Below the pieces are notes generated by a model, which was not told where the DNA came from, did not search any database, and saw only the letters and a list, made by a program, of their open reading frames with translations. The position numbers and the translations under genes are program-made. Positions 1-37,655 of a DNA stretch of 37,655 nt are shown one piece after another (the first letter of the stretch is position 1; the number at the start of each line of letters is the position of its first letter). Location of the stretch: contig JAOPVD010000034.1 of NCBI GenBank assembly GCA_025966295.1, positions 1 to 37,655 on the forward strand. The letters run 5' to 3'. The DNA comes from Frankiales bacterium. GTDB lineage: Bacteria > Actinomycetota > Actinomycetes > Mycobacteriales > SCTD01.

Positions 1-1269
1 GTCTGAGCCCTCCGAACGTGGGCGCTGGTTCCGTGGATCACCGGAGGGGGGCGGGGGGGCCGAGGGGGCCGGAGCGACGGTGGGGGGGACCGGGGGTGCG
101 GTACCGGTGATGTCGAGGCGACGCTCGAGGCGCTCGAGGCGGGTCATCATGGCGGCGTCGTCGGAGGACGCGGAGGGCAGCAGCACCCGGGCGCAGACCA
201 GCTCGAGGAGCAGCCGCGGCGAGGTGGTGCCGCGCATCTCGGTCAGTCCGGCGTGGAACAGGTCCGCGGCCCGCGACAGGCCGGCGGTGCCGAGCGAGGC
301 GGCCTGCCGGGCCATCGCGGCGAGCTGGTCGGGCGGGCAGTCGAGCAGCCCCTTGTCGCCGGCCTCGGGTACGGCGTCGAGCACCACCAGGTCGCGCAAC
401 CGCTCCAGGACGTCGGCGGCGAACCGGCGCGGGTCGTGGCCGTTCTCCATGACCCGGTCGACGGTGGCGAACACGGCCGCGCCGTCCCGGACCGCGAACG
501 CGTCCACGACGTCGTCGAGCAGCGTGTCCGGGGTGACCCCGAGCAGCGAGGCGGCGGCCTCGCGGGTGACGCCGGCACTGCCGGCCGACGCCAGCACCTG
601 GTCCAGGATCGACAGTCCGTCACGGGCGCTGCCGGCGGCCGCCCGCACCACCAGCGGCAGCACCGTCGGGTCGACGGCGATGCCCTCCTTGTCGACGACG
701 TCCTGCAGCAGCGCGGTGAGCTCGCGGCGCGGCATCAGCCGGAACGGGTAGTGGTGGGTGCGCGAGCGGATGGTGGCGAGCACCTTCTCCGGCTCGGTGG
801 TCGCGAACACGAAGCGCAGGAAGTCCGGCGGTTCCTCGACCAGCTTGAGGAGGGCGTTGAAGCCCTCCCGCGACACCATGTGCGCCTCGTCGATGATGTA
901 GATCTTGAACTGGCTGGAGACGGGCGCGTAGAAGGCCCGCTCACGCAGGTCGCGGGCGTCGTCGACACCACCGTGCGAGGCCGCGTCGATCTCGACGACG
1001 TCCAGCGAGCCGGGGCCCATGGGGGCCAGCGCGATGCAGCTGTCGCAGAGCCCGCACGGGTCGGGCGTGGGGCCCTTCTCGCAGTTGAGGGAGCGGGCCA
1101 GGATCCGGGCGCTGGACGTCTTGCCGCATCCGCGCGGACCGCTGAACAGGTACGCGTGGTGCACGCGTCCGTTGCGGAGCGCCTGCTGGAGGGGGCCGGT
1201 GACGTGCTCCTGGCCCTTGACCTCGGCGAAGCTCCCGGGCCGGTACTTCCGGTACAGCGCCAGGCTCAC
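1..1269 (-). CDS. dnaX: DNA polymerase III subunit gamma/tau (C-terminus runs off the window)
   Basis: Not in the ORF track; translated by hand from GTG at 1269: MSLALYRKYRPGSFAEVKGQEHV...LFSGPRGCGKTSSARILARSLNC...CGLCDSC...EIDAASHGGVDDAR...IIDEAHM...ATIRSR. Adjacent to the SRP RNA, as is usual. Confidence 0.97.
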   Translation of the reverse strand, partial: MSLALYRKYRPGSFAEVKGQEHVTGPLQQALRNGRVHHAYLFSGPRGCGKTSSARILARSLNCEKGPTPDPCGLCDSCIALAPMGPGSLDVVEIDAASHGGVDDARDLRERAFYAPVSSQFKIYIIDEAHMVSREGFNALLKLVEEPPDFLRFVFATTEPEKVLATIRSRTHHYPFRLMPRRELTALLQDVVDKEGIAVDPTVLPLVVRAAAGSARDGLSILDQVLASAGSAGVTREAAASLLGVTPDTLLDDVVDAFAVRDGAAVFATVDRVMENGHDPRRFAADVLERLRDLVVLDAVPEAGDKGLLDCPPDQLAAMARQAASLGTAGLSRAADLFHAGLTEMRGTTSPRLLLELVCARVLLPSASSDDAAMMTRLERLERRLDITGTAPPVPPTVAPAPSAPPPPSGDPRNQRPRSEGSD

Positions 1270-1299
1270 GCGGTCATCCTCCCTGGGGCTCCAGCTGAA

Positions 1300-1391
1300 G
1301 GACCCCTCGCGCACCCGCCCAGAGCCCGCCTGCCCTTGCTGCCTTCCGGCCCTGGGGGAGTTCAGCGAGATGGGCGCCGCACGAGGGGTCT
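1300..1391 (-). ncRNA. ffs: Signal recognition particle small RNA (4.5S)
   Basis: Reverse complement contains the domain IV motif CAGGGCCGGAAGGCAGCAAGGG inside a long stem closed by GACCCCTCG...CGAGGGGTC; sits directly upstream of dnaX. Confidence 0.93.
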
Positions 1392-1471
1392 GCTGCCACT
1401 CTAGCCCGGGCTGCGGGCAGCGTCGGGAGCGCCGTACCCGGCCCGCGGCGCGACCTTGTAATCTCGTCGGC

Positions 1472-1560
1472 GGAGGATTCGCCTAGTTGGCCTATGGCGC
1501 ACGCTTGGAAAGCGTGTTGGGGGCAACCCCTCGCGAGTTCGAATCTCGCATCCTCCGCCA
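1472..1560 (+). tRNA. tRNA-Ser(GGA)
   Basis: GGAGGAT/ATCCTCC acceptor stem, anticodon arm CACGC-TTGGAAA-GCGTG, long variable arm, GTTCGAATC T-loop, encoded CCA. Confidence 0.97.
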
Positions 1561-1566
1561 CCACGA

Positions 1567-1598
1567 CGAGCCCGTCCCCTGCCAAGGGGGCGGGTTCG
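1567..1598. terminator. GC-rich hairpin between tRNA-Ser and the convergent ORF
   Basis: CGAGCCCGTCCCCT-GCCA-AGGGGGCGGGTTCG, 14-bp stem including two G-U pairs; no U-tract. Confidence 0.65.
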
Positions 1599-1608
1599 GT
1601 CGCTTCCG

Positions 1609-1995
1609 CTACAGGATCAGGGCGCGCTGGGACGGCGCGAACACCGCGTCCCCGGTGTAGCTGACGACGACCTGGTCGGCGTCCAGCGGCAGGGCCCAGC
1701 GGGCCGTGACGCTGCCGCCGCTCACCTGCGCCTGGGCGAGGACCTGCTCACCGGCCTGCACCAGCAGCCAGCCGCCGGGGCTGCCGGCCCCGGCGCCGGC
1801 CTTGACGGGCTTGACGGTGGCGGTGGTGGTGCGGACCCCGTCGGTCGCGGTGCTGGTGACGACCGACAGCACCGTGGCGACCTTGCGGTCCGGGATCGGC
1901 CCGGCGTCGCGCGCAGCGACAGCGGCGCCCAACCCGACGGCCTCCCGCATATCGACGTCGCTCTGGTCCTGGCGCGGTACGGCGTTGTCGGGCAT
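1609..1995 (-). CDS. Small protein with probable Ig-like (Big_3-type) C-terminal domain
   Basis: ATG at 1995 after AGGAGAAGG; ends in beta-rich ...GSVTARWALP...VVVSYTGDAVFAPS, typical of bacterial Ig-like group 3 repeats. The longer 478-aa call is the antisense shadow of 2408-3283. Confidence 0.6.
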   Translation of the reverse strand: MPDNAVPRQDQSDVDMREAVGLGAAVAARDAGPIPDRKVATVLSVVTSTATDGVRTTTATVKPVKAGAGAGSPGGWLLVQAGEQVLAQAQVSGGSVTARWALPLDADQVVVSYTGDAVFAPSQRALIL

Positions 1996-2321
1996 GACCT
2001 TCTCCTGGGCACTCGGTCCTGGCCCGGCTCGGCCAGTCGCCACCCACGGTCCTCTGCCGGTTTCGTCGGTTCTGTCTCCCCGGCGACAGAACCGCTGTCC
2101 GGCTGGCGACATGGACGGGTGTTCACCCCGGGGCAGGTCCTGACGGCGCCGGGGCCGGCCGGGGTTCCACTCGACGTACTCGGTGCGGGTGGCCGAGGTG
2201 ACTCGGTCAGCACGTCCCCCCGACCTATCCGCGGGCGTGCGTTCACCCGTCCGGGTGGTGGCCGGCCGAGGCCGTACCCCCGGCCGGTACCGCCGCGATG
2301 ACGGGGTGGAGCAGCCGCTCC

Positions 2322-2396
2322 CGACAAAGGCAAACCCGTCGCGATGCGGGGACGCAAAGCCACGGGGCCTCGCCTGCCGAGGTAGCCCAGCCGCCC
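2322..2396 (+). promoter_or_regulatory. c-di-GMP-I (GEMM) riboswitch
   Basis: AAAGGCAAACCCGTCGCGATGCGGGGACGCAAAGCCACGGGGCCTCG...GAGGTAGCCCAGCCGCC has the GGCAAAC...GACGCAAAGC...GCC layout of the family, just upstream of the GAGGAG RBS of 2408. Confidence 0.85.
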
Positions 2397-2407
2397 AGAG
2401 GAGAACC

Positions 2408-3283
2408 ATGCGCATCCGTACCGCCGCCATCCCGGCCGGGGTTGCCCTGTTCCTGGTGACTGCCGTCGCCGGGCCCGCCACCGCAGCCGCCTCCCCCGAC
2501 ACCGACCGGGACGGGATGTCGAACGCCTGGGAGAAGGCCCACAAGCTCAACCCCCGGAACGCGGCCGACGCCAAGACCGACCTCGACCAGGACGGTCTGA
2601 ACAACCTGGCCGAGTACCGGCTCAAGGGCAACCCGCGGGACGAGGACACCGACAACGACGGCCAGGACGACGGCGACGAGCGCTCGAGCCGCACCCGCGT
2701 CGACAAGGCCGACACCGACGGCGACCGGGTCCCGGACGGCGACGAGGACGCCGACCGCGACGGCATCGCCAACGAGGACGAGGACGACGCCACGGAGGCC
2801 TGCAAGGCCGACGACGACGACGTGGACGGGGACAACGTCGACGACGAGGACGAGAACGAGCAGCGCCTCAAGGTCGGTTCCGCCGACAGCGACCGGGACG
2901 GCATCCGGGACGGTGACGAGGACGCCGACGGCGATGGCGAGGCCAACGAGGACGAGGACGACCTGGTCGTCGACAAGTGCAGCGGCGACCGCAACGGCGA
3001 CGGACGCGACGACGAGGACGCAGGTGACGCCTTCGGCACGATCACGTCCTACGACGCCGACAGCGGCGTGCTCAGCCTGGTGGCCCCCAACGGCAGGCAG
3101 CTCACGGTGCCGGTCACCGACGAGACCGAGATCGAGCTCGTCGGCCCCGGCAAGGACGCTGACGGCACCGTCGAGGACCTGCAGGCCGGCCGCGGTGTCG
3201 CGGAGCTCGACATCGAGGACGGCGCGCTGGAGGAGATCGCGCTGCTGCCGGCGCAGGAGCCGGGCGCGCCCGCCGCAGCTTGA
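2408..3283 (+). CDS. Secreted acidic protein with thrombospondin type-3-like DxDxDG calcium-binding repeats
   Basis: GAGGAG RBS, signal peptide (MRIRTAAIPAGVALFLVTAVAGPATAAA), repeated DTDRDG/DLDQDG/DTDNDG/DTDGDR/DADRDG/DSDRDG/DADGDG units. Confidence 0.85.
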   Translation: MRIRTAAIPAGVALFLVTAVAGPATAAASPDTDRDGMSNAWEKAHKLNPRNAADAKTDLDQDGLNNLAEYRLKGNPRDEDTDNDGQDDGDERSSRTRVDKADTDGDRVPDGDEDADRDGIANEDEDDATEACKADDDDVDGDNVDDEDENEQRLKVGSADSDRDGIRDGDEDADGDGEANEDEDDLVVDKCSGDRNGDGRDDEDAGDAFGTITSYDADSGVLSLVAPNGRQLTVPVTDETEIELVGPGKDADGTVEDLQAGRGVAELDIEDGALEEIALLPAQEPGAPAAA

Positions 3284-3312
3284 TCCCGCCCTCTCGACCC
3301 CTTGGAGACCTC

Positions 3313-3669
3313 GTGCCGCACTCCCTCGGCGCCCCCCTCGGCTGGCCGGCCCGAGTGCCTGCCGCGCCGGAGCACCCGGCGCGGGCGGACTGCCGCTGCT
3401 ACTGGTGCTGCACCGCCGCCGCCGCCGAGCTCTACCGCGACGCCCTGGCCCGGGTGACCGAAATGAGCCTGACGGAGGCCGCCCGCGCCGCCGGCGCCCG
3501 GACTCCCGAGGAGGTGTCGGTGCTCGCCGCGGAGATCAGCAGCGAGCGTCAGCGGCTCGGGCCTGACGCCGCCGGCCGGGTGGAGGCTGTGGAGGGCCGC
3601 CATCAGGCGCCGGAGCCGACGGGTGCTCCTACTGCGGGCGCAGGGCCATCCACAGCGCCGTCGCGCTGA
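3313..3669 (+). CDS. Hypothetical protein with a CRCYWCC cysteine cluster
   Basis: GGAG 6 nt upstream of GTG at 3313; helical middle segment; the 3' end overlaps the convergent regulator by 41 nt. Confidence 0.4.
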   Translation: MPHSLGAPLGWPARVPAAPEHPARADCRCYWCCTAAAAELYRDALARVTEMSLTEAARAAGARTPEEVSVLAAEISSERQRLGPDAAGRVEAVEGRHQAPEPTGAPTAGAGPSTAPSR

Positions 3670-4204
3670 CCTTGCCCGGGTTGCGCCAGGAGTGCGTCTG
3701 CACGGTGCGGAAGTGCAGCGAGTCCCCCGGCTTGAGCCGGTAGACCTGCTCGTTGACGACGAACTCCAGCTGGCCGTCGAGCACGTGGACCAGCTCCTCG
3801 CCGGGGTGCACCAGAGGGCGGTCGCCGCTGCTCGCGCCCGGCTCGACGGTGGCTCGGGCACCGGCCAGGAAGAAGCGCCCGTAGGTCCCGCTGATACCGG
3901 CCAGGCCGATGCCCGTGTGCGAGGTGTAGATCGGGCGCTGGTCGCCGTCCTTGGTGAAGACGGTGGGGTCGGAGGTGTCCCCCGCCTCGTCGACGAAGTA
4001 CGCCACCGGCCGCCCGAGCGCACCCGCCACCTTCAGCAGCGTGGTGATCGTGGGGACCATCCCGCCCTGCTCGATCTTGTGGATGGCCGCGGCCGAGACC
4101 TCGGAGCGCTCCGCCAGCTGCTGGAGCGACAGGCCGGCCTGCTTGCGCAGGGTGCGGACCTTCGGGCCGATGTCGGACACGATCCGTGTCAGCTCTTCGG
4201 TCAT
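3629..4204 (-). CDS. XRE-family HTH transcriptional regulator with C-terminal cupin domain
   Basis: IGPKVRTLRKQAGLSLQQLAERSEVSAAAIHKIEQG...PTITTLLKVA (HTH_3); HPGEELVHVLDG...LKPGDSLHF...HSWRN (cupin). ATG at 4204 after AAGGAGGGAGG. Confidence 0.93.
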   Translation of the reverse strand: MTEELTRIVSDIGPKVRTLRKQAGLSLQQLAERSEVSAAAIHKIEQGGMVPTITTLLKVAGALGRPVAYFVDEAGDTSDPTVFTKDGDQRPIYTSHTGIGLAGISGTYGRFFLAGARATVEPGASSGDRPLVHPGEELVHVLDGQLEFVVNEQVYRLKPGDSLHFRTVQTHSWRNPGKVSATALWMALRPQ

Positions 4205-4264
4205 GCCCCGCCCTCCCTCCTTGCCCGACCGGGATCCAGAAGGCTGGGCCGAGGTTGCGAACCC

Positions 4265-4329
4265 TTTCACAACCGTGAACTCGGGCGTGGGCTTGACGCT
4301 GCTCCTCCGGGATGTCCAACATAGTGAAC
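4265..4329. promoter_or_regulatory. Divergent promoter region with two 16-bp palindromic operator candidates
   Basis: TTTCAC-AACC-GTGAAC (4265-4280) and GTCCAA-CATA-GTGAAC (4314-4329) flank a TTGACG -35-like hexamer (4293-4298). Confidence 0.65.
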
Positions 4330-4372
4330 GCTTCGTCCCCGATGTTCAATGGCTTGTCCCGAAGGAGTTCAC

Positions 4373-5704
4373 GTGTCCCGTCGCATCGTCATCGTTGGTG
4401 GAGGTGCCGCCGGCATCGGTGCGGCAGGTGCGGCCAAGGGCACCGACCCGACCGCCGAGATCACCGTGTTCACCGAGTACCAGGACGCGGCCTACAGCCC
4501 GTGCGGCATCCCCTACGTGCACGGCAAGGAGATCCCCGACTTCGAGCGCCTGTTCCTCGGAACCAAGCAGCAGTACGCCGACCAGGGGATCGACATCCGC
4601 TACGAGACCCGGGTCGACAGCTACGACCTGGGCGCCAAGACGGTCTCGGTCGGAGGGCAGCAGCTGCCGTTCGACGCCCTGGTGGTGGGCAGCGGCTGGA
4701 ACTACGGCAAGCCCGACGTGCCCGGTAACGAGCTGTCCGGGATCTACTACATGAAGAACATCCGCGAGGCCATGGAGTGGGACAAGGTCCTCGACACCGT
4801 GAAGAGCGCGGTCGTCCTGGAGGCCGGACCGCTCGGACTCGAGATGGTCACGGCCCTCGCCCACCGCGGGATCGAGACGCACCTCGTCGACCCGACCCCG
4901 TGGGCGCTGTCGATGGCGACCGACCCCGACATCGCCAAGCCCGTCGAGGACTCCTGGGTCGAGATGGGCGTCCACCTGCACTTCAACACCAAGCTGGAGG
5001 AGATCCTCGGCGACGAGAACGGCGCCGTCCGCGGAGTCCGCACCTCCGACGGCGACATCCCCTGCCAGCTGCTGGTCGTCGCCACGCACAAGGTCCCGAA
5101 CACTGACATCGGGCAGGCAGCGGGCCTCAAGGTCGGCTCGGCCGGTGGCTTCATCGTCGACGAGTCCATGGCCACCTCGGTGCCGGGCGTGTGGGCGGCC
5201 GGGGACTGCATCGAGGTACCGCACGGCGTCTCCAACGTGCCCGTGCAAGGCCTGTCCGGCAGCCACGCCTACGCCCAGGGCAAGGTGGCGGGCATCAACG
5301 CTGCCGGCGGGCAGCGCGCCTACCAGCCGGTCTACGTGCCGTGGGGCATGGTCGCCGGCAAGTGGATGATCGGCGGGGTGAGCTTCAGCGAGACCCTCGC
5401 GACCGCGCTCGGCGTGCCCTTCGTGATGGGCGTCGCGCAGGGCATCTCGCGCGCCCGGTACTACCCGGACATGAAGCCGGTGAAGGTGAAGCTGCTCGCC
5501 GAGCCGGGGACCCTGCGGCTCATCGGCGCCCAGATGGTGGGTGGCGAGGGCATCAAGGAGCGGGCAGACTTCCTGGCCATGGCAGTGCGTACCGGCATCA
5601 CGCTCAGGGACCTGGCCACCATGGAGAACGTGTACTCGCCGCCCATCGGCGCGCTCAACGAGCCGATCGCGCTGGCCGCGCAGAACGCGCTGTCGAAGCT
5701 GTGA
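4373..5704 (+). CDS. FAD-dependent pyridine nucleotide-disulfide oxidoreductase, CoA-disulfide reductase/NADH oxidase type
   Basis: AAGGAG RBS + GTG; GGGAAG FAD motif, single redox Cys in YSPCGIPY, TSVPGVWAAGDC, RYYP, YSPP dimerisation motif. Confidence 0.9.
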   Translation: MSRRIVIVGGGAAGIGAAGAAKGTDPTAEITVFTEYQDAAYSPCGIPYVHGKEIPDFERLFLGTKQQYADQGIDIRYETRVDSYDLGAKTVSVGGQQLPFDALVVGSGWNYGKPDVPGNELSGIYYMKNIREAMEWDKVLDTVKSAVVLEAGPLGLEMVTALAHRGIETHLVDPTPWALSMATDPDIAKPVEDSWVEMGVHLHFNTKLEEILGDENGAVRGVRTSDGDIPCQLLVVATHKVPNTDIGQAAGLKVGSAGGFIVDESMATSVPGVWAAGDCIEVPHGVSNVPVQGLSGSHAYAQGKVAGINAAGGQRAYQPVYVPWGMVAGKWMIGGVSFSETLATALGVPFVMGVAQGISRARYYPDMKPVKVKLLAEPGTLRLIGAQMVGGEGIKERADFLAMAVRTGITLRDLATMENVYSPPIGALNEPIALAAQNALSKL

Positions 5705-5967
5705 GCGCACCCAGGCAGTCCTTCCCGCGCTGGCTGCGCAGCACCTCCGAGCACCACCTGCTGGTGGTCGCCCAGGCCAAGGTGGCGCGTCGCAACGGGC
5801 TGGTGCCGCCCAAGCCCCACGGTCTCGACATCTTCTGGCAGAAGGTCTACGCGCCCGTCTTCTACCTCCTGCCGTATTCGCTCCGGGCCAAGGCGGCCAA
5901 CGCCCTGCCCGGCAGCCACAAGCAGACCTGGCACCAGCCCGATCAGGTGAAGGGGCCGGCCGTCTGA
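5701..5967 (+). CDS. Hypothetical 88-aa basic protein
   Basis: GTG overlaps the upstream stop (GTGA); reads as a real protein (SFPRWLRST...FWQKVYAPVFYLLPY...LPGSHKQTW) with G/C third positions. Confidence 0.75.
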   Translation: MSAPRQSFPRWLRSTSEHHLLVVAQAKVARRNGLVPPKPHGLDIFWQKVYAPVFYLLPYSLRAKAANALPGSHKQTWHQPDQVKGPAV

Positions 5968-6025
5968 GGCACGACCGCACGACCGCACGCAGAAACGACC
6001 CCTGTCGCCCTTGGAGGCAACACGC

Positions 6026-6517
6026 ATGAGCTCGCAGACCAACAACATCCCGAGGGCCCAAGAGGGCGACATCCTCTACGACACCAGCGAGAAGGTCTTC
6101 CCGGACATCCAGGCGGAGCCGGGTGAGACGGCCTTCGTGTTCATCCACTCGGTGCCCTTCGAGGGCTCCGTGGCGCTGGTCAACCTGCTCACCTCGACGC
6201 GCCTGCGTCGCAAGGGCTTCGACGTCAGCATCGTGCTGTACGGCCCGGCCGTCCTCATCGCCTCCGCCACCCGGGGCTACCCGTCCGTGGGCAAGGAGGG
6301 CTTCCCCGGCAACCTGTCGATGAACAAGCAGCTCAAGGTCCTCATGGACGAGGGCGCCAAGATCTACGCCTGCCGCTTCGCGATGGGTGCGCTCTACGGC
6401 ATGCGCGAGGACGACCTCATCGAGGGCGTCAAGGCCTTCAGCCCGCTCGACGTGCTCGACTCCGCGCTGACCGCGTGGCGTCAGAAGTCCTTCCAGCTCA
6501 ACACCTGGACGGTCTGA
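6026..6517 (+). CDS. MSMEG_0572/Sll0783-family DsrE-like protein (Nit1C NitB homolog)
   Basis: GGAGG RBS; EKVFPDIQAEPGE, HSVPFEGS, RLRRKGF, LYGP, IYACRFA, PLDVLD and terminal TWTV match the recalled family motifs. Confidence 0.9.
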   Translation: MSSQTNNIPRAQEGDILYDTSEKVFPDIQAEPGETAFVFIHSVPFEGSVALVNLLTSTRLRRKGFDVSIVLYGPAVLIASATRGYPSVGKEGFPGNLSMNKQLKVLMDEGAKIYACRFAMGALYGMREDDLIEGVKAFSPLDVLDSALTAWRQKSFQLNTWTV

Positions 6518-6533
6518 CCGGCTTTCCTGCAAG

Positions 6534-6574
6534 GCGTCGTACGGCGGCCCCAGACCTCGGCCGTCGTACGACGC
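6534..6574 (+). terminator. Strong intra-operon hairpin (attenuator or mRNA stabiliser)
   Basis: GCGTCGTACGGCGGCC-N9-GGCCGTCGTACGACGC, 16-bp stem with one G-U pair. Confidence 0.6.
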
Positions 6575-6598
6575 ACCACCCTCGAGGCAAGGACAGTC

Positions 6599-7267
6599 AT
6601 GGACGGCGTTCACGACATGGGCGGCAGGCCCGAGCACTTCGGGCCACTGAAGCCGCTCGACCCGGCGGAGAAGCCCTTCGGTGAGCCCTGGGAGGGACGG
6701 GCCTTTGCCGTGACCCTCCTGGCCAACCGCGCCGCCACGGCCTCCAACCTGCACGCCTTCCGGCACGCGCTCGAGCGCGTCCCCGAGAAGGAGTACCTGG
6801 CCGACTACTACGGCCGCTGGCTCGGCAGCGCCGAGATCCTGCTGGTCGAGAGCGGCCTGCTGGCGCCCGGCGCCGTCGAGGCGCGCGCCCGCAAGCTGCG
6901 CGGCGAGGCGGTCGAGGATCCGGCCGACCCCGAGCCGAACAAGCCCACCATGGAGAGTGGTGGCGGCGGCAACCTACGGAGCGTCGAGGCGGCCCCCGCC
7001 TTCGCCGTAGGTGACCGCGTCACGACCAGCAGCGACGCGGCCAGCGGCCACACCCGCCTGCCCGGCTACGTCCGCGCCAAGGTCGGTACCGTCACGGCGC
7101 TGCGCCCGGCGCAGGTGCTGCCCGACACCGCGGCGCACTTCATCGGGGAGAACCCGCAGCACGTCTACAGCGTCACCTACGACGCCCACGACCTGTGGCG
7201 CGCCGACAGCGAGCCGTTCAGCCTGACCATCGACCTCTACGAGAACTACCTGGAGCGCGCGCAGTGA
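6599..7267 (+). CDS. nthB: Nitrile hydratase beta subunit
   Basis: [54 protein letters not shown]. Confidence 0.95.
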
Positions 7268-7872
7268 CGCAGGCAGACATGCAGCCCGGCATCGACCTGG
7301 CGCTGCGGACCGAGGCCCTCGAGTCCCTGCTGCTGGAGCGCGGCCTGGCCGACACCAAGACGATCGAGACCTTCATCGGGATCTACGAGACCCAGGTCGG
7401 CCCGATGAACGGCGCCAAGGTGGTCGCCAAGGCCTGGACCGACCCGGAGTACAAGGCCCGGCTGCTGGCGGAGGGCACCGCGGCCATCGCGGAGCTGGGC
7501 TTCAAGGGCCCGCAGGGCGAGCACATGGTGGTCCTCGAGAACACACCCGCGGTGCACCACGTCGTGGTCTGCACGCTGTGCTCCTGCTACCCCTGGCCCG
7601 TCCTGGGCCTGCCGCCGTCTTGGTACAAGGACTCGGCGTACCGATCGCGCGTGGTCAGGGAGCCGCGCGCGGTGCTGGCCGAGTGGGGCACCGTGCTCGG
7701 CGACGACGTCGAGGTGAAGGTCGTGGACTCCAGCTCGGAGGTCCGCTACTTCGTGCTGCCCGAGCGCCCTGCGGGCACCGAGAGCCTGTCCGAGGAGGAG
7801 CTCGCCGCCCTCGTCACGCGCGACAACATGGTGGGGGTCACCAAGGTCAGCACCGGGGTCGCTGCCCCGTGA
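7264..7872 (+). CDS. nthA: Nitrile hydratase alpha subunit, cobalt type
   Basis: GTGA overlap; [37 protein letters not shown] (CTLCSCY is the Co-type signature), [18 protein letters not shown]. Confidence 0.96.
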
Positions 7873-8234
7873 CCGCGGCCCTCGACGTCGACGGCGCCGC
7901 TGCGCCGCCCCGGCAGAACGGCGAGCTGGTCTTCGCCGAGCCCTGGGAGGGCCGCGCGTTCGGCCTCGCCATGGCGCTCACCGACGCGGGCGTCATCTCC
8001 TACGACGTGTTCCGCGACGCTTTGATCGCGAAGATCGCCGCCTGGGAGTCCGCCCCGCCCGCGGGCGAGTGCTACTCCTACTACCGCTGCTGGCTGCAGG
8101 CGCTCGAGCAGGTGCTCGCCGACGCCCAGCTCGTGGCTCCGGACGACGTCGCCGCGCGCGCCGCTCTGTTCGCCGTCCGCCCGGCAGGGCACGATCATGA
8201 CCATGACCACGACCACGAGCACCACCACGACTGA
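7869..8234 (+). CDS. Nitrile hydratase accessory/activator protein with His-Asp-rich tail
   Basis: GTGA overlap; [22 protein letters not shown]...[10 protein letters not shown] (beta-like P14K/NhhG-type), ending [15 protein letters not shown]. Confidence 0.9.
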
Positions 8235-8628
8235 GCGGGGCGGCACCAACTCGGCCGTCGCGACCTGGGCGGGCGGATGGCGCTGCGACGTCGAGGCGGG
8301 CGGCTTCTCGCTCGTGGTCGACGAGCCGGTCGACGTCGGCGGTACCGGGCTGGGCCCGATGCCGACCGACCTGCTGCTGGCGTCGATGTCGTCCTGCTAC
8401 GCGCTCGCGCTGGCCTGGGCGGCGAGCAAGCGCGGTGTCGTGCTGCCGGACCTCCAGGTGACGGCGACCGGTACCTACAACGGTCAGAAGTTCGCGGCGC
8501 TGCTGCTCACCGTGACCACGTCGCTGCCGGCGCAGGAGCTGGCGCCGCTGCTCGAACCCGCCAAGCGGGTCTGCTACGTCTCCAACACCTTCGCGCACGC
8601 GCCGGTCATCGAGGTGGAGGTGGCATGA
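8197..8628 (+). CDS. OsmC-family protein
   Basis: VDEPVDVGGTGLGPMPTDLLLASMSSC...AKRVCYVSNT with both conserved Cys; start is 8197 or 8203. Confidence 0.85.
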   Translation: MTMTTTTSTTTTERGGTNSAVATWAGGWRCDVEAGGFSLVVDEPVDVGGTGLGPMPTDLLLASMSSCYALALAWAASKRGVVLPDLQVTATGTYNGQKFAALLLTVTTSLPAQELAPLLEPAKRVCYVSNTFAHAPVIEVEVA

Positions 8629-9179
8629 GCCCGCGCCCGGCCCACGACCACGTGCACGACCCGGCGTGCGCGGCCGCGCACGGCGACGCGGTGCCGCCCA
8701 AGGACACCCGCCGCCTCGTGCTGGTCTTCGTCTCGCCGGTGGCGCAGGAGCTCGCCGCGCTGGCCGACCGGCTGGGCTGGCCGGTCACGGTCGTGGATCC
8801 CGACTCGGCGCTGGTCGACATCGATCCCATCCCCTACGCCCGGACCGTGACGACGGTCGCTGCCGCGCGGCTCGACGACGGCTGCGACGTGGTGCTCTGC
8901 GACCACGGCCGGCCGGAGCTCGGTGACGTGCTCGCCGCGGTGCTGGCGCAGCCGGCGCGCTGGGTGGGGGTCATGGGCAGCCTGCGGCACACCGCCCCGC
9001 ACATCGCGGCGCTGCGCAGCCGGGGCGTGGCCGAGGACGACATCGCCCGGGTCCATCGGCCCATCGGCCTCGACATCGGCTCGCACACCCCGCCGGAGAT
9101 CGCGATCGCCACGGTGGCCGGGCTTCTCGCCGACCGCAACGGCCGCCCCGGCGGTCCGTTCGCCGACACCAGCAGCTGA
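8625..9179 (+). CDS. Stand-alone XdhC/CoxI Rossmann-domain protein
   Basis: ATGA overlap; WVGVMGSLRH and RVHRPIGLDIGSHTPPEIAIA are XdhC C-terminal motifs; no N-terminal XdhC/CoxI domain. Confidence 0.85.
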   Translation: MSPRPAHDHVHDPACAAAHGDAVPPKDTRRLVLVFVSPVAQELAALADRLGWPVTVVDPDSALVDIDPIPYARTVTTVAAARLDDGCDVVLCDHGRPELGDVLAAVLAQPARWVGVMGSLRHTAPHIAALRSRGVAEDDIARVHRPIGLDIGSHTPPEIAIATVAGLLADRNGRPGGPFADTSS

Positions 9180-9224
9180 TCGTGCGCCCGCCCGCGCCAG
9201 CGTTGGCCTAGCCGGGAGAAGGCC

Positions 9225-10637
9225 TCAGCGTCCCCGTGCCAGGCGCGCGTCGAGGTCGAGCAGCGCATCCCGGAAGCAGGCCAGCGGCGCCGCGGCGACC
9301 CCCGCCCCGACCTGCCCGGTGCCCTGGCGGTTGTCCAGGATCCCGGTGGTCACCTTGGGCGTGATGCCGTGCTCCACGACCCGTCGTACGTCGACGGCGA
9401 GGGGCGTGCCGCGGCCGCCCAGGGTCGGCAGGGTGAAACGGCTCGAGCGCCCGACGCAGATCCGCTCGAGCTCGGCCGTCAGCTCGCCCGCAGCGGCAAG
9501 GCCTCCCACCAGCTGACCGACGGCGGGCGAGCCTGCGGCGGCGGCGCCGCCCAGGCCGATGAGCTCCAGGACCGCGCTGTCGCCGATGTCCGGAGCGGCG
9601 TCGTCGTCGCCCCTGCCGGGGTGGTACAGCGCGTTGCCGACCATGGGCGCGGGGGCGAGGAACCACTCGTCGTTCCCGGACAGCCTGGTGCCGAACTCCG
9701 TGCCGTTGCGGGCCATGGTCGTGACCACCGAGGAGCCCTCGACCTGCCCGGCCCAGCCCGTCAGAGCGCGGGCCGCGGCCATCGCCAGGGTCAGGAACAA
9801 CAGGTGGTTGCTCGACAGGTAGCGACCGACCTCGACCCGGCGTGGGTCGGCACTGGCCATCAAGGAGGGCAGCAGGTGCTTGATCAGCAGGTTGGTGGAG
9901 GCCTGGGTGCGGACGTGGACGTCGTCGCCCATGGCCACGCCCTGGGCGGCGAACGCCAGGACCTCCACCGGTCCGCTGTGGCGCAGCGTCTCGGCGAGCA
10001 GCGGGGCGACGGCCTCGCGCAGCAGGACCAGCCGGTCGATCGCCCCCGGGGTGTCACGGCCGAACCACGCGACGTCCCCGGAGCCCTGCCCCAGCGGCGC
10101 CCAGGACGCCACCCCGCCGGCGGCGAGCTCGACGACCCACACCGGCGTCGTCGGGCCCATCACGGTGGCCATCGGGACGACACCGCCCGACTCGTTGGCG
10201 GGCCGCAGCGCGACGGAACCGCTCGCCAGCAGGGCATCTGCGGCCTCGACGTCGGCTGCCCAGCCCTCGGCCACGACCGCCGCGCGCATCGAGCGGCGCA
10301 GCGGGTCACCCGCGTCGGCCAGCTCCATCGCCGGACCCGCGTGCAGCAGCACCCGACCCTGCAGGCCGGGCACGACCTCGGACGCCGGGCGCACATCGGT
10401 GAGAGTCGGGACGCCGGTGTCCAGCCGGCGCAGGACCTCCGCGTTGGCCTCGTCAATGGGCCCGGTCAGCGGGCCCGAGAGCCGGCGCAGCGCGTCCAGG
10501 GCGACGGGGTCGCCGCCGGCGGGGATACGCCAGTCCACCTGGACGACCGGTCGTCCCTGGGCCGCGACGGCGTCCGCGAACAGCGGCAGCCCGACGTTGA
10601 CGACGGACACCTCGTCCGGAAGGGCAATGGGGTTCAT
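9225..10637 (-). CDS. DUF1116 family protein (YahG/YlbE-AllG-like)
   Basis: VVNVGLPLFA...VDWRIPAGGD N-terminus (YahG architecture), LLHAGP, AMGDD, TTMARNGTEFG, PDIGDSAVLE, GQVGAG. Confidence 0.88.
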   Translation of the reverse strand: MNPIALPDEVSVVNVGLPLFADAVAAQGRPVVQVDWRIPAGGDPVALDALRRLSGPLTGPIDEANAEVLRRLDTGVPTLTDVRPASEVVPGLQGRVLLHAGPAMELADAGDPLRRSMRAAVVAEGWAADVEAADALLASGSVALRPANESGGVVPMATVMGPTTPVWVVELAAGGVASWAPLGQGSGDVAWFGRDTPGAIDRLVLLREAVAPLLAETLRHSGPVEVLAFAAQGVAMGDDVHVRTQASTNLLIKHLLPSLMASADPRRVEVGRYLSSNHLLFLTLAMAAARALTGWAGQVEGSSVVTTMARNGTEFGTRLSGNDEWFLAPAPMVGNALYHPGRGDDDAAPDIGDSAVLELIGLGGAAAAGSPAVGQLVGGLAAAGELTAELERICVGRSSRFTLPTLGGRGTPLAVDVRRVVEHGITPKVTTGILDNRQGTGQVGAGVAAAPLACFRDALLDLDARLARGR

Positions 10638-12148
10638 GCCGTGATCTCCTGTCCCTGTCCGGCGGCCAGTGCACGGGCGGTCGAGAGCAGGTCACGCTCG
10701 GCGGCGTGGAACCCTTCTCGGCGTCCTTGCGCCAACGCACGCAGCTGCTGCGCTTGGTCGCGGCAGTCCTGCGCCATCTGCTCCACCACGGGCGGGGCGG
10801 CCCCACCCGTGGCGGTGCGGGTCTCGACGATGTGTCGCGGGTCGAGCACGTCGGTGAGGTCTGTTCCGGTCAGCCCGACTGACCGGCCGGCCTGCTCCAG
10901 CGCGGCCTCGTCGAGCATCGCGCCGTCGATGTCGATCCCGCGCAGCCCGGCGGCGTTCGCCTTGCGCACGGCGACACCGACGACCTGGTAGGCGGTGCGG
11001 TAGTCCAGGTCGCACGTCTGCATCACGTACTCCGCCAGGTCCGTGGCCTGGCAGAAGCCGTTCTCGAGCGCTGACCACATCCGCGCGGTGTTGACCTGCA
11101 GCGTGCGGATCACGCCGTCGGTCAACCGGGTGGTGCGGAGCGCCAGGTCGAGGGCGCGCGGGACCTCGCCGTACGCGTAGATGAGGTTGTCGCTGCGCGC
11201 CGACGGGCTCTTGATGACGGCGAGGAAGCCGCTCAACCGGCCGATGAGAGTGCCCGAGGCGCCGCGGATGATCGACAGCGCGTAGGGGTTGCGCTTCTGC
11301 GGCATCAGGACGCTGGACCGGCTGAACCCGTCGGCGACCGTGACGTAGTCGAACTCGCTGCTGGCCCAGATCTCCAGGTCCTCCGCCAGCTTGCTCTGCG
11401 TCCCGACGAGCGAGGCAGCCGCGGCCAGGACGTCGACCAGGCCATCGGTCTGCCACATCGCGTCGCGGGTGTGCTCGATGACGCCGTCGAAGCCCAGCAT
11501 GCTCGCGACCGGCCGGCGGTCGTCGAGCAGGCGGCTGCCGTTGACGCACCCGGCTCCACCGGGGCTGGTGTTGGTCCAGGCCAGGGCATCGACGAGCCGG
11601 CGGGTGTCACGCAGCACGGGATAGGCGAACGACAGCAGGTAGTGGCCGTACGTCGACGGCTGCGCGTGCTGCAGGTAGGTCTGGTCGGGCAACCAGCTGC
11701 GGCTGTGCTCGGCGGCGCTGAGGGCGAGGGTGTCCGCGAGCTGGGCCGCGCGGTCGACCAGCTCGGTGATCTGCCCCCGCAGGTGCAGGCGCAGCGCGAT
11801 GCGGACCGCCTCGCGCCGGGGCCGGCCGGCATGCAACCACCCGGCGTCGTCCCCGATCTGCTCGGTGAAGAAGCGCTCCCGGCTGTTGTACGGCTCCCCG
11901 TAGGCAGGGTCGTAGGGGAAGTCCTCGGGCGCGGTTCCGTGCGTCTCGAGCAGCAGGGCCAGGAGGCGCCGCGCCGGCTCGACGGGAATCACGCCGCGTC
12001 CGCGCAGGTCGAGCACGTGCGCGAGGTCGGCGAGGTTCAAGCCGGCGTGCAGCAGCGGCGCGTCGGCGTTCTCGAGGTGGAACCCCGACTCGACGAGCTC
12101 AGGGGCGGGCCCGTCGAGCGGCGGGCCGAGCCGGTGTCCGGCGGTCAT
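10634..12148 (-). CDS. Argininosuccinate-lyase-like enzyme (aspartase/fumarase superfamily), XcbC-like candidate
   Basis: LHAGRPRRE, QTYLQHAQP, SKLAEDL, SSVLMPQKRNPY, ATDLAEY, YRTAYQVVG; ArgH fold with non-canonical catalytic residues. Confidence 0.85.
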   Translation of the reverse strand: MTAGHRLGPPLDGPAPELVESGFHLENADAPLLHAGLNLADLAHVLDLRGRGVIPVEPARRLLALLLETHGTAPEDFPYDPAYGEPYNSRERFFTEQIGDDAGWLHAGRPRREAVRIALRLHLRGQITELVDRAAQLADTLALSAAEHSRSWLPDQTYLQHAQPSTYGHYLLSFAYPVLRDTRRLVDALAWTNTSPGGAGCVNGSRLLDDRRPVASMLGFDGVIEHTRDAMWQTDGLVDVLAAAASLVGTQSKLAEDLEIWASSEFDYVTVADGFSRSSVLMPQKRNPYALSIIRGASGTLIGRLSGFLAVIKSPSARSDNLIYAYGEVPRALDLALRTTRLTDGVIRTLQVNTARMWSALENGFCQATDLAEYVMQTCDLDYRTAYQVVGVAVRKANAAGLRGIDIDGAMLDEAALEQAGRSVGLTGTDLTDVLDPRHIVETRTATGGAAPPVVEQMAQDCRDQAQQLRALAQGRREGFHAAERDLLSTARALAAGQGQEITA

Positions 12149-13074
12149 CTGTCTTCTCCCATGAATCCGGCGACCGCGTCGAGCAGGCCACCTGTGTGCC
12201 AGAACAGCGCTGCCTGGTCGCCGACGGCGGCCGGCAGCACGGCGAGTGCCTTCGCCGTGTACACGGGGTCGAGGACGAGTCCCTCCGCCCGCAGGGCCAG
12301 GCACGCGGCGGCGTCACCGGCGGCCGAGGCCAGGCCGTGCCCGGGGCCGCGGGCGTCGACCAGCTCGACGTCGTCGGCCCGAGGGGCCGGCTCGCCGCGC
12401 AGGGCCGCCACCTGCCGGGCGAGGTCGAGCACCTGCACGTCCTCCACGGGTCGGCTCACCGAGGCGCCGACGATCCGGAGCGGACGGCCGTGGGCGACGT
12501 TGCCGGCGATGAGCCCGGCGAGGGTCCCGCCGGCACCGCAGGCGATCACGACCACCGGCCGGCGTCCCTGGAGCTGCTCGAGCAGCTCGTCGACGGCGAC
12601 GCGGTAGGCGTCCGCGCCCGTCGCGCTGGCTCCGCCCCTGGGCACGACGTACGGCGAGAAGCCCTGTTCCCTGAGGGCGGCGGCCGTGACGGGCAGCTGG
12701 GCGTCGACGCTGGCGCGGTCGGCGTCACCGGTGAAGCGGACCTCGGCGCCCCACGCCGCGGCCGCCGCGAGGTTGGGGTGGGAGGTGAGCGGCACCGGGT
12801 CGCCGGCCAGCACCAGGACGCAGCGCAGGCCGCCCCAGGCGGCGGCGGCCGAGGCGGCCTGGACGAAGTTGGACCCCGGCGTGCCACCGGTGACCAGGAC
12901 GTCGGCGTGCTGGGCCTGGGCGTCGGCGACGATCGGCGCCAGCTGCCTGGCCTTGTTGCCGGCGACGGCGAAGCCGGTGAGGTCGTCACGCTTGACGAGC
13001 AGCGACGTGACCCCCAGGGCTGCGGCCAGCCGAGGGGCCTGGACGAGCGGGGTCGGGAGCAGGGCCAGGGTCAC
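12145..13074 (-). CDS. PLP-dependent D-cysteine desulfhydrase/ACC deaminase family enzyme, XcbE-like candidate
   Basis: PTPL, VKRDDLTG, GNKARQL (PLP Lys), VPRGGAS, GAGGTLAG, EGLVLDPVYTAKA, FWHTGG. GTG at 13074 overlaps the upstream stop. Confidence 0.9.
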   Translation of the reverse strand: MTLALLPTPLVQAPRLAAALGVTSLLVKRDDLTGFAVAGNKARQLAPIVADAQAQHADVLVTGGTPGSNFVQAASAAAAWGGLRCVLVLAGDPVPLTSHPNLAAAAAWGAEVRFTGDADRASVDAQLPVTAAALREQGFSPYVVPRGGASATGADAYRVAVDELLEQLQGRRPVVVIACGAGGTLAGLIAGNVAHGRPLRIVGASVSRPVEDVQVLDLARQVAALRGEPAPRADDVELVDARGPGHGLASAAGDAAACLALRAEGLVLDPVYTAKALAVLPAAVGDQAALFWHTGGLLDAVAGFMGEDR

Positions 13075-14402
13075 GGCCACTGCTCTGGCTCGTCGGCGCG
13101 CGCCTTGCGGGCGCGCAGGACGACGTGGTCGACCATCTCGCCGGCCGAGCCGGCCGCCGGGTGCAGCGCCGCGATCTCCTGCGGCGTCAGCAGGTCCGCC
13201 ACCACCGCCGTGAGGGACCGTCCGGTGGAGAGGGCCTGCTGCAGCGTGTCCTGGGCCTGGTGCTTGCCGAGCCGGGTGGTGAGCACGGCCAGGACCTGCT
13301 CGCTGCCGGTGGCGTCGCCGAGGTTGCGGCGCATGGCCTCGGTGTCGACCTCCAGGCCCTCGACGAGCTCGACGGCGAGGGACGTGGCTGTCGCGGTCAG
13401 CAGGCACACCTCCGGCAGCGCCACCCACTCGGCCTTCCAGCTGCGGCCGTCGCGCTCGTGCCCGCCCACCATGCCCTCGAGCAGCACCGCGGCCTGGGCG
13501 CGGGTCAGGCGGGCCAGGGTGTCGAGGTGCTCGCTGCGCTCGGGGTTGACCTTGTGCGGCATGGTGATGCTGCCGACGACACCGGGGCGCGGCGTCTCGC
13601 GCAGCTCGCCGATCTCCGGGCGCTGCAGCTCGTAGACCTCGCCCCCGAGGCGCGCCAGCGTGCCGGTGACCATCGTCAGTACGGCGCCGACCTCGGCGAT
13701 CCGGTCACGTGCGGTGAGCCAGGAGATCCCCGGGTCGGCAAGGCCCAGCTCGGCGCAGAGCCGCTGGCGCACGGCTGGGCCGGCGGGCCCGAGCGCGGCC
13801 AACGTGCCGACACCGCCGCCGAGCTGACCCACCAGCCAACGGGGTGCGCCCTCGTGCAGGCGGTCGAGGTGACGGCGCACCTCGTCGGCCCAGGAGGCGG
13901 CTTTGAGGCCGAAGGTGACGGGTGCCCCGGGCTGCCCGTGGGTGCGGCCGGGGCCCAGGGTGTCCCTGTGCAGCTCGGCCAGCTCCAGCAGCAGCTCCTC
14001 CAGCCGCCGCAGGTCCCGGCGCACCTCGCGCAGCACGGCCCGCAGGGCGAGAGAGGTCCACGTGTCGGTCAGGTCCTGCACGGTGGCGCCGACGTAGACG
14101 TACGGGTGCACGTCGTCGTCGAGCACCTGCCGGAGGGCCCGGATCAGCCCGAGGGTCGAGTGGCCGCTGGCGCGGGTCTCGGCCGCGACCAGGTCCAGGT
14201 CGAGCAGGTCGACCGACGCGCGCTCGGTGATCTGGTCCGCGGCCGCAGCGGGCACCAGACCCTCCAGGGCCTGCGCCCTGGCGAGCGCCGCGAGGACCTC
14301 GAGCCAGCCCTGCAGCCGGCCGCTCTCGCAGAAGACGGCGCGCACGGCAGGGGTGCCCCAGAGGTGGCCGTACATCCCGGACTCGGTGATGCGGGCACTC
14401 AC
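13071..14402 (-). CDS. Adenylosuccinate-lyase-like enzyme (aspartase/fumarase superfamily), XcbD-like candidate
   Basis: YVGATVQDLTDT, GRTHGQPGAPVTFGLK, GGGVGT, RDRIAE, GSITMPHKVNPE, HERDGRSWKAEW. Confidence 0.87.
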   Translation of the reverse strand: MSARITESGMYGHLWGTPAVRAVFCESGRLQGWLEVLAALARAQALEGLVPAAAADQITERASVDLLDLDLVAAETRASGHSTLGLIRALRQVLDDDVHPYVYVGATVQDLTDTWTSLALRAVLREVRRDLRRLEELLLELAELHRDTLGPGRTHGQPGAPVTFGLKAASWADEVRRHLDRLHEGAPRWLVGQLGGGVGTLAALGPAGPAVRQRLCAELGLADPGISWLTARDRIAEVGAVLTMVTGTLARLGGEVYELQRPEIGELRETPRPGVVGSITMPHKVNPERSEHLDTLARLTRAQAAVLLEGMVGGHERDGRSWKAEWVALPEVCLLTATATSLAVELVEGLEVDTEAMRRNLGDATGSEQVLAVLTTRLGKHQAQDTLQQALSTGRSLTAVVADLLTPQEIAALHPAAGSAGEMVDHVVLRARKARADEPEQWP

Positions 14403-15271
14403 GGCTGGGCCAGCTGCACGGCGCTGTCGAGGGCCTCCCGCAGGTGCCCGAAGGACGCGCCCCACGGCACGACGACGACCTGGCCGTCGGTCTCGACGTG
14501 CTCCTCGAGCAGACAGCACTTGGTCAGCAGCACCTCTCCGGGTGCGAGGTCGACGGCCTTTGCCAGCACCCGCGGGCAGGTGTCTACCTGGCGCACGTCG
14601 TCGTCGTAGAGGAAGTCGTGGATCGCGCGTGACCGGGCGCAGCCCAGCAGCGTCCAGTCCTGCCGGGGCGGCACCTCGTCGAGGTAGTGGACCGTGGTAC
14701 CGGGCACCTCCATGCCGCCGCCGCGGCAGGGCAGCAGGTAGTGGCCCGAGGCACCGGCGGGCACGAGGTCACCGAGCTCGACGACCTCCGGCACGGGGAG
14801 GACCCCTGGCAGCTCCTCGGCGGTGGCGAGCACCCGCTGGACCTGGTCGAGCAGCTTGGCCGGGTGTGGCGGTGCCACGTCGAGCACGTGCAGGCGCACC
14901 GGCGCGCTGTCGAGCACGAAGCTGATGTGGCCGTAGCGGCCCTCGAGGACCACGCAGCGCACGCCGGGCCGCATCGACGCGGCGCGGGCCAGGTCGCTCG
15001 GGATGCCGGGATCCAGGGCGTCGTCCACGACCCAGGCGGTCTCGTCGGGACCGGCCAGCAGCCGCACGTCGAGCACGTCCCAGAACAGCGAGTCCGACGC
15101 GCGCTTGTCGACCTCGACCAGGGCGGTCTCCCCGGCGTGACGGAGGACGAGGTACCGGGTGCGGCGGTAGACCGGCCGCGACATCAGCAGCTCGCGCAGC
15201 GCCGCGGCCGTCAGGGGGACATCGACGTCGGTGACCGAGACCTCGCGGTAGCGGTCGGGGATCGTGGTCAC
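14399..15271 (-). CDS. Hypothetical Cys-rich protein inside the comA operon
   Basis: 4-nt overlaps at both ends; motifs EGRYGHISF, LLPCRGGG, LLGCARSRAIH, DTCPR, TKCCLLE, VPWGA. No family recognised with certainty. Confidence 0.8.
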   Translation of the reverse strand: MTTIPDRYREVSVTDVDVPLTAAALRELLMSRPVYRRTRYLVLRHAGETALVEVDKRASDSLFWDVLDVRLLAGPDETAWVVDDALDPGIPSDLARAASMRPGVRCVVLEGRYGHISFVLDSAPVRLHVLDVAPPHPAKLLDQVQRVLATAEELPGVLPVPEVVELGDLVPAGASGHYLLPCRGGGMEVPGTTVHYLDEVPPRQDWTLLGCARSRAIHDFLYDDDVRQVDTCPRVLAKAVDLAPGEVLLTKCCLLEEHVETDGQVVVVPWGASFGHLREALDSAVQLAQP

Positions 15272-16029
15272 CGAGCGCGCACCCGGCTGTCGAAGGTGTC
15301 GGCCCGCAGACCCACCCGGAGGGCCTCGAGGCCGAGAGCGTCGGACGGTGCGACGTTGGCGAGGTTGACGTCCGGGCCGAAGCGGCGGATCAGCCAGGCC
15401 TGCTGCTCCTTCAAAGGTGCCTCGAACACCGTCGTGTCGAGCCCGACGGCGTCGACGACGGCGTCGACCACGTCGGACCGCACCTCCCCCGTCGGGTCGA
15501 ACAGCCCCACGGTGCCGCTCTCCCTGCCCTCGGTGACGATCCAGGTGGCGCCGGCCTCGAGGTCGGCCGTCGCGTCGGCCGCCCACGCCGACGGCGAGAC
15601 CGTGGCGTCGGCGTCCTTGACGCCGATCTCGGCGAGCACGATGAAGCGCTCCGCGGCGAGCTCGACCAGCTCGCGCTTGTCCGTGACCGACATGGCGGCG
15701 ACGCCGCAGGAGACCTCGACGCAGGGAAAGCCGAGCTCGCCCGCCCAGTCGAGGTAGGGCTCGACCGCGCCCTGCTGCCACGCGACCTCGAGCAGCGTGC
15801 CCCCGAGGCAGGCCAGCACTCCGTGACCGTCGAGCACCGCCAGCTTCTCGGCCAGCCCGGGGTCGAGGTAGGCCGTGCCCCAGCCGAGCTTCCACACGTC
15901 GACGTAGTCGCCGCAGACCCCGAGAAGGGGGGCCACCTCGGCGACGGGCATGCCCTTGTCGAGCACGTGGGTGATACCGCGGCGACGAGGCTTCGCCGTC
16001 CGCGCGGGCAGGGTCAGGAAACTCGGCAT
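15268..16029 (-). CDS. comA: (2R)-phospho-3-sulfolactate synthase (ComA/XcbB-like)
   Basis: KPRRRGITHVLDKG, YVDVWKLGWGT, GGTLLE, VEVSCG, EIGVKD, EGRESG, FEAPLKEQQ, FGPDVNLANV, LEALRVGLRADT. Start is 16029 or 16041. Confidence 0.93.
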   Translation of the reverse strand: MPSFLTLPARTAKPRRRGITHVLDKGMPVAEVAPLLGVCGDYVDVWKLGWGTAYLDPGLAEKLAVLDGHGVLACLGGTLLEVAWQQGAVEPYLDWAGELGFPCVEVSCGVAAMSVTDKRELVELAAERFIVLAEIGVKDADATVSPSAWAADATADLEAGATWIVTEGRESGTVGLFDPTGEVRSDVVDAVVDAVGLDTTVFEAPLKEQQAWLIRRFGPDVNLANVAPSDALGLEALRVGLRADTFDSRVRAR

Positions 16030-16032
16030 GGC

Positions 16033-16048
16033 GTTCACCATGGTAGAC
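16033..16048. promoter_or_regulatory. Operator candidate between divergent comA and AIR-synthase-like genes
   Basis: GTTCAC-CATG-GTAGAC; contains a TACCAT -10-like hexamer on the minus strand. Confidence 0.55.
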
Positions 16049-16085
16049 AACCGGCTCCCCGCCGACGCCGCTTCAGGAGGCTCCC

Positions 16086-17033
16086 GTGACCGATCTCGCC
16101 GCCCTGGCCGCCGGCCTGCGAGACCTCCCCGGCGTGCGCGCCAAGGCCGACATCGGCCTGGTCGCGGAGGTCTTCGGCGGCGGTGACTGGTACGCCGGCC
16201 CCGGTGACGACGGCGCGGTGCTGCCCGACGGGCCGGGACAGGTGGTCGTGGGTGGCGAGGCGATCCTGCCGGCGTTCGTGGCTGCGGACCCGTACGGGGC
16301 TGGCATCGCGGCAGTGCTGGCCAACGTCAACGACCTGGCCGCGATGGGCGCGCGGCCCGTTGCCCTGCTCGACACCGTCGTCGGTGACGAGGCGACGAGC
16401 CGCGAGGTGCTGCGCGGCATGCAGTGGGCCGCCGACCTGTACCAGGTCCCGGTGGTCGGGGGGCACCTCACGCGTACCGACGGTCCGCCGTCGCTGTCGG
16501 CCTTCGGCATCGGCCGTGCGGACAAGGTGCTGTCGGCGACCCACGCGGCGGCCGGTCAGGTCCTCGTGCTGGGCTGCTGCCTGGAAGGGACGATGCGCCA
16601 GGACTTCTTGTTCTTCCCCTCCTTCGAGCAGCGCGGAGCGCAGCTCGCCGGCGACGTGCGGCTGCTGGCCGACCTGGCGACGAGCGGTGCGGCAGTTGCC
16701 GCGAAGGACGTGAGCATGGCGGGCCTGGTCGGCTCGCTCGCGATGCTGCTCGAGGCGGGCCGGCTCGGCGTGACCGTCGACCTCGACGCGCTGCCCGTGC
16801 CGGACGGTGTACCGCTGGCCGACTGGCTCGGGTGCTTCCCCTGCTTCGCGTTCTTGCTGACCTGCCCCGCCGACCGGGTAGCGGACTGCCTGGCGGGCTT
16901 CCGCGGTCGCGGTCTGACGGCCGAGGCGCTGGGGGTGCTCGACACCAGCGGGCAGGTGCGGTTGCGGCGCGGGGACGAGGTGGCGACGGTGTTCGACCTG
17001 GTCACTGAGGGCGTCACGAACCTGCGCAGCTAG
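16086..17033 (+). CDS. AIR synthase-related protein, sll0787/MSMEG_0567 C-terminal family (Nit1C NitF homolog)
   Basis: AGGAGG RBS; GPGDDGAVL, NVNDLAAMGARP, VVGGHLT, AAKDVSMAGLVGSLAMLLE, WLGCFPCFAFLL. Confidence 0.9.
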   Translation: MTDLAALAAGLRDLPGVRAKADIGLVAEVFGGGDWYAGPGDDGAVLPDGPGQVVVGGEAILPAFVAADPYGAGIAAVLANVNDLAAMGARPVALLDTVVGDEATSREVLRGMQWAADLYQVPVVGGHLTRTDGPPSLSAFGIGRADKVLSATHAAAGQVLVLGCCLEGTMRQDFLFFPSFEQRGAQLAGDVRLLADLATSGAAVAAKDVSMAGLVGSLAMLLEAGRLGVTVDLDALPVPDGVPLADWLGCFPCFAFLLTCPADRVADCLAGFRGRGLTAEALGVLDTSGQVRLRRGDEVATVFDLVTEGVTNLRS

Positions 17034-17038
17034 GCAGG

Positions 17039-17515
17039 TCATAGCGCGATCGTCATGTCCTGGTGGAGCACACCGAGGTAGTCGGCGGGCTCGCCTACCG
17101 GTGTCCACCCGAGGTGCACGAAGAAGGTCGTGTTCACGGCCTGCACCGTCGCGTCCATGCGGCGACCGCCGGCGGCGGCCGCGGTGGCGACGGCGGTCCG
17201 GACCAGCGGTGCTCCGATGCCGGCGTGCCGGTGCTCGGGCAGGACGGCGAGCCGGTCGCCCTTCCACACCCCGTCGCTGAGCGGGTAGAGCCGGACGGTG
17301 CCGGCGGGCTCGTCATCGACGAAGCCCAGGACGTGCACCACCTGGGCGTCGTCGTCGTGGCTGTCGCGGTCGTCGCCGTCGAACAGCCGCTGCTCCTGCA
17401 CGAACACGGCCCGCCGGATGCGGTGGTGCGTCGCGAGCTCGTCGGGGCCCTGGACGGACCGGCAGCGGAGCGCGTCAGGCCTTCGTGAACAGGGGGAGGG
17501 AAGGACGTCCGTCAC
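17039..17515 (-). CDS. GNAT acetyltransferase, MSMEG_0567 N-terminal family (Nit1C NitE homolog)
   Basis: RIRRAVFVQEQRLF..DRD..DD, GTVRLY, WKGDRLAV, GIGAPLVRTAV, FFVHLGW, HQDM. Confidence 0.88.
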   Translation of the reverse strand: MTDVLPSPCSRRPDALRCRSVQGPDELATHHRIRRAVFVQEQRLFDGDDRDSHDDDAQVVHVLGFVDDEPAGTVRLYPLSDGVWKGDRLAVLPEHRHAGIGAPLVRTAVATAAAAGGRRMDATVQAVNTTFFVHLGWTPVGEPADYLGVLHQDMTIAL

Positions 17516-18665
17516 GAGTGCCTCCGTCCGAACGCTCGAACGCGCCCATGCCCGAGCAGGCCTGGCAGCGGGCGCAGCCGGCGGCGACGCCCGAGCTCGA
17601 CATCCCCTTTTGCGCCAGGTACGGCACCACCTGGCGGTAGACCGCCTCGACCGCCTCGCGCGGCGGCGGCAGGAAGTCCTCCATCAGGCTGCCGGGCACC
17701 GGACGCAGCGGCACGATGAACGGGTAGACGCCCAGGTCGATGGCCCGCTTGCAGCCCTCGACGGTCAGCTTCTCGTCCTCGCCAATGCCGAGGATCACGT
17801 AGGTCGACACCTGGCCGGCGCCGAAGGCCTTCACCGCTCGTTCCCAGGCCCCGAAGTAGGCCTCGATGCCCCAGCGCGCCTTGCCCGGTGCGACCCGGGC
17901 GAGCACCGCCGGGTCGAAGGTCTCGATATGGATGCCGACCGAGTCGATGCCCAGGTCGGCCACCCGGTCGATGACGTCGAGGTCGGACGGCGGTTCGAAC
18001 TGCACCTGCACCGGCAGCCCGGCCGCCTCCTTCACGGCCTGCCCGCAGCGACCGACGTACATCGCCCCGCGGTCGGGGGTAGCGGTGCTGCCCGTGGTCA
18101 GGGTCGCGTCGACCGCGCCGTCGAGCTCCTTTGCCGCGAGGGCCACCTCGGCCAGCATCGCCGGGGTCTTCTTCGCGATGGTGCGGCCCTGGGCCAGCGT
18201 GACGCCGATGCCGCAGAACTGGCACTGGTCGTCGTTGCCCCAGTAGGCGCAGGTCTGCAGCACCGTGCTGGCCACGGAGTCCAGGTGCAGCAGGGCGATC
18301 TGGTGGTAGGGGATGCCGTCGGCGGTCGTCAGGTCGTAGTACTTCGGGCGGGGGGCCAGGGCGGCGGTCGCGAGCCGCTCGCTGCCCTGGTAGACCGCCC
18401 AGCTGCCGTCGTCCTCCCCACGCAGGGCATAGGGCGAGCTCTCGACGTACGACGCACTCGTCGGCACCGTGGTCTGCACGCCCTCGATGTACAGCATCCC
18501 GGCGTCGGCCGGTCCGGCGCCGCCGGCGCGGGCGGACAGCGGCACCTCGACCCGCAGCCCGGAGCTCTGCAGCGACGTCAGCAGCTGCGCCAGGGCCTCG
18601 GCGGACAGCACGGGGGCCGGAGCTGGGGTGTCGATGCCGTGGGCATCGGACGTGGTGAGGGTCAT
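17475..18665 (-). CDS. MSMEG_0568-family radical SAM protein (Nit1C NitD homolog)
   Basis: RAGGAGPAD, PKYYDLTTADGIPY, LQTCAYWGNDDQCQFC, LTTG, QFEPP, GQVSTYVILGIGE, YPFIVPLRP, GCARCQACS. ATG at 18665 after GGAGAAGG. Confidence 0.92.
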   Translation of the reverse strand: MTLTTSDAHGIDTPAPAPVLSAEALAQLLTSLQSSGLRVEVPLSARAGGAGPADAGMLYIEGVQTTVPTSASYVESSPYALRGEDDGSWAVYQGSERLATAALAPRPKYYDLTTADGIPYHQIALLHLDSVASTVLQTCAYWGNDDQCQFCGIGVTLAQGRTIAKKTPAMLAEVALAAKELDGAVDATLTTGSTATPDRGAMYVGRCGQAVKEAAGLPVQVQFEPPSDLDVIDRVADLGIDSVGIHIETFDPAVLARVAPGKARWGIEAYFGAWERAVKAFGAGQVSTYVILGIGEDEKLTVEGCKRAIDLGVYPFIVPLRPVPGSLMEDFLPPPREAVEAVYRQVVPYLAQKGMSSSGVAAGCARCQACSGMGAFERSDGGTRDGRPSLPLFTKA

Positions 18666-18695
18666 GCGGTGTGGCCCTTCTCCGGGAGGTGCGGC

Positions 18696-18711
18696 ATTCA
18701 CTATAGGAAAT
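18696..18711. promoter_or_regulatory. Operator candidate upstream of the radical SAM gene
   Basis: ATTCAC-TATA-GGAAAT containing TATAGT on the minus strand; a TTGACA lies 23 bp further upstream (non-canonical spacing). Confidence 0.5.
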
Positions 18712-18730
18712 GTCGGTGGTCGGTCCCCTG

Positions 18731-19396
18731 TCAAGGGTTGGGGGTACCTCGCCGCAGCGCCTCGGCCCGGGCGTCGCGCTCGCCGGCGCCCGGATACGAC
18801 GTGGCGGACGCACCTGTCTCGCGGGACTCCGTGACCGAACCGGTGGCCAGATCGACGTGCAGCGGCTCGACGGCGTGCACCACGCTGGTGAAGTCCTCGT
18901 CGGGGGTGGCCGTCACGAGCAGCGCCCGGCCGGTGGCGACCTCGACCTCGAGCCGGTGGTAGGGCACGAACGGGTCGCCCTCGGGGTGACCCGCTTCCTC
19001 TACCACGACCCATTCCTGGCCGGAGCGACGCGCGTCGGCGAGCGTGCGCAACCGCCGCGCGACGGCCTGCTCGCCCACCACCTCCCGGTGCCGCATCGCC
19101 AGCGCGGCGTCGGCCACCAGGGCGAGGTCGAGCTCGGCAGGGCTCATCCCGCTGTCGGTCAGCACGTCGACCACGAGGTCGGGGCCGCGCTCGGCGGCGA
19201 GCAGGAGGGCGGCGGTCGACGGCCCCAGCTCACGCAGGCGGTCGACCGTCATCCGGACGAGCTGCACCACCCGCTGGTAGATGTCCGGCCGCGAGGTCAC
19301 CGAGGGGTACAGGCGCGCTTCGGCCTGCTGCCAGGCTGCGCTGGTCAGCATCGGCACCGAACTGTCGTCAAAAGCGTGATTCCCGGGCTCGGTCAT
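18731..19396 (-). CDS. Hypothetical protein
   Basis: 221-aa ORF filling the gap, GGAAGGG upstream, protein-like composition (WQQAEARLYP, ALAMRHRE, PYHRLEV). Confidence 0.75.
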   Translation of the reverse strand: MTEPGNHAFDDSSVPMLTSAAWQQAEARLYPSVTSRPDIYQRVVQLVRMTVDRLRELGPSTAALLLAAERGPDLVVDVLTDSGMSPAELDLALVADAALAMRHREVVGEQAVARRLRTLADARRSGQEWVVVEEAGHPEGDPFVPYHRLEVEVATGRALLVTATPDEDFTSVVHAVEPLHVDLATGSVTESRETGASATSYPGAGERDARAEALRRGTPNP

Positions 19397-19415
19397 TGCG
19401 TTTCCCTTCCGGCGA

Positions 19416-19431
19416 GTTCACTATGCTGCAC
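19416..19431. promoter_or_regulatory. Operator candidate overlapping a TATGCT -10 element
   Basis: GTTCAC-TATG-CTGCAC, 14/16 identical to the reverse complement of 4314-4329; directly precedes ATG at 19432. Confidence 0.6.
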
Positions 19432-20418
19432 ATGTCATCTCCTATCCGATGCGCCACGCCCCTGACGCGGGGTGTAGCCGTCGTCGCCGTGGGTGGCAAC
19501 GCCCTGACCGCCGAGACCCAGCGGGGAACCGCCGACGAGATCGCTGCCAACGCCGCGCAGATGGCCAGCTGCCTCGGTGAGCTGGTCGCCGCAGGCTGGC
19601 AGGTCGCCGTCGTCCACGGCAACGGCCCGCAGGTGGGCAACCTGGCGATGCAGCAGGACGCCGCCGAGGACCTCGTCCCCGTGCAGCCGCTGCACCAGCT
19701 CTGCGCGATGACGCAGGGACAGCTCGGCAGCGTGCTGGTGCGCGCGGTCGACCGCGAGTGCGGCGCGGGGAAGGCGGTCTGCGTCGTCACCCACGTCGGC
19801 GTCGACCCGCAGGACCCGGCGTTCGAGACGCCGACCAAGCCCATCGGCCCCTTCTTCGACGAGGACCGGGCGCAGGCCTACGCCGCCCAGCGGGGCTGGA
19901 CGGTCGCGGAGGACTCCGGGCGCGGCTGGCGCCGGGTCGTCGCCTCGCCGCGACCCGAGTCGATCGTCGAGATGCAGGCCATCCGCACGCTGCTCGAGGC
20001 CGGCCACGTCGTGCTCGCCGCCGGCGGCGGCGGGGTGGCGGTTGATGCCGGCAGCCTCGACGGGGTCGACGCGGTCATCGACAAGGACCGCGCGTCGGCA
20101 GCGCTCGCCACCGCGGTCGGCGCCACCGAGCTGTACCTGCTGACCGGCGTCGACTGTGTGCTGCTGGACTTCGGCACGCCACGGCAGCGACCCGCCCACC
20201 GCATGACGCAGCAGGAAGCCGCCCAGCACCTGGCGGACGGGCAGTTCCCCGCGGGCAGCATGGGCCCCAAGGTCGAGGCAGCACTGCGCTTCCTGGACGA
20301 CGGCGGGCACCGCGCCATCATCACGTCCGTCGGGCGCCTGGCGGAAGCCGTGGCCGGCGATCCCACCGCGGGCACGAGCATCGAGCGGGCGCACGCCGCC
20401 ACCCGGACGGCGTCATGA
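19432..20418 (+). CDS. arcC: Carbamate kinase (ArcC/YahI-like)
   Basis: VAVGGNAL, HGNGPQVG, AMTQGQLG, DPAFETPTKPIGPF, WRRVVASPRP, DAVIDKD, GSMGPKV. Exact start uncertain. Confidence 0.94.
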   Translation: MSSPIRCATPLTRGVAVVAVGGNALTAETQRGTADEIAANAAQMASCLGELVAAGWQVAVVHGNGPQVGNLAMQQDAAEDLVPVQPLHQLCAMTQGQLGSVLVRAVDRECGAGKAVCVVTHVGVDPQDPAFETPTKPIGPFFDEDRAQAYAAQRGWTVAEDSGRGWRRVVASPRPESIVEMQAIRTLLEAGHVVLAAGGGGVAVDAGSLDGVDAVIDKDRASAALATAVGATELYLLTGVDCVLLDFGTPRQRPAHRMTQQEAAQHLADGQFPAGSMGPKVEAALRFLDDGGHRAIITSVGRLAEAVAGDPTAGTSIERAHAATRTAS

Positions 20419-21950
20419 GCGCCAGCGGCCTGTCGGTCCACAAGGACACCTACCTGGACTCGCTGCTCCTGATGGTGTGCACCGTCAGCATGGACGGCCT
20501 GCAGGGCGTCACCTGGGCGGGCGCGACGATGGCCAGCCCCCGCGGTCTGGAGGACCTTGCGGCGGCCGGTTTCACCGGCGTCGAGGGCCTCGGCGCCAAC
20601 GACCTCGTCCTCGCCGTCAAGGCCGAGGACGAGACCGCTCTGGAGGCCGCCCTCGAAGCGGGCCGGCAGGCGGCCTTCAGCGAGCGGGAGACGGCCGGAC
20701 CCGCGAGCGAGAAGCCTCCGACGAGCCTGGCCGACGCGGCCCGACGCCAGGCCGGCAGCAACGTCGCGATCGTGTCGGTGCCCGGGGACTACGCCGCCCT
20801 CGAGGCCCATCACGCCCTGACGGCAGGTCTGCACGTCCTGCTGTTCAGCGACAACGTGCCGCTGGAGCAGGAGATCGAGCTCAAGGAGCGGGCCGCCGCG
20901 CTCGGGCTGCTCGTCATGGGCCCCGGAGCCGGTACGGCGGTGCTGGGAGGCACCGGACTCGGCTTCGCCAACACCCTCACCGCCTCCAGCGGCGGTGCGG
21001 TCGGTGTCGTCGCGGCGGCTGGTACCGGCGCGCAGGAGGTCTCGGCGCTGCTCGACCGCTGGGGCGTCAAGGTCTCCCAGGTGATCGGAGTCGGCGGCCG
21101 CGACTTGTCCGCCCCCGTGCAGGGCCGGATGGCGCAGGAGGCTGCCCGGGCCCTGGAGGCCGATCCCGGCACCACCGCCGTGCTGCTCGTCTCCAAGCCC
21201 CCGGACCCGGCCGCCGCGCAAGCGGTCCTGGCCGAGTGCCGGGGGACGAGGGCGGTGGCCGTCTTCCTCGGCCTGGACGACCTCGATCCGCCGGACGGCG
21301 TGACCCTCTCGCCGACCCTGGAGCAGGGAGCGCTCGCGGCGGCGCGACTGACGGGCGCGACCCCGCCGAGCCTCACCGAGGGGCTCAGGGACAAGGTGGC
21401 CGCGGTCACGCTCGACGCCCGGCGCACCAGGGTCCAGGGCCTGTTCTCGGGCGGGACGCTCTGCTACGAGGCGCAGTGGGTCCTCGAGAGCCTGCTCGGG
21501 CCGGTCTACTCCAACGAGCCGCTGCGCAAGGCACACTCGGTCGCGGCGGCACCGGCCGGCGCGCACGTGCTGCTTGACCTGGGAGCTGAGGAGTACACCG
21601 TGGGACGCCCCCACCCCATGATCGACCCGAGCGGCCGGCTCGAGCTGCTGCGGGCGGTGGCGGACGACCCGGAGGTGGCCGTGGTGCTGATGGACGTCGT
21701 CATCGGGCACGGCAGCCACACCGACCCGGCGGGGCAGATCGCCCCCGTCGCCGCGGAGCTGATGGCCGGCGGGGGCCCTCAGGTCGTCACCTACCTGCTC
21801 GGCACCGAGGGCGACCCGCAGGCCTACTCCCGCCAGCGGCGGATCCTCGAAGACGCCGGCTGCCTCGTTCCGGAGACCAACGCCCGGGCCGCCTACGTGG
21901 CGGCCGCGCTGGTGCGCCGCGAGCCCGAGCTCGTCGAGCTGGGCACATGA
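20415..21950 (+). CDS. FdrA/YahF-like acyl-CoA synthetase family protein
   Basis: YLDSLLLM, SVPGDYAA, FSDNV, GTGAQE, GGRDLS, VSKPP, GLFSGGTLCYEA, DLGAEEYTVGRPHPMIDP. Confidence 0.92.
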   Translation: MSASGLSVHKDTYLDSLLLMVCTVSMDGLQGVTWAGATMASPRGLEDLAAAGFTGVEGLGANDLVLAVKAEDETALEAALEAGRQAAFSERETAGPASEKPPTSLADAARRQAGSNVAIVSVPGDYAALEAHHALTAGLHVLLFSDNVPLEQEIELKERAAALGLLVMGPGAGTAVLGGTGLGFANTLTASSGGAVGVVAAAGTGAQEVSALLDRWGVKVSQVIGVGGRDLSAPVQGRMAQEAARALEADPGTTAVLLVSKPPDPAAAQAVLAECRGTRAVAVFLGLDDLDPPDGVTLSPTLEQGALAAARLTGATPPSLTEGLRDKVAAVTLDARRTRVQGLFSGGTLCYEAQWVLESLLGPVYSNEPLRKAHSVAAAPAGAHVLLDLGAEEYTVGRPHPMIDPSGRLELLRAVADDPEVAVVLMDVVIGHGSHTDPAGQIAPVAAELMAGGGPQVVTYLLGTEGDPQAYSRQRRILEDAGCLVPETNARAAYVAAALVRREPELVELGT

Positions 21951-23116
21951 CCCACCGCCCCGTCGCGCTGCTGACCTACTCCACCAAGCCGCGCGGCGGT
22001 GTGGTGCACACCCTGGAGCTGGCCGAGGCGCTGAGCGACCTCGGGGTGCCGGTGCGGGTCGTGGCCCTGGGTGACCCGGGGGCCGGCTTCTTCCGGCCGG
22101 TGCGCGTGCCGGTCACCCTGGTGCCAGGCCCGGTGGGCACTGAGACGCTGGAGGAGAAGGTCGCCGGCGGGATCGACTGCCTCGAGGGCGCGCTCGCCGA
22201 GATCGTGCGGGCCACGCCCGACGTGGTTCTGCACGCCCAGGACTGCATGAGCGCCCGGGCGGCTGCCCGCGTCCGTGACGCCGGCAGCGGCGTACCGGTC
22301 GTGCGGACCGTCCACCACGTCGACGACTTCTCCAGCGCGATGCTGATGGACTGCCAGCGGCAGGCGATCCTCGAGCCCGACGTCGTCCTGGCGGTCACTG
22401 AGGTCTGGCGGGGGATCCTCGAGCGCGACTACGGGGTTGCCAGCGCGGTCGTACCCAACGGCGTCGACGTCCGACGCTTCGCCACCGCCTCGCAGGAGCG
22501 CGCGGCGGAGCTGCGCCGCTCGGTCGGCGCGGCGGACCGCCCGCTGATCCTGGGCGTCGGCGGCATCGAGCCACGCAAGGGCACCGACGACCTGGTCCGG
22601 GCAGTGGCGGACCTGCGCAGCCGTACCGGCCTGGACCCCGTGCTCGCCGTCGTCGGCGGCCACTCCTTCCAGGACTACAAGGCCTACCGGGACAGGGTCC
22701 TGGCGGAGCTGCCCTCCCTCGGCCTGGTGCTCGGTCGCGACATCGTCCAGGTCGGGACGGTGCCCGAGGCCGACATGGCCGCCTGGTACGCCGCTGCCGA
22801 CCTGCTCGCCTTCCCCTCGGTGAAAGAGGGCTTCGGTCTGGCCGTGCTGGAGGCGATGGCCGCCGGCACCCCCGTCGTCACCAGCGACCTCCCCGTGTTC
22901 CGTGAGTACCTCGTCGACGGTCGCGACGCCCTGCTCGTCCCGGTCGGGAACGTGCCGGCGCTGTCCTCAGCGCTGGAGGCGGTCCTGCGGGACACCGCAC
23001 TGCGGACCCGGCTGGTCGCAGCCGGAACCGGCGTCGCGCAGGCGTTCACCTGGCCGGCCAGCGGCCGCCGGCACCTTGAGGTCTACGCGGACCTGCCGAG
23101 CACCGCCCGGGTGTGA
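21947..23116 (+). CDS. MSMEG_0565-family glycosyltransferase (GT4)
   Basis: LLTYSTKPRGGVVHTLELAEAL, HAQDCMSA, RTVHHVDDF, GGIEPRKG, GGHSFQDY, FPSVKEGFGLAVLEAMA. Confidence 0.92.
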   Translation: MTHRPVALLTYSTKPRGGVVHTLELAEALSDLGVPVRVVALGDPGAGFFRPVRVPVTLVPGPVGTETLEEKVAGGIDCLEGALAEIVRATPDVVLHAQDCMSARAAARVRDAGSGVPVVRTVHHVDDFSSAMLMDCQRQAILEPDVVLAVTEVWRGILERDYGVASAVVPNGVDVRRFATASQERAAELRRSVGAADRPLILGVGGIEPRKGTDDLVRAVADLRSRTGLDPVLAVVGGHSFQDYKAYRDRVLAELPSLGLVLGRDIVQVGTVPEADMAAWYAAADLLAFPSVKEGFGLAVLEAMAAGTPVVTSDLPVFREYLVDGRDALLVPVGNVPALSSALEAVLRDTALRTRLVAAGTGVAQAFTWPASGRRHLEVYADLPSTARV

Positions 23117-23226
23117 GCCCCAGGCGGCCCAGCGTGCCTGGATCGAGCTGAACGACCGACAGAACGGCGCGCCGGCGAGGGCTTGCCCTTCTGTCGATCG
23201 TCGTAGGGCTTCCGGAGGAAGCTTGT

Positions 23227-23316
23227 TGGCGGTGGCGGTGGGATTTGAACCCACGGACGGCTTGCACCGTCACACGCTTTCGAGGCGTGCTCCTTCGGCC
23301 GCTCGGACACGCCACC
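23227..23316 (-). tRNA. tRNA-Ser(CGA)
   Basis: Reverse complement GGTGGCG...CACGC-CTCGAAA-GCGTG, long variable arm, GGTTCAAATCC, CGCCACC-G-CCA. Confidence 0.97.
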
Positions 23317-23352
23317 GCCGATGACTCTAGCGAACGACGACGGCGGCTCGCT

Positions 23353-23805
23353 CTAGCGCTGGCCCTCGAAGAACGCGGTCAGCAGCGCGCTGCTCGGCTC
23401 GGCCAGGACGCCGGGCAGCACCTCCGGTCGGTGGTTGAGCCGGCGGTCCCTCAGCACGTCCCAGAGCGAACCGGCGGCTCCCGCCTTCGGGTCCAGCGCG
23501 CCGTACACGACGCGCTCGAGCCGGCTCAGGACGATCGCGCCGGCGCACATCGTGCACGGCTCGAGGGTGACCACCAGCGTGCAGCCCTCCAGCCGCCACA
23601 CGCCACGTGACGCGGCGGCCCGGCGGATCGCGAGCACCTCGGCGTGCGCCGTCGGGTCCCCGCTGCCCTCACGGTCGTTGTGCGCCTGCGCCAGGACGGC
23701 CCCGTCCACCCCCAGGATGACCGCGCCGACCGGGACGTCGCCGTGCTGCAGGGCCCGCTCGGCCTCGTGCAGCGCCAGCTGCATGGCGTCGTCGTACCGG
23801 GTCAC
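23353..23805 (-). CDS. tadA: tRNA-specific adenosine deaminase
   Basis: GDVPVGAV, DPTAHAE, TLEPCTMCAGA, DPKAGAAGSLWD, RLNH; GTG at 23805 overlaps the upstream stop. Confidence 0.95.
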   Translation of the reverse strand: MTRYDDAMQLALHEAERALQHGDVPVGAVILGVDGAVLAQAHNDREGSGDPTAHAEVLAIRRAAASRGVWRLEGCTLVVTLEPCTMCAGAIVLSRLERVVYGALDPKAGAAGSLWDVLRDRRLNHRPEVLPGVLAEPSSALLTAFFEGQR

Positions 23806-24302
23806 CCGTCGCGCAGGCTGTCGAGGACCTCCAGGAAGCCCGCCCGCTCGCCGAGGGCGGACAGCACGTCGGCGGGCAGCAGGCCCTCCCCCGCGCACAG
23901 GTCGAGCAGCGCCTCGGCCGGGATGCCGAGGTCGCTCAGCAGGGCGGTGTCGCCGACCGGCTCCGCGACCGGCCGCGTGCCCTCGTCGTCCTCGTCGCTG
24001 TCGGCCTCCTCGACGTCGCCGTCCTCCCAGAGCATCGCGGCGACGTCACTGCCGAGCACGGCCCGGCGGTCGGAGAGGAACACCCGGGGCTCGGCGAGGC
24101 TGCCGGAGCCGCCGTCGACGCGCACGAGCGCGACGTACTCGTCGTCCTCCTCGAACAGCAGCAGCGCCGGGCCGTCGCCGTCCCCGGTGAGGTCGCGGAG
24201 CTCGTCCGCCAGCGTGTCGAGGTCCTCCACGTCGTGCAGGTCGAGCTCGCGTCCGGTCCAACCGTCGTCGGTGCGTGCGAGCGCAGCGGCGAAGTACGTC
24301 AC
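23802..24302 (-). CDS. tRNA adenosine deaminase-associated protein
   Basis: Acidic protein coupled to tadA; YFAAAL...W, RVFLSD, GD...LSDLG...LGF pattern. Confidence 0.8.
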   Translation of the reverse strand: MTYFAAALARTDDGWTGRELDLHDVEDLDTLADELRDLTGDGDGPALLLFEEDDEYVALVRVDGGSGSLAEPRVFLSDRRAVLGSDVAAMLWEDGDVEEADSDEDDEGTRPVAEPVGDTALLSDLGIPAEALLDLCAGEGLLPADVLSALGERAGFLEVLDSLRDG

Positions 24303-24315
24303 AGGGCCTCTCTTC

Positions 24316-24792
24316 TCAGACCAGGGCGTCCATGGCCCGCTCGTACGCCGCCGCGAAGCCGAGCCGACGGGCGAGGGTGGACAGCATCTCGTCGGCGTAG
24401 GCGTCGACGTCGGACAGGATGGCACCCAGCTCCATCTCGTCCAGACCCAGGTCGGCGAAGACGCCCAGGTCGCCGGCCGGCCAGACGTCGTCGAGCTCGT
24501 CGTCGGCGGGCGGCTCCAGGTCCAGGCGCTCCATCACCTGCGCGGCCAGGTCCCAGGCGACGGACGCGGTGACGTCGCTGAGCAGCAGCCGCTCCTGCCC
24601 GCCGACGAACCGGACCACGACGAAGAACTCGTCCGCAACGTCGACGAGGGCGAACGCGCCGGGCACCTGGCCGCGCACCGCCGCGACCACGTCCCCCAGG
24701 TCGTCCGCGACGGTCGGGGGCAGCTCACCGACCTGCCAGACGCCGTCCTGCTGGAAGACGACGACCGCCCACTTGTCGAAGGACTCAGCCAC
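24316..24792 (-). CDS. tRNA adenosine deaminase-associated protein, second paralog (Rv3753c-like)
   Basis: DVADEFFVVVR, RLLLSDVTA, WPAGDLGVFADLGL, YADEMLSTLARRLGF. Confidence 0.8.
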   Translation of the reverse strand: MAESFDKWAVVVFQQDGVWQVGELPPTVADDLGDVVAAVRGQVPGAFALVDVADEFFVVVRFVGGQERLLLSDVTASVAWDLAAQVMERLDLEPPADDELDDVWPAGDLGVFADLGLDEMELGAILSDVDAYADEMLSTLARRLGFAAAYERAMDALV

Positions 24793-24864
24793 GTGGGGAC
24801 TCTTACAGGTGCAGGCGCGGGTGGGAAGGGGTAGGCGAGCAGGTAGTCGATCCCGGAGGTTCCC

Positions 24865-25605
24865 TTGTCTGAGCGCAACACGTTTGCCCACTTCCTGCAC
24901 GATGCCGGCCTTGCCGCGTGGTTCGGTGGTTCGCTCATGGGCGCCGTCGGCGTCAACGGCGCCGCGGCCGACGTGGACGACCCGAGGCAGCGGGCCCGGG
25001 TCGCCAACTCCGGGTGGTCCCGCTGGACCCCGATCAACGCGGTCGCCATCGGCGCGCACCTGCTCGGTGGGGCCATGCTCCTGAAGGAGAACAAGGGCCG
25101 GGTCAAGAGCCAGAAGGGCGTGCTCGGCAACACCAACCTGAAGCTTGCCCTGACCGCCGGCGCGCTCGGCGCCACCGCCTACTCGCGGATGCTCGGCCAG
25201 AAGGTGATGAACGCCGGCGACGTGCCGGTGGCCGGCGGCACCGAGCCGCTGCCCACCACCCCGCCCGAGGTGGCCAAGGCCCAGAAGCAGCTCAAGGCGC
25301 TGCAGTGGGCGATCCCCGGGCTGACCGGTGCGGTCCTGGCCTCCTCGGCCCTGCACGAGGAGCAGCAGCGCCCGTCCCAGGTGCTCAAGGGCTCGCTGCA
25401 GGCGCTGCCATCCCGGGCCGCCGGGGTCGCCGGCACGGTCGGGGCGCTGGCCGGCGCCAAGGCCCTGTCTGCTGCGCAGGCCGCCGGGCCGGCGCTGGAG
25501 CGCGGCAGGGCGGCGGCGGTGCCGGCGCTGGAGAAGGCCGGCCAGGCCGCGACGTCCGCGTACGAGAAGGCCCTCGACAGGGCCAAGGAGACGCTCCCCG
25601 CCTGA
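24865..25605 (+). CDS. Conserved actinobacterial membrane protein, function unknown
   Basis: GGAGG RBS + TTG; HDAGLAAWFGGSLMGAVG, WSRWTP, several hydrophobic helices, Ala/Lys-rich tail. Confidence 0.8.
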   Translation: MSERNTFAHFLHDAGLAAWFGGSLMGAVGVNGAAADVDDPRQRARVANSGWSRWTPINAVAIGAHLLGGAMLLKENKGRVKSQKGVLGNTNLKLALTAGALGATAYSRMLGQKVMNAGDVPVAGGTEPLPTTPPEVAKAQKQLKALQWAIPGLTGAVLASSALHEEQQRPSQVLKGSLQALPSRAAGVAGTVGALAGAKALSAAQAAGPALERGRAAAVPALEKAGQAATSAYEKALDRAKETLPA

Positions 25606-25617
25606 GCACCGTCCCGG

Positions 25618-25721
25618 GGCCAGCACCCCTGCACACGACCGACGTCGGGCGCGCCGCCTGCAGGCGTGCCCGACGCGTGTCCAGGGCTCGTTGCGCTCAG
25701 GTGTGTGCCGCTGTGCTGGTC
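25618..25721. repeat. REP-like imperfect palindromic element, copy 1
   Basis: Starts GGCCAGCACCCCTGCACACGACCGA, ends TGTGCCGCTGTGCTGGTC; internal hairpin CGTCGGGCGCGCC/GGCGTGCCCGACG. Confidence 0.6.
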
Positions 25722-26673
25722 AGGCCGCGGTGTCCTGCGGCGCGAGGCAGTCCTTGAGCAGCCGCCCCACGTAGTCCGGGTGGTGCACCACGTCGTCCCA
25801 GGTGATCCGGAGCAGCCGCCAGCGCAACCGCGCCAGCTCGTTGTCCTTGCGGCGGTCCTTCTCACGGACGTCCTCGGGGTCGTGCCAGCGCCGGCCGTCG
25901 CACTCGACGATCAGCCGCTGCTCCCGGAAGCAGAAGTCGAACCTGCCGACTCGGCCACCCCCGGGCCGGCGGACGGTGACCTGGCTCTCCGGGTGCAGGC
26001 CCTGCTCCAGCGCCAGGACCCGGAAGAGCGACTCGAGCACCGACTCGCAGGCCGGGTCGACGAACTCCAGCACGCCTCGAAGGCGGCGCGCACCTGGGCG
26101 ACGGCTGCGAGCCCCGACGGCCGCCACCAGCTCGTCCAGGGTGATCAGCCCCCGCCGAAGCGCGCTGTCCGCGATGACGACCGCCTCGCGCAGCGGCCGG
26201 GTCAGCGCGCACTCGACCACGGTCACGAGGGCCGTGGTGACCGGAAGGCCCTCGCAGCCGAGGACCCCGAGCTCGACAACACCGCCGTCGGCTCGGCGGG
26301 TGGCATCCACCCCCGGGAGCGCGACCCGGGAGCGACCGGTCGGCACGTTGACCTCGACCAGCCGGGGCTCGACGAACATGTCCATCCCCCACAGCACCGC
26401 CGCCGTGCGACCGGCGGCTGCGCAGTCGGCACCGAGGGAGAGCAGGACCGCACGCACCTCGGCGACGTAGGCCGGGTCCGGCAGGCCACCGGAGAGCAGG
26501 TGCCGCGCCCGGACCGGTAGCGGTGCCGGCGCGTAGACCCCTCGCCGGATCCGCAGCAGACCGCCGGACCTGAGCAGGGCCTCCAGCCCGTACCGGCTGA
26601 TGCCGGCGTCGGCCAGGTGCTCCCGGGCGAGGTGCTGCCGCGAGGCGGGGCAGGCACGGGCGAGGGGGTGCAT
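25720..26673 (-). CDS. DUF559/very-short-patch-type endonuclease domain protein with AbiEi-like N-terminus
   Basis: LLRIRRGVY, RTAAVLWG, IADSALRRG, CESVLESLFR, RFDF, LIVECDGRRWH, DRRKDNEL, WRLLRITWDDV. Confidence 0.87.
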   Translation of the reverse strand: MHPLARACPASRQHLAREHLADAGISRYGLEALLRSGGLLRIRRGVYAPAPLPVRARHLLSGGLPDPAYVAEVRAVLLSLGADCAAAGRTAAVLWGMDMFVEPRLVEVNVPTGRSRVALPGVDATRRADGGVVELGVLGCEGLPVTTALVTVVECALTRPLREAVVIADSALRRGLITLDELVAAVGARSRRPGARRLRGVLEFVDPACESVLESLFRVLALEQGLHPESQVTVRRPGGGRVGRFDFCFREQRLIVECDGRRWHDPEDVREKDRRKDNELARLRWRLLRITWDDVVHHPDYVGRLLKDCLAPQDTAA

Positions 26674-26730
26674 TCCCCCAGCCTGGGATGGCGTCGCGCG
26701 CCGCGGGGGCGTGGACCGGCAGCTGTGGAT

Positions 26731-26835
26731 GGCCAGCACAGCTGCACACGACCGAAGGCCCGCGCGCCGGAGCTGAGCGGGCGCCAGGGCCGCACAGCCC
26801 TCGACAGCCCCCGTTCGTGTGCAGTTGTGCCGACC
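26731..26835. repeat. REP-like imperfect palindromic element, copy 2
   Basis: Starts GGCCAGCACAGCTGCACACGACCGA (23/25 identical to copy 1), ends TCGTGTGCAGTTGTGCCGACC (18/21 match to the reverse complement of its start). Confidence 0.65.
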
Positions 26836-26860
26836 GCAGACGCCAGGGGCGGGGCGGCGG

Positions 26861-27805
26861 TCAGGCGGGGGTGGCGGGGGCGGCGGCCGGATCGACGGGC
26901 GCGGCCGGCGGTGAGGTGGGCGCACCCGGCTCGCCGAACAGCGACTGCGCGGCCGAGACCCCGGCCACCACACCGGACGCCGCCGCGACCTGCACCAGCT
27001 GCAGGCCGGGCGTGAGGTCCCCCGCCGCCCAGACGCCGTCCACGGACGTCCGGCCGCAGTCGTCCACCTTGACATAGCCGTCCGCATCGAGCTCGCAGCC
27101 CAGCGCCACCGCCAGCTCGGTCCGCGGCTGGTGCGCGAGCGAGAAGAACACCAGCGAGCCCGGCAGCTGACGGCCCGAGCCCAGGCAGACCCCACGCAGG
27201 TCGCCGCGGCGCCCCAGGAACGACACCGCATCGTCCTCGACCAGCTCGACGCCGAGATCACGCAGGTAGGCCCGGCACTGCTCGTCGCCGCGGAACGCGC
27301 GCCCGTTGGTCACCACCGTCACCGACCGCGCCCAGTTCAGCAGCATCCCGGCGAAGCCCACCAGGTGCGGGTCCCAGCCCAGCGCCACCACGTCCCGGTC
27401 GCGGGCCTCGTAGCCGTCGCACGACGGGCAGTGGAACACCGAGGCGCCGTAGTGCTCCTCGAAGCCCTCCACGTCGGGGAAGGCGTCCTGCACGCCGCAG
27501 GCCAGCACCAGCCGGTGGGCCCGGTACGACGCGAGCTCGAACAGCCCGTCCCGGACGGTGACCGAGGACGCCGTCGTCGGCACCACCGACGCGGTCGGGT
27601 AGGCGAGCAGCTCCTTCCGACCCTGGGCCAGCAGGTCCATCGGCCGCTGGGGGTCGCGGCCCAGGTAGCCGTGCGATGACTCCACCGCGGCGGCCCGGTA
27701 CGCCCCGGAGTCCAGGACCACGACCGACCGGCGGTAGCGGGCCAGCCAGAGGGCCGCGGCGAGCCCGGACGGGCCGCCGCCCACGACGACGCCGTCGACC
27801 TCCAC
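26861..27805 (-). CDS. Thioredoxin-reductase-like NAD(P)/FAD-dependent oxidoreductase
   Basis: VVGGGPSGLAAA, SHGYLGRD, FHCPSCDGYE, TSVDGVWAAGD. Confidence 0.9.
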   Translation of the reverse strand: MEVDGVVVGGGPSGLAAALWLARYRRSVVVLDSGAYRAAAVESSHGYLGRDPQRPMDLLAQGRKELLAYPTASVVPTTASSVTVRDGLFELASYRAHRLVLACGVQDAFPDVEGFEEHYGASVFHCPSCDGYEARDRDVVALGWDPHLVGFAGMLLNWARSVTVVTNGRAFRGDEQCRAYLRDLGVELVEDDAVSFLGRRGDLRGVCLGSGRQLPGSLVFFSLAHQPRTELAVALGCELDADGYVKVDDCGRTSVDGVWAAGDLTPGLQLVQVAAASGVVAGVSAAQSLFGEPGAPTSPPAAPVDPAAAPATPA

Positions 27806-27814
27806 GTCGCGCCC

Positions 27815-29452
27815 CTACCCCGCTGCCGGCTGCTCGGCACCCGAGGTCAGCAGGCCGTTCGCCAGCACCGCGTCCAGCGACAGCGTCTTGTAGCCCTCCT
27901 CCTGGAACAGCACCGTGATCCGGTCGCCCTCGTAGCTCATCACCACCCCGGTCCCCCAGGTCGCGTGCTGCACCTCGGAGTCCAGCGGGAACGGCGAGGC
28001 GGCCGGGTCCGGCGCGGTCGCCGCGGCCCCGGCCAGGCAGCTGTCGCAGTTCCCGCACAGCTGCTCGAGCCGCTCGCCGAAGTACCCCAGCAGGTACTGC
28101 CGCCGACAGCCCTGGGTCTCGGCGTAGCCGCGCATCATGTCGACCCGGGAGCGCTCCACCCGGCGGCGCGACTCGGCCACCGCGACCGCCGCGGCGACCG
28201 CGTCGGACGGCACCGGGTCGCCGGTCAGACGGCCGTCGGGCAGCACCTCCACCGCCGCGACCTGCTCGAGCAGGTTGACCAGCCCGACGAGCCGGGTCGA
28301 GGACAGCCCCATCTCCTCGGCCAGCTCCGCGGGCGACACCGGCCCTGGGGCGTGCTTGACCAGGGTCGCGACCTTCTGCAGGGCCTGCTCATCGACGCCC
28401 CCGGAGGCGAAGAACTGCCGCAGCCCCAGGTCCTCCGGCCGGTAGTACAGCACCGCCTCGGCCGGCTCCCCGTCGCGGCCGGCCCGCCCGATCTCCTGGT
28501 AGTAGCTGTCCAGCGAGTCCGCCACCTCGGCGTGCAGGACGAACCGCACGTCCGCCTTGTCGATGCCCATCCCGAACGCCGTCGTCGCCACCACCACGTC
28601 CAGCTCACCGGCCATGAACCGCTCCTGCACCGCGGTGCGGTCCGCCGCCCTCAGCCCGGCGTGGTACGCCGCCGCATCGGCACCCAGGTCGGCCAGGGCC
28701 GCGGCGTAGGCGTCCGCCGAGGCCCGGGTCGCGGTGTAGACCAGGCCGGGCTTTGGCGAGCCCATCGCGCGCAGCAGCACCGCCTCGCGGCGCTGCTCGT
28801 CGGTGCGCACCCACTCCACGTCGAGCGAGAGGTTCGGGCGGTCGAAGCCCTGCACCAGCTGCACCGGGTCCCGCATGCCCAGCCGCTCGACGATCTCGGC
28901 CCGCACCGGCGGGGAGGCGGTGGCGGTGAGGGCCAGCACCCGCGGCCGACCGAGCCGCTCCACCACGGTGCCCAGCCGCAGGTAGTCCGGCCGGAAGTCG
29001 TGCCCCCACGAGCTGATGCAGTGCGCCTCGTCCACCACGAACATCGACGGCCGGGCCGCGGCCAGCGCCTCCAGCACCTCGTCCTTCGCGAGCTGCTCCG
29101 GCGCGAGGAAGATGAACTCCGCGTCACCCGCAACGACCGCCTCCAGCGCCGCGGACCGCGCCGTCGCCGACAGCGAGCTGTTGGCCTGCACCGCCCCGCC
29201 GGCCTCGACGTCGGTGAGCCCGGTGACCTGGTCGCGCTGCAACGCGATGAGCGGGGAGACCACCACCGTGGGGCCTTCCACCAGCACCGCCGGCACCTGG
29301 TAGACGGCGCTCTTGCCGGCCCCGGTCGGCATCACGACCAGCACGTCCCGGCCGGCCACGACCGCCTCCATCGCCTCGAGCTGTCCCGGTCGCAGGGTGG
29401 GCCAGCCGAAGACCTGCTCGGCGGTACGGCGGATGTCGTCGGCGCGCGACAC
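27815..29452 (-). CDS. RecQ-family ATP-dependent DNA helicase
   Basis: MPTGAGKS, VDEAHCISSWGHDFRPDY, LTATA, AFGMGIDK, YYQEIGRAGRDG, CRR...YFGE...CGNCDSC. Confidence 0.95.
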   Translation of the reverse strand: MSRADDIRRTAEQVFGWPTLRPGQLEAMEAVVAGRDVLVVMPTGAGKSAVYQVPAVLVEGPTVVVSPLIALQRDQVTGLTDVEAGGAVQANSSLSATARSAALEAVVAGDAEFIFLAPEQLAKDEVLEALAAARPSMFVVDEAHCISSWGHDFRPDYLRLGTVVERLGRPRVLALTATASPPVRAEIVERLGMRDPVQLVQGFDRPNLSLDVEWVRTDEQRREAVLLRAMGSPKPGLVYTATRASADAYAAALADLGADAAAYHAGLRAADRTAVQERFMAGELDVVVATTAFGMGIDKADVRFVLHAEVADSLDSYYQEIGRAGRDGEPAEAVLYYRPEDLGLRQFFASGGVDEQALQKVATLVKHAPGPVSPAELAEEMGLSSTRLVGLVNLLEQVAAVEVLPDGRLTGDPVPSDAVAAAVAVAESRRRVERSRVDMMRGYAETQGCRRQYLLGYFGERLEQLCGNCDSCLAGAAATAPDPAASPFPLDSEVQHATWGTGVVMSYEGDRITVLFQEEGYKTLSLDAVLANGLLTSGAEQPAAG

Positions 29453-29530
29453 AGGGGGCCTCCAGGGTCAGGGACGCAGGCCCTACCCAGGAATCGGCAC
29501 CGCGACCGCCCGCTGGGCTAGGTTGCGGTC

Positions 29531-30016
29531 ATGACGAGCCCGCTGGGGCGGTACGCCGGGGAAGCCCACGACGCGCCGGTGACGGTGCGGCTGCTGGCCG
29601 CGCCGCTCAAGATCTGGCAGCGGGCGGCGGAGCACCACGACGAGCTGATGCGCGAGATGGCCCTGCTGGCGCTGTCCCCGACCCCGCCCGAGCTGCCGAC
29701 CCGGTTGCTGCAGCTCGTCGACCTGCTCGGCCGCCAGTACGGCGCGGCCGGCGCCCGGCCGGACGACGCCCGCGAACAGGCGATGGCCGCCGGACTGGAC
29801 CGCCTGGACCTGAGCTACGAGGTACCGCGGGGCATCGCCGCCGACGCGCAGCGGATGCGCGACCTGCTCGACGAGGTCGAGAACTACTGCCAGACCGACC
29901 TGCTGACGCTCGAGCAGTCGCCGGTGCAGGCCGCCTTCTCCCGCTGGTACATCGACCAGTTCGTGCAGCAGGCGGCCGGCCGGCCGGCGGTGCCCTGGCC
30001 CGGGCCCTGGGACTAG
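29531..30016 (+). CDS. Hypothetical helical protein, probably leaderless
   Basis: TAGGTT -10 hexamer 6 nt before ATG, no RBS; HHDELMRE, YC...LLTL, RWY, PWPGP. Confidence 0.75.
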   Translation: MTSPLGRYAGEAHDAPVTVRLLAAPLKIWQRAAEHHDELMREMALLALSPTPPELPTRLLQLVDLLGRQYGAAGARPDDAREQAMAAGLDRLDLSYEVPRGIAADAQRMRDLLDEVENYCQTDLLTLEQSPVQAAFSRWYIDQFVQQAAGRPAVPWPGPWD

Positions 30017-30999
30017 AGCGAGCCGCCCACGACCACCGGCTCGTTGACCAGCTCGATCCCGAACCGCACCCGCACCCCGTCCCGGACCGTCCGCGCCAGC
30101 GCCAGCAGCTCCGCGGTGGTCGCGCCGCCCCGGTTGACCAGGGCCAGCGTGTGCTTGCTCGACAGGCCGACCGGGCCGTCGCCCCAGCCCTTCCCGAAGC
30201 CGCTGTGCTCGATCAACCAGGCGGCGCTGACCTTCACCAGGCCGGACGGGTCGGGCCACGACGGGGCGCCCTCCGGGGCCAGCGGCACCAGCGGGTTGGT
30301 GAAGAACGAGCCGGCGCTCACGCTGTCGGGGTCCGCCGGATCGAGCACCATGCCCTTGCCCCGGCGCAGCTCGAGCACCGCCTCGCGCACGTCCGCCGCC
30401 GGGGCGCGCTCGCCCAGCGCGACACCGAGCGCCCGCGCCAGCTCGGCGTACCGGACCGGGGCCGACAGCCGCCCGGCGCTCAGCTGGAGCAGCACCGACA
30501 GCACCACCCAGCGCTCCGGCTCCGCCTTGAAGGCGCTGTGGCGGTAGGAGAAGCCGCAGGCCGCGGCCGGCAGCACGGCGAGCTCCCCGGTGGTGCGGTC
30601 GAGCGCCCGCACCGAGACGACCGCGGTGGCGACCTCGGCGCCGTACGCGCCGATGTTCTGGACCGGGCTGGCACCGACGGTGCCCGGGATGCCGGACATC
30701 GCCTCGAGGCCGACCAGGCCCTCCGCGAGGGCGCAGGCGACGAGGCCGTCCCAGTCCTCGCCGGCCTGCACCTCGAGCCGGGTGCCGTTGCGCCGGATGC
30801 CGCGGGTGCGCACGAGCGCGACGGTGTCCAGGCCCTGGTCGGGCAGCACGACGTTGGAGCCACCGCCGAGCACGAAGACCCCCGGGCGGGCCGCCTCGAC
30901 AACGTCCTCGGCCGTGGTGCACTCGAGCAGCCGGCGGGCCGGACCACCGAGCTGCAGGCTGGTCAGCGGCGCGAGCGGGACATCGGTGCGCTCACGCAT
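30013..30999 (-). CDS. murB: UDP-N-acetylenolpyruvoylglucosamine reductase
   Basis: LGGPA, LGGGSNVV, GIPGTVGASPVQNIGAYG, FSYRHSAFK, SAGSFFTNP, SAAWLIE, KHTLALVN, LVNEP. Confidence 0.96.
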   Translation of the reverse strand: MRERTDVPLAPLTSLQLGGPARRLLECTTAEDVVEAARPGVFVLGGGSNVVLPDQGLDTVALVRTRGIRRNGTRLEVQAGEDWDGLVACALAEGLVGLEAMSGIPGTVGASPVQNIGAYGAEVATAVVSVRALDRTTGELAVLPAAACGFSYRHSAFKAEPERWVVLSVLLQLSAGRLSAPVRYAELARALGVALGERAPAADVREAVLELRRGKGMVLDPADPDSVSAGSFFTNPLVPLAPEGAPSWPDPSGLVKVSAAWLIEHSGFGKGWGDGPVGLSSKHTLALVNRGGATTAELLALARTVRDGVRVRFGIELVNEPVVVGGSL

Positions 31000-31134
31000 C
31001 AGCCCGGCACCCGAGCAGCGGGGGCCGGCAGGAGCGCCCGGGTGGTCACGCCGCCAGAGTAGGAGACCAACTGCTGCGGGTCCCGGACGTGCTGTGCGGC
31101 GCGCGACCGGTGGGTCGCCGCGGAGCGGATCGGC

Positions 31135-32298
31135 TCAGCCCGAGAAGCTGCCGGCGCTCACCCCGGCGCCCACCCCCTCGCTGAAGCCCTGGAGGAGCTG
31201 GTCGAGCAGTGCCCCGACGTCGAAGCTGGAGACGTTGTCGGGGACCGTCACCTCGTCGGCGCGGTCGTCGATGTCCACGATCACCTCGGCGCCGGCGACG
31301 CTGTCCTTGCCGGGGTCCTTCGCGAGCTTGCGGATCGACTCGATGTCGACGGTGAACTGCGACAGGTGGCCGCTCTTGAGCGTGATGGTGCCGGTGGCCG
31401 GGCCGTCGAGGACGTTGTCGTCGATGACGGTCGGGTCGACGTCGACCAGCGCCTCGGCGAACGGCAGGCTCTTGGTGGTCTGCAAGATCTTGAGCGCTGC
31501 CTTCAGGGCCGGCCGGGCCTGCACCTTGACGTCCAGGACCCGGTCGGCCGAGGAGTCGTTGGCGTCGGTGACCGTGACGTAGGGCTTGACCGCGCCGAAG
31601 AGCCGCTTCCCGAGATCGCTGAGCGCGGCCGCGTCCGGCGTGTCGCCCGCTGCGCCACCCAGGCCCGGCGTCAGCTCGTCGGCCAGCTCCTTGAACTGCT
31701 CGATGTACTTGCTGAGGTCGAGCTTGATCCACTTGCCGGCGCGGACGTCGGCGAGGGCGGTGCCGAGCTCGGGCGGGCCGGACGCCGCCGCCTCGTCCAG
31801 CGTGGCGTCGAAGTCGTCGACCCCACCGGCCGCGGCCAGCCGGCCGATCGCCGTGAGGTCGACGTGGGCGTACAGCACGCCCCCGACGACCCGCAGCTCA
31901 CCCAGCGCGCTCCGGTCGTCGCGGACGATGAAGGCGAAGTTCACGTCCTTCAGCTGCTCGCTCAGGGTGGCGCCCGGGGTCCCGGCGGCGTTCTGCAGGT
32001 CCTTGAGCCGCTTGTCGCTGGCCGGGTCGACGACGTAGGTGATGCTGCCCTTGAGCAGCGACGTCATCAGCTCCGGCGGCGTGCTGCCGTCCTGGCTCGC
32101 GAGCTTCGCGACCGTGCCGTTCGGGTCGTTGAAGCGCAGCGTGAACGCCGCCGCCCGCGCGTCCTGGAGGTTGGTGCTCGCGGCGGCGAACTCCGCCTTG
32201 ATCGTCCGCTTCTTCTCCGTGCCGCAGCCGGCGGCTGCGGCCAGCGGAAGGGCCAGGACGAGGGTGCCGGCGGCGAGCCGGCGGGAGGGACGGGCCAC
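31135..32298 (-). CDS. Hypothetical lipoprotein
   Basis: GGAG RBS + GTG at 32298; signal peptide with lipobox AAAG-C (MARPSRRLAAGTLVLALPLAAAAGCG); beta-rich body with KWIKLDL. Confidence 0.82.
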   Translation of the reverse strand: MARPSRRLAAGTLVLALPLAAAAGCGTEKKRTIKAEFAAASTNLQDARAAAFTLRFNDPNGTVAKLASQDGSTPPELMTSLLKGSITYVVDPASDKRLKDLQNAAGTPGATLSEQLKDVNFAFIVRDDRSALGELRVVGGVLYAHVDLTAIGRLAAAGGVDDFDATLDEAAASGPPELGTALADVRAGKWIKLDLSKYIEQFKELADELTPGLGGAAGDTPDAAALSDLGKRLFGAVKPYVTVTDANDSSADRVLDVKVQARPALKAALKILQTTKSLPFAEALVDVDPTVIDDNVLDGPATGTITLKSGHLSQFTVDIESIRKLAKDPGKDSVAGAEVIVDIDDRADEVTVPDNVSSFDVGALLDQLLQGFSEGVGAGVSAGSFSG

Positions 32299-32463
32299 GG
32301 AAATCTCCAAAGTAGGGGGTGCAGCTCGGCAGTCTGCCCGCTGGAACCCGCTCTGCCGGTCGAGATGGGCGAAATGTGGCTCACGATCTGATGTCGATGC
32401 CCGGACAGGGCACACTGTTCCGCCGGTCGGAGCAACGACGTGGAGCAGCGAGGGAGGTACGGC

Positions 32464-34605
32464 GTGGGAGACCTGGAGCGCGAGATCGCGCGGGAGCAGG
32501 CGGTGGTCGACCGCGCCCTGACCCGCCTGGAGGTGCTGCGCACCGTGGCAGCGCAGCGCGAGCGGGAGTCGCTGCACGGCACCGGTACCGGCACGCCGCA
32601 GGCGGTCTACGAGCGCGACGTGCAGGCCCTGGCCGCCGCGGCCCGCCGGGTGGACCTCGACGCCGCGGGTGAGGGCCTGGTGTTCGGCCGGCTCGACGTG
32701 CTCGAGGGCCCGGCCCTGCACATCGGCCGGCTCGGCCTGCGGACCGAGGACCAGGAGCCGATCGTCGTCGACTGGCGGGCCCCGGCCGCCGCGCCGTTCT
32801 ACCGGGCGACCGCCGCCGACCCGCTCGGGGTCGTGCGCCGCCGCACGATCAGCTGCCGCGGCCCGCAGGTCACCGGCGTCGAGGACGAGCTGCTCGACCC
32901 GGACGCGCACCTGGACGGCACCATCGTCGGTGATGGGGCGTTCCTCGCCGCGGTCTCCCGCGAGCGCGGTGCCCACATGCGCGACATCGTCGCCACCATC
33001 CAGCGCGAGCAGGACCTGGCGGTGCGCGCCCCCGACGACGGCGCCCTGGTCGTCACCGGCGGCCCCGGCACCGGCAAGACCGCCGTGGCGCTGCACCGGG
33101 TCGCCTACCTGATGTACGCCCGCCGCGAGTGGTACGGCCGGCGCGGCGTGCTGGTCGTCGGTCCGTCGCCGGTCTTCGTCGACTACATCGGCGCGGTCCT
33201 GCCGTCCCTGGGCGAGACCAGCGTGCGGCTCGCCGACCTCGGCCGGGTGCCGGTGCTGCCGCGCAGCCTCACCCTGGACGGCGACGACGACCCGGCGGCG
33301 GTCGCGGTCAAGGGCTCCGCCCGGATGGCAACGCTGCTCAAGCGGGCGGTGCGGCACCTGGCCGGCGCCCAGCGGATCAGCGACCTGGAGCTGATCCACT
33401 GGGGGTACGCGTTCACGCTGCCCGTCGACGAGCTGCTCCGCCGCCGCTCGCAGGTCGGGCGGTCGCCGCGCAGCCACAACGCCGGCCGCACCGCCTACGT
33501 CGCCGCGCTGGTGGAGGTGGCGTGGCGGGCCTGGGAGCGGCGCCCGCAGGCCGCCAAGCCCGAGCCCGGCGACCGGGAGGACTTCGGCCGCTGGCTGCGC
33601 AGCGACCCGGCTTTCGTCCGCGAGGTCGACAAGGCCTGGCCGGTGCTCGCGCCGCTGCAGGTGCTCGACGCGCTCCGCACCGGCAAGGTCCCGCTCGCCA
33701 AGGTCGCCGGCGGCCTGTACGACGACACCGAGCAGGCGGTGCTCGCCCGCAGTTGGCCCAGCACGTCGTTCTCGGCCGCCGACGCGGCGGTGCTCGACGA
33801 GCTCGCCACCATCCTGGGCCCGCCGCCGGAGCCCGAGGTCGACCCGGACGACGCGTGGGACGAGCTGTCCGAGCTCGACGCCCTGGCCGCCGAGCACGGG
33901 GTGACGACCTTCGCCGACCGCAACCGCGGGGCGACTCGCGCCCCGGCGCTGGACGCCGACTACCGCACCTACGCGCACGTCGTGGTCGACGAGGCGCAGG
34001 ACGTCACGCCGATGCAGTGGCGGATGCTGGGCCGCCGGGCCCGCGGTGCCACCTGGACGATCGTCGGCGACTGGGCGCAGTCGGCCTGGCCGGACGTGGA
34101 GGAGGTCCGGCGGGCGATGGACGAGGTGCTCGGCAAGGCGCGGTTGCGCAGCTCCGAGCTGTCCACCAACTACCGCACCAGCACCGAGATCGCCGACCTG
34201 GCCGCCCGCGTGCTGCACCGGATCGACCCCGCGGCGGTCGCCCCCGAGGCGGTCCGCTCCACCGGCGTGGTCCCGGACTGGGTCGTCACCGACGACGTCG
34301 TGGCGGCCCTGCCCGCGGCGCTGTCCGCCTTGCTCGACCAGGTGGGCGGCACCGTCGGCGTCGTCGTGCCACGCGCCCTCCGGGCCGCCGTACGCGCGGT
34401 CGTCGACGACCCCCGGGTCGCGGTCGTCGACACCTGGCAGGTCAAGGGGCTGGAGTACGACGGCTGCGTCGTGCTGGCACCCGAGGCCGTGGTCGCCGAG
34501 GCGCTCACCGAGAAGGCCGGCCTCCGGACGCTGTACGTCGCGCTGACCCGCGCCACGCAGCGCCTGGTCGTGCTGTCGACGCACGCCGAGGTGTGGCTCG
34601 ACTGA
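32464..34605 (+). CDS. helD: HelD-family RNA polymerase-associated helicase-like ATPase
   Basis: FGRLD, IGRLGL, VDWRAPAAAPFY, MRDIVATIQREQD, GGPGTGKT, VVDEAQD, NYRT, KGLEYD, YVALTRATQ; GGGAGG RBS before GTG at 32464. Confidence 0.9.
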   Translation: MGDLEREIAREQAVVDRALTRLEVLRTVAAQRERESLHGTGTGTPQAVYERDVQALAAAARRVDLDAAGEGLVFGRLDVLEGPALHIGRLGLRTEDQEPIVVDWRAPAAAPFYRATAADPLGVVRRRTISCRGPQVTGVEDELLDPDAHLDGTIVGDGAFLAAVSRERGAHMRDIVATIQREQDLAVRAPDDGALVVTGGPGTGKTAVALHRVAYLMYARREWYGRRGVLVVGPSPVFVDYIGAVLPSLGETSVRLADLGRVPVLPRSLTLDGDDDPAAVAVKGSARMATLLKRAVRHLAGAQRISDLELIHWGYAFTLPVDELLRRRSQVGRSPRSHNAGRTAYVAALVEVAWRAWERRPQAAKPEPGDREDFGRWLRSDPAFVREVDKAWPVLAPLQVLDALRTGKVPLAKVAGGLYDDTEQAVLARSWPSTSFSAADAAVLDELATILGPPPEPEVDPDDAWDELSELDALAAEHGVTTFADRNRGATRAPALDADYRTYAHVVVDEAQDVTPMQWRMLGRRARGATWTIVGDWAQSAWPDVEEVRRAMDEVLGKARLRSSELSTNYRTSTEIADLAARVLHRIDPAAVAPEAVRSTGVVPDWVVTDDVVAALPAALSALLDQVGGTVGVVVPRALRAAVRAVVDDPRVAVVDTWQVKGLEYDGCVVLAPEAVVAEALTEKAGLRTLYVALTRATQRLVVLSTHAEVWLD

Positions 34606-34606
34606 G

Positions 34607-35035
34607 CTACGGCAGCGAGGTGGCGCGCCGGTCCCACTCGGTGCGGAACACCTGCTCCAGCGAGGGGTGCCGCGCGAACAGGCCGGTGAGGTCGTCGTAG
34701 CCGAGCCGCAGGGCCCGTACCTCGCCGGAGGTGATGACCGTGGCGTTGCGGCGCTTCTGCTCCACGAGCGCGGCCTCCCCGATGAGCGCTCCGGCGTGCA
34801 GCTCGGCGACGACCTCGGCGCCGTGCCGGACCTCGGTGTCGCCCGACATCAGCACGTAGCAGGAGTCGGCCGGGGTGTTCTCGCTCATGAGCGCCCAGCC
34901 GTCCGGCAGGTGCACCACCCGGCCGCTGCCGGCCAGCGCGTCCAGCGCCTTCCGGTCGACGTGCGCGAACACCTCGAGGCCGGCCAGCTCGTCGGCGAGG
35001 GCCTTGGTCTGCTTGTCCTGCTTGTGGAGCGCCAT
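34607..35035 (-). CDS. Cyclic-nucleotide-binding domain protein
   Basis: CYVLMSG, GALIGEAALV...RNATV; GAGGAG RBS before ATG at 35035. Confidence 0.88.
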   Translation of the reverse strand: MALHKQDKQTKALADELAGLEVFAHVDRKALDALAGSGRVVHLPDGWALMSENTPADSCYVLMSGDTEVRHGAEVVAELHAGALIGEAALVEQKRRNATVITSGEVRALRLGYDDLTGLFARHPSLEQVFRTEWDRRATSLP

Positions 35036-35102
35036 CGGTCGTCTCCTCTCGAAGCCGACCACCACCCTGCCCCTCCAGCACCCAGCCGACAAGGACCTCC
35101 GG

Positions 35103-36253
<1,151 letters not shown>

Positions 36254-36257
<4 letters not shown>

Positions 36258-37180
36258 GACGTGATCTCCTTGGCGAGGGCCTGGACGGCCCGGGACGGGC
36301 TGGGGCGGCCGAGATGGCCGGCCATCCACACGCTGGTGCGAGTGAGGGCCTCGAGGTCGACGCCGGTCTCGATGCCGAGGCCGTGCAGCTGCCAGAGCAG
36401 GTCCTCGGTGGCGAGGTTGCCGGTGGCGCTCTTGGCGTAGGGGCAGCCGCCGAGGCCGCCGGCGCTGGCGTCCACCACGGTGATGCCGTGCTGCAACGCG
36501 ATGAGGGTGTTGGCGAGCGCCTGGCCGTAGGTGTCGTGGAAGTGCACGGCCAGCTGGCCGACCGAGACGCCCTGCTGGCCCAGCGCCTCGAGCAGCGCCA
36601 CGACCTGACCCGGGGTGGCGACGCCGATGGTGTCGCCCAGGCTGAGCTCGGTGACGCCCATGTCGATCAGCGTCCTGGCGTGGCCCGCGACGACGTGCGG
36701 GTCCACGGCGCCCTCCCACGGGTCGCCGAAGCACATCGACAGGTAGCCGCGCACCGCGACGCCCGCGCCGCGGGCCCGGTCGACGACTGGCCGGAACATC
36801 TCGAGCGACTCCGCGACCGAGCGGTTGAGGTTCTTCTGCGCGAAGGTCTCGGTGGCGCTGCCGAAGACCGCGATCTCCCGCACGCCGGCGGCGAGCGCCC
36901 GCTCGAGGCCCTTGCCGTTGGGGACCAGCACCGGCATCCGCACGCCCTCGGGCGCCGGTCCCAGGGCGGCGAGCAGCTCGGCGGCGTCGGCCAGCTGGGG
37001 CACCCAGGTCGGGCTGACGAAGCTGGTGGTCTCGACGGCGCAGTGCCCGGCCGCGAGCAGCTGCCGGACGAACTCGGCCTTCACCTCGACGGGGATCAGG
37101 CCCGACTCGTTCTGCAGCCCGTCCCGCGGGCCGACCTCGTAGACGGTGACGCGCTTGGGTAGCCCGGGCAGCGGGGTCAC
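36254..37180 (-). CDS. Hydroxymethylglutaryl-CoA lyase
   Basis: EVGPRDGLQNE, SFVSP.WVPQLAD, LGDTIG, HFHDTYG, GLGGCPYA...GNLATED. Confidence 0.95.
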
Positions 37181-37655
37181 GCCTTCACCTGCACGAGCAG
37201 CTCGTCGACGGCGACCTGCTGGCCGACGCGGACCAGCAGGTCCGCGACGGTCCCGTCCATCGGTGCACTGAGCGTGTGCTCCATCTTCATCGCCTCCCCG
37301 ACCACGAGCGGCTGGCCCATGACGACCACCGCCCCCACCGAGGTGTGGACGGCGATGACGCTGCCCGGCATCGGGCTGGTGATCTCGCCGTCGTGCGCGT
37401 GCGCCTCGTCGACGCGCAGCACGCGCGGCTGCTCGTGCAGGACCCAGCTGGCCCCCTCCCGGCCTACCCACACGTTGCCACCGTCGACCGCGGTCGCCCA
37501 CCGCGTGGTGCGGCCGCCGGCGGTGAGCAGCACGTCGTCGCCGATCAGCCGGCCGGCGACGGTGACCGGGTCGGCGCCGTCCACGGTGAGCTGGTCGCCC
37601 TGCAGGGCGACGCCGGCGGTCCGGCCGCCGGGCAGCGCGAGCAGCCAGCGCAGCG
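37177..37655 (-). CDS. Biotin-dependent acyl-CoA carboxylase alpha subunit, C-terminal BCCP part (partial)
   Basis: SPMPGSV...EAMKMEH...APMDG biotinyl domain; adjacency to HMG-CoA lyase suggests 3-methylcrotonyl-CoA carboxylase. Confidence 0.9.
   Translation of the reverse strand, partial: LRWLLALPGGRTAGVALQGDQLTVDGADPVTVAGRLIGDDVLLTAGGRTTRWATAVDGGNVWVGREGASWVLHEQPRVLRVDEAHAHDGEITSPMPGSVIAVHTSVGAVVVMGQPLVVGEAMKMEHTLSAPMDGTVADLLVRVGQQVAVDELLVQVKA

Follow-up and report, generated by a model that had tools for sequence, protein, structure and literature searches.

In the current analysis we have identified a cluster of 22 genes (positions 3629-23116) in which a Co-type nitrile hydratase (NHase), an xcbABCDE-like set for coenzyme M (CoM), Nit1C-type genes, FdrA/AllG, carbamate kinase, a CoA-disulfide-reductase-like flavoprotein and an OsmC-like protein are encoded together. 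The window, i.e. the entire stretch of DNA analysed, comprises 37,655 nucleotides of contig JAOPVD010000034.1. The evidence strongly supports that these modules are one conserved unit rather than separate cassettes gathered at a tRNA hotspot, and the 22 genes very probably function as one unit. The best reading of the gene families, put at about an even chance, is a single co-regulated nitrogen-scavenging pathway that would make its own CoM-type thiol and form carbamoyl phosphate from a cyano or carbamoyl group.

Gene content and organisation

The gene count is derived from GC3 frame analysis and from Pfam and NCBIfam scans of the window. The initial annotation had estimated about 20 genes in five transcription units, which become six once the regulator gene is counted. 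All the families it named were recovered by the scans. It had overlooked XcbA, and the flavoprotein, an 88-residue orphan, the OsmC-like protein, an XdhC_C protein, a 221-residue orphan and an HTH-cupin regulator are also additions to its list. The gene junctions it described are present: the ATG of allG (10637) overlaps the xcbC stop codon by 4 nt, the ATG of the GT4 glycosyltransferase gene (21947) overlaps the fdrA stop, nitB (6011-6517) lies upstream of nthB (6599-7267), and comA and the AIR-synthase-like (AIRS-like) gene are divergent. Start/stop overlaps of 4 nt extend from comA through allG and also link the genes of carbamate kinase, FdrA and GT4. The host is a soil actinobacterium.

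Conservation in other genomes

A scan with the XcbA motif recovered 77 loci, and counts refer to the 52 of at least 20 kb; as the loci were chosen through the motif of the window's clade, these counts describe that clade only. ComA and XcbA are encoded in all 52, XcbC, XcbD and the AIRS-like protein in 50 each, AllG in 47, the GNAT acetyltransferase, FdrA and GT4 in 46 each, the radical SAM protein in 45 and carbamate kinase in 44. The full 11-gene core occurs in 37 of the 52 loci and the flanks of the window (dnaX, tadA and a neighbouring ORF) in none. When the phylum was sampled evenly and independently with an HMM, XcbA scored above cut-off in 11 of 401 genomes, including the window's own, and all 7 loci with enough context have AllG and other cluster parts beside Xcb.

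The modules are linked in Actinomycetes, Acidimicrobiia and Euzebyales MAGs and on an alphaproteobacterial plasmid despite reshuffled order. In Acidimicrobiia the genes run in one direction as ComA-XcbA-XcbD-XcbC-NthB-NthA-accessory-rSAM-GNAT-AllG. The plasmid of Methylocystis iwaonis (NZ_CP143315.1) has 17 of the 22 gene families in common with the window; a Nit6803-family (Nit1C) nitrilase is situated there beside rSAM-GNAT-AIRS in place of the window's nitrile hydratase, and in the stretch examined there FdrA/AllG are encoded but carbamate kinase is not. A minimal cluster in Geodermatophilus and Blastococcus consists of Xcb, GT4, GNAT, rSAM, AIRS and the flavoprotein, without NHase, nitrilase or NitB. 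Culturable candidate carriers of the cluster are Geodermatophilus ruber DSM 45317, Sphaerimonospora mesophila, Microbispora hainanensis and Nocardioides daejeonensis. The gene set is shown to be passed on or transferred as a block that withstands internal reshuffling. Since the modules co-occur elsewhere, the objection that they might not be found together in other genomes, raised in the initial annotation, does not refute the single unit.

Coenzyme M biosynthesis genes

The ComA/XcbB phosphosulfolactate synthase (15268-16041, minus strand) scores 270.3 bits with PF02679 (Pfam cut-off 25.2) and 243.2 bits with TIGR03849 (cut-off 280). From a reading of the start region ATG 16041 is the likely start, TTG 16050 being that of the longest ORF. 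The XcbA-family protein (DUF7714, PF24830; 14399-15271, minus strand) scores 301.8 bits against a cut-off of 150 with NF052538, and six of its Cys are kept at a level of at least 95% among 82 sequences. XcbA of Xanthobacter, a member of the same family, is a [2Fe-2S] reductase of the final CoM step. With XcbA also in the window the Xcb set is complete.

The XcbD-like enzyme of the adenylosuccinate lyase family (13071-14402, minus strand) is 51% identical to its homologue in Nocardioides JS614. The XcbE-like PLP enzyme of the D-cysteine desulfhydrase family (12145-13074, minus strand) shares 47% identity with Xanthobacter XcbE and is detected in 30 of the 52 loci, not in the other 22. The XcbC-like lyase of the aspartase/fumarase superfamily (10634-12148, minus strand) resembles Xanthobacter XcbC, which converts phosphosulfolactate to sulfoacrylate, with 36% identity, and the JS614 homologue with 48%. 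All three are under their NCBIfam naming cut-offs (XcbC, NF052535, 445.9 bits against 575; XcbD, NF052536, 553.9 against 600; XcbE, NF052537, 237.3 against 450). The Xcb proteins of the window are 36-51% identical to those of proven CoM makers, to which they form a sister clade, and a concatenated tree splits these makers from all composite-cluster sequences with a support of 1.0; the predicted product of the cluster need not be CoM. The gene order is the same as in JS614, a CoM user, and XcbA-E are described as producing CoM in vitro (PMC9457059). A search of the MAG and of the 87 related loci revealed no epoxyalkane:CoM transferase.

Nit1C-type genes

NitB (6011-6517, plus strand), a DsrE-like protein of the MSMEG_0572/Sll0783 family, is assigned by TIGR04044 (198.6 bits against 109.85) and PF02635, and its Cys121 is invariant in 28 of 28 sequences. 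The NitF-like protein of Sll0787 type (16086-17033, plus strand) is AIRS-like, of the PurM superfamily (TIGR04049, 254.1 bits against 321.3). It also matches methanogenesis marker 2 with 165 bits, and its best solved relative is HypE (2z1e, E-value 7.9e-10). HypE converts S-carbamoyl cysteine to an S-cyano group by dehydration. The NitE-like GNAT acetyltransferase of the MSMEG_0567/Sll0786 family (17039-17515, minus strand; TIGR04045, 106.3 bits against 68.45) is encoded beside the NitD-like radical SAM protein of the MSMEG_0568 family (17475-18701, minus strand; TIGR04043, 378.8 against 303.7), with a start that is uncertain (18734, 18701 or 18665) and with C151, C160, C163, C376, C379 and C382 invariant. 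The GT4 glycosyltransferase belongs to the MSMEG_0565 family (21947-23116, plus strand; TIGR04047, 368.1 against 259.85). Members of the MSMEG_0569 and MSMEG_0570 families were searched for and none was found. In M. smegmatis the MSMEG_0565-0572 cluster is reported to be induced more than 500-fold on nitrogen starvation (PMC6039565).

Thiol-type proteins and orphans

The flavoprotein (4349-5704, plus strand; GTG 4373 may be the true start) contains a Pyr_redox_2 domain, scores 237 bits against 578.8 with TIGR03385 and finds its best PDB matches among NADH oxidases and CoA-disulfide or persulfide reductases. A single Cys, C52 in YSPCGIPY, is invariant in 27 of 27 sequences. The 88-residue orphan (5701-5967, plus strand), whose start overlaps the flavoprotein stop (GTGA), has no match in Pfam or NCBIfam. 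It is present in 21 of the 52 loci, always between the flavoprotein and NitB, and the Methylocystis copy is 45% identical. The OsmC/Ohr-like protein of thiol peroxidase type (8197-8628, plus strand; PF02566) occurs in 26 of the 52 loci, with conservation of 1.00 for C67 and 0.97 for C126 among 35 sequences. The protein with an XdhC_C (Rossmann) domain (8625-9179, plus strand; PF13478) is nearly private to the host lineage, being found in 1 of the 52. The cluster-specific 221-residue orphan (18731-19396, minus strand), again with no match in Pfam or NCBIfam, is encoded in 39 of the 52; its homologues listed are unnamed or 'hypothetical', save one that carries the JGI label 'MoxR-like ATPase'. 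AllH was considered for this protein and rejected (hhalign probability 0.07%).

Nitrile hydratase and other possible entry enzymes

The NHase beta subunit (6599-7267, plus strand; TIGR03888, 169.8 bits against 152.2; PF02211, PF21006) is followed by a Co-type alpha subunit (7264-7872, plus strand; TIGR01323, 293.4 against 249.85) with the motif VCTLCSCY at residue 103, and by an accessory (activator) protein (7869-8234, plus strand; TIGR03889, 60.8 against 46). The best PDB matches of the alpha subunit are Co-type NHases (e.g. 4ob1, E-value 2e-92); it is related to thiocyanate hydrolase as well, but the gamma subunit of that enzyme is a far weaker match (3e-45). Acidimicrobiia loci have genes for a CbtA/CbtB cobalt transporter and an AmiS/UreI amide/urea channel alongside NHase.

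The description of the cluster as nitrilase-less is borne out: no nitrilase is encoded in it or in the whole 88.4%-complete MAG (best TIGR04048 score 25.7 bits against 502.6). NHase itself is optional, occurring in 26 of the 52 loci and not in the other 26. FdrA/AllG are kept in the 15 of these NHase-free loci that have neither NHase nor an amidohydrolase within 10 kb, so that NHase cannot be a prerequisite for the carbamoyl intermediate. Nit1C has been tied to cyanide assimilation (PMC7815647).

FdrA/AllG and carbamate kinase

The protein of the AllG/YlbE/YahG family (DUF1116; 9225-10637, minus strand) scores 203.8 bits against 27 with PF06545 and matches 3clq (E-value 3.9e-61). Carbamate kinase (19432-20418, plus strand, its start set by reading the start region) scores 281.1 bits against 266 with NF009007 and 328.7 against 358.25 with TIGR00746. 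The FdrA/AllF/YahF-family protein (20415-21950, plus strand), succinyl-CoA-synthetase-alpha-like, scores 363 against 433 with NF004760 and matches PF00549 and PF02629. AllFGH is described as an oxamate carbamoyltransferase that acts with a carbamate kinase, and E. coli as requiring AllH (PMC11326118), whereas AllH is found neither in the window nor in the MAG; among the 77 loci it occurs in just 7.

Operator-like motif

Copies of an operator-like motif are situated between the divergent regulator and flavoprotein genes (TGTCCAACATAGTGAAC, 4312-4329, plus strand), in the comA/AIRS-like divergent region, overlapping the comA start codon (TGTCTACCATGGTGAAC, 16026-16042, minus strand), and between the genes of the 221-residue orphan and carbamate kinase, overlapping ATG 19432 (ATGTGCAGCATAGTGAAC, 19416-19433, minus strand). 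If at most one mismatch is allowed, the window has 3 copies of CATAGTGAAC where 0.25 would be expected, and all of them lie at these three divergent promoter regions. It is kept at equivalent positions in related loci, where 68 of the 92 matches in 88 loci lie within 150 nt of cluster-unit starts (100 permuted motifs gave a mean of 2.4 and a maximum of 49); for the comA copy, part of the conservation may reflect coding constraint, as its ATG-GTG-AAC is coding. The PuuR-like regulator (3629-4270, minus strand; HTH_3, PF01381, and Cupin_2, PF07883) matches the PuuR family weakly (69 bits, cut-off 211), has a homologue in 28 of the 52 loci and is probably the binder of the predicted motif. A GlnR-box pattern matched no promoter.

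Proposed pathway and alternative explanations

Judged from the families, the comA-xcbA-xcbD-xcbE-xcbC operon would produce CoM, or a sulfonate thiol closely resembling it, in situ; in alkene oxidisers, likewise, xcb adjoins CoM-using enzymes. The single-Cys flavoprotein, NitB and the OsmC-like protein may keep or use this thiol as a disulfide, persulfide or sulfenate. A variable entry enzyme would admit the cyano or amide substrate, namely NHase in the window, the Nit1C nitrilase in Methylocystis, and Amidohydro_2 or none elsewhere. FdrA/AllG, related to oxamate carbamoyltransferase, could then phosphorolyse a carbamoyl compound to carbamoyl phosphate, from which carbamate kinase would yield NH3, CO2 and ATP. 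Such thiol-dependent release of nitrogen from cyano or carbamoyl compounds is put at an even chance; use of a CoM-like thiol in cyanide or nitrile nitrogen metabolism is plausible, and nitrogen scavenging under nitrogen limitation is the likely physiological role. In favour of this pathway are the conservation, coupling and common motif of the genes, the AllFGH precedent, the HypE relationship, the Co-type NthA, the invariant Cys residues, the transporter and channel genes beside NHase, and the reported links of Nit1C-type clusters to cyanide and nitrogen starvation. Against it are the three Xcb scores under naming cut-offs, the separate clade, the loci in which XcbE was not detected or NHase is absent, the Methylocystis region without carbamate kinase, the rarity of AllH and the negative GlnR-box result. 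The cycle we favour, though unlikely in this exact form, would have the thiol capture cyanide as an S-cyano compound (organic thiocyanate), NHase hydrate this to an S-carbamoyl thiol, and FdrA/AllG release the free thiol and carbamoyl phosphate with phosphate. The Nit1C core of HypE-like AIRS, radical SAM, GNAT and GT4 has no part in this cycle and may build or modify the carrier.

A doubtful possibility, a little above that cycle, is that the cluster is biosynthetic and would make a low-molecular-weight thiol or redox cofactor, modified and nitrogen-poor, to act as an antioxidant or thiol buffer when nitrogen is limiting. GT4, GNAT, radical SAM and AIRS would elaborate a CoM core, as GT4 and later steps do in mycothiol and bacillithiol; the flavoprotein would be the disulfide reductase and OsmC the peroxidase, with NHase, FdrA/AllG and carbamate kinase as nitrogen-recycling accessories. 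CoM is free of nitrogen, GT4 has further matches to MshA (102.6 bits) and BshA (67.4 bits), and the conserved Cys of the flavoprotein (one), OsmC (two) and the DsrE-like protein, the minimal Geodermatophilus/Blastococcus cluster and the GO term 'biosynthetic process' that RefSeq assigns to the Nit1C-type genes in the Methylocystis record all agree with it. The M. smegmatis cluster is reported to give peroxide resistance and to increase the NADPH/NADP ratio under nitrogen starvation; as described in the same source (PMC6039565), however, it is without xcb genes. Left unaccounted for are the tight coupling of AllG with xcbC and of FdrA with carbamate kinase, and the recurrence of a nitrile-hydrolysing or -hydrating enzyme in two phyla. 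Far less probable is that the Xcb-like enzymes do not make CoM but process a different Michael adduct of phosphoenolpyruvate, e.g. with cyanide replacing sulfite, and that nitrilase or nitrile hydratase hydrolyses the resulting cyano-acrylate-type intermediates. The separate clade, the three scores under naming cut-offs and the missing transferase fit this proposal. Nit1C nitrilases are also reported to favour alpha,beta-unsaturated nitriles, e.g. fumaronitrile, converted to 3-cyanoacrylate (PMC7815647), and these, we infer, resemble sulfoacrylate. It is opposed by the presence of all five Xcb homologues, among them the specialised XcbA reductase and its conserved Cys set, by the JS614-like gene order and by the strong ComA score with the phosphosulfolactate synthase family. 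We are not aware that cyanide addition has been tested with any ComA.

A chance build-up of functionally unlinked cassettes is hardly credible and already contradicted. The region is flanked by tRNA-Ser genes (1472-1560 and 23227-23316), and NHase, xcb, Nit1C and allFG with carbamate kinase are each found alone in other organisms; against this stand the core conserved without its flanks, the independent phylum sample, the families common to the Methylocystis plasmid, the translational coupling with a common promoter motif, and the even GC content of the window (0.67-0.76).

Literature searches found no description of CoM, Nit1C-like and nitrile-hydratase modules in combination, consistent with the initial annotation, which knew of none. 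CoM biosynthesis genes are given in a 2024 paper as known solely from methanogens and alkene-utilising bacteria. The cluster suggests an undescribed role of CoM outside alkene oxidation.

Organisation of the gene cluster

The window has a G+C content of 73% and an even composition along its whole length, and its genes were therefore called from the third-codon-position GC signal and the products scanned against Pfam and NCBIfam. Twenty-two genes have been identified at window positions 3629-23116. A regulator with HTH_3 and Cupin_2 domains (3629-4270, minus strand) is divergent from an eight-gene plus-strand unit encoding a CoA-disulfide-reductase-like flavoprotein, an 88-residue orphan, NitB (MSMEG_0572/Sll0783), the beta and alpha subunits and the accessory protein of nitrile hydratase (NHase), an OsmC-like protein and an XdhC_C protein. 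Convergent on this unit is the six-gene minus-strand operon comA-xcbA-xcbD-xcbE-xcbC-allG, in which all the junctions are start/stop overlaps of 4 nt. A single Sll0787-type AIR-synthase-like (AIRS-like) gene (16086-17033, plus strand) is divergent from comA, and a 221-residue orphan, a radical SAM protein (rSAM) of the MSMEG_0568 family and a GNAT protein of the MSMEG_0567 family form one minus-strand unit. Divergent from the latter, the genes of carbamate kinase, FdrA and a glycosyltransferase of the MSMEG_0565 family (GT4) follow one another, each start overlapping the stop before it. tRNA-Ser genes are situated at 1472-1560 and 23227-23316. The initial annotation, which had described a composite of Nit1C-type, NHase, coenzyme M (CoM) and carbamoyl phosphate modules, was right in substance; the modules it named are all present, while XcbA (DUF7714) and the thiol-redox proteins had been overlooked.

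Among these thiol-redox proteins, the flavoprotein has a single invariant cysteine, as in the group of CoA-disulfide/persulfide reductases and NADH oxidases, and NitB and the OsmC-like protein have one and two invariant or conserved cysteines respectively. The XdhC_C-only protein (8625-9179, plus strand) is encoded 3' of the OsmC-like gene and translationally coupled to it; its homologue occurs in just one (L003) of 52 related loci, which suggests a recent addition. Searches of the ESM Atlas gave no usable match for the 221-residue orphan and solely unnamed or uninformative clusters for the 88-residue orphan, from whose alignment one locus (L035) was left out owing to an in-frame stop. A homologue of the 221-residue orphan (P0230) comes from a 'Candidatus Dormibacteraeota' MAG, and a further phylum may thus have the cluster, whole or in part.

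The metagenome-assembled genome (MAG) that contains the window as contig C213 comprises 3.08 Mb in 378 contigs and is 88.4% complete, and every absence from it reported here is qualified by this incompleteness. Near-identical DNA is found in 18 soil-metagenome DNA runs from 12 studies and in no RNA run. A reading of the region as a genomic island finds no support in the even composition across the window.

Outside the cluster, a c-di-GMP-I riboswitch (RF01051; 2319-2398, plus strand; 46.8 bits against a gathering score of 35) lies directly upstream of a plus-strand coding signal at about 2401-3283, the protein of which has weak pilus-like matches to CglD and Amuc_1099. No riboswitch has been detected inside the cluster at the Rfam gathering thresholds. 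A bacterial small SRP RNA (1295-1393, minus strand) adjoins dnaX (1-1314, minus strand) and the tRNA-Ser(GGA) gene. The minus-strand region 23353-25626 encodes tadA and then two adjacent TIGR03941 paralogues (tRNA adenosine deaminase-associated protein; 146 and 131 bits).

Homologues of the coenzyme M biosynthesis genes

Homologues of ComA, XcbA, XcbD, XcbE and XcbC are encoded together at 10634-16041 with 4-nt overlaps. With XcbA present, the five-gene bacterial CoM pathway, as set out by Wu et al. 2022 (PMC9457059), is complete. XcbA scores above its NCBIfam family cut-off (301.8 against 150) and retains six conserved cysteines; XcbC (445.9 against 575), XcbD (553.9 against 600) and XcbE (237.3 against 450) fall below the cut-offs for naming. 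The gene order ComA-XcbA-XcbD-XcbE-XcbC is identical to that on plasmid pNOCA01 of Nocardioides sp. JS614, with sequence identities of 41-51%, and all five homologues of xcbABCDE on pXAUT01 of Xanthobacter autotrophicus Py2 are found in the window cluster with identities of 36-47%.

The neighbours of these genes differ from those of the Xanthobacter and JS614 CoM clusters, being Nit1C-type, NHase and AllFG/carbamate kinase genes in the window. No alkene monooxygenase, epoxyalkane:CoM transferase (EaCoMT) or 2-KPCC adjoins the cluster or is found in the 88.4%-complete MAG, where EaCoMT has no homologue at E ≤ 1e-3 and the sole matches to 2-KPCC are generic flavoproteins of 22-32% identity. Among the EaCoMT matches listed for plasmids (25 of 209), those with an identity of at least 45% come only from Xanthobacter, JS614 and M. 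chubuense.

In a concatenated tree, restricted to the 65 loci in which each of the four genes has a coverage of at least 0.85, all the composite-cluster sequences are set apart from the two proven makers of CoM with a support of 1.0, the composite clade being sister to these makers. Owing to this separate clade and to the scores of XcbC, XcbD and XcbE below cut-off, the statement on the product is limited: as far as the sequence evidence goes, the operon would make CoM or a close relative of it. Of the 8000 database candidates scored, 2014 are homologous to the window XcbA at E ≤ 1e-5; in all the 120 matches listed the identity to it is at least 68%. A paper of 2024 (PMC11507031) states that methanogens and alkene-utilising bacteria are the only organisms known to have genes for CoM biosynthesis.

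Nit1C-type genes

Three of the Nit1C-type proteins score above their NCBIfam cut-offs, namely NitB (198.6 against 109.85), the radical SAM protein (378.8 against 303.7) and the GNAT protein (106.3 against 68.45), and GT4 also passes the cut-off of the MSMEG_0565 family. The AIRS-like protein has its best match in TIGR04049 (sll0787 family) at 254.1 bits against a cut-off of 321.3. NitB, rSAM, GNAT and GT4 are thus shared with Nit1C (nitBCDEFGH) as known from Pseudomonas cyanotrophs, Synechocystis (sll0783-0787) and M. smegmatis (MSMEG_0565-0572, 'gpr'). The window cluster differs in having no nitrilase, MSMEG_0569 flavoprotein or MSMEG_0570 protein and in having a Co-type NHase in the hydrolytic slot; to Nit1C as its cited papers describe it, the cluster adds xcbABCDE, FdrA/AllG and carbamate kinase.

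That this Nit1C is without nitrilase, as had been noticed from the sequence, is borne out for the cluster and for the 88.4%-complete MAG, in which the family of Nit6803/sll0784-type nitrilases (TIGR04048) scores at best 25.7 bits (cut-off 502.6), with a match on a different contig. A tblastn search with the Methylocystis nitrilase likewise found none in 87 related loci. NitG (MSMEG_0570 family, TIGR04042) has no match in the MAG at its completeness of 88.4%, and the best MAG score for the NitH flavoprotein (MSMEG_0569 family, TIGR04046) is 52.2 bits against 498.35, again on a different contig.

In PMC7815647, Nit1C is tied to cyanide assimilation, yet its nitrilase is said to handle cyanide poorly and its essentiality for growth on cyanide is termed uncertain. 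According to PMC6039565, nitrogen starvation induces the M. smegmatis genes MSMEG_0565-0572 by a factor of more than 500, and these genes confer peroxide resistance.

The best solved relative of the AIRS-like protein is HypE. As an analogy in mechanism only, the cyanide-ligand synthesis by HypF and HypE may be compared: the AIRS-like protein is related to HypE and the cluster also encodes carbamoyl phosphate chemistry, whereas no HypF is present and the AIRS-like C-terminus (...TNLRS) does not have the C-terminal cysteine of HypE. Next after TIGR04049, the AIRS-like protein scores best against methanogenesis marker protein 2 (165 bits, E 2.2e-48), an NCBIfam family which to our knowledge is restricted to CoM-using methanogens. 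The match of a protein from an xcb-bearing cluster to such a family is a coincidence of note.

Nitrile hydratase, FdrA/AllG and carbamate kinase

The NHase proteins score above their cut-offs (alpha 293.4 against 249.85, beta 169.8 against 152.2, accessory 60.8 against 46). The alpha subunit, NthA, has the CTLCSC metal site as VCTLCSCY at residue 103, the T and Y of which we take to mark Co-type nitrile hydratases, and its top PDB matches are Co-type enzymes. These sequence features make NthA a genuine Co-type enzyme. It is homologous to the gamma subunit of thiocyanate hydrolase, an enzyme that is analogous in mechanism only, and scores 293 bits as nitrile hydratase against 193 as thiocyanate hydrolase (cut-off 291).

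FdrA matches NF004760 with 363 bits, below the cut-off of 433, with its Pfam domains present; AllG matches PF06545 with 203.8 bits and carbamate kinase matches NF009007 with 281.1 against 266. The window thus has a linked set of AllF (FdrA) and AllG subunits with a catabolic carbamate kinase, as is the case for AllFGH and AllK of E. coli, to which yahEFGI of the same organism is a paralogous set. The window set differs from that of E. coli in being without AllH and allantoin genes and in that allG is separated from fdrA and has become fused to the xcb operon. AllH (YlbF, PF11392) is absent from the MAG at E ≤ 0.01 in tblastn searches with four AllH proteins from related loci, and it occurs in just seven of 77 loci. 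The 221-residue orphan was considered as a diverged AllH and ruled out by an hhalign probability of 0.07%. The substrate of FdrA/AllG in the window cluster is presumably not oxalurate. The E. coli oxamate carbamoyltransferase has three subunits, two of which correspond by homology to FdrA and AllG; as described in PMC11326118, this enzyme releases carbamoyl phosphate for the catabolic carbamate kinase and needs all three genes.

Conservation of the cluster across genomes

A scan with a motif from the alignment of XcbA homologues, over one genome per prokaryotic species, has revealed 77 loci that are all labelled Actinomycetota bar one MAG labelled Acidobacteria. The carriers include MAGs of Mycobacteriales and Frankiales, Geodermatophilus ruber, Blastococcus, Sphaerimonospora, Microbispora, Sphaerisporangium, Nocardioides, Jiangellaceae, Nanopelagicales, Euzebyales and many Acidimicrobiia. 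Culturable strains among them are Geodermatophilus ruber DSM 45317 (L021), Sphaerimonospora mesophila NBRC 14179 (L024), Microbispora hainanensis DSM 45428 (L026) and Nocardioides daejeonensis MJ31 (L028). Co-occurrence was assessed by tblastn with the 22 window proteins and three flank proteins, presence being defined as E < 1e-8, coverage of at least 0.5 and a distance of at most 10 kb from XcbA; genes farther away or frameshifted are counted as absent. The tallies are confined to the 52 loci that span 20 kb or more, and the 25 shorter loci are excluded.

ComA and XcbA are present in all 52 loci, XcbC, XcbD and the AIRS-like protein in 50 each, AllG in 47, GNAT, FdrA and GT4 in 46 each, rSAM in 45 and carbamate kinase in 44, and the full set of these 11 core genes is found in 37 of the 52. 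The 221-residue orphan (39 loci), XcbE (30), the regulator (28), NHase alpha and OsmC (26 each), the flavoprotein (22), the 88-residue orphan and NitB (21 each) and XdhC_C (1) follow, and each flank gene occurs in none. Since the sample had been picked through a motif of this clade, the test was rerun without that motif. An XcbA HMM scored above cut-off in 11 of 401 genomes (an even phylum sample of 400 and the window's own); seven of the ten other loci have enough context, and in each of these Xcb is accompanied by AllG and by other parts of the cluster; the remaining three (L090-L092) are too short to judge. The gene neighbourhoods strongly support the view that the modules form one recurring unit. 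The control CoM clusters on pXAUT01 and pNOCA01 have none of the partner genes and adjoin CoM-dependent epoxide enzymes.

The gene order varies by lineage while the genes remain together; in Acidimicrobiia, xcbC is followed directly by NHase and then by rSAM-GNAT-allG. The hydrolytic slot of the actinobacterial loci is occupied by Co-type NHase in 26 of 52, by an Amidohydro_2 enzyme in 11 and by neither in 15. Among cultured strains no NHase bearer with the complete cluster came to light; N. aquiterrae JCM 11813 (L077) has NHase, but carbamate kinase, FdrA and GT4 are absent there within 10 kb. The NHase-bearing Acidimicrobiia loci also have genes for a CbtA/CbtB cobalt transporter and an AmiS/UreI-family channel. 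The sole locus labelled outside Actinomycetota (L015, JANWJC010000053.1) is a 6.9-kb contig of an 'Acidobacteria bacterium' MAG with genes 57-80% identical to those of the window (XcbA alone 62%), and may be mis-binned. At another locus (L088, G321:C1 about 1712229-1713075), in a complete-looking genome of the phylum sample, XcbA is split into two overlapping matches and ComA likewise into two, which points to a copy of the cluster that is frameshifted or decaying.

In the methanotroph Methylocystis iwaonis, an alphaproteobacterium, a plasmid (NZ_CP143315.1) encodes 17 of the 22 families with identities of 27-67%, and the association of xcb, Nit1C and AllFG genes therefore spans more than one phylum. 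Its layout comprises flavoprotein, 88-residue orphan, NitB and AllG, then GT4 and FdrA, then regulator and OsmC; rSAM-GNAT-AIRS adjoin a Nit6803-family nitrilase as well as a Pnap_2097 family protein, and ComA-XcbA-XcbD-XcbE-XcbC come next. The hydrolytic slot is here occupied by the nitrilase, and no NHase, XdhC_C or carbamate kinase is encoded in the stretch examined. Beside this nitrilase-bearing version are the genes of a cytochrome bd ubiquinol oxidase (9263-11841 of locus L095); cyanide-insensitive bd-type oxidases adjoin Nit1C in Pseudomonas cyanotrophs.

A shared operator-like motif

An identical 10-mer, CATAGTGAAC, is found in every promoter region inspected. With up to one mismatch it occurs three times in the 37.6 kb against 0.25 expected, and none of 100 shuffles reached three. 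The sites, 4320, 16033 and 19416, are exactly the three divergent promoter regions. The TGTnnAnCATAGTGAAC sites are operator-like, with the HTH-cupin protein as candidate binder. The copy at comA overlaps the codons ATG-GTG-AAC, and the start of carbamate kinase falls within the left half-site.

Across 88 loci the motif has 92 matches, 68 of which, in 35 loci, are no more than 150 nt away from the starts of carbamate kinase/orphan, AIRS/comA, flavoprotein/regulator or rSAM; for 100 permutations of the motif, such near-start matches averaged 2.4 and never exceeded 49. The extended consensus, aTGTnnAnCATAGTGAAC, is an imperfect palindrome centred on GTTCAC / GTGAAC, as would suit a dimeric HTH protein; the simplest candidate for the binder is the cluster's own HTH-cupin regulator. 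The motif is not found at the Methylocystis promoters. Control by GlnR is unsupported, a crude test with a GlnR box pattern (up to one mismatch) giving one match, within xcbA, against 2.55 expected.

Proposed pathway and its alternatives

From the gene content we propose that the cluster makes its own sulfonate thiol, which, with thiol-redox helpers, would serve as a carrier in a nitrogen-scavenging route that ends in the conversion of carbamoyl phosphate to NH3, CO2 and ATP. In the version that we favour, cyanide would be captured by the thiol as an S-cyano compound, which NHase would hydrate to an S-carbamoyl compound, a step that we infer by analogy to parallel the thiocarbamate step of thiocyanate hydrolase. 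FdrA/AllG would then carry out an SCS-like phosphorolysis with the thiol as leaving group. Each step of this cycle is inferential, and the published context (PMC7815647, PMC6039565) fits a role under nitrogen limitation. In the most far-reaching form, CoM or a close sulfonate thiol would be a carrier of cyano and carbamoyl one-carbon units in aerobic soil bacteria: cyanide would be fixed as S-cyano-CoM, the dedicated Co-type NHase would give S-carbamoyl-CoM, a two-subunit FdrA/AllG would phosphorolyse it and carbamate kinase would convert the carbamoyl phosphate. We regard this form as unlikely.

The S-cyano/S-carbamoyl cycle assigns no role to rSAM, GNAT, AIRS and GT4, and, as half of the loci can do without NHase, it would explain the working of the cluster only in part. 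The main alternative is that the cluster is biosynthetic, these four proteins building a modified, nitrogen-poor thiol or redox cofactor, and it agrees with the redox proteins and with the peroxide phenotype. A further, improbable alternative is that the Xcb-like enzymes act on a cyanide adduct of PEP. A chance juxtaposition of the modules is excluded by the recurrence of the core set in loci where the flank genes do not occur.

Nit1C and the xcb genes are already known, and there is a realistic chance that the cluster is a new CoM-dependent pathway. No paper joining Nit1C with CoM is found in the full-text literature covered, and the combination, of which the initial annotation knew no description, is undescribed there too, subscription journals and supplements (for example Tables S2-S5 of PMC11507031, with possible Methylocystis xcb contexts) lying outside that coverage.

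Dozens of Actinomycetota genomes from soil and aquatic habitats, and a methanotroph plasmid as well, have the xcb genes in this cluster without any enzymes of alkene or epoxide metabolism. The main natural context of the xcb genes in bacteria may therefore be the pathway of this cluster and not alkene oxidation. Among its constant partners the Nit1C core can now count a pathway to a sulfonate thiol and an enzyme of the AllFG type that forms carbamoyl phosphate, and Nit1C, a long-standing puzzle, becomes concrete chemistry that can be tested in culturable strains. If the carrier role of CoM is true, it would be the third role of CoM, after archaeal methanogenesis/alkane activation and bacterial epoxide carboxylation; the Nit1C core would gain a thiol cofactor, and the route of cyanide assimilation would yield energy.

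Follow-up and report, generated by a model that had tools for sequence, protein, structure and literature searches.

A facultative nitrile hydratase module behind NitB in a Nit1C-like gene cluster of a Frankiales bacterium

A 37,655-nucleotide contig of a Frankiales bacterium (JAOPVD010000034.1, hereafter the window) carries a 19.5 kb cluster of 22 genes (3632–23116), in which the gene for the DsrE-like protein NitB is followed by genes for a nitrile hydratase (NHase, Table 1). Judged by sequence, the four-gene stretch of NitB and NHase beta, alpha and activator is complete, and the NHase is a functional-looking cobalt-type enzyme with its own metallochaperone. This NHase module is facultative: related clusters hold either NHase or an Amidohydro_2 protein, and never a nitrilase. 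With modest confidence we favor a reading in which the NHase is dedicated to the cluster yet facultative: it would hydrate a nitrile that the cluster handles, giving an amide for which the cluster encodes no hydrolase.

Table 1. Features of the cluster and its borders (positions count from the first nucleotide of the window; paired scores give match versus family cut-off)
Feature	Position	Strand	Basis
tRNA-Ser(GGA), left border of inserted region	1472..1560	+	ARAGORN
HTH (XRE) + cupin regulator, divergent from operon	3632..4270	-	Pfam HTH_3, Cupin_2
CoADR/NADH-oxidase-family flavoprotein, single Cys in YSPCGIPY	4349..5704	+	Pyr_redox_2, Pyr_redox_dim
88-aa conserved ORF, no known family	5701..5967	+	start overlaps flavoprotein stop; no Pfam/NCBIfam match
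NitB, MSMEG_0572/Sll0783 family, DsrE-like	6026..6517	+	TIGR04044 198.6 vs 109.85; DsrE Pfam match
16-bp GC-rich hairpin in the 81-base NitB–NHase beta spacer	6534..6574	+	MFE -46.4 kcal/mol, z = -3.26
Nitrile hydratase beta	6599..7267	+	TIGR03888 169.8 vs 152.2; NHase_beta_N + NHase_beta_C
Nitrile hydratase alpha, cobalt type (CTLCSCY)	7264..7872	+	TIGR01323 293.4 vs 249.85; PF02979 4.7e-87
NHase accessory (activator) protein, His/Asp-rich C-terminal tail	7869..8234	+	TIGR03889 60.8 vs 46
OsmC-like protein	8197..8628	+	PF02566 6.4e-15; 38-base overlap with activator
XdhC Rossmann-domain protein	8622..9179	+	PF13478 8.9e-29
AllG (DUF1116)-family protein	9225..10637	-	PF06545 3.1e-60
XcbC-like aspartase/fumarase-family lyase	10634..12304	-	NF052535 445.9 vs 575; longest ORF, true start further in
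XcbE-like PLP enzyme	12145..13428	-	NF052537 237.3 vs 450; PALP; longest ORF, HMM match from residue 118
XcbD-like lyase	13071..14519	-	NF052536 553.9 vs 600; longest ORF
XcbA-family protein (DUF7714)	14399..15271	-	NF052538 301.8 vs 150; PF24830 1.9e-84
ComA/XcbB phosphosulfolactate synthase	15268..16050	-	PF02679 270 bits
sll0787-like AIR-synthase-related protein	16086..17033	+	TIGR04049 254.1 vs 321.3; AIRS, AIRS_C
MSMEG_0567/Sll0786-family GNAT	17042..17515	-	TIGR04045 106.3 vs 68.45
MSMEG_0568-family radical SAM (rSAM)	17478..19013	-	TIGR04043 378.8 vs 303.7; longest ORF, HMM match from residue 147, therefore true start near 18600
221-aa conserved protein (unk221), no known family	18731..19396	-	no Pfam/NCBIfam match
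Carbamate kinase	19396..20418	+	NF009007 281.1 vs 266; TIGR00746 328.7 vs 358.25
FdrA/AllF-like protein	20415..21950	+	NF004760 363 vs 433; Ligase_CoA
MSMEG_0565-family GT4 glycosyltransferase	21947..23116	+	TIGR04047 368.1 vs 259.85
tRNA-Ser(CGA), right border of inserted region	23227..23316	-	ARAGORN; Rfam RF00005

An earlier note on this DNA had read the stretch from 6026 to 8234 as nitB followed by nthB, nthA and an activator gene, and this order stands, with all four genes over their curated cut-offs. NHase beta is full length (TIGR03888 matches residues 1–221 of 222) and aligns with PDB 3qxe_B at 1.1e-34. The best matches of NHase alpha among solved structures are all cobalt-type NHases, from 2e-92 (PDB 4ob1_A) to 6e-71, whereas the matches of iron-type chains (about 4e-61) and of thiocyanate hydrolase gamma (3e-45) are weaker. 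With the cobalt enzymes of Pseudonocardia thermophila, Pseudomonas putida and Bacillus (PDB 1ire, 4ob1, 3qxe, 1v29) alpha shares VCTLCSCY, and beta matches them over its full length (1e-34). The metal-binding motif CTLCSCY is present in the translated alpha and kept in 35 of 35 cluster-linked alphas; T and Y at the telling positions of this motif indicate cobalt, S and T iron. Beta/alpha and alpha/activator overlap by 4 bases each (GTGA), and start/stop codon overlaps run unbroken from NHase beta through XdhC_C. The same beta-alpha-activator order is described for cobalt NHases in the accessible text of PMC3511329. The present enzyme differs from these NHases in belonging to a separate lineage found only in the present cluster type, in the His/Asp-rich tail of its activator, and in having no amidase nearby.

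The spacer between NitB and NHase beta contains a hairpin that 1 of 200 shuffles equaled, and a comparable stem occurs in 35 of 36 NHase-bearing loci. This hairpin could be a terminator, and it suggests that the NHase module is expressed at a level other than that of the core operon. When 3500–9400 was scanned for promoters and terminators, no promoter-like site and a single terminator-like one (minus strand) came up, which equals chance and is uninformative at 73% G+C, and Rfam gave no match inside the cluster. The NitB–NHase beta junction is not an assembly artefact, because contigs from two other soil studies bridge it (X2, 6490–7172, 7 differing letters; X7, 6439–6624, 0 differing letters). 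Joints were also seen in DNA runs, with short sides of 18–29 letters at 90% likeness; we take these as relatives in other organisms, not as variants of the present locus. From an RNA library, one 484-nt contig matches 5983–6466 in NitB with 3 differing letters, although DNA carry-over is possible. Besides this contig, metatranscriptome X17 gave only pieces of 33–42 nt on NHase, OsmC and other genes and left most of the stretch uncovered, so that it is uninformative on NHase expression, co-transcription and the NitB transcript end.

This soil-actinobacterial cluster reached the host genome by horizontal transfer and forms an island bounded by two tRNA-Ser genes. NitB was found in 0 of 22 congeners and the cluster is missing from all 22; in 11 of them the island flanks share one contig, 0.35–10.6 kb apart compared with 21.7 kb here. 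A search for attachment-site repeats at the borders showed none, the longest common word between the tRNA region and 1301–4400 being 12 bases.

We searched all contigs of the host assembly (3.08 Mb) in six frames; since this assembly is 88.4% complete, genes absent from it count as not found. As the earlier note had claimed for the window, the host contig is free of nitrilase-type and amidase-signature genes: the 3 PF00795 CN-hydrolase and 6 PF01425 amidase matches of the genome are all on other contigs. The 6 amidase matches may include pieces of one gene, and they could hydrolyze an amide. The search for a Nit6803-type nitrilase that the note had called for gave a best TIGR04048 match of 25.7 bits (cut-off 502.6), also on another contig, and no MSMEG_0569 or MSMEG_0570 family gene exceeded its cut-off. 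No canonical nitC/nitG/nitH set was found in this genome.

For comparison we used 76 loci, 69 of the present cluster type and 7 distant canonical actinobacterial clusters. Gene-order counts refer to 57 related loci, CN-hydrolase and amidase genes were sought in the 69 loci by tblastn probes, and the Pfam scan of unassigned ORFs in related loci covered 100 of 178 representatives. NHase occurs in 36 of the 69 loci. It is present in 35 of the 57, and in 30 of these 57 NHase beta is the next same-strand gene after NitB, a conserved adjacency that bears out the note on this point. Its position varies, being convergent behind OsmC in 4 loci and 3.4 kb off in 1. An evenly drawn phylum sample contained 10 clusters of the present type, 0 of which had NHase. 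Amidohydro_2 is found in 0 of the 36 NHase-bearing loci and in 20 of the 33 without NHase; where the unk221–rSAM junction is visible, it is missing in 5 of 5 NHase-bearing loci and present in 16 of 16 others. In 13 of the loci lacking NHase neither gene is seen, since their contigs do not reach the junction concerned. Compared with solved structures, Amidohydro_2 gave no match at E ≤ 0.01. Genes for cobalt/nickel transporters or chelatases (CbtA/B, NicO, CobN) adjoin 6 NHase-bearing loci. Cultured carriers are Geodermatophilus ruber DSM 45317 (locus L024) and Planosporangium flavigriseum TBRC 198.

Tblastn probes detected CN-hydrolase in 0 of the 69 loci of the present type, with 0 of 33 among those lacking NHase, compared with 5 of the 7 canonical clusters. 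On the question of whether NHase and nitrilase exclude each other and track NitB subclades, NHase and CN-hydrolase never occur together in the 76 loci, and the deepest split in the NitB tree separates the two. The NHase label requires at least 6–8 changes (gains or losses) on this tree. The basal lineages of the present NitB clade are of the Amidohydro_2 type, and the longest branch in the tree leads to the canonical NitBs.

We also placed the NHase among free relatives, using 40 free NHase loci from 400 genomes drawn evenly over the phylum; the NHase tree included 41 free NHases. In this tree a branch with SH-aLRT 90 separates all 35 cluster-linked alphas from the 41 free NHases, and the cluster-linked lineage covers Actinomycetota and two Pseudomonadota-labelled MAG contigs. 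The present beta is 26–41% identical to free betas of the phylum sample. A His-rich tail is carried by 29 of 34 cluster-linked activators compared with 4 of 22 free ones, and NitB, CoADR-like or OsmC genes were found near 0 of the 40 free NHase loci. The general statement that NHases usually travel with an amidase is weak in this sample, where one tblastn probe placed an amidase-signature gene within 7 kb of 4 of the 40 free loci. The adjoining amidase of catabolic NHase-amidase operons is missing here and in 35 related NHase-bearing loci; the sole amidase-signature gene among the 69 loci, in L024, is part of a second, free-type NHase operon.

The surrounding genes relate the cluster to several known systems. 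Nit1C clusters (nitBCDEFGH of cyanotrophic Pseudomonas, sll0783–0787) have the order hypothetical protein, nitrilase, rSAM, GNAT, AIRS, small ORF and flavoprotein in the accessible part of PMC1199592 (Podar et al. 2005), and the Mycobacterium smegmatis cluster MSMEG_0565–0572 (gpr) confers peroxide resistance according to the available text of PMC6039565. NitB, rSAM, GNAT and GT4 of the present cluster exceed the cut-offs of these families, and the AIRS-like protein has TIGR04049 as its best match, at a score under the cut-off; a nitrile-active enzyme behind NitB, and a flavoprotein and small ORF accompanying NitB, are further likenesses. In contrast to Nit1C and gpr, the present cluster has no nitrilase, has genes on both strands and adds about 12 genes (the xcb set, AllG/FdrA/carbamate kinase, OsmC, XdhC_C and unk221). 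Its flavoprotein is CoADR-like instead of MSMEG_0569-like (TIGR03385, 237 bits, under the cut-off of 578.8; closest solved structures NoxA-3, CoADR and CoA-persulfide reductase), and its small ORF, with homologues in 55 loci, is unrelated to MSMEG_0570. The possibility that this ORF is a diverged NitG/MSMEG_0570 was rejected at an hhalign probability of 1.1%. In most loci the XRE-cupin regulator is kept beside the CoADR-like gene, and in most NHase-bearing loci OsmC comes after the NHase genes. The XdhC Rossmann gene was seen in the closest relatives only, and in 20 loci the neighbor of unk221 is rSAM or carbamate kinase.

Homologues of all five proteins XcbA–E of Xanthobacter autotrophicus Py2 (PMC9457059) are encoded in one run (16050–10634, minus strand); ComA and XcbA exceed their cut-offs, the XcbC, XcbD and XcbE homologues remain under those of NCBI, and alkene-oxidation genes are missing. 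The product of this set could be coenzyme M (CoM) or an analogue. The FdrA/AllF-like, AllG-like and carbamate kinase proteins resemble the oxamic transcarbamylase AllFGH and carbamate kinase of E. coli as described in the accessible part of PMC11326118. Here, the corresponding genes lie at two places in the cluster, FdrA stays under its cut-off, and no AllH was found in the window or host genome, whereas 18 related loci contain AllH. Unk221 was considered as a diverged AllH and rejected (hhalign probability 0.1%).

How these parts may work together can be outlined as follows. The conserved core (XRE-cupin regulator, CoADR-like flavoprotein, 88-aa ORF and DsrE-like NitB) would make or take up a small molecule with a nitrile, the NHase would hydrate this group, and the resulting carboxamide would stay, no hydrolase being encoded in the cluster. 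Besides this fixed core, the cluster type comprises the Nit1C/gpr-type rSAM, GNAT, AIRS-like and GT4 proteins, the AllF/AllG/carbamate-kinase module, the coenzyme-M-type xcb set and OsmC. From its linkage, we infer that the nitrile may arise from chemistry encoded by the cluster itself. In leaving the amide intact, the NHase would be closer to biosynthetic NHases than to the NHase-amidase pair of nitrile catabolism. Toyocamycin nitrile hydratase, a three-subunit enzyme, serves a dedicated pathway next to radical SAM chemistry, with the amide as end point and no amidase known to follow it. Set beside it by description, the present NHase would be analogous in its dedicated pathway, amide end point and radical SAM neighbor, although deazapurine biosynthesis genes are missing from the present cluster. 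The accessible text of PMC9204691 names the activity and cluster of this biosynthetic NHase in the sangivamycin pathway of Streptomyces rimosus.

The earlier note had explained the same genes as a non-orthologous replacement that ends at the amide; in this reading the NHase would stand in for NitC, the nitrilase of Nit1C, and act on its substrate. We regard this direct exchange as unlikely. It would account for an NHase in the slot directly behind NitB, which nitC occupies in the printed maps of PMC1199592 and PMC11049912, for the nitrile-acting nature of both enzymes, for the fact that they never co-occur in the 76 loci, and for rSAM, GNAT and GT partners over Nit1C-family cut-offs. In the canonical actinobacterial loci, a CN-hydrolase takes this slot directly behind NitB in 1 of 7 (L074), and rSAM does so in the 6 others. 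In line with the note, the cluster contains no amide hydrolase. A one-gene swap in canonical Nit1C is unsupported because the canonical NitBs are only 41–47% identical and lie beyond the longest tree branch, because NitH and NitG share no homology with the present flavoprotein and small ORF, and because of the two-stranded arrangement and the additional genes. It is also unsupported because same-type clusters without NHase have Amidohydro_2 instead of a nitrilase, as do the basal lineages of the NitB clade.

Quite unlikely, in our judgment, is that an ordinary nitrile-scavenging NHase operon came to lie beside the cluster with no chemical link to it, amidases elsewhere releasing ammonia. Such an operon would fit the possible terminator between NitB and NHase beta, the facultative presence and varying orientation of the NHase, the amidase-signature genes elsewhere in the host genome, and the response of canonical relatives to nitrogen starvation reported in the available part of PMC6039565. 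It is at odds with the single lineage of cluster-linked NHases from Actinomycetota and two Pseudomonadota-labelled MAG contigs, among which 0 of the 40 free NHase loci of the phylum sample fall. The OsmC gene that follows and overlaps the activator gene, the lineage-specific activator tail and the perfect complementarity of NHase and Amidohydro_2 also speak against it. A substrate with its cyano group bound to sulfur, such as thiocyanate itself or an organic thiocyanate, in place of a carbon nitrile would suit the thiol/persulfide flavor of the neighboring genes, the invariant Cys of DsrE-like NitB, the CoA-persulfide reductases among the flavoprotein's closest solved relatives, the full coenzyme-M-type gene set and the homology of thiocyanate hydrolase to NHase, but is very unlikely given that alpha exceeds the NHase cut-off and falls under that for thiocyanate hydrolase gamma (TIGR03887, 192.8, cut-off 291.45), that it matches solved NHases far better than thiocyanate hydrolase, and that two subunits plus activator are the NHase layout.

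A far more speculative proposal, which we rate as a long shot, goes further than our preferred reading. The cyano group might be made in-pathway in both cluster families by carbamoylation and AIRS-like dehydration, with nitrilase, NHase and Amidohydro_2 as interchangeable resolvers and a new sulfonate-bearing low-molecular-weight thiol system as the product. The carbamoyl donor would be carbamoyl phosphate, supplied by carbamate kinase and the AllF/G-type transferase; the acceptor would be either Cys116 of NitB or a metabolite derived from coenzyme M, at its thiol or amine. The Cys116-Arg117 pair of NitB is invariant, with Cys116 in 72 of 72 NitBs and included in the alignment with PDB 3mc3. 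HypE dehydrates a carbamoyl group to a cyano group in an ATP-dependent reaction. The AIRS-like protein belongs to the PurM/HypE superfamily (weak HypE match, 23.8 bits) and, acting like HypE, could use ATP to turn the carbamoyl group into a nitrile or thiocyanate by dehydration. By family, GT4 and GNAT may help to build the thiol, and the CoADR-like protein and OsmC might serve as its reductase and peroxidase. If true, this proposal would explain the gpr peroxide-resistance phenotype.

We found no paper describing an NHase module in a Nit1C-like cluster, although cluster variants might be shown in Figure S6 of PMC11049912 or in the supplements to PMC1199592. Literature pairing nitrile hydratase with Nit1C is, by title, Pseudomonas cyanide work, and the accessible text of the articles opened mentions NHase generically only. 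No literature was found that links nitrile hydratase, DsrE and radical SAM, and none of the titles listed for sll078x or MSMEG_056x concerns an NHase variant.

Nit1C and gpr clusters matter in cyanide assimilation and in peroxide resistance under nitrogen starvation, yet their chemistry has been lacking since 2005 (PMC1199592). That homologous NitB/rSAM/GNAT/AIRS cores of different lineages recruited nitrilase, NHase or Amidohydro_2 argues for a pathway centered on a hydratable C–N multiple bond. The linked genes for coenzyme-M-type synthesis, a CoADR-like reductase and OsmC suggest that this chemistry involves thiols and sulfonates. The NHase lineage with its His-tailed activator may interest biocatalysis. 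Nitrilase, NHase and Amidohydro_2 provide three enzymes for comparative assay, and since Geodermatophilus ruber and Planosporangium flavigriseum are cultured, the question is open to bench testing. The NHase module is an optional part of its cluster type and offers a clue to the Nit1C family, which has long lacked an explanation, without being a plain exchange within it.

The cobalt nitrile hydratase (NHase) gene set that the earlier note had placed behind nitB is borne out by our gene map, which was built from codon-position G+C, Pfam and NCBIfam. The window is one entire contig (C213) of a 3.08-Mb assembly (378 contigs, 88.4% complete, 73% G+C). All four genes score above their family cut-offs, and four-base overlaps occur at both the NHase beta/alpha and the alpha/accessory junctions (see table). 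The top solved relatives of NHase alpha are cobalt-type NHases only (2e-92 to 6e-71), with iron-type chains and thiocyanate hydrolase at lower scores, and the beta subunit of the Pseudomonas putida Co-NHase aligns with its counterpart over the full length (1e-34). The predicted enzyme has all the sequence hallmarks of a cobalt NHase. The NitB-NHase junction is also spanned by DNA contigs of two further soil studies, so that an artefact of this assembly can be eliminated.

Features of the window and the matches that define them
Feature	Position	Strand	Evidence
dnaX	1-1314	-	
Bacterial small SRP RNA	1295-1393	-	RF00169, 60.9 bits
tRNA-Ser(GGA)	1472-1560		
Island	1561-23226		
c-di-GMP-I riboswitch	2319-2398	+	Rfam RF01051, 46.8 bits vs 35
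Cluster	3632-23116		22 genes
NitB	6026-6517	+	TIGR04044, 198.6 bits, cut-off 109.85
Hairpin	6534-6574		16 bp, -46.4 kcal/mol, z = -3.26
NHase beta	6599-7267	+	TIGR03888, 169.8, cut-off 152.2
NHase alpha	7264-7872	+	TIGR01323, 293.4, cut-off 249.85; motif CTLCSCY
NHase accessory (activator) protein	7869-8234	+	TIGR03889, 60.8, cut-off 46
His/Asp-tailed end of activator	8180-8234		
tRNA-Ser(CGA)	23227-23316		

The CTLCSCY motif is kept in 35/35 cluster-linked NHase alpha sequences. The corresponding activators have a C-terminal tail rich in His and Asp, at least four of the last 25 residues being His in 29/34, as opposed to 4/22 activators of free NHases (those encoded outside the cluster). This tail may bind cobalt. 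The activator in the window ends in the same manner; tails of the RPAGHDH type are typical of cluster-linked activators and uncommon in free ones. The sole cysteine of the window's NitB (Cys116) aligns with a cysteine of a solved DsrE/DsrF-like protein, and Cys116-Arg117 is invariant in 72/72 NitBs from both cluster types described below.

NitB and the NHase genes are part of a larger cluster. Behind a divergent XRE-cupin regulator, the plus strand codes for a CoADR/NADH-oxidase-family flavoprotein, an 88-residue ORF without family, NitB, the NHase beta, alpha and activator proteins, OsmC and an XdhC Rossmann-domain protein. The start/stop overlaps in this operon begin at NHase beta and continue downstream. 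On the minus strand are AllG and, in one stretch, homologues of all the bacterial coenzyme-M pathway genes (XcbA-E; excerpt of PMC9457059), ordered ComA/XcbB-XcbA-XcbD-XcbE-XcbC; ComA and XcbA score above and XcbD, XcbE and XcbC below the cut-offs. Beyond this run lie genes for an AIRS-like protein, GNAT, radical SAM, a 221-residue unknown, carbamate kinase, an FdrA/AllF-like protein and an MSMEG_0565-family glycosyltransferase. A Nit1C-type core is present, yet split and set within many more genes. With the 2005 definition of this nitrilase cluster, we recognized NitB, the radical SAM, GNAT and glycosyltransferase proteins, whereas nitrilase, NitG and NitH were not found and the AIRS-like protein fell below its cut-off. 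Judged by sequence, the cluster is for these reasons not a Nit1C member as then defined. Literature on Nit1C, nitrile hydratase and the gene family names yielded no paper that describes this NitB-NHase arrangement.

The claim that no nitrilase or amidase accompanies the NHase also held. Six-frame search of the whole assembly produced six amidase-signature and three CN-hydrolase matches, all on contigs other than the window. A Nit6803-type nitrilase, MSMEG_0569 or MSMEG_0570 did not reach the cut-off anywhere in the assembly, which also contains no Amidohydro_2 gene of the cluster type; because the assembly is incomplete, these genes are reported as not found. Across the related loci, 178 representative ORFs had no assignment; the 100 of them that were scanned with Pfam included no CN-hydrolase and a single amidase, from Geodermatophilus ruber, located within a second, free-type NHase operon that adjoins the cluster.

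Conservation of the adjacency was examined by a scan for relatives of the window's NitB in which each species was represented by a single genome. The resulting 57 loci, a set biased to close relatives of the query, were mapped with the proteins of the window as tblastn probes. In 30/57 the gene that follows NitB on the same strand is NHase beta; with four loci in which NHase is convergent just behind OsmC and one in which it lies 3.4 kb off, 35/57 carry NHase. The carriers include metagenome-assembled genomes (MAGs) labelled Frankiales, Mycobacteriales, Acidimicrobiia, Streptosporangiaceae and Nanopelagicales, two MAG contigs labelled Pseudomonadota, and two cultured strains (G. ruber DSM 45317 and Planosporangium flavigriseum TBRC 198). 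In an even sample of 400 genomes from across the phylum, NitB occurs in 15 (five canonical loci and ten of the window's type), and NHase stands beside NitB in 0/10 of the latter. In G. ruber (L024, 12906-17500) the free-type operon (alpha 59% identical), with its amidase-signature gene and a NicO-type transporter, directly adjoins the cluster's own NHase, so that both kinds occur side by side in one strain. Two other related loci show different neighbors: in Paraburkholderia elongata (L070, 2-6000) NitB is followed directly by ComA-XcbA-XcbD-XcbE-XcbC, and in L032 (4394-5227) by a CbtA cobalt-transporter gene, with NHase not detected on this 9.9-kb contig.

A pool made up of the window, another copy within its assembly, the 57 loci above and 17 drawn from two samples (phylum and relatives) comprises 69 loci of the window's type (CoADR-linked) and seven canonical loci that contain MSMEG_0569 and a NitB only 41-47% identical. 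CN-hydrolase occurs in 0/69 CoADR-linked and 5/7 canonical loci, NHase in 36/69 and 0/7. A NitB tree (72 rows, quick search, SH-aLRT) separates the two families on its longest branch with 100% support. Between these deeply separated families, the earlier reading of NHase as a non-orthologous replacement of nitC finds support. To speak of the same slot is fair for proteobacterial and cyanobacterial clusters, because the printed Nit1C order puts the nitrilase directly behind ORF1 (PMC11049912; excerpt of PMC1199592), but in the canonical actinobacterial loci a CN-hydrolase directly follows NitB in only one of seven. Within the CoADR-linked family, NHase is an optional component whose alternative is an enzyme of the amidohydrolase fold. 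The Pfam Amidohydro_2 gene is found in 20/33 NHase-less and 0/36 NHase-bearing loci. Where its site between the 221-residue unknown and radical SAM is visible, the gene is there in 16/16 NHase-less and missing in 5/5 NHase-bearing loci; every one of the 13 loci with neither gene is cut off before this junction. The replacement reading is thus partly supported by these sequence comparisons.

The Amidohydro_2 type forms the basal lineages of the CoADR-linked NitB clade, on which the NHase label requires at least 6-8 changes. In the NHase alpha tree, a branch with SH-aLRT 90, short of the 95 mark, divides the 35 cluster-linked sequences from 41 free NHases, of which 40 belong to the phylum sample and one to the second operon of G. 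ruber. NitB, CoADR-like and OsmC genes are near 0/40 free NHase loci of the phylum sample. Together, these observations identify the NHase as a dedicated lineage that travels with the CoADR-linked cluster type and has been repeatedly present in or absent from its loci.

The 81-base NitB-beta spacer contains a GC-rich hairpin. A stem of at least nine uninterrupted pairs follows NitB in 35/36 NHase-bearing, 17/32 NHase-less and 4/7 canonical loci; in those 35 its position is kept while the sequence varies by lineage. We infer a partial terminator or transcript-stabilising element that would separate the NHase module from the core operon. The closest relatives have a palindromic CGTCGTACGACGGCC core in common in the hairpin arms, conceivably a candidate protein-binding site.

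The cluster is an acquired island, because NitB is found in 0/22 congeneric genomes and the flanking tRNA-Ser genes, which share a contig in 11/22, are closer there (0.35-10.6 kb, at most 1.6 kb in seven) than here (21.7 kb). At the island borders we detected neither an attachment-site repeat nor any direct repeat of more than 12 bases. Within the island but outside the cluster, the riboswitch precedes a coding frame without family assignment, whose end is at 3283. The SRP RNA adjoining dnaX is an ordinary housekeeping flank common to congeners. Contig C60 of the same assembly (~3769-7839) carries the second copy of the cluster core, in a decayed state. It retains a regulator and a NitB that are 82% and 87% identical, respectively, a remnant (36 residues) of the 88-residue ORF, XdhC_C with an internal deletion, the 221-residue unknown and carbamate kinase; flavoprotein, NHase and OsmC are lacking in this copy. 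With a G+C of 70.7%, as opposed to 73.2%, C60 may derive from a different strain within the bin.

The suggestion that the conversion stops at the amide stands for the cluster; it need not apply to the whole cell, because amidases are encoded elsewhere in the genome. A pathway that NHase terminates with the amide has a precedent in the biosynthesis of toyocamycin and sangivamycin (excerpt of PMC9204691). The related gpr cluster of Mycobacterium smegmatis (MSMEG_0565-0572) confers peroxide resistance and raises NADPH, according to an excerpt of PMC6039565, a phenotype that agrees with the CoADR-like and OsmC partners in the window's cluster.

Follow-up and report, generated by a model that had tools for sequence, protein, structure and literature searches.

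Gene content of the locus

The window (the whole 37,655-nt stretch of DNA that was analysed) contains, at 3.6-23.1 kb, a supercluster of about 19 kb (Table 1), inside which lies an operon of five minus-strand genes in the order xcbB(comA)-xcbA-xcbD-xcbE-xcbC (10634-16029). All five reading frames are backed by GC3 frame analysis, and the four 4-nt stop/start overlaps listed in a preliminary description of this DNA are real when read directly on the minus strand: GTGA at 15271-15268, 14402-14399 and 13074-13071, and ATGA at 12148-12145. The five-gene extent given there holds as well, but the continuation of the operon was missed: a fifth 4-nt overlap, ATGA at 10637-10634, joins xcbC to a sixth, AllG-like gene. 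For comparison, 80 related loci were collected, some of them truncated; 46 have full flanks, and the genomes involved are kin rather than independent samples. The AllG-like gene comes next after xcbC in 39 of the 46 full-flank loci.

Table 1. Genes and motifs of the supercluster in their order along the window
Feature	Position	Strand	Evidence
XRE-HTH/cupin regulator, divergent from reductase operon	3629..4204	-	PF01381, PF07883
Operator-like perfect palindrome TTCACaaccGTGAA, Xre/reductase intergenic region	4266-4279		
Operator-like TTCACTATG, Xre/reductase intergenic region	4320-4328	-	
CoA-disulfide-reductase (CoADR)-like flavoprotein, single active-site Cys	4373..5704	+	TIGR03385 236.9 bits (below cut-off); YSPCGIPY, no CxxxxC
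Conserved 88-aa protein, family unknown	5701..5967	+	no Pfam/NCBIfam match
MSMEG_0572/Sll0783-family DsrE-like protein, single Cys121	6011..6517	+	TIGR04044 198.6 bits (cut-off 109.85)
Nitrile hydratase beta and alpha subunits, accessory protein	6599..8234	+	TIGR03888 169.8, TIGR01323 293.8, TIGR03889 62.8 bits, all above cut-offs
OsmC-family protein, two Cys	8197..8628 (start 8197 or 8314)	+	PF02566 2.6e-15; Cys28 and Cys87 of short form
AllG-like (oxamate-carbamoyltransferase subunit family)	9225..10637	-	PF06545 203.8 bits; ATGA overlap with xcbC
xcbC, argininosuccinate-lyase-like (ArgH-like Lyase_1); predicted phosphosulfolactate -> sulfoacrylate	10634..12148	-	NF052535 446.5 bits (cut-off 575), ArgH 272.7
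xcbE, PLP D-cysteine-desulfhydrase-like; predicted -> sulfoethanethioaldehyde	12145..13074	-	NF052537 238 bits (cut-off 450), runner-up CuyA 173
xcbD, adenylosuccinate-lyase-like (PurB-like Lyase_1); predicted sulfoacrylate + cysteine -> 3-sulfopropionyl-cysteine	13071..14402	-	NF052536 554 bits (cut-off 600), runner-up model 397
xcbA (DUF7714), Cys-rich putative [2Fe-2S] reductase, predicted final step to CoM	14399..15271	-	NF052538 303.5 bits (cut-off 150); PF24830
xcbB/comA, phosphosulfolactate synthase; predicted PEP + sulfite -> phosphosulfolactate	15268..16029	-	PF02679 270.5 bits, 1.6e-80
TTCACCATG motif, comA/AIR-synthase-like divergent promoter region	16034..16042	+	
sll0787-type AIR-synthase-like protein, divergent from comA	16086..17033	+	TIGR04049 254 bits (below 321 cut-off); methanogenesis marker 2 165 bits
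MSMEG_0567/Sll0786-family GNAT	17039..17515	-	TIGR04045 106.3 bits (cut-off 68.45)
MSMEG_0568-family radical SAM, variant Cx8Cx2C + CxxCxxC	17475..18665	-	TIGR04043 378.8 bits (cut-off 303.7)
TTCACTATA motif between 221-aa and radical SAM genes	18697..18705	+	
Conserved 221-aa protein, fold family unknown	18731..19396	-	no Pfam, NCBIfam or atlas match
TTCACTATG motif, 221-aa/carbamate-kinase divergent promoter region	19417..19425	+	
Carbamate kinase	19489..20418	+	TIGR00746 321.9 bits (cut-off 358); NF009007 273.7 bits (above 266 cut-off)
FdrA/AllF-like CoA-ligase-fold protein	20415..21950	+	NF004760 363 bits (cut-off 433)
MSMEG_0565-family GT4 glycosyltransferase	21947..23116	+	TIGR04047 368.1 bits (cut-off 259.85)

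The Xcb enzymes

Judged by homology, the five genes amount to a full bacterial set for the biosynthesis of coenzyme M (CoM). The preliminary description had equated comA with XcbB and the PurB-like, D-cysteine-desulfhydrase-like and ArgH-like proteins with XcbD, XcbE and XcbC, in agreement with the pathway enzymes, XcbA among them, as defined in the available part of PMC9457059. The protein that it left as a Cys-rich unknown matches the NCBIfam XcbA family (DUF7714) above the cut-off and thus represents XcbA, the fifth enzyme of the pathway; its residues C182, C211, C232, C252 and C253 are invariant in an alignment with the Xanthobacter and Nocardioides JS614 proteins. Also invariant are the GSITMPHK-NPE loop of XcbD (in comparison with the characterised XcbD1), the GNK PLP-lysine motif and GSGGT loop of XcbE (47% identity to Xanthobacter XcbE1), and the S..PQKRNP loop and TYLQ-AQP block of XcbC. 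ComA is 49% identical to its JS614 counterpart and 41% to Xanthobacter XcbB1. Identities of the window proteins to those of Xanthobacter (B 41, C 35-39, D 42-45, E 47-48, A 37%) can be set beside those of the JS614/NBB4 proteins (B 36, C 37, D 43, E 44, A 44%).

Four of the five models score below the curated NCBIfam cut-off, namely XcbD, XcbC and XcbE (Table 1) and the archaeal ComA model TIGR03849 (243 bits, cut-off 280). Grouping of the lyases with ordinary ArgH, PurB or PcaB, which would have refuted the original assignment, is nevertheless not observed: both XcbD and XcbC score higher with their Xcb models than with the next model or ArgH, and in the XcbD tree the node that splits the Xcb family from the paralog encoded in the same genome has a support of 99*. 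Within the family, the supercluster XcbD clade is supported only by an SH-aLRT of 85 (quick tree under LG+G4 with a single long outgroup).

Alkene and epoxide genes

A tblastn search with Xanthobacter XamoA/D/E/F, XecA and XecC was run against the whole genome, including the window contig. As the preliminary description had stated, no epoxyalkane:CoM transferase (EaCoMT), alkene monooxygenase or 2-KPCC is found in the 37-kb window (tblastn over the whole length, family scans over 1-26.7 kb only); the sole match on this contig is that of XecC to a generic flavoprotein (26915-27328, 30% identity over 149 residues). Across the 88.4%-complete genome, these three enzymes are not found either, and the only di-iron monooxygenase (SDIMO) is a phenol hydroxylase whose gene has catechol 2,3-dioxygenase and other meta-cleavage genes as neighbours.

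It could still be argued that CoM serves conventional epoxide or alkene metabolism here and that EaCoMT and the monooxygenase are encoded in the ~12% of the genome that was not assembled, or on a plasmid that has been lost: the assembly is 88.4% complete in 378 contigs, such genes are typically plasmid-borne according to the available part of PMC11507031, and EaCoMT-like genes occur in the same class, in 14 of the 32 XcbA carriers in a sample of 401 genomes. We give this explanation very little credence. The remaining 18 carriers, those of the type seen here, yield no EaCoMT-grade match, although completeness reaches 93% or more in eight of them, a single-contig genome included; on the xcbA contig, the radical SAM gene (rSAM_0568) is found in 15 of these 18 and in none of the 14 EaCoMT-like carriers. 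Nor was EaCoMT found in any of the ten other carrier genomes searched (two complete chromosomes and eight more) or within 10 kb on either side of xcbA in any of the 80 loci; the positive controls worked. A complete alkene pathway elsewhere in the genome, another finding that would have spoken against the preliminary description, is not supported by the 88.4%-complete genome, by the ten other carriers or by the 17 other sampled carriers without an EaCoMT hit.

Conservation and shared promoter motif of the supercluster

Across the 80 partly truncated loci, XcbA is encoded in 80, XcbD in 77, ComA in 76, and XcbC and XcbE in 67 each. At least one Nit1C-type marker is present in all 46 full-flank loci and in 69 of all 80. 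Beyond comA, the full-flank loci contain genes for the AIR-synthase-like protein (40/46), the GNAT (43/46), carbamate kinase (34/46), the FdrA/AllF-like protein (35/46; 51% identity to an 'oxidoreductase' of the Methylocystis cluster) and the GT4 glycosyltransferase (37/46), which also matches MshA and BshA. The radical SAM protein of the window falls into the lower-scoring, xcb-linked subfamily (371-408 bits, versus 472-524). The 221-aa protein has homologs in Pseudonocardia loci and in Methylocystis; 86 clusters were found, none of them named, and a confident structural model (pLDDT 89.4) has no PDB match at E <= 0.001.

On the other side of the operon, the OsmC gene (which adjoins comA in Methylocystis) and the XRE-HTH/cupin regulator gene are each present in 33 of the 46 loci, and the 88-aa gene sits between the reductase and MSMEG_0572-family genes in 31. 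The enzyme at the nitrile hydratase position varies (nitrile hydratase in 12, Amidohydro_2 in 18 and nitrilase in one of the 80 loci); the window alpha subunit contains VCTLCSCY. A Cys reductase of the CoADR type accompanies xcb in both the alkene-linked and the supercluster context. The active-site Cys of the window flavoprotein, a candidate CoM-disulfide reductase, is invariant in comparison with the FAD oxidoreductases from the xcb neighbourhoods of JS614, NBB4 and Xanthobacter (30-34% identity).

A common function cannot be inferred from adjacency alone, and the xcb and Nit1C-like genes might be mere neighbours, through an accident of gene order or a shared genomic island, with CoM serving an unrelated need; short Pseudonocardia-type loci, in which OsmC and the reductase are still linked to xcb, indeed lack radical SAM, AIR-synthase-like, FdrA and carbamate-kinase genes within 10 kb. 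This possibility appears highly unlikely given that the gene order is kept over at least nine families of the class and on an alphaproteobacterial plasmid from Methylocystis, where the linkage is present under RefSeq names, that xcbC and the AllG-like gene are translationally coupled, and that the association is reciprocal, with XcbA encoded in 17 of the 19 genomes that have the low-scoring radical SAM subfamily. A promoter motif common to four transcription units is also observed: 52 of the 75 occurrences of TTCACYATR in the 80 loci fall within four promoter gaps, which account for only 3.8% of the sequence. The motif is present in the comA/AIR-synthase-like gap of 21 of 56 related loci, in the 221-aa/radical SAM gap of 8 of 40 and in the 221-aa/carbamate-kinase gap of 14 of 36. 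Its presence in several units suggests co-regulation of the supercluster, for which there are no expression data. No paper on the xcb/Nit1C-type linkage was found.

Product and possible function

By homology, the Xcb enzymes would convert PEP, sulfite and cysteine, via phosphosulfolactate, sulfoacrylate, 3-sulfopropionyl-cysteine and sulfoethanethioaldehyde, to 2-mercaptoethanesulfonate. The product might instead be another sulfonated compound rather than free CoM, e.g., an intermediate or CoM-like moiety built by the GT4, GNAT, AIR-synthase-like and radical SAM proteins into a glycosylated or acetylated thiol or sulfonated metabolite. XcbE, XcbC and XcbD fall under the curated cut-offs, XcbE furthest; the supercluster XcbD forms its own clade apart from the alkene-linked one; a GT4 matching MshA/BshA together with a GNAT recalls the logic of thiol biosynthesis; and the xcb-linked radical SAM proteins are a distinct subfamily. 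We nevertheless regard this alternative as unlikely, given that the full set of five enzymes is retained as a group, down to the terminal reductase XcbA, the catalytic motifs of XcbD, XcbC and XcbE are invariant, four of the five proteins match those of ethene oxidisers in their identity to the characterised enzymes, and the glycosyltransferase, GNAT, AIR-synthase-like and radical SAM genes also occur in classical Nit1C clusters without xcb.

The explanation that we consider probable, although far from certain, is that the complete CoM operon does not feed epoxide metabolism and is a module of an apparently co-regulated Nit1C/gpr-type supercluster, with CoM as its dedicated small thiol. CoM or a near analogue most likely serves a nitrogen-starvation/stress system, although there are no chemical or expression data. 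In this hypothetical cycle, CoM would be oxidised during peroxide or electrophile detoxification involving the OsmC and DsrE-like proteins and re-reduced by the CoADR-like reductase, while nitrile hydratase, the carbamoyltransferase-like enzyme and carbamate kinase could release ammonia under nitrogen limitation. Product, thiol cycle and physiological trigger are all inferred, in the absence of metabolite or enzyme data and of any RNA run covering the locus. Two points of general background speak against this explanation: Actinomycetes have mycothiol and ergothioneine of their own making, and the reductants of OsmC/Ohr proteins are usually dithiols. Nit1C/gpr clusters of the classical type function without xcb, so that CoM cannot be essential to Nit1C chemistry as such. 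The lack of an AllH match in this genome, the variable hydrolase, the four sub-cut-off models, the incomplete genome, the kinship of the genomes compared and the modest support of the XcbD clade also weigh against the favoured explanation.

According to the available parts of the respective papers, the gpr genes of Mycobacterium smegmatis (MSMEG_0565-0572) are induced by nitrogen starvation and confer peroxide resistance (PMC6039565), and added CoM protects methanogens under oxidative stress (PMC12713407). The earlier inference that CoM, or a related sulfonated thiol, has a different job here is supported, and the conserved placement of the operon within a supercluster of Nit1C/gpr type strengthens it, with CoM production itself still only inferred. 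The presence of xcb in a soil actinobacterium within a widely conserved nitrogen-starvation/stress cluster, not an alkene pathway, points to an unrecognised job of CoM in bacteria.

Comparison with known systems

With xcbA-E of Xanthobacter autotrophicus Py2 (available part of PMC9457059), the window shares the five protein families, the catalytic loops, the PLP lysine and the XcbA cysteines, at 35-48% identity; the order is B-A-D-E-C here and A-B-C-D-E in Py2, and the window cluster is unlinked to xamo/xec, looks chromosomal and lies inside a Nit1C-type supercluster. The ethene/vinyl-chloride oxidisers Nocardioides sp. JS614 and Mycolicibacterium chubuense NBB4 have the identical order comA-xcbA-xcbD-xcbE-xcbC (41-52% identity to JS614) and, in divergent orientation, an FAD oxidoreductase of CoADR type whose active-site Cys is the same. 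Their operons, however, are on plasmids and adjoin EtnE, alkene monooxygenase, CoA-transferase and SDR genes, none of which is found at the window, where Nit1C/gpr-type, OsmC, nitrile hydratase and FdrA/AllG/carbamate-kinase genes take their place; in the tree, their XcbD proteins lie apart from the supercluster clade.

The Nit1C and gpr clusters share with the window the radical SAM, GNAT, MSMEG_0572 and MSMEG_0565 families, all above cut-offs, an AIR-synthase-like gene and an analogous layout of flavoprotein, small protein, nitrile enzyme and 0572. In the window, nitrile hydratase and the CoADR-like reductase occupy the positions of the nitrilase and the MSMEG_0569 flavoprotein (neither a Nit6803-type nitrilase nor the latter was found in the genome searched), the radical SAM protein is of the lower-scoring subfamily, and xcb, OsmC and FdrA/AllG/carbamate-kinase modules are added.

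In Escherichia coli, allFGHK encodes oxamic transcarbamylase and a catabolic carbamate kinase (PMC11326118, PMC9843812). The counterparts in the window (FdrA/AllF-like, AllG-like and carbamate kinase genes) belong to two divergent units, with AllG fused into the xcb operon and without nearby allantoin genes; AllH, which the E. coli enzyme needs, was not found in this genome, adjoins AllG in eight related loci, and the substrate of the window enzymes is unknown. Orphan comABCDE sets in bacteria, in the available part of bioRxiv 10.1101/2021.03.22.436540, likewise predict CoM synthesis without propylene or epoxide enzymes; those sets are archaeal-type, whereas the window encodes the bacterial Xcb route together with a conserved genomic partner system.

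Identification of the coenzyme M biosynthesis operon

Analysis of third-position GC in the window, which has a G+C content of 73%, delineates five minus-strand genes, and searches of the Pfam and NCBIfam profiles identify in them all five families of coenzyme M (CoM) biosynthesis enzymes, contiguously encoded (Table). The preliminary description had assigned the comA, PurB-like, D-cysteine-desulfhydrase-like and ArgH-like genes to the families of XcbB, XcbD, XcbE and XcbC, and the profile matches, together with the account of the pathway in the available text of PMC9457059, bear this out; the remaining gene, which it had left as a Cys-rich unknown, encodes XcbA (DUF7714, the XcbA family of NCBIfam), and the CoM gene set is therefore complete. 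In that account, XcbB corresponds to ComA, and XcbC forms sulfoacrylate by elimination of phosphate; cysteine is then added by XcbD, and sulfoethanethioaldehyde is released by XcbE. Reduction of this aldehyde to CoM is the task of XcbA, a [2Fe-2S] protein with nine cysteines. The 4-nt start/stop overlaps by which the five genes had been linked are found at exactly the four junctions named when the minus strand is read directly (GTGA, GTGA, GTGA and ATGA). The operon extends one gene beyond what had been described, a fifth overlap, ATGA, coupling the last lyase gene to a sixth gene that encodes an AllG-like protein.

The NCBIfam Xcb models are narrow "exception" or equivalog models. Only XcbA exceeds its curated cut-off and the XcbD, XcbC, XcbE and archaeal ComA models all score short of theirs, so strict membership by the NCBI rule is unmet; an Xcb model is nevertheless the top match in each case, above the housekeeping families. 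Compared with the characterized Xanthobacter proteins, the motifs GSITMPHK-NPE of XcbD and S..PQKRNP of XcbC, the GNK lysine of XcbE and five cysteines of XcbA are invariant; the XcbD, XcbC and XcbE residues are presumably catalytic, by analogy with their superfamilies. Identity to Xanthobacter is 41% for XcbB, 35-39% for XcbC, 42-45% for XcbD, 47-48% for XcbE and 37% for XcbA, the respective values for the ethene oxidizers Nocardioides sp. JS614 and Mycolicibacterium chubuense NBB4 being 36, 37, 43, 44 and 44%. By this measure of sequence similarity alone, the window proteins match the Xanthobacter enzymes as closely as those of the ethene oxidizers do, XcbA alone being lower.

A phylogenetic check, suggested in the preliminary description, separates the Xcb family from the PurB/PcaB paralog of the same genome (node 99*) in a quick maximum likelihood tree (LG+G4) of 80 XcbD sequences, with one long outgroup and the short sequences of four loci (L006, L017, L059 and L084) dropped. 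All 75 XcbD proteins linked to the gene cluster described below form one clade, with an SH-aLRT support of only 85, and Xanthobacter and JS614+NBB4 fall outside it; the ancestral context is unresolved in this tree.

Table. Coordinates of the features discussed, with profile scores (bits, score/cut-off) and occurrence among the 46 related loci with full flanks
Feature	Location	Strand	Profile match	Remarks	Full-flank loci (of 46)
xcbB (comA)	window 15268-16029	-	PF02679, 270; archaeal ComA NCBIfam model, 243/280	below the archaeal ComA cut-off	
xcbA	window 14399-15271	-	DUF7714 (XcbA family per NCBIfam), 303.5/150	only one of the five passing	
xcbD (PurB-like lyase)	window 13071-14402	-	XcbD best, 554/600	second-best model 397	
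xcbE (PLP enzyme)	window 12145-13074	-	XcbE best, 238/450	second CuyA, 173	
xcbC (ArgH-like lyase)	window 10634-12148	-	XcbC best, 446.5/575	ArgH 273	
AllG-like	window 9225-10637	-	AllG (Pfam), 203.8/27	overlap with xcbC at 10637-10634	39
XdhC_C-domain gene	window 8625-9179	+		between OsmC and AllG-like genes	
sll0787-type AIR-synthase-like	window 16086-17033	+	254/321	below cut-off	40
MSMEG_0567 GNAT			106.3/68.45	above cut-off	43
MSMEG_0568 radical SAM	window 17475-18665	-	378.8/303.7	above cut-off	37
221-aa unknown	window 18731-19396	-			
Carbamate kinase			NF009007, 273.7/266		34
FdrA-like			363/433		35
MSMEG_0565 glycosyltransferase			368.1/259.85	above cut-off	37
MSMEG_0572			198.6/109.85	above cut-off	
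OsmC					33
CoADR-like reductase					37
Genes outside the cluster	window 1-1314; 23353-26673	- (1-1314)		dnaX cut off at contig end	
Aromatic pathway	contig C28 (L005) 4035-12476			same genome as the window	
Split xcbA	G190:C1:1096356-1097223			model positions 3-147 and 146-289	
LarE, LarB, LarC genes	L051 4288-8119			Pseudonocardia spinosispora	
EaCoMT-like fragments	L087 203664-204007			Methylocystis iwaonis plasmid	

Absence of an alkene or epoxide pathway

The assembly (3.08 Mb in 378 contigs, with 88.4% completeness and 2.9% contamination), in which the window is one whole contig, was searched by tblastn with Xanthobacter XamoA/D/E/F, XecA, XecC, XecD and XecE. The claim that the window encodes no epoxyalkane:CoM transferase (EaCoMT), alkene monooxygenase or 2-KPCC holds in this genome search, which includes the contig itself, and in family profile scans that left out 26.8-37.6 kb. 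The genome-wide search for etnE/xecA and soluble di-iron monooxygenases that had been proposed along with it gives the same picture: this 88.4%-complete genome contains no XecA/EtnE homolog (E < 1e-5; also at 1e-30), its XecC matches do not exceed 30% identity and are generic flavoproteins only, and the sole XamoA-like gene (26% identity) is located on another contig, C28. The di-iron monooxygenase encoded there is multicomponent and of the phenol-hydroxylase type, and downstream of it come the genes of catechol 2,3-dioxygenase, 2-oxopent-4-enoate hydratase, acetaldehyde dehydrogenase and 4-hydroxy-2-oxovalerate aldolase, which together make up a full meta-cleavage route for aromatic compounds. 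Given these downstream genes, the enzyme is a phenol hydroxylase, and an alkene monooxygenase is ruled out.

That the alkene genes are merely missing from the incomplete assembly is extremely improbable; an EaCoMT-grade match is found in none of 10 further carrier genomes, two of which are complete chromosomes. The true EtnE proteins from JS614 and NBB4 show 46-51% identity to XecA (about 300-360 bits) and generic methionine-synthase-II proteins about 31%; by this calibration, the weak XecA matches of the carrier genomes, which reach no more than 78 bits at 24-33% identity, are ruled out as EaCoMT.

Genomic neighborhood of the operon

Upstream, on the plus strand, the operon is accompanied by genes for a CoADR-like flavoprotein, an unknown 88-aa protein, an MSMEG_0572/Sll0783 DsrE-like protein, the beta, alpha and accessory components of nitrile hydratase, OsmC and an XdhC-like protein, with a divergent XRE-cupin regulator. 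On the other side are genes for an sll0787-type AIR-synthase-like protein, an MSMEG_0567 GNAT, an MSMEG_0568 radical SAM protein, an unknown 221-aa protein, carbamate kinase, an FdrA-like protein and an MSMEG_0565 glycosyltransferase. As far as family assignment from sequence can tell, these neighbors are hallmarks of the Nit1C cluster and of the gpr cluster of M. smegmatis, and their combination is non-random. A Nit6803/sll0784-type nitrilase and the MSMEG_0569 flavoprotein are not detected in the genome (top matches 25.7 bits against a cut-off of 502.6 and 52.2 bits against 498.35, respectively). The oxamic transcarbamylase set is represented by AllG, FdrA and carbamate kinase and is incomplete, AllH (PF11392) not being found in this 88.4%-complete genome.

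The flavoprotein contains a single-Cys YSPCGIPY site, which we take to be of the CoADR/NADH-peroxidase type, and no CxxxxC; the FAD oxidoreductases encoded beside xcb in JS614, NBB4 and Xanthobacter (30-34% identity) all share this cysteine. The VCTLCSCY motif of the nitrile hydratase is assumed to indicate a cobalt-type enzyme. In the radical SAM protein, whose gene shares 41 nt with the GNAT gene, Cx8Cx2C (C139, C148 and C151) replaces the canonical CxxxCxxC, and there is an additional C-terminal CxxCxxC. The AIR-synthase-like protein also matches "methanogenesis marker 2 protein" (TIGR03267; 165 bits, E 2e-48), a second link to methanogen-type cofactor biology.

The 88-aa protein matches no family. 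For the 221-aa protein, there is nothing in Pfam or NCBIfam and no usable atlas match, and all 86 of its clusters are unnamed. Its AlphaFold model, of high confidence (pLDDT 89.4) and with an N-terminal helical bundle and a C-terminal beta sheet, has no PDB match at E ≤ 0.001 (best TM-score 0.19) and may represent a new fold family tied to this cluster. It is probably not a substitute for AllH because Kribbella has both proteins.

Beyond the cluster lie dnaX, a tadA-like deaminase, three unknowns and a DUF559/REase_MTES_1575 protein, which appear unrelated to it. Those at 23353-25605 have no homolog in any of the 80 related loci considered next, which places the right-hand border near 23.1 kb. 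The XdhC_C-domain gene is found in the same place in only one of these 80 loci and so looks like a lineage-specific insertion.

Conservation of the neighborhood

Among 8,000 candidates scored, 2,014 clusters of XcbA relatives are detected at E ≤ 1e-10, in 345 species-level genomes. Comparison by tblastn with the window's proteins of the best 80 of these, nearly all from Actinomycetota and including cultured Geodermatophilus, Nonomuraea, Sphaerimonospora, Microbispora, Nocardioides, Kribbella and Pseudonocardia, reveals a near-fixed gene order: glycosyltransferase<, FdrA<, carbamate kinase<, 221-aa>, radical SAM>, GNAT>, AIR-synthase-like<, xcbB>, A>, D>, E>, C>, AllG>, OsmC<, (nitrile hydratase<), MSMEG_0572<, 88-aa<, reductase<, Xre>. 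At least one Nit1C-type marker is present in all 46 loci that have at least 9.5 kb on each side of xcbA (full flanks; Table), and the 11 of the 80 without a marker are all either incomplete (<18 kb) or of a short Pseudonocardia type that keeps OsmC, the reductase and the 88-aa gene. XamoA, XamoE and EaCoMT are found within 10 kb on either side in none of the 80. The compared genomes are related to each other and are not independent. A non-functional adjacency of xcb and Nit1C-type genes is considered very unlikely, and the linkage crosses phyla. On a plasmid of Methylocystis iwaonis (NZ_AP027143.1), the RefSeq names run MSMEG_0565 glycosyltransferase, "oxidoreductase" (51% identical to the window's FdrA), 221-aa-like, cupin, Pnap_2097, sll0787 AIR-synthase-like, MSMEG_0567 GNAT, MSMEG_0568 radical SAM, Nit6803 nitrilase and OsmC, followed by comA-xcbA-D-E-C.

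The nitrile hydratase position is variable, being occupied by nitrile hydratase in 12 of the 80 loci, Amidohydro_2 in 18 and a Nit6803-like nitrilase in one; a 277-aa gene at this position, tried as a nitrilase, proved to encode an Amidohydro_2 protein. AllH adjoins AllG in eight related loci. In Pseudonocardia spinosispora, genes of the nickel-pincer cofactor (LarE, LarB and LarC) and an F420-type LLM oxidoreductase are located directly upstream of OsmC-xcb. The only traces of EaCoMT on the Methylocystis plasmid are two short fragments some 20 kb away from its xcb/Nit1C cluster, which align with XecA residues 14-130 at 51-61% identity, one of them containing an in-frame TAG; they look like a decayed etnE remnant.

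Two kinds of xcb-bearing genomes

All figures in this section refer to 401 genomes sampled evenly from the class to which the window belongs. XcbA is present in 32 of them (18 of the 313 of high quality) and in 22 of 175 genera. The grouping by xcbA, EaCoMT and radical SAM, for which coordinates were cross-read by hand, yields 14 EaCoMT-bearing genomes, with top XecA-like matches at 42-74% identity and 216-649 bits (12 of the 14 at or above the calibrated grade) and the XecA-like gene within about 10 kb of xcbA in four; the xcbA contig lacks the MSMEG_0568 radical SAM gene in all 14, and the MSMEG_0572 gene in all 10 such genomes tested. All 14 genomes with XecA matches of at least 42% identity carry XcbA, which validates the EaCoMT screen. 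The other 18, from nine families and including the window's genome, have no XecA-like match at E ≤ 1e-30; 15 of them have the radical SAM gene and xcbA on a single contig, the distance being within about 3-4 kb in 13, 9 kb in one and 14.7 kb in another, and the remaining three are undetermined because xcbA is on a short contig or only a fragment. The radical SAM proteins themselves split into an xcb-linked subfamily scoring 371-408 bits versus 472-524 bits for the classical one, and XcbA is present in 17 of the 19 genomes with the former. In one EaCoMT-bearing genome, G190, XcbA matches two adjacent open frames, which suggests that xcbA is frameshifted or split.

Promoter motif and expression

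The gap between the Xre and reductase genes contains a perfect palindrome, TTCACaaccGTGAA. A core motif, TTCACYATR, has four occurrences in the window, all of them in promoter gaps of the cluster, against 0.06 expected, an expectation that is post hoc because the motif was derived from those same sites. In an independent check on the 80 related loci, 52 of 75 occurrences fall into the four equivalent gaps, which make up 3.8% of the sequence; column-shuffled control motifs average 0.52 in-gap occurrences out of 2.8. The strict GlnR-box pattern GTNAC-N6-GNAAC has no match in the window, and this pattern test thus lends no support to control by GlnR. The sequencing runs that contain this stretch are soil-metagenome DNA only, with no RNA run among them.

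Functional prediction

In M. smegmatis, the gpr genes MSMEG_0565-0572 are induced more than 500-fold by nitrogen starvation via GlnR; their deletion causes peroxide sensitivity, and gpr raises the NADPH/NADP ratio (available text of PMC6039565). In Pseudomonas, the Nit1C nitrilase is described as essential for the use of cyanide as a nitrogen source (PMC7815647, in part). AllFGH (FdrA, YlbE and YlbF) is given as oxamic transcarbamylase and AllK as a catabolic carbamate kinase in the accessible portions of PMC11326118 and PMC9843812, and PMC12713407, likewise available in part, reports that higher CoM protects methanogens against oxidative stress. No metabolite, enzyme or expression data are at hand for the operon. 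With moderate confidence, we favor the hypothesis that its product is CoM, or a sulfonated thiol very similar to it, serving as the dedicated small thiol of a nitrogen-starvation and stress cluster and not as an epoxide carrier. In the most likely concrete cycle, which is inferred, the OsmC-type and DsrE-like proteins would oxidize CoM, the CoADR-like reductase would re-reduce it, and ammonia would be released by nitrile hydratase, the FdrA/AllG enzyme and carbamate kinase.

The same linkage is accommodated if the xcb enzymes supply a sulfonated building block to a Nit1C-type metabolite; with the complete CoM gene set in place, this appears unlikely. Still more speculative, and doubtful as a whole, is a role of CoM as the carrier thiol of a cycle that scavenges nitrogen from cyanide- or nitrile-type compounds, from cyano through carbamoyl and carbamoyl phosphate to ammonia. 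Here, CoM or its disulfide would trap cyanide or an activated cyano group in the form of S-cyano-CoM, which nitrile hydratase (elsewhere Amidohydro_2 or nitrilase) would hydrate to S-carbamoyl-CoM; phosphorolysis by FdrA/AllG would give carbamoyl phosphate and free CoM, carbamate kinase would yield NH3, CO2 and ATP, and OsmC and the CoADR-like reductase would set the thiol/disulfide state. If true, this would be a second bacterial role of CoM, in Actinomycetota probably the commoner one, and would assign chemistry to the long-unexplained accessory genes of Nit1C/gpr. As a corollary, the operon of the alkene oxidizers may have been taken over from this system, a direction that the XcbD tree leaves unresolved.

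Returning to the favored hypothesis of a dedicated small thiol, should CoM really be made, bacteria would have a second, widespread use for this smallest of cofactors, connected with nitrogen starvation, with resistance to peroxide or with the handling of nitriles or cyanide, and the unexplained Nit1C accessory genes would gain a chemical handle. The question is directly testable given that several carriers are harmless actinomycetes from soil that have been cultured (Geodermatophilus ruber DSM 45317, Sphaerimonospora mesophila NBRC 14179, Microbispora hainanensis DSM 45428, Nocardioides daejeonensis, and Kribbella and Pseudonocardia species).

Comparison with known systems

According to the Discussion of a 2024 paper (PMC11507031), methanogens and aerobic alkene users are the only organisms known to have CoM biosynthesis genes, and for some bacteria orphan comABCDE genes of the archaeal type are reported in the available part of a preprint (10.1101/2021.03.22.436540). 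No paper that connects xcb or CoM with Nit1C/gpr turned up in a full-text literature search, which does not extend to subscription journals or to supplementary files. In more than half of the 32 XcbA genomes of the class sample, EaCoMT is missing and xcb is instead wired into a Nit1C/gpr-type cluster, which cautions against taking comA or xcb genes in metagenomes as markers of alkene or epoxide degradation. The gene order of the CoM operons of JS614 and NBB4 is the same as that in the window. Relative to Nit1C/gpr, the positions of the nitrilase and the MSMEG_0569 flavoprotein are taken in the window by nitrile hydratase and the CoADR-like reductase.
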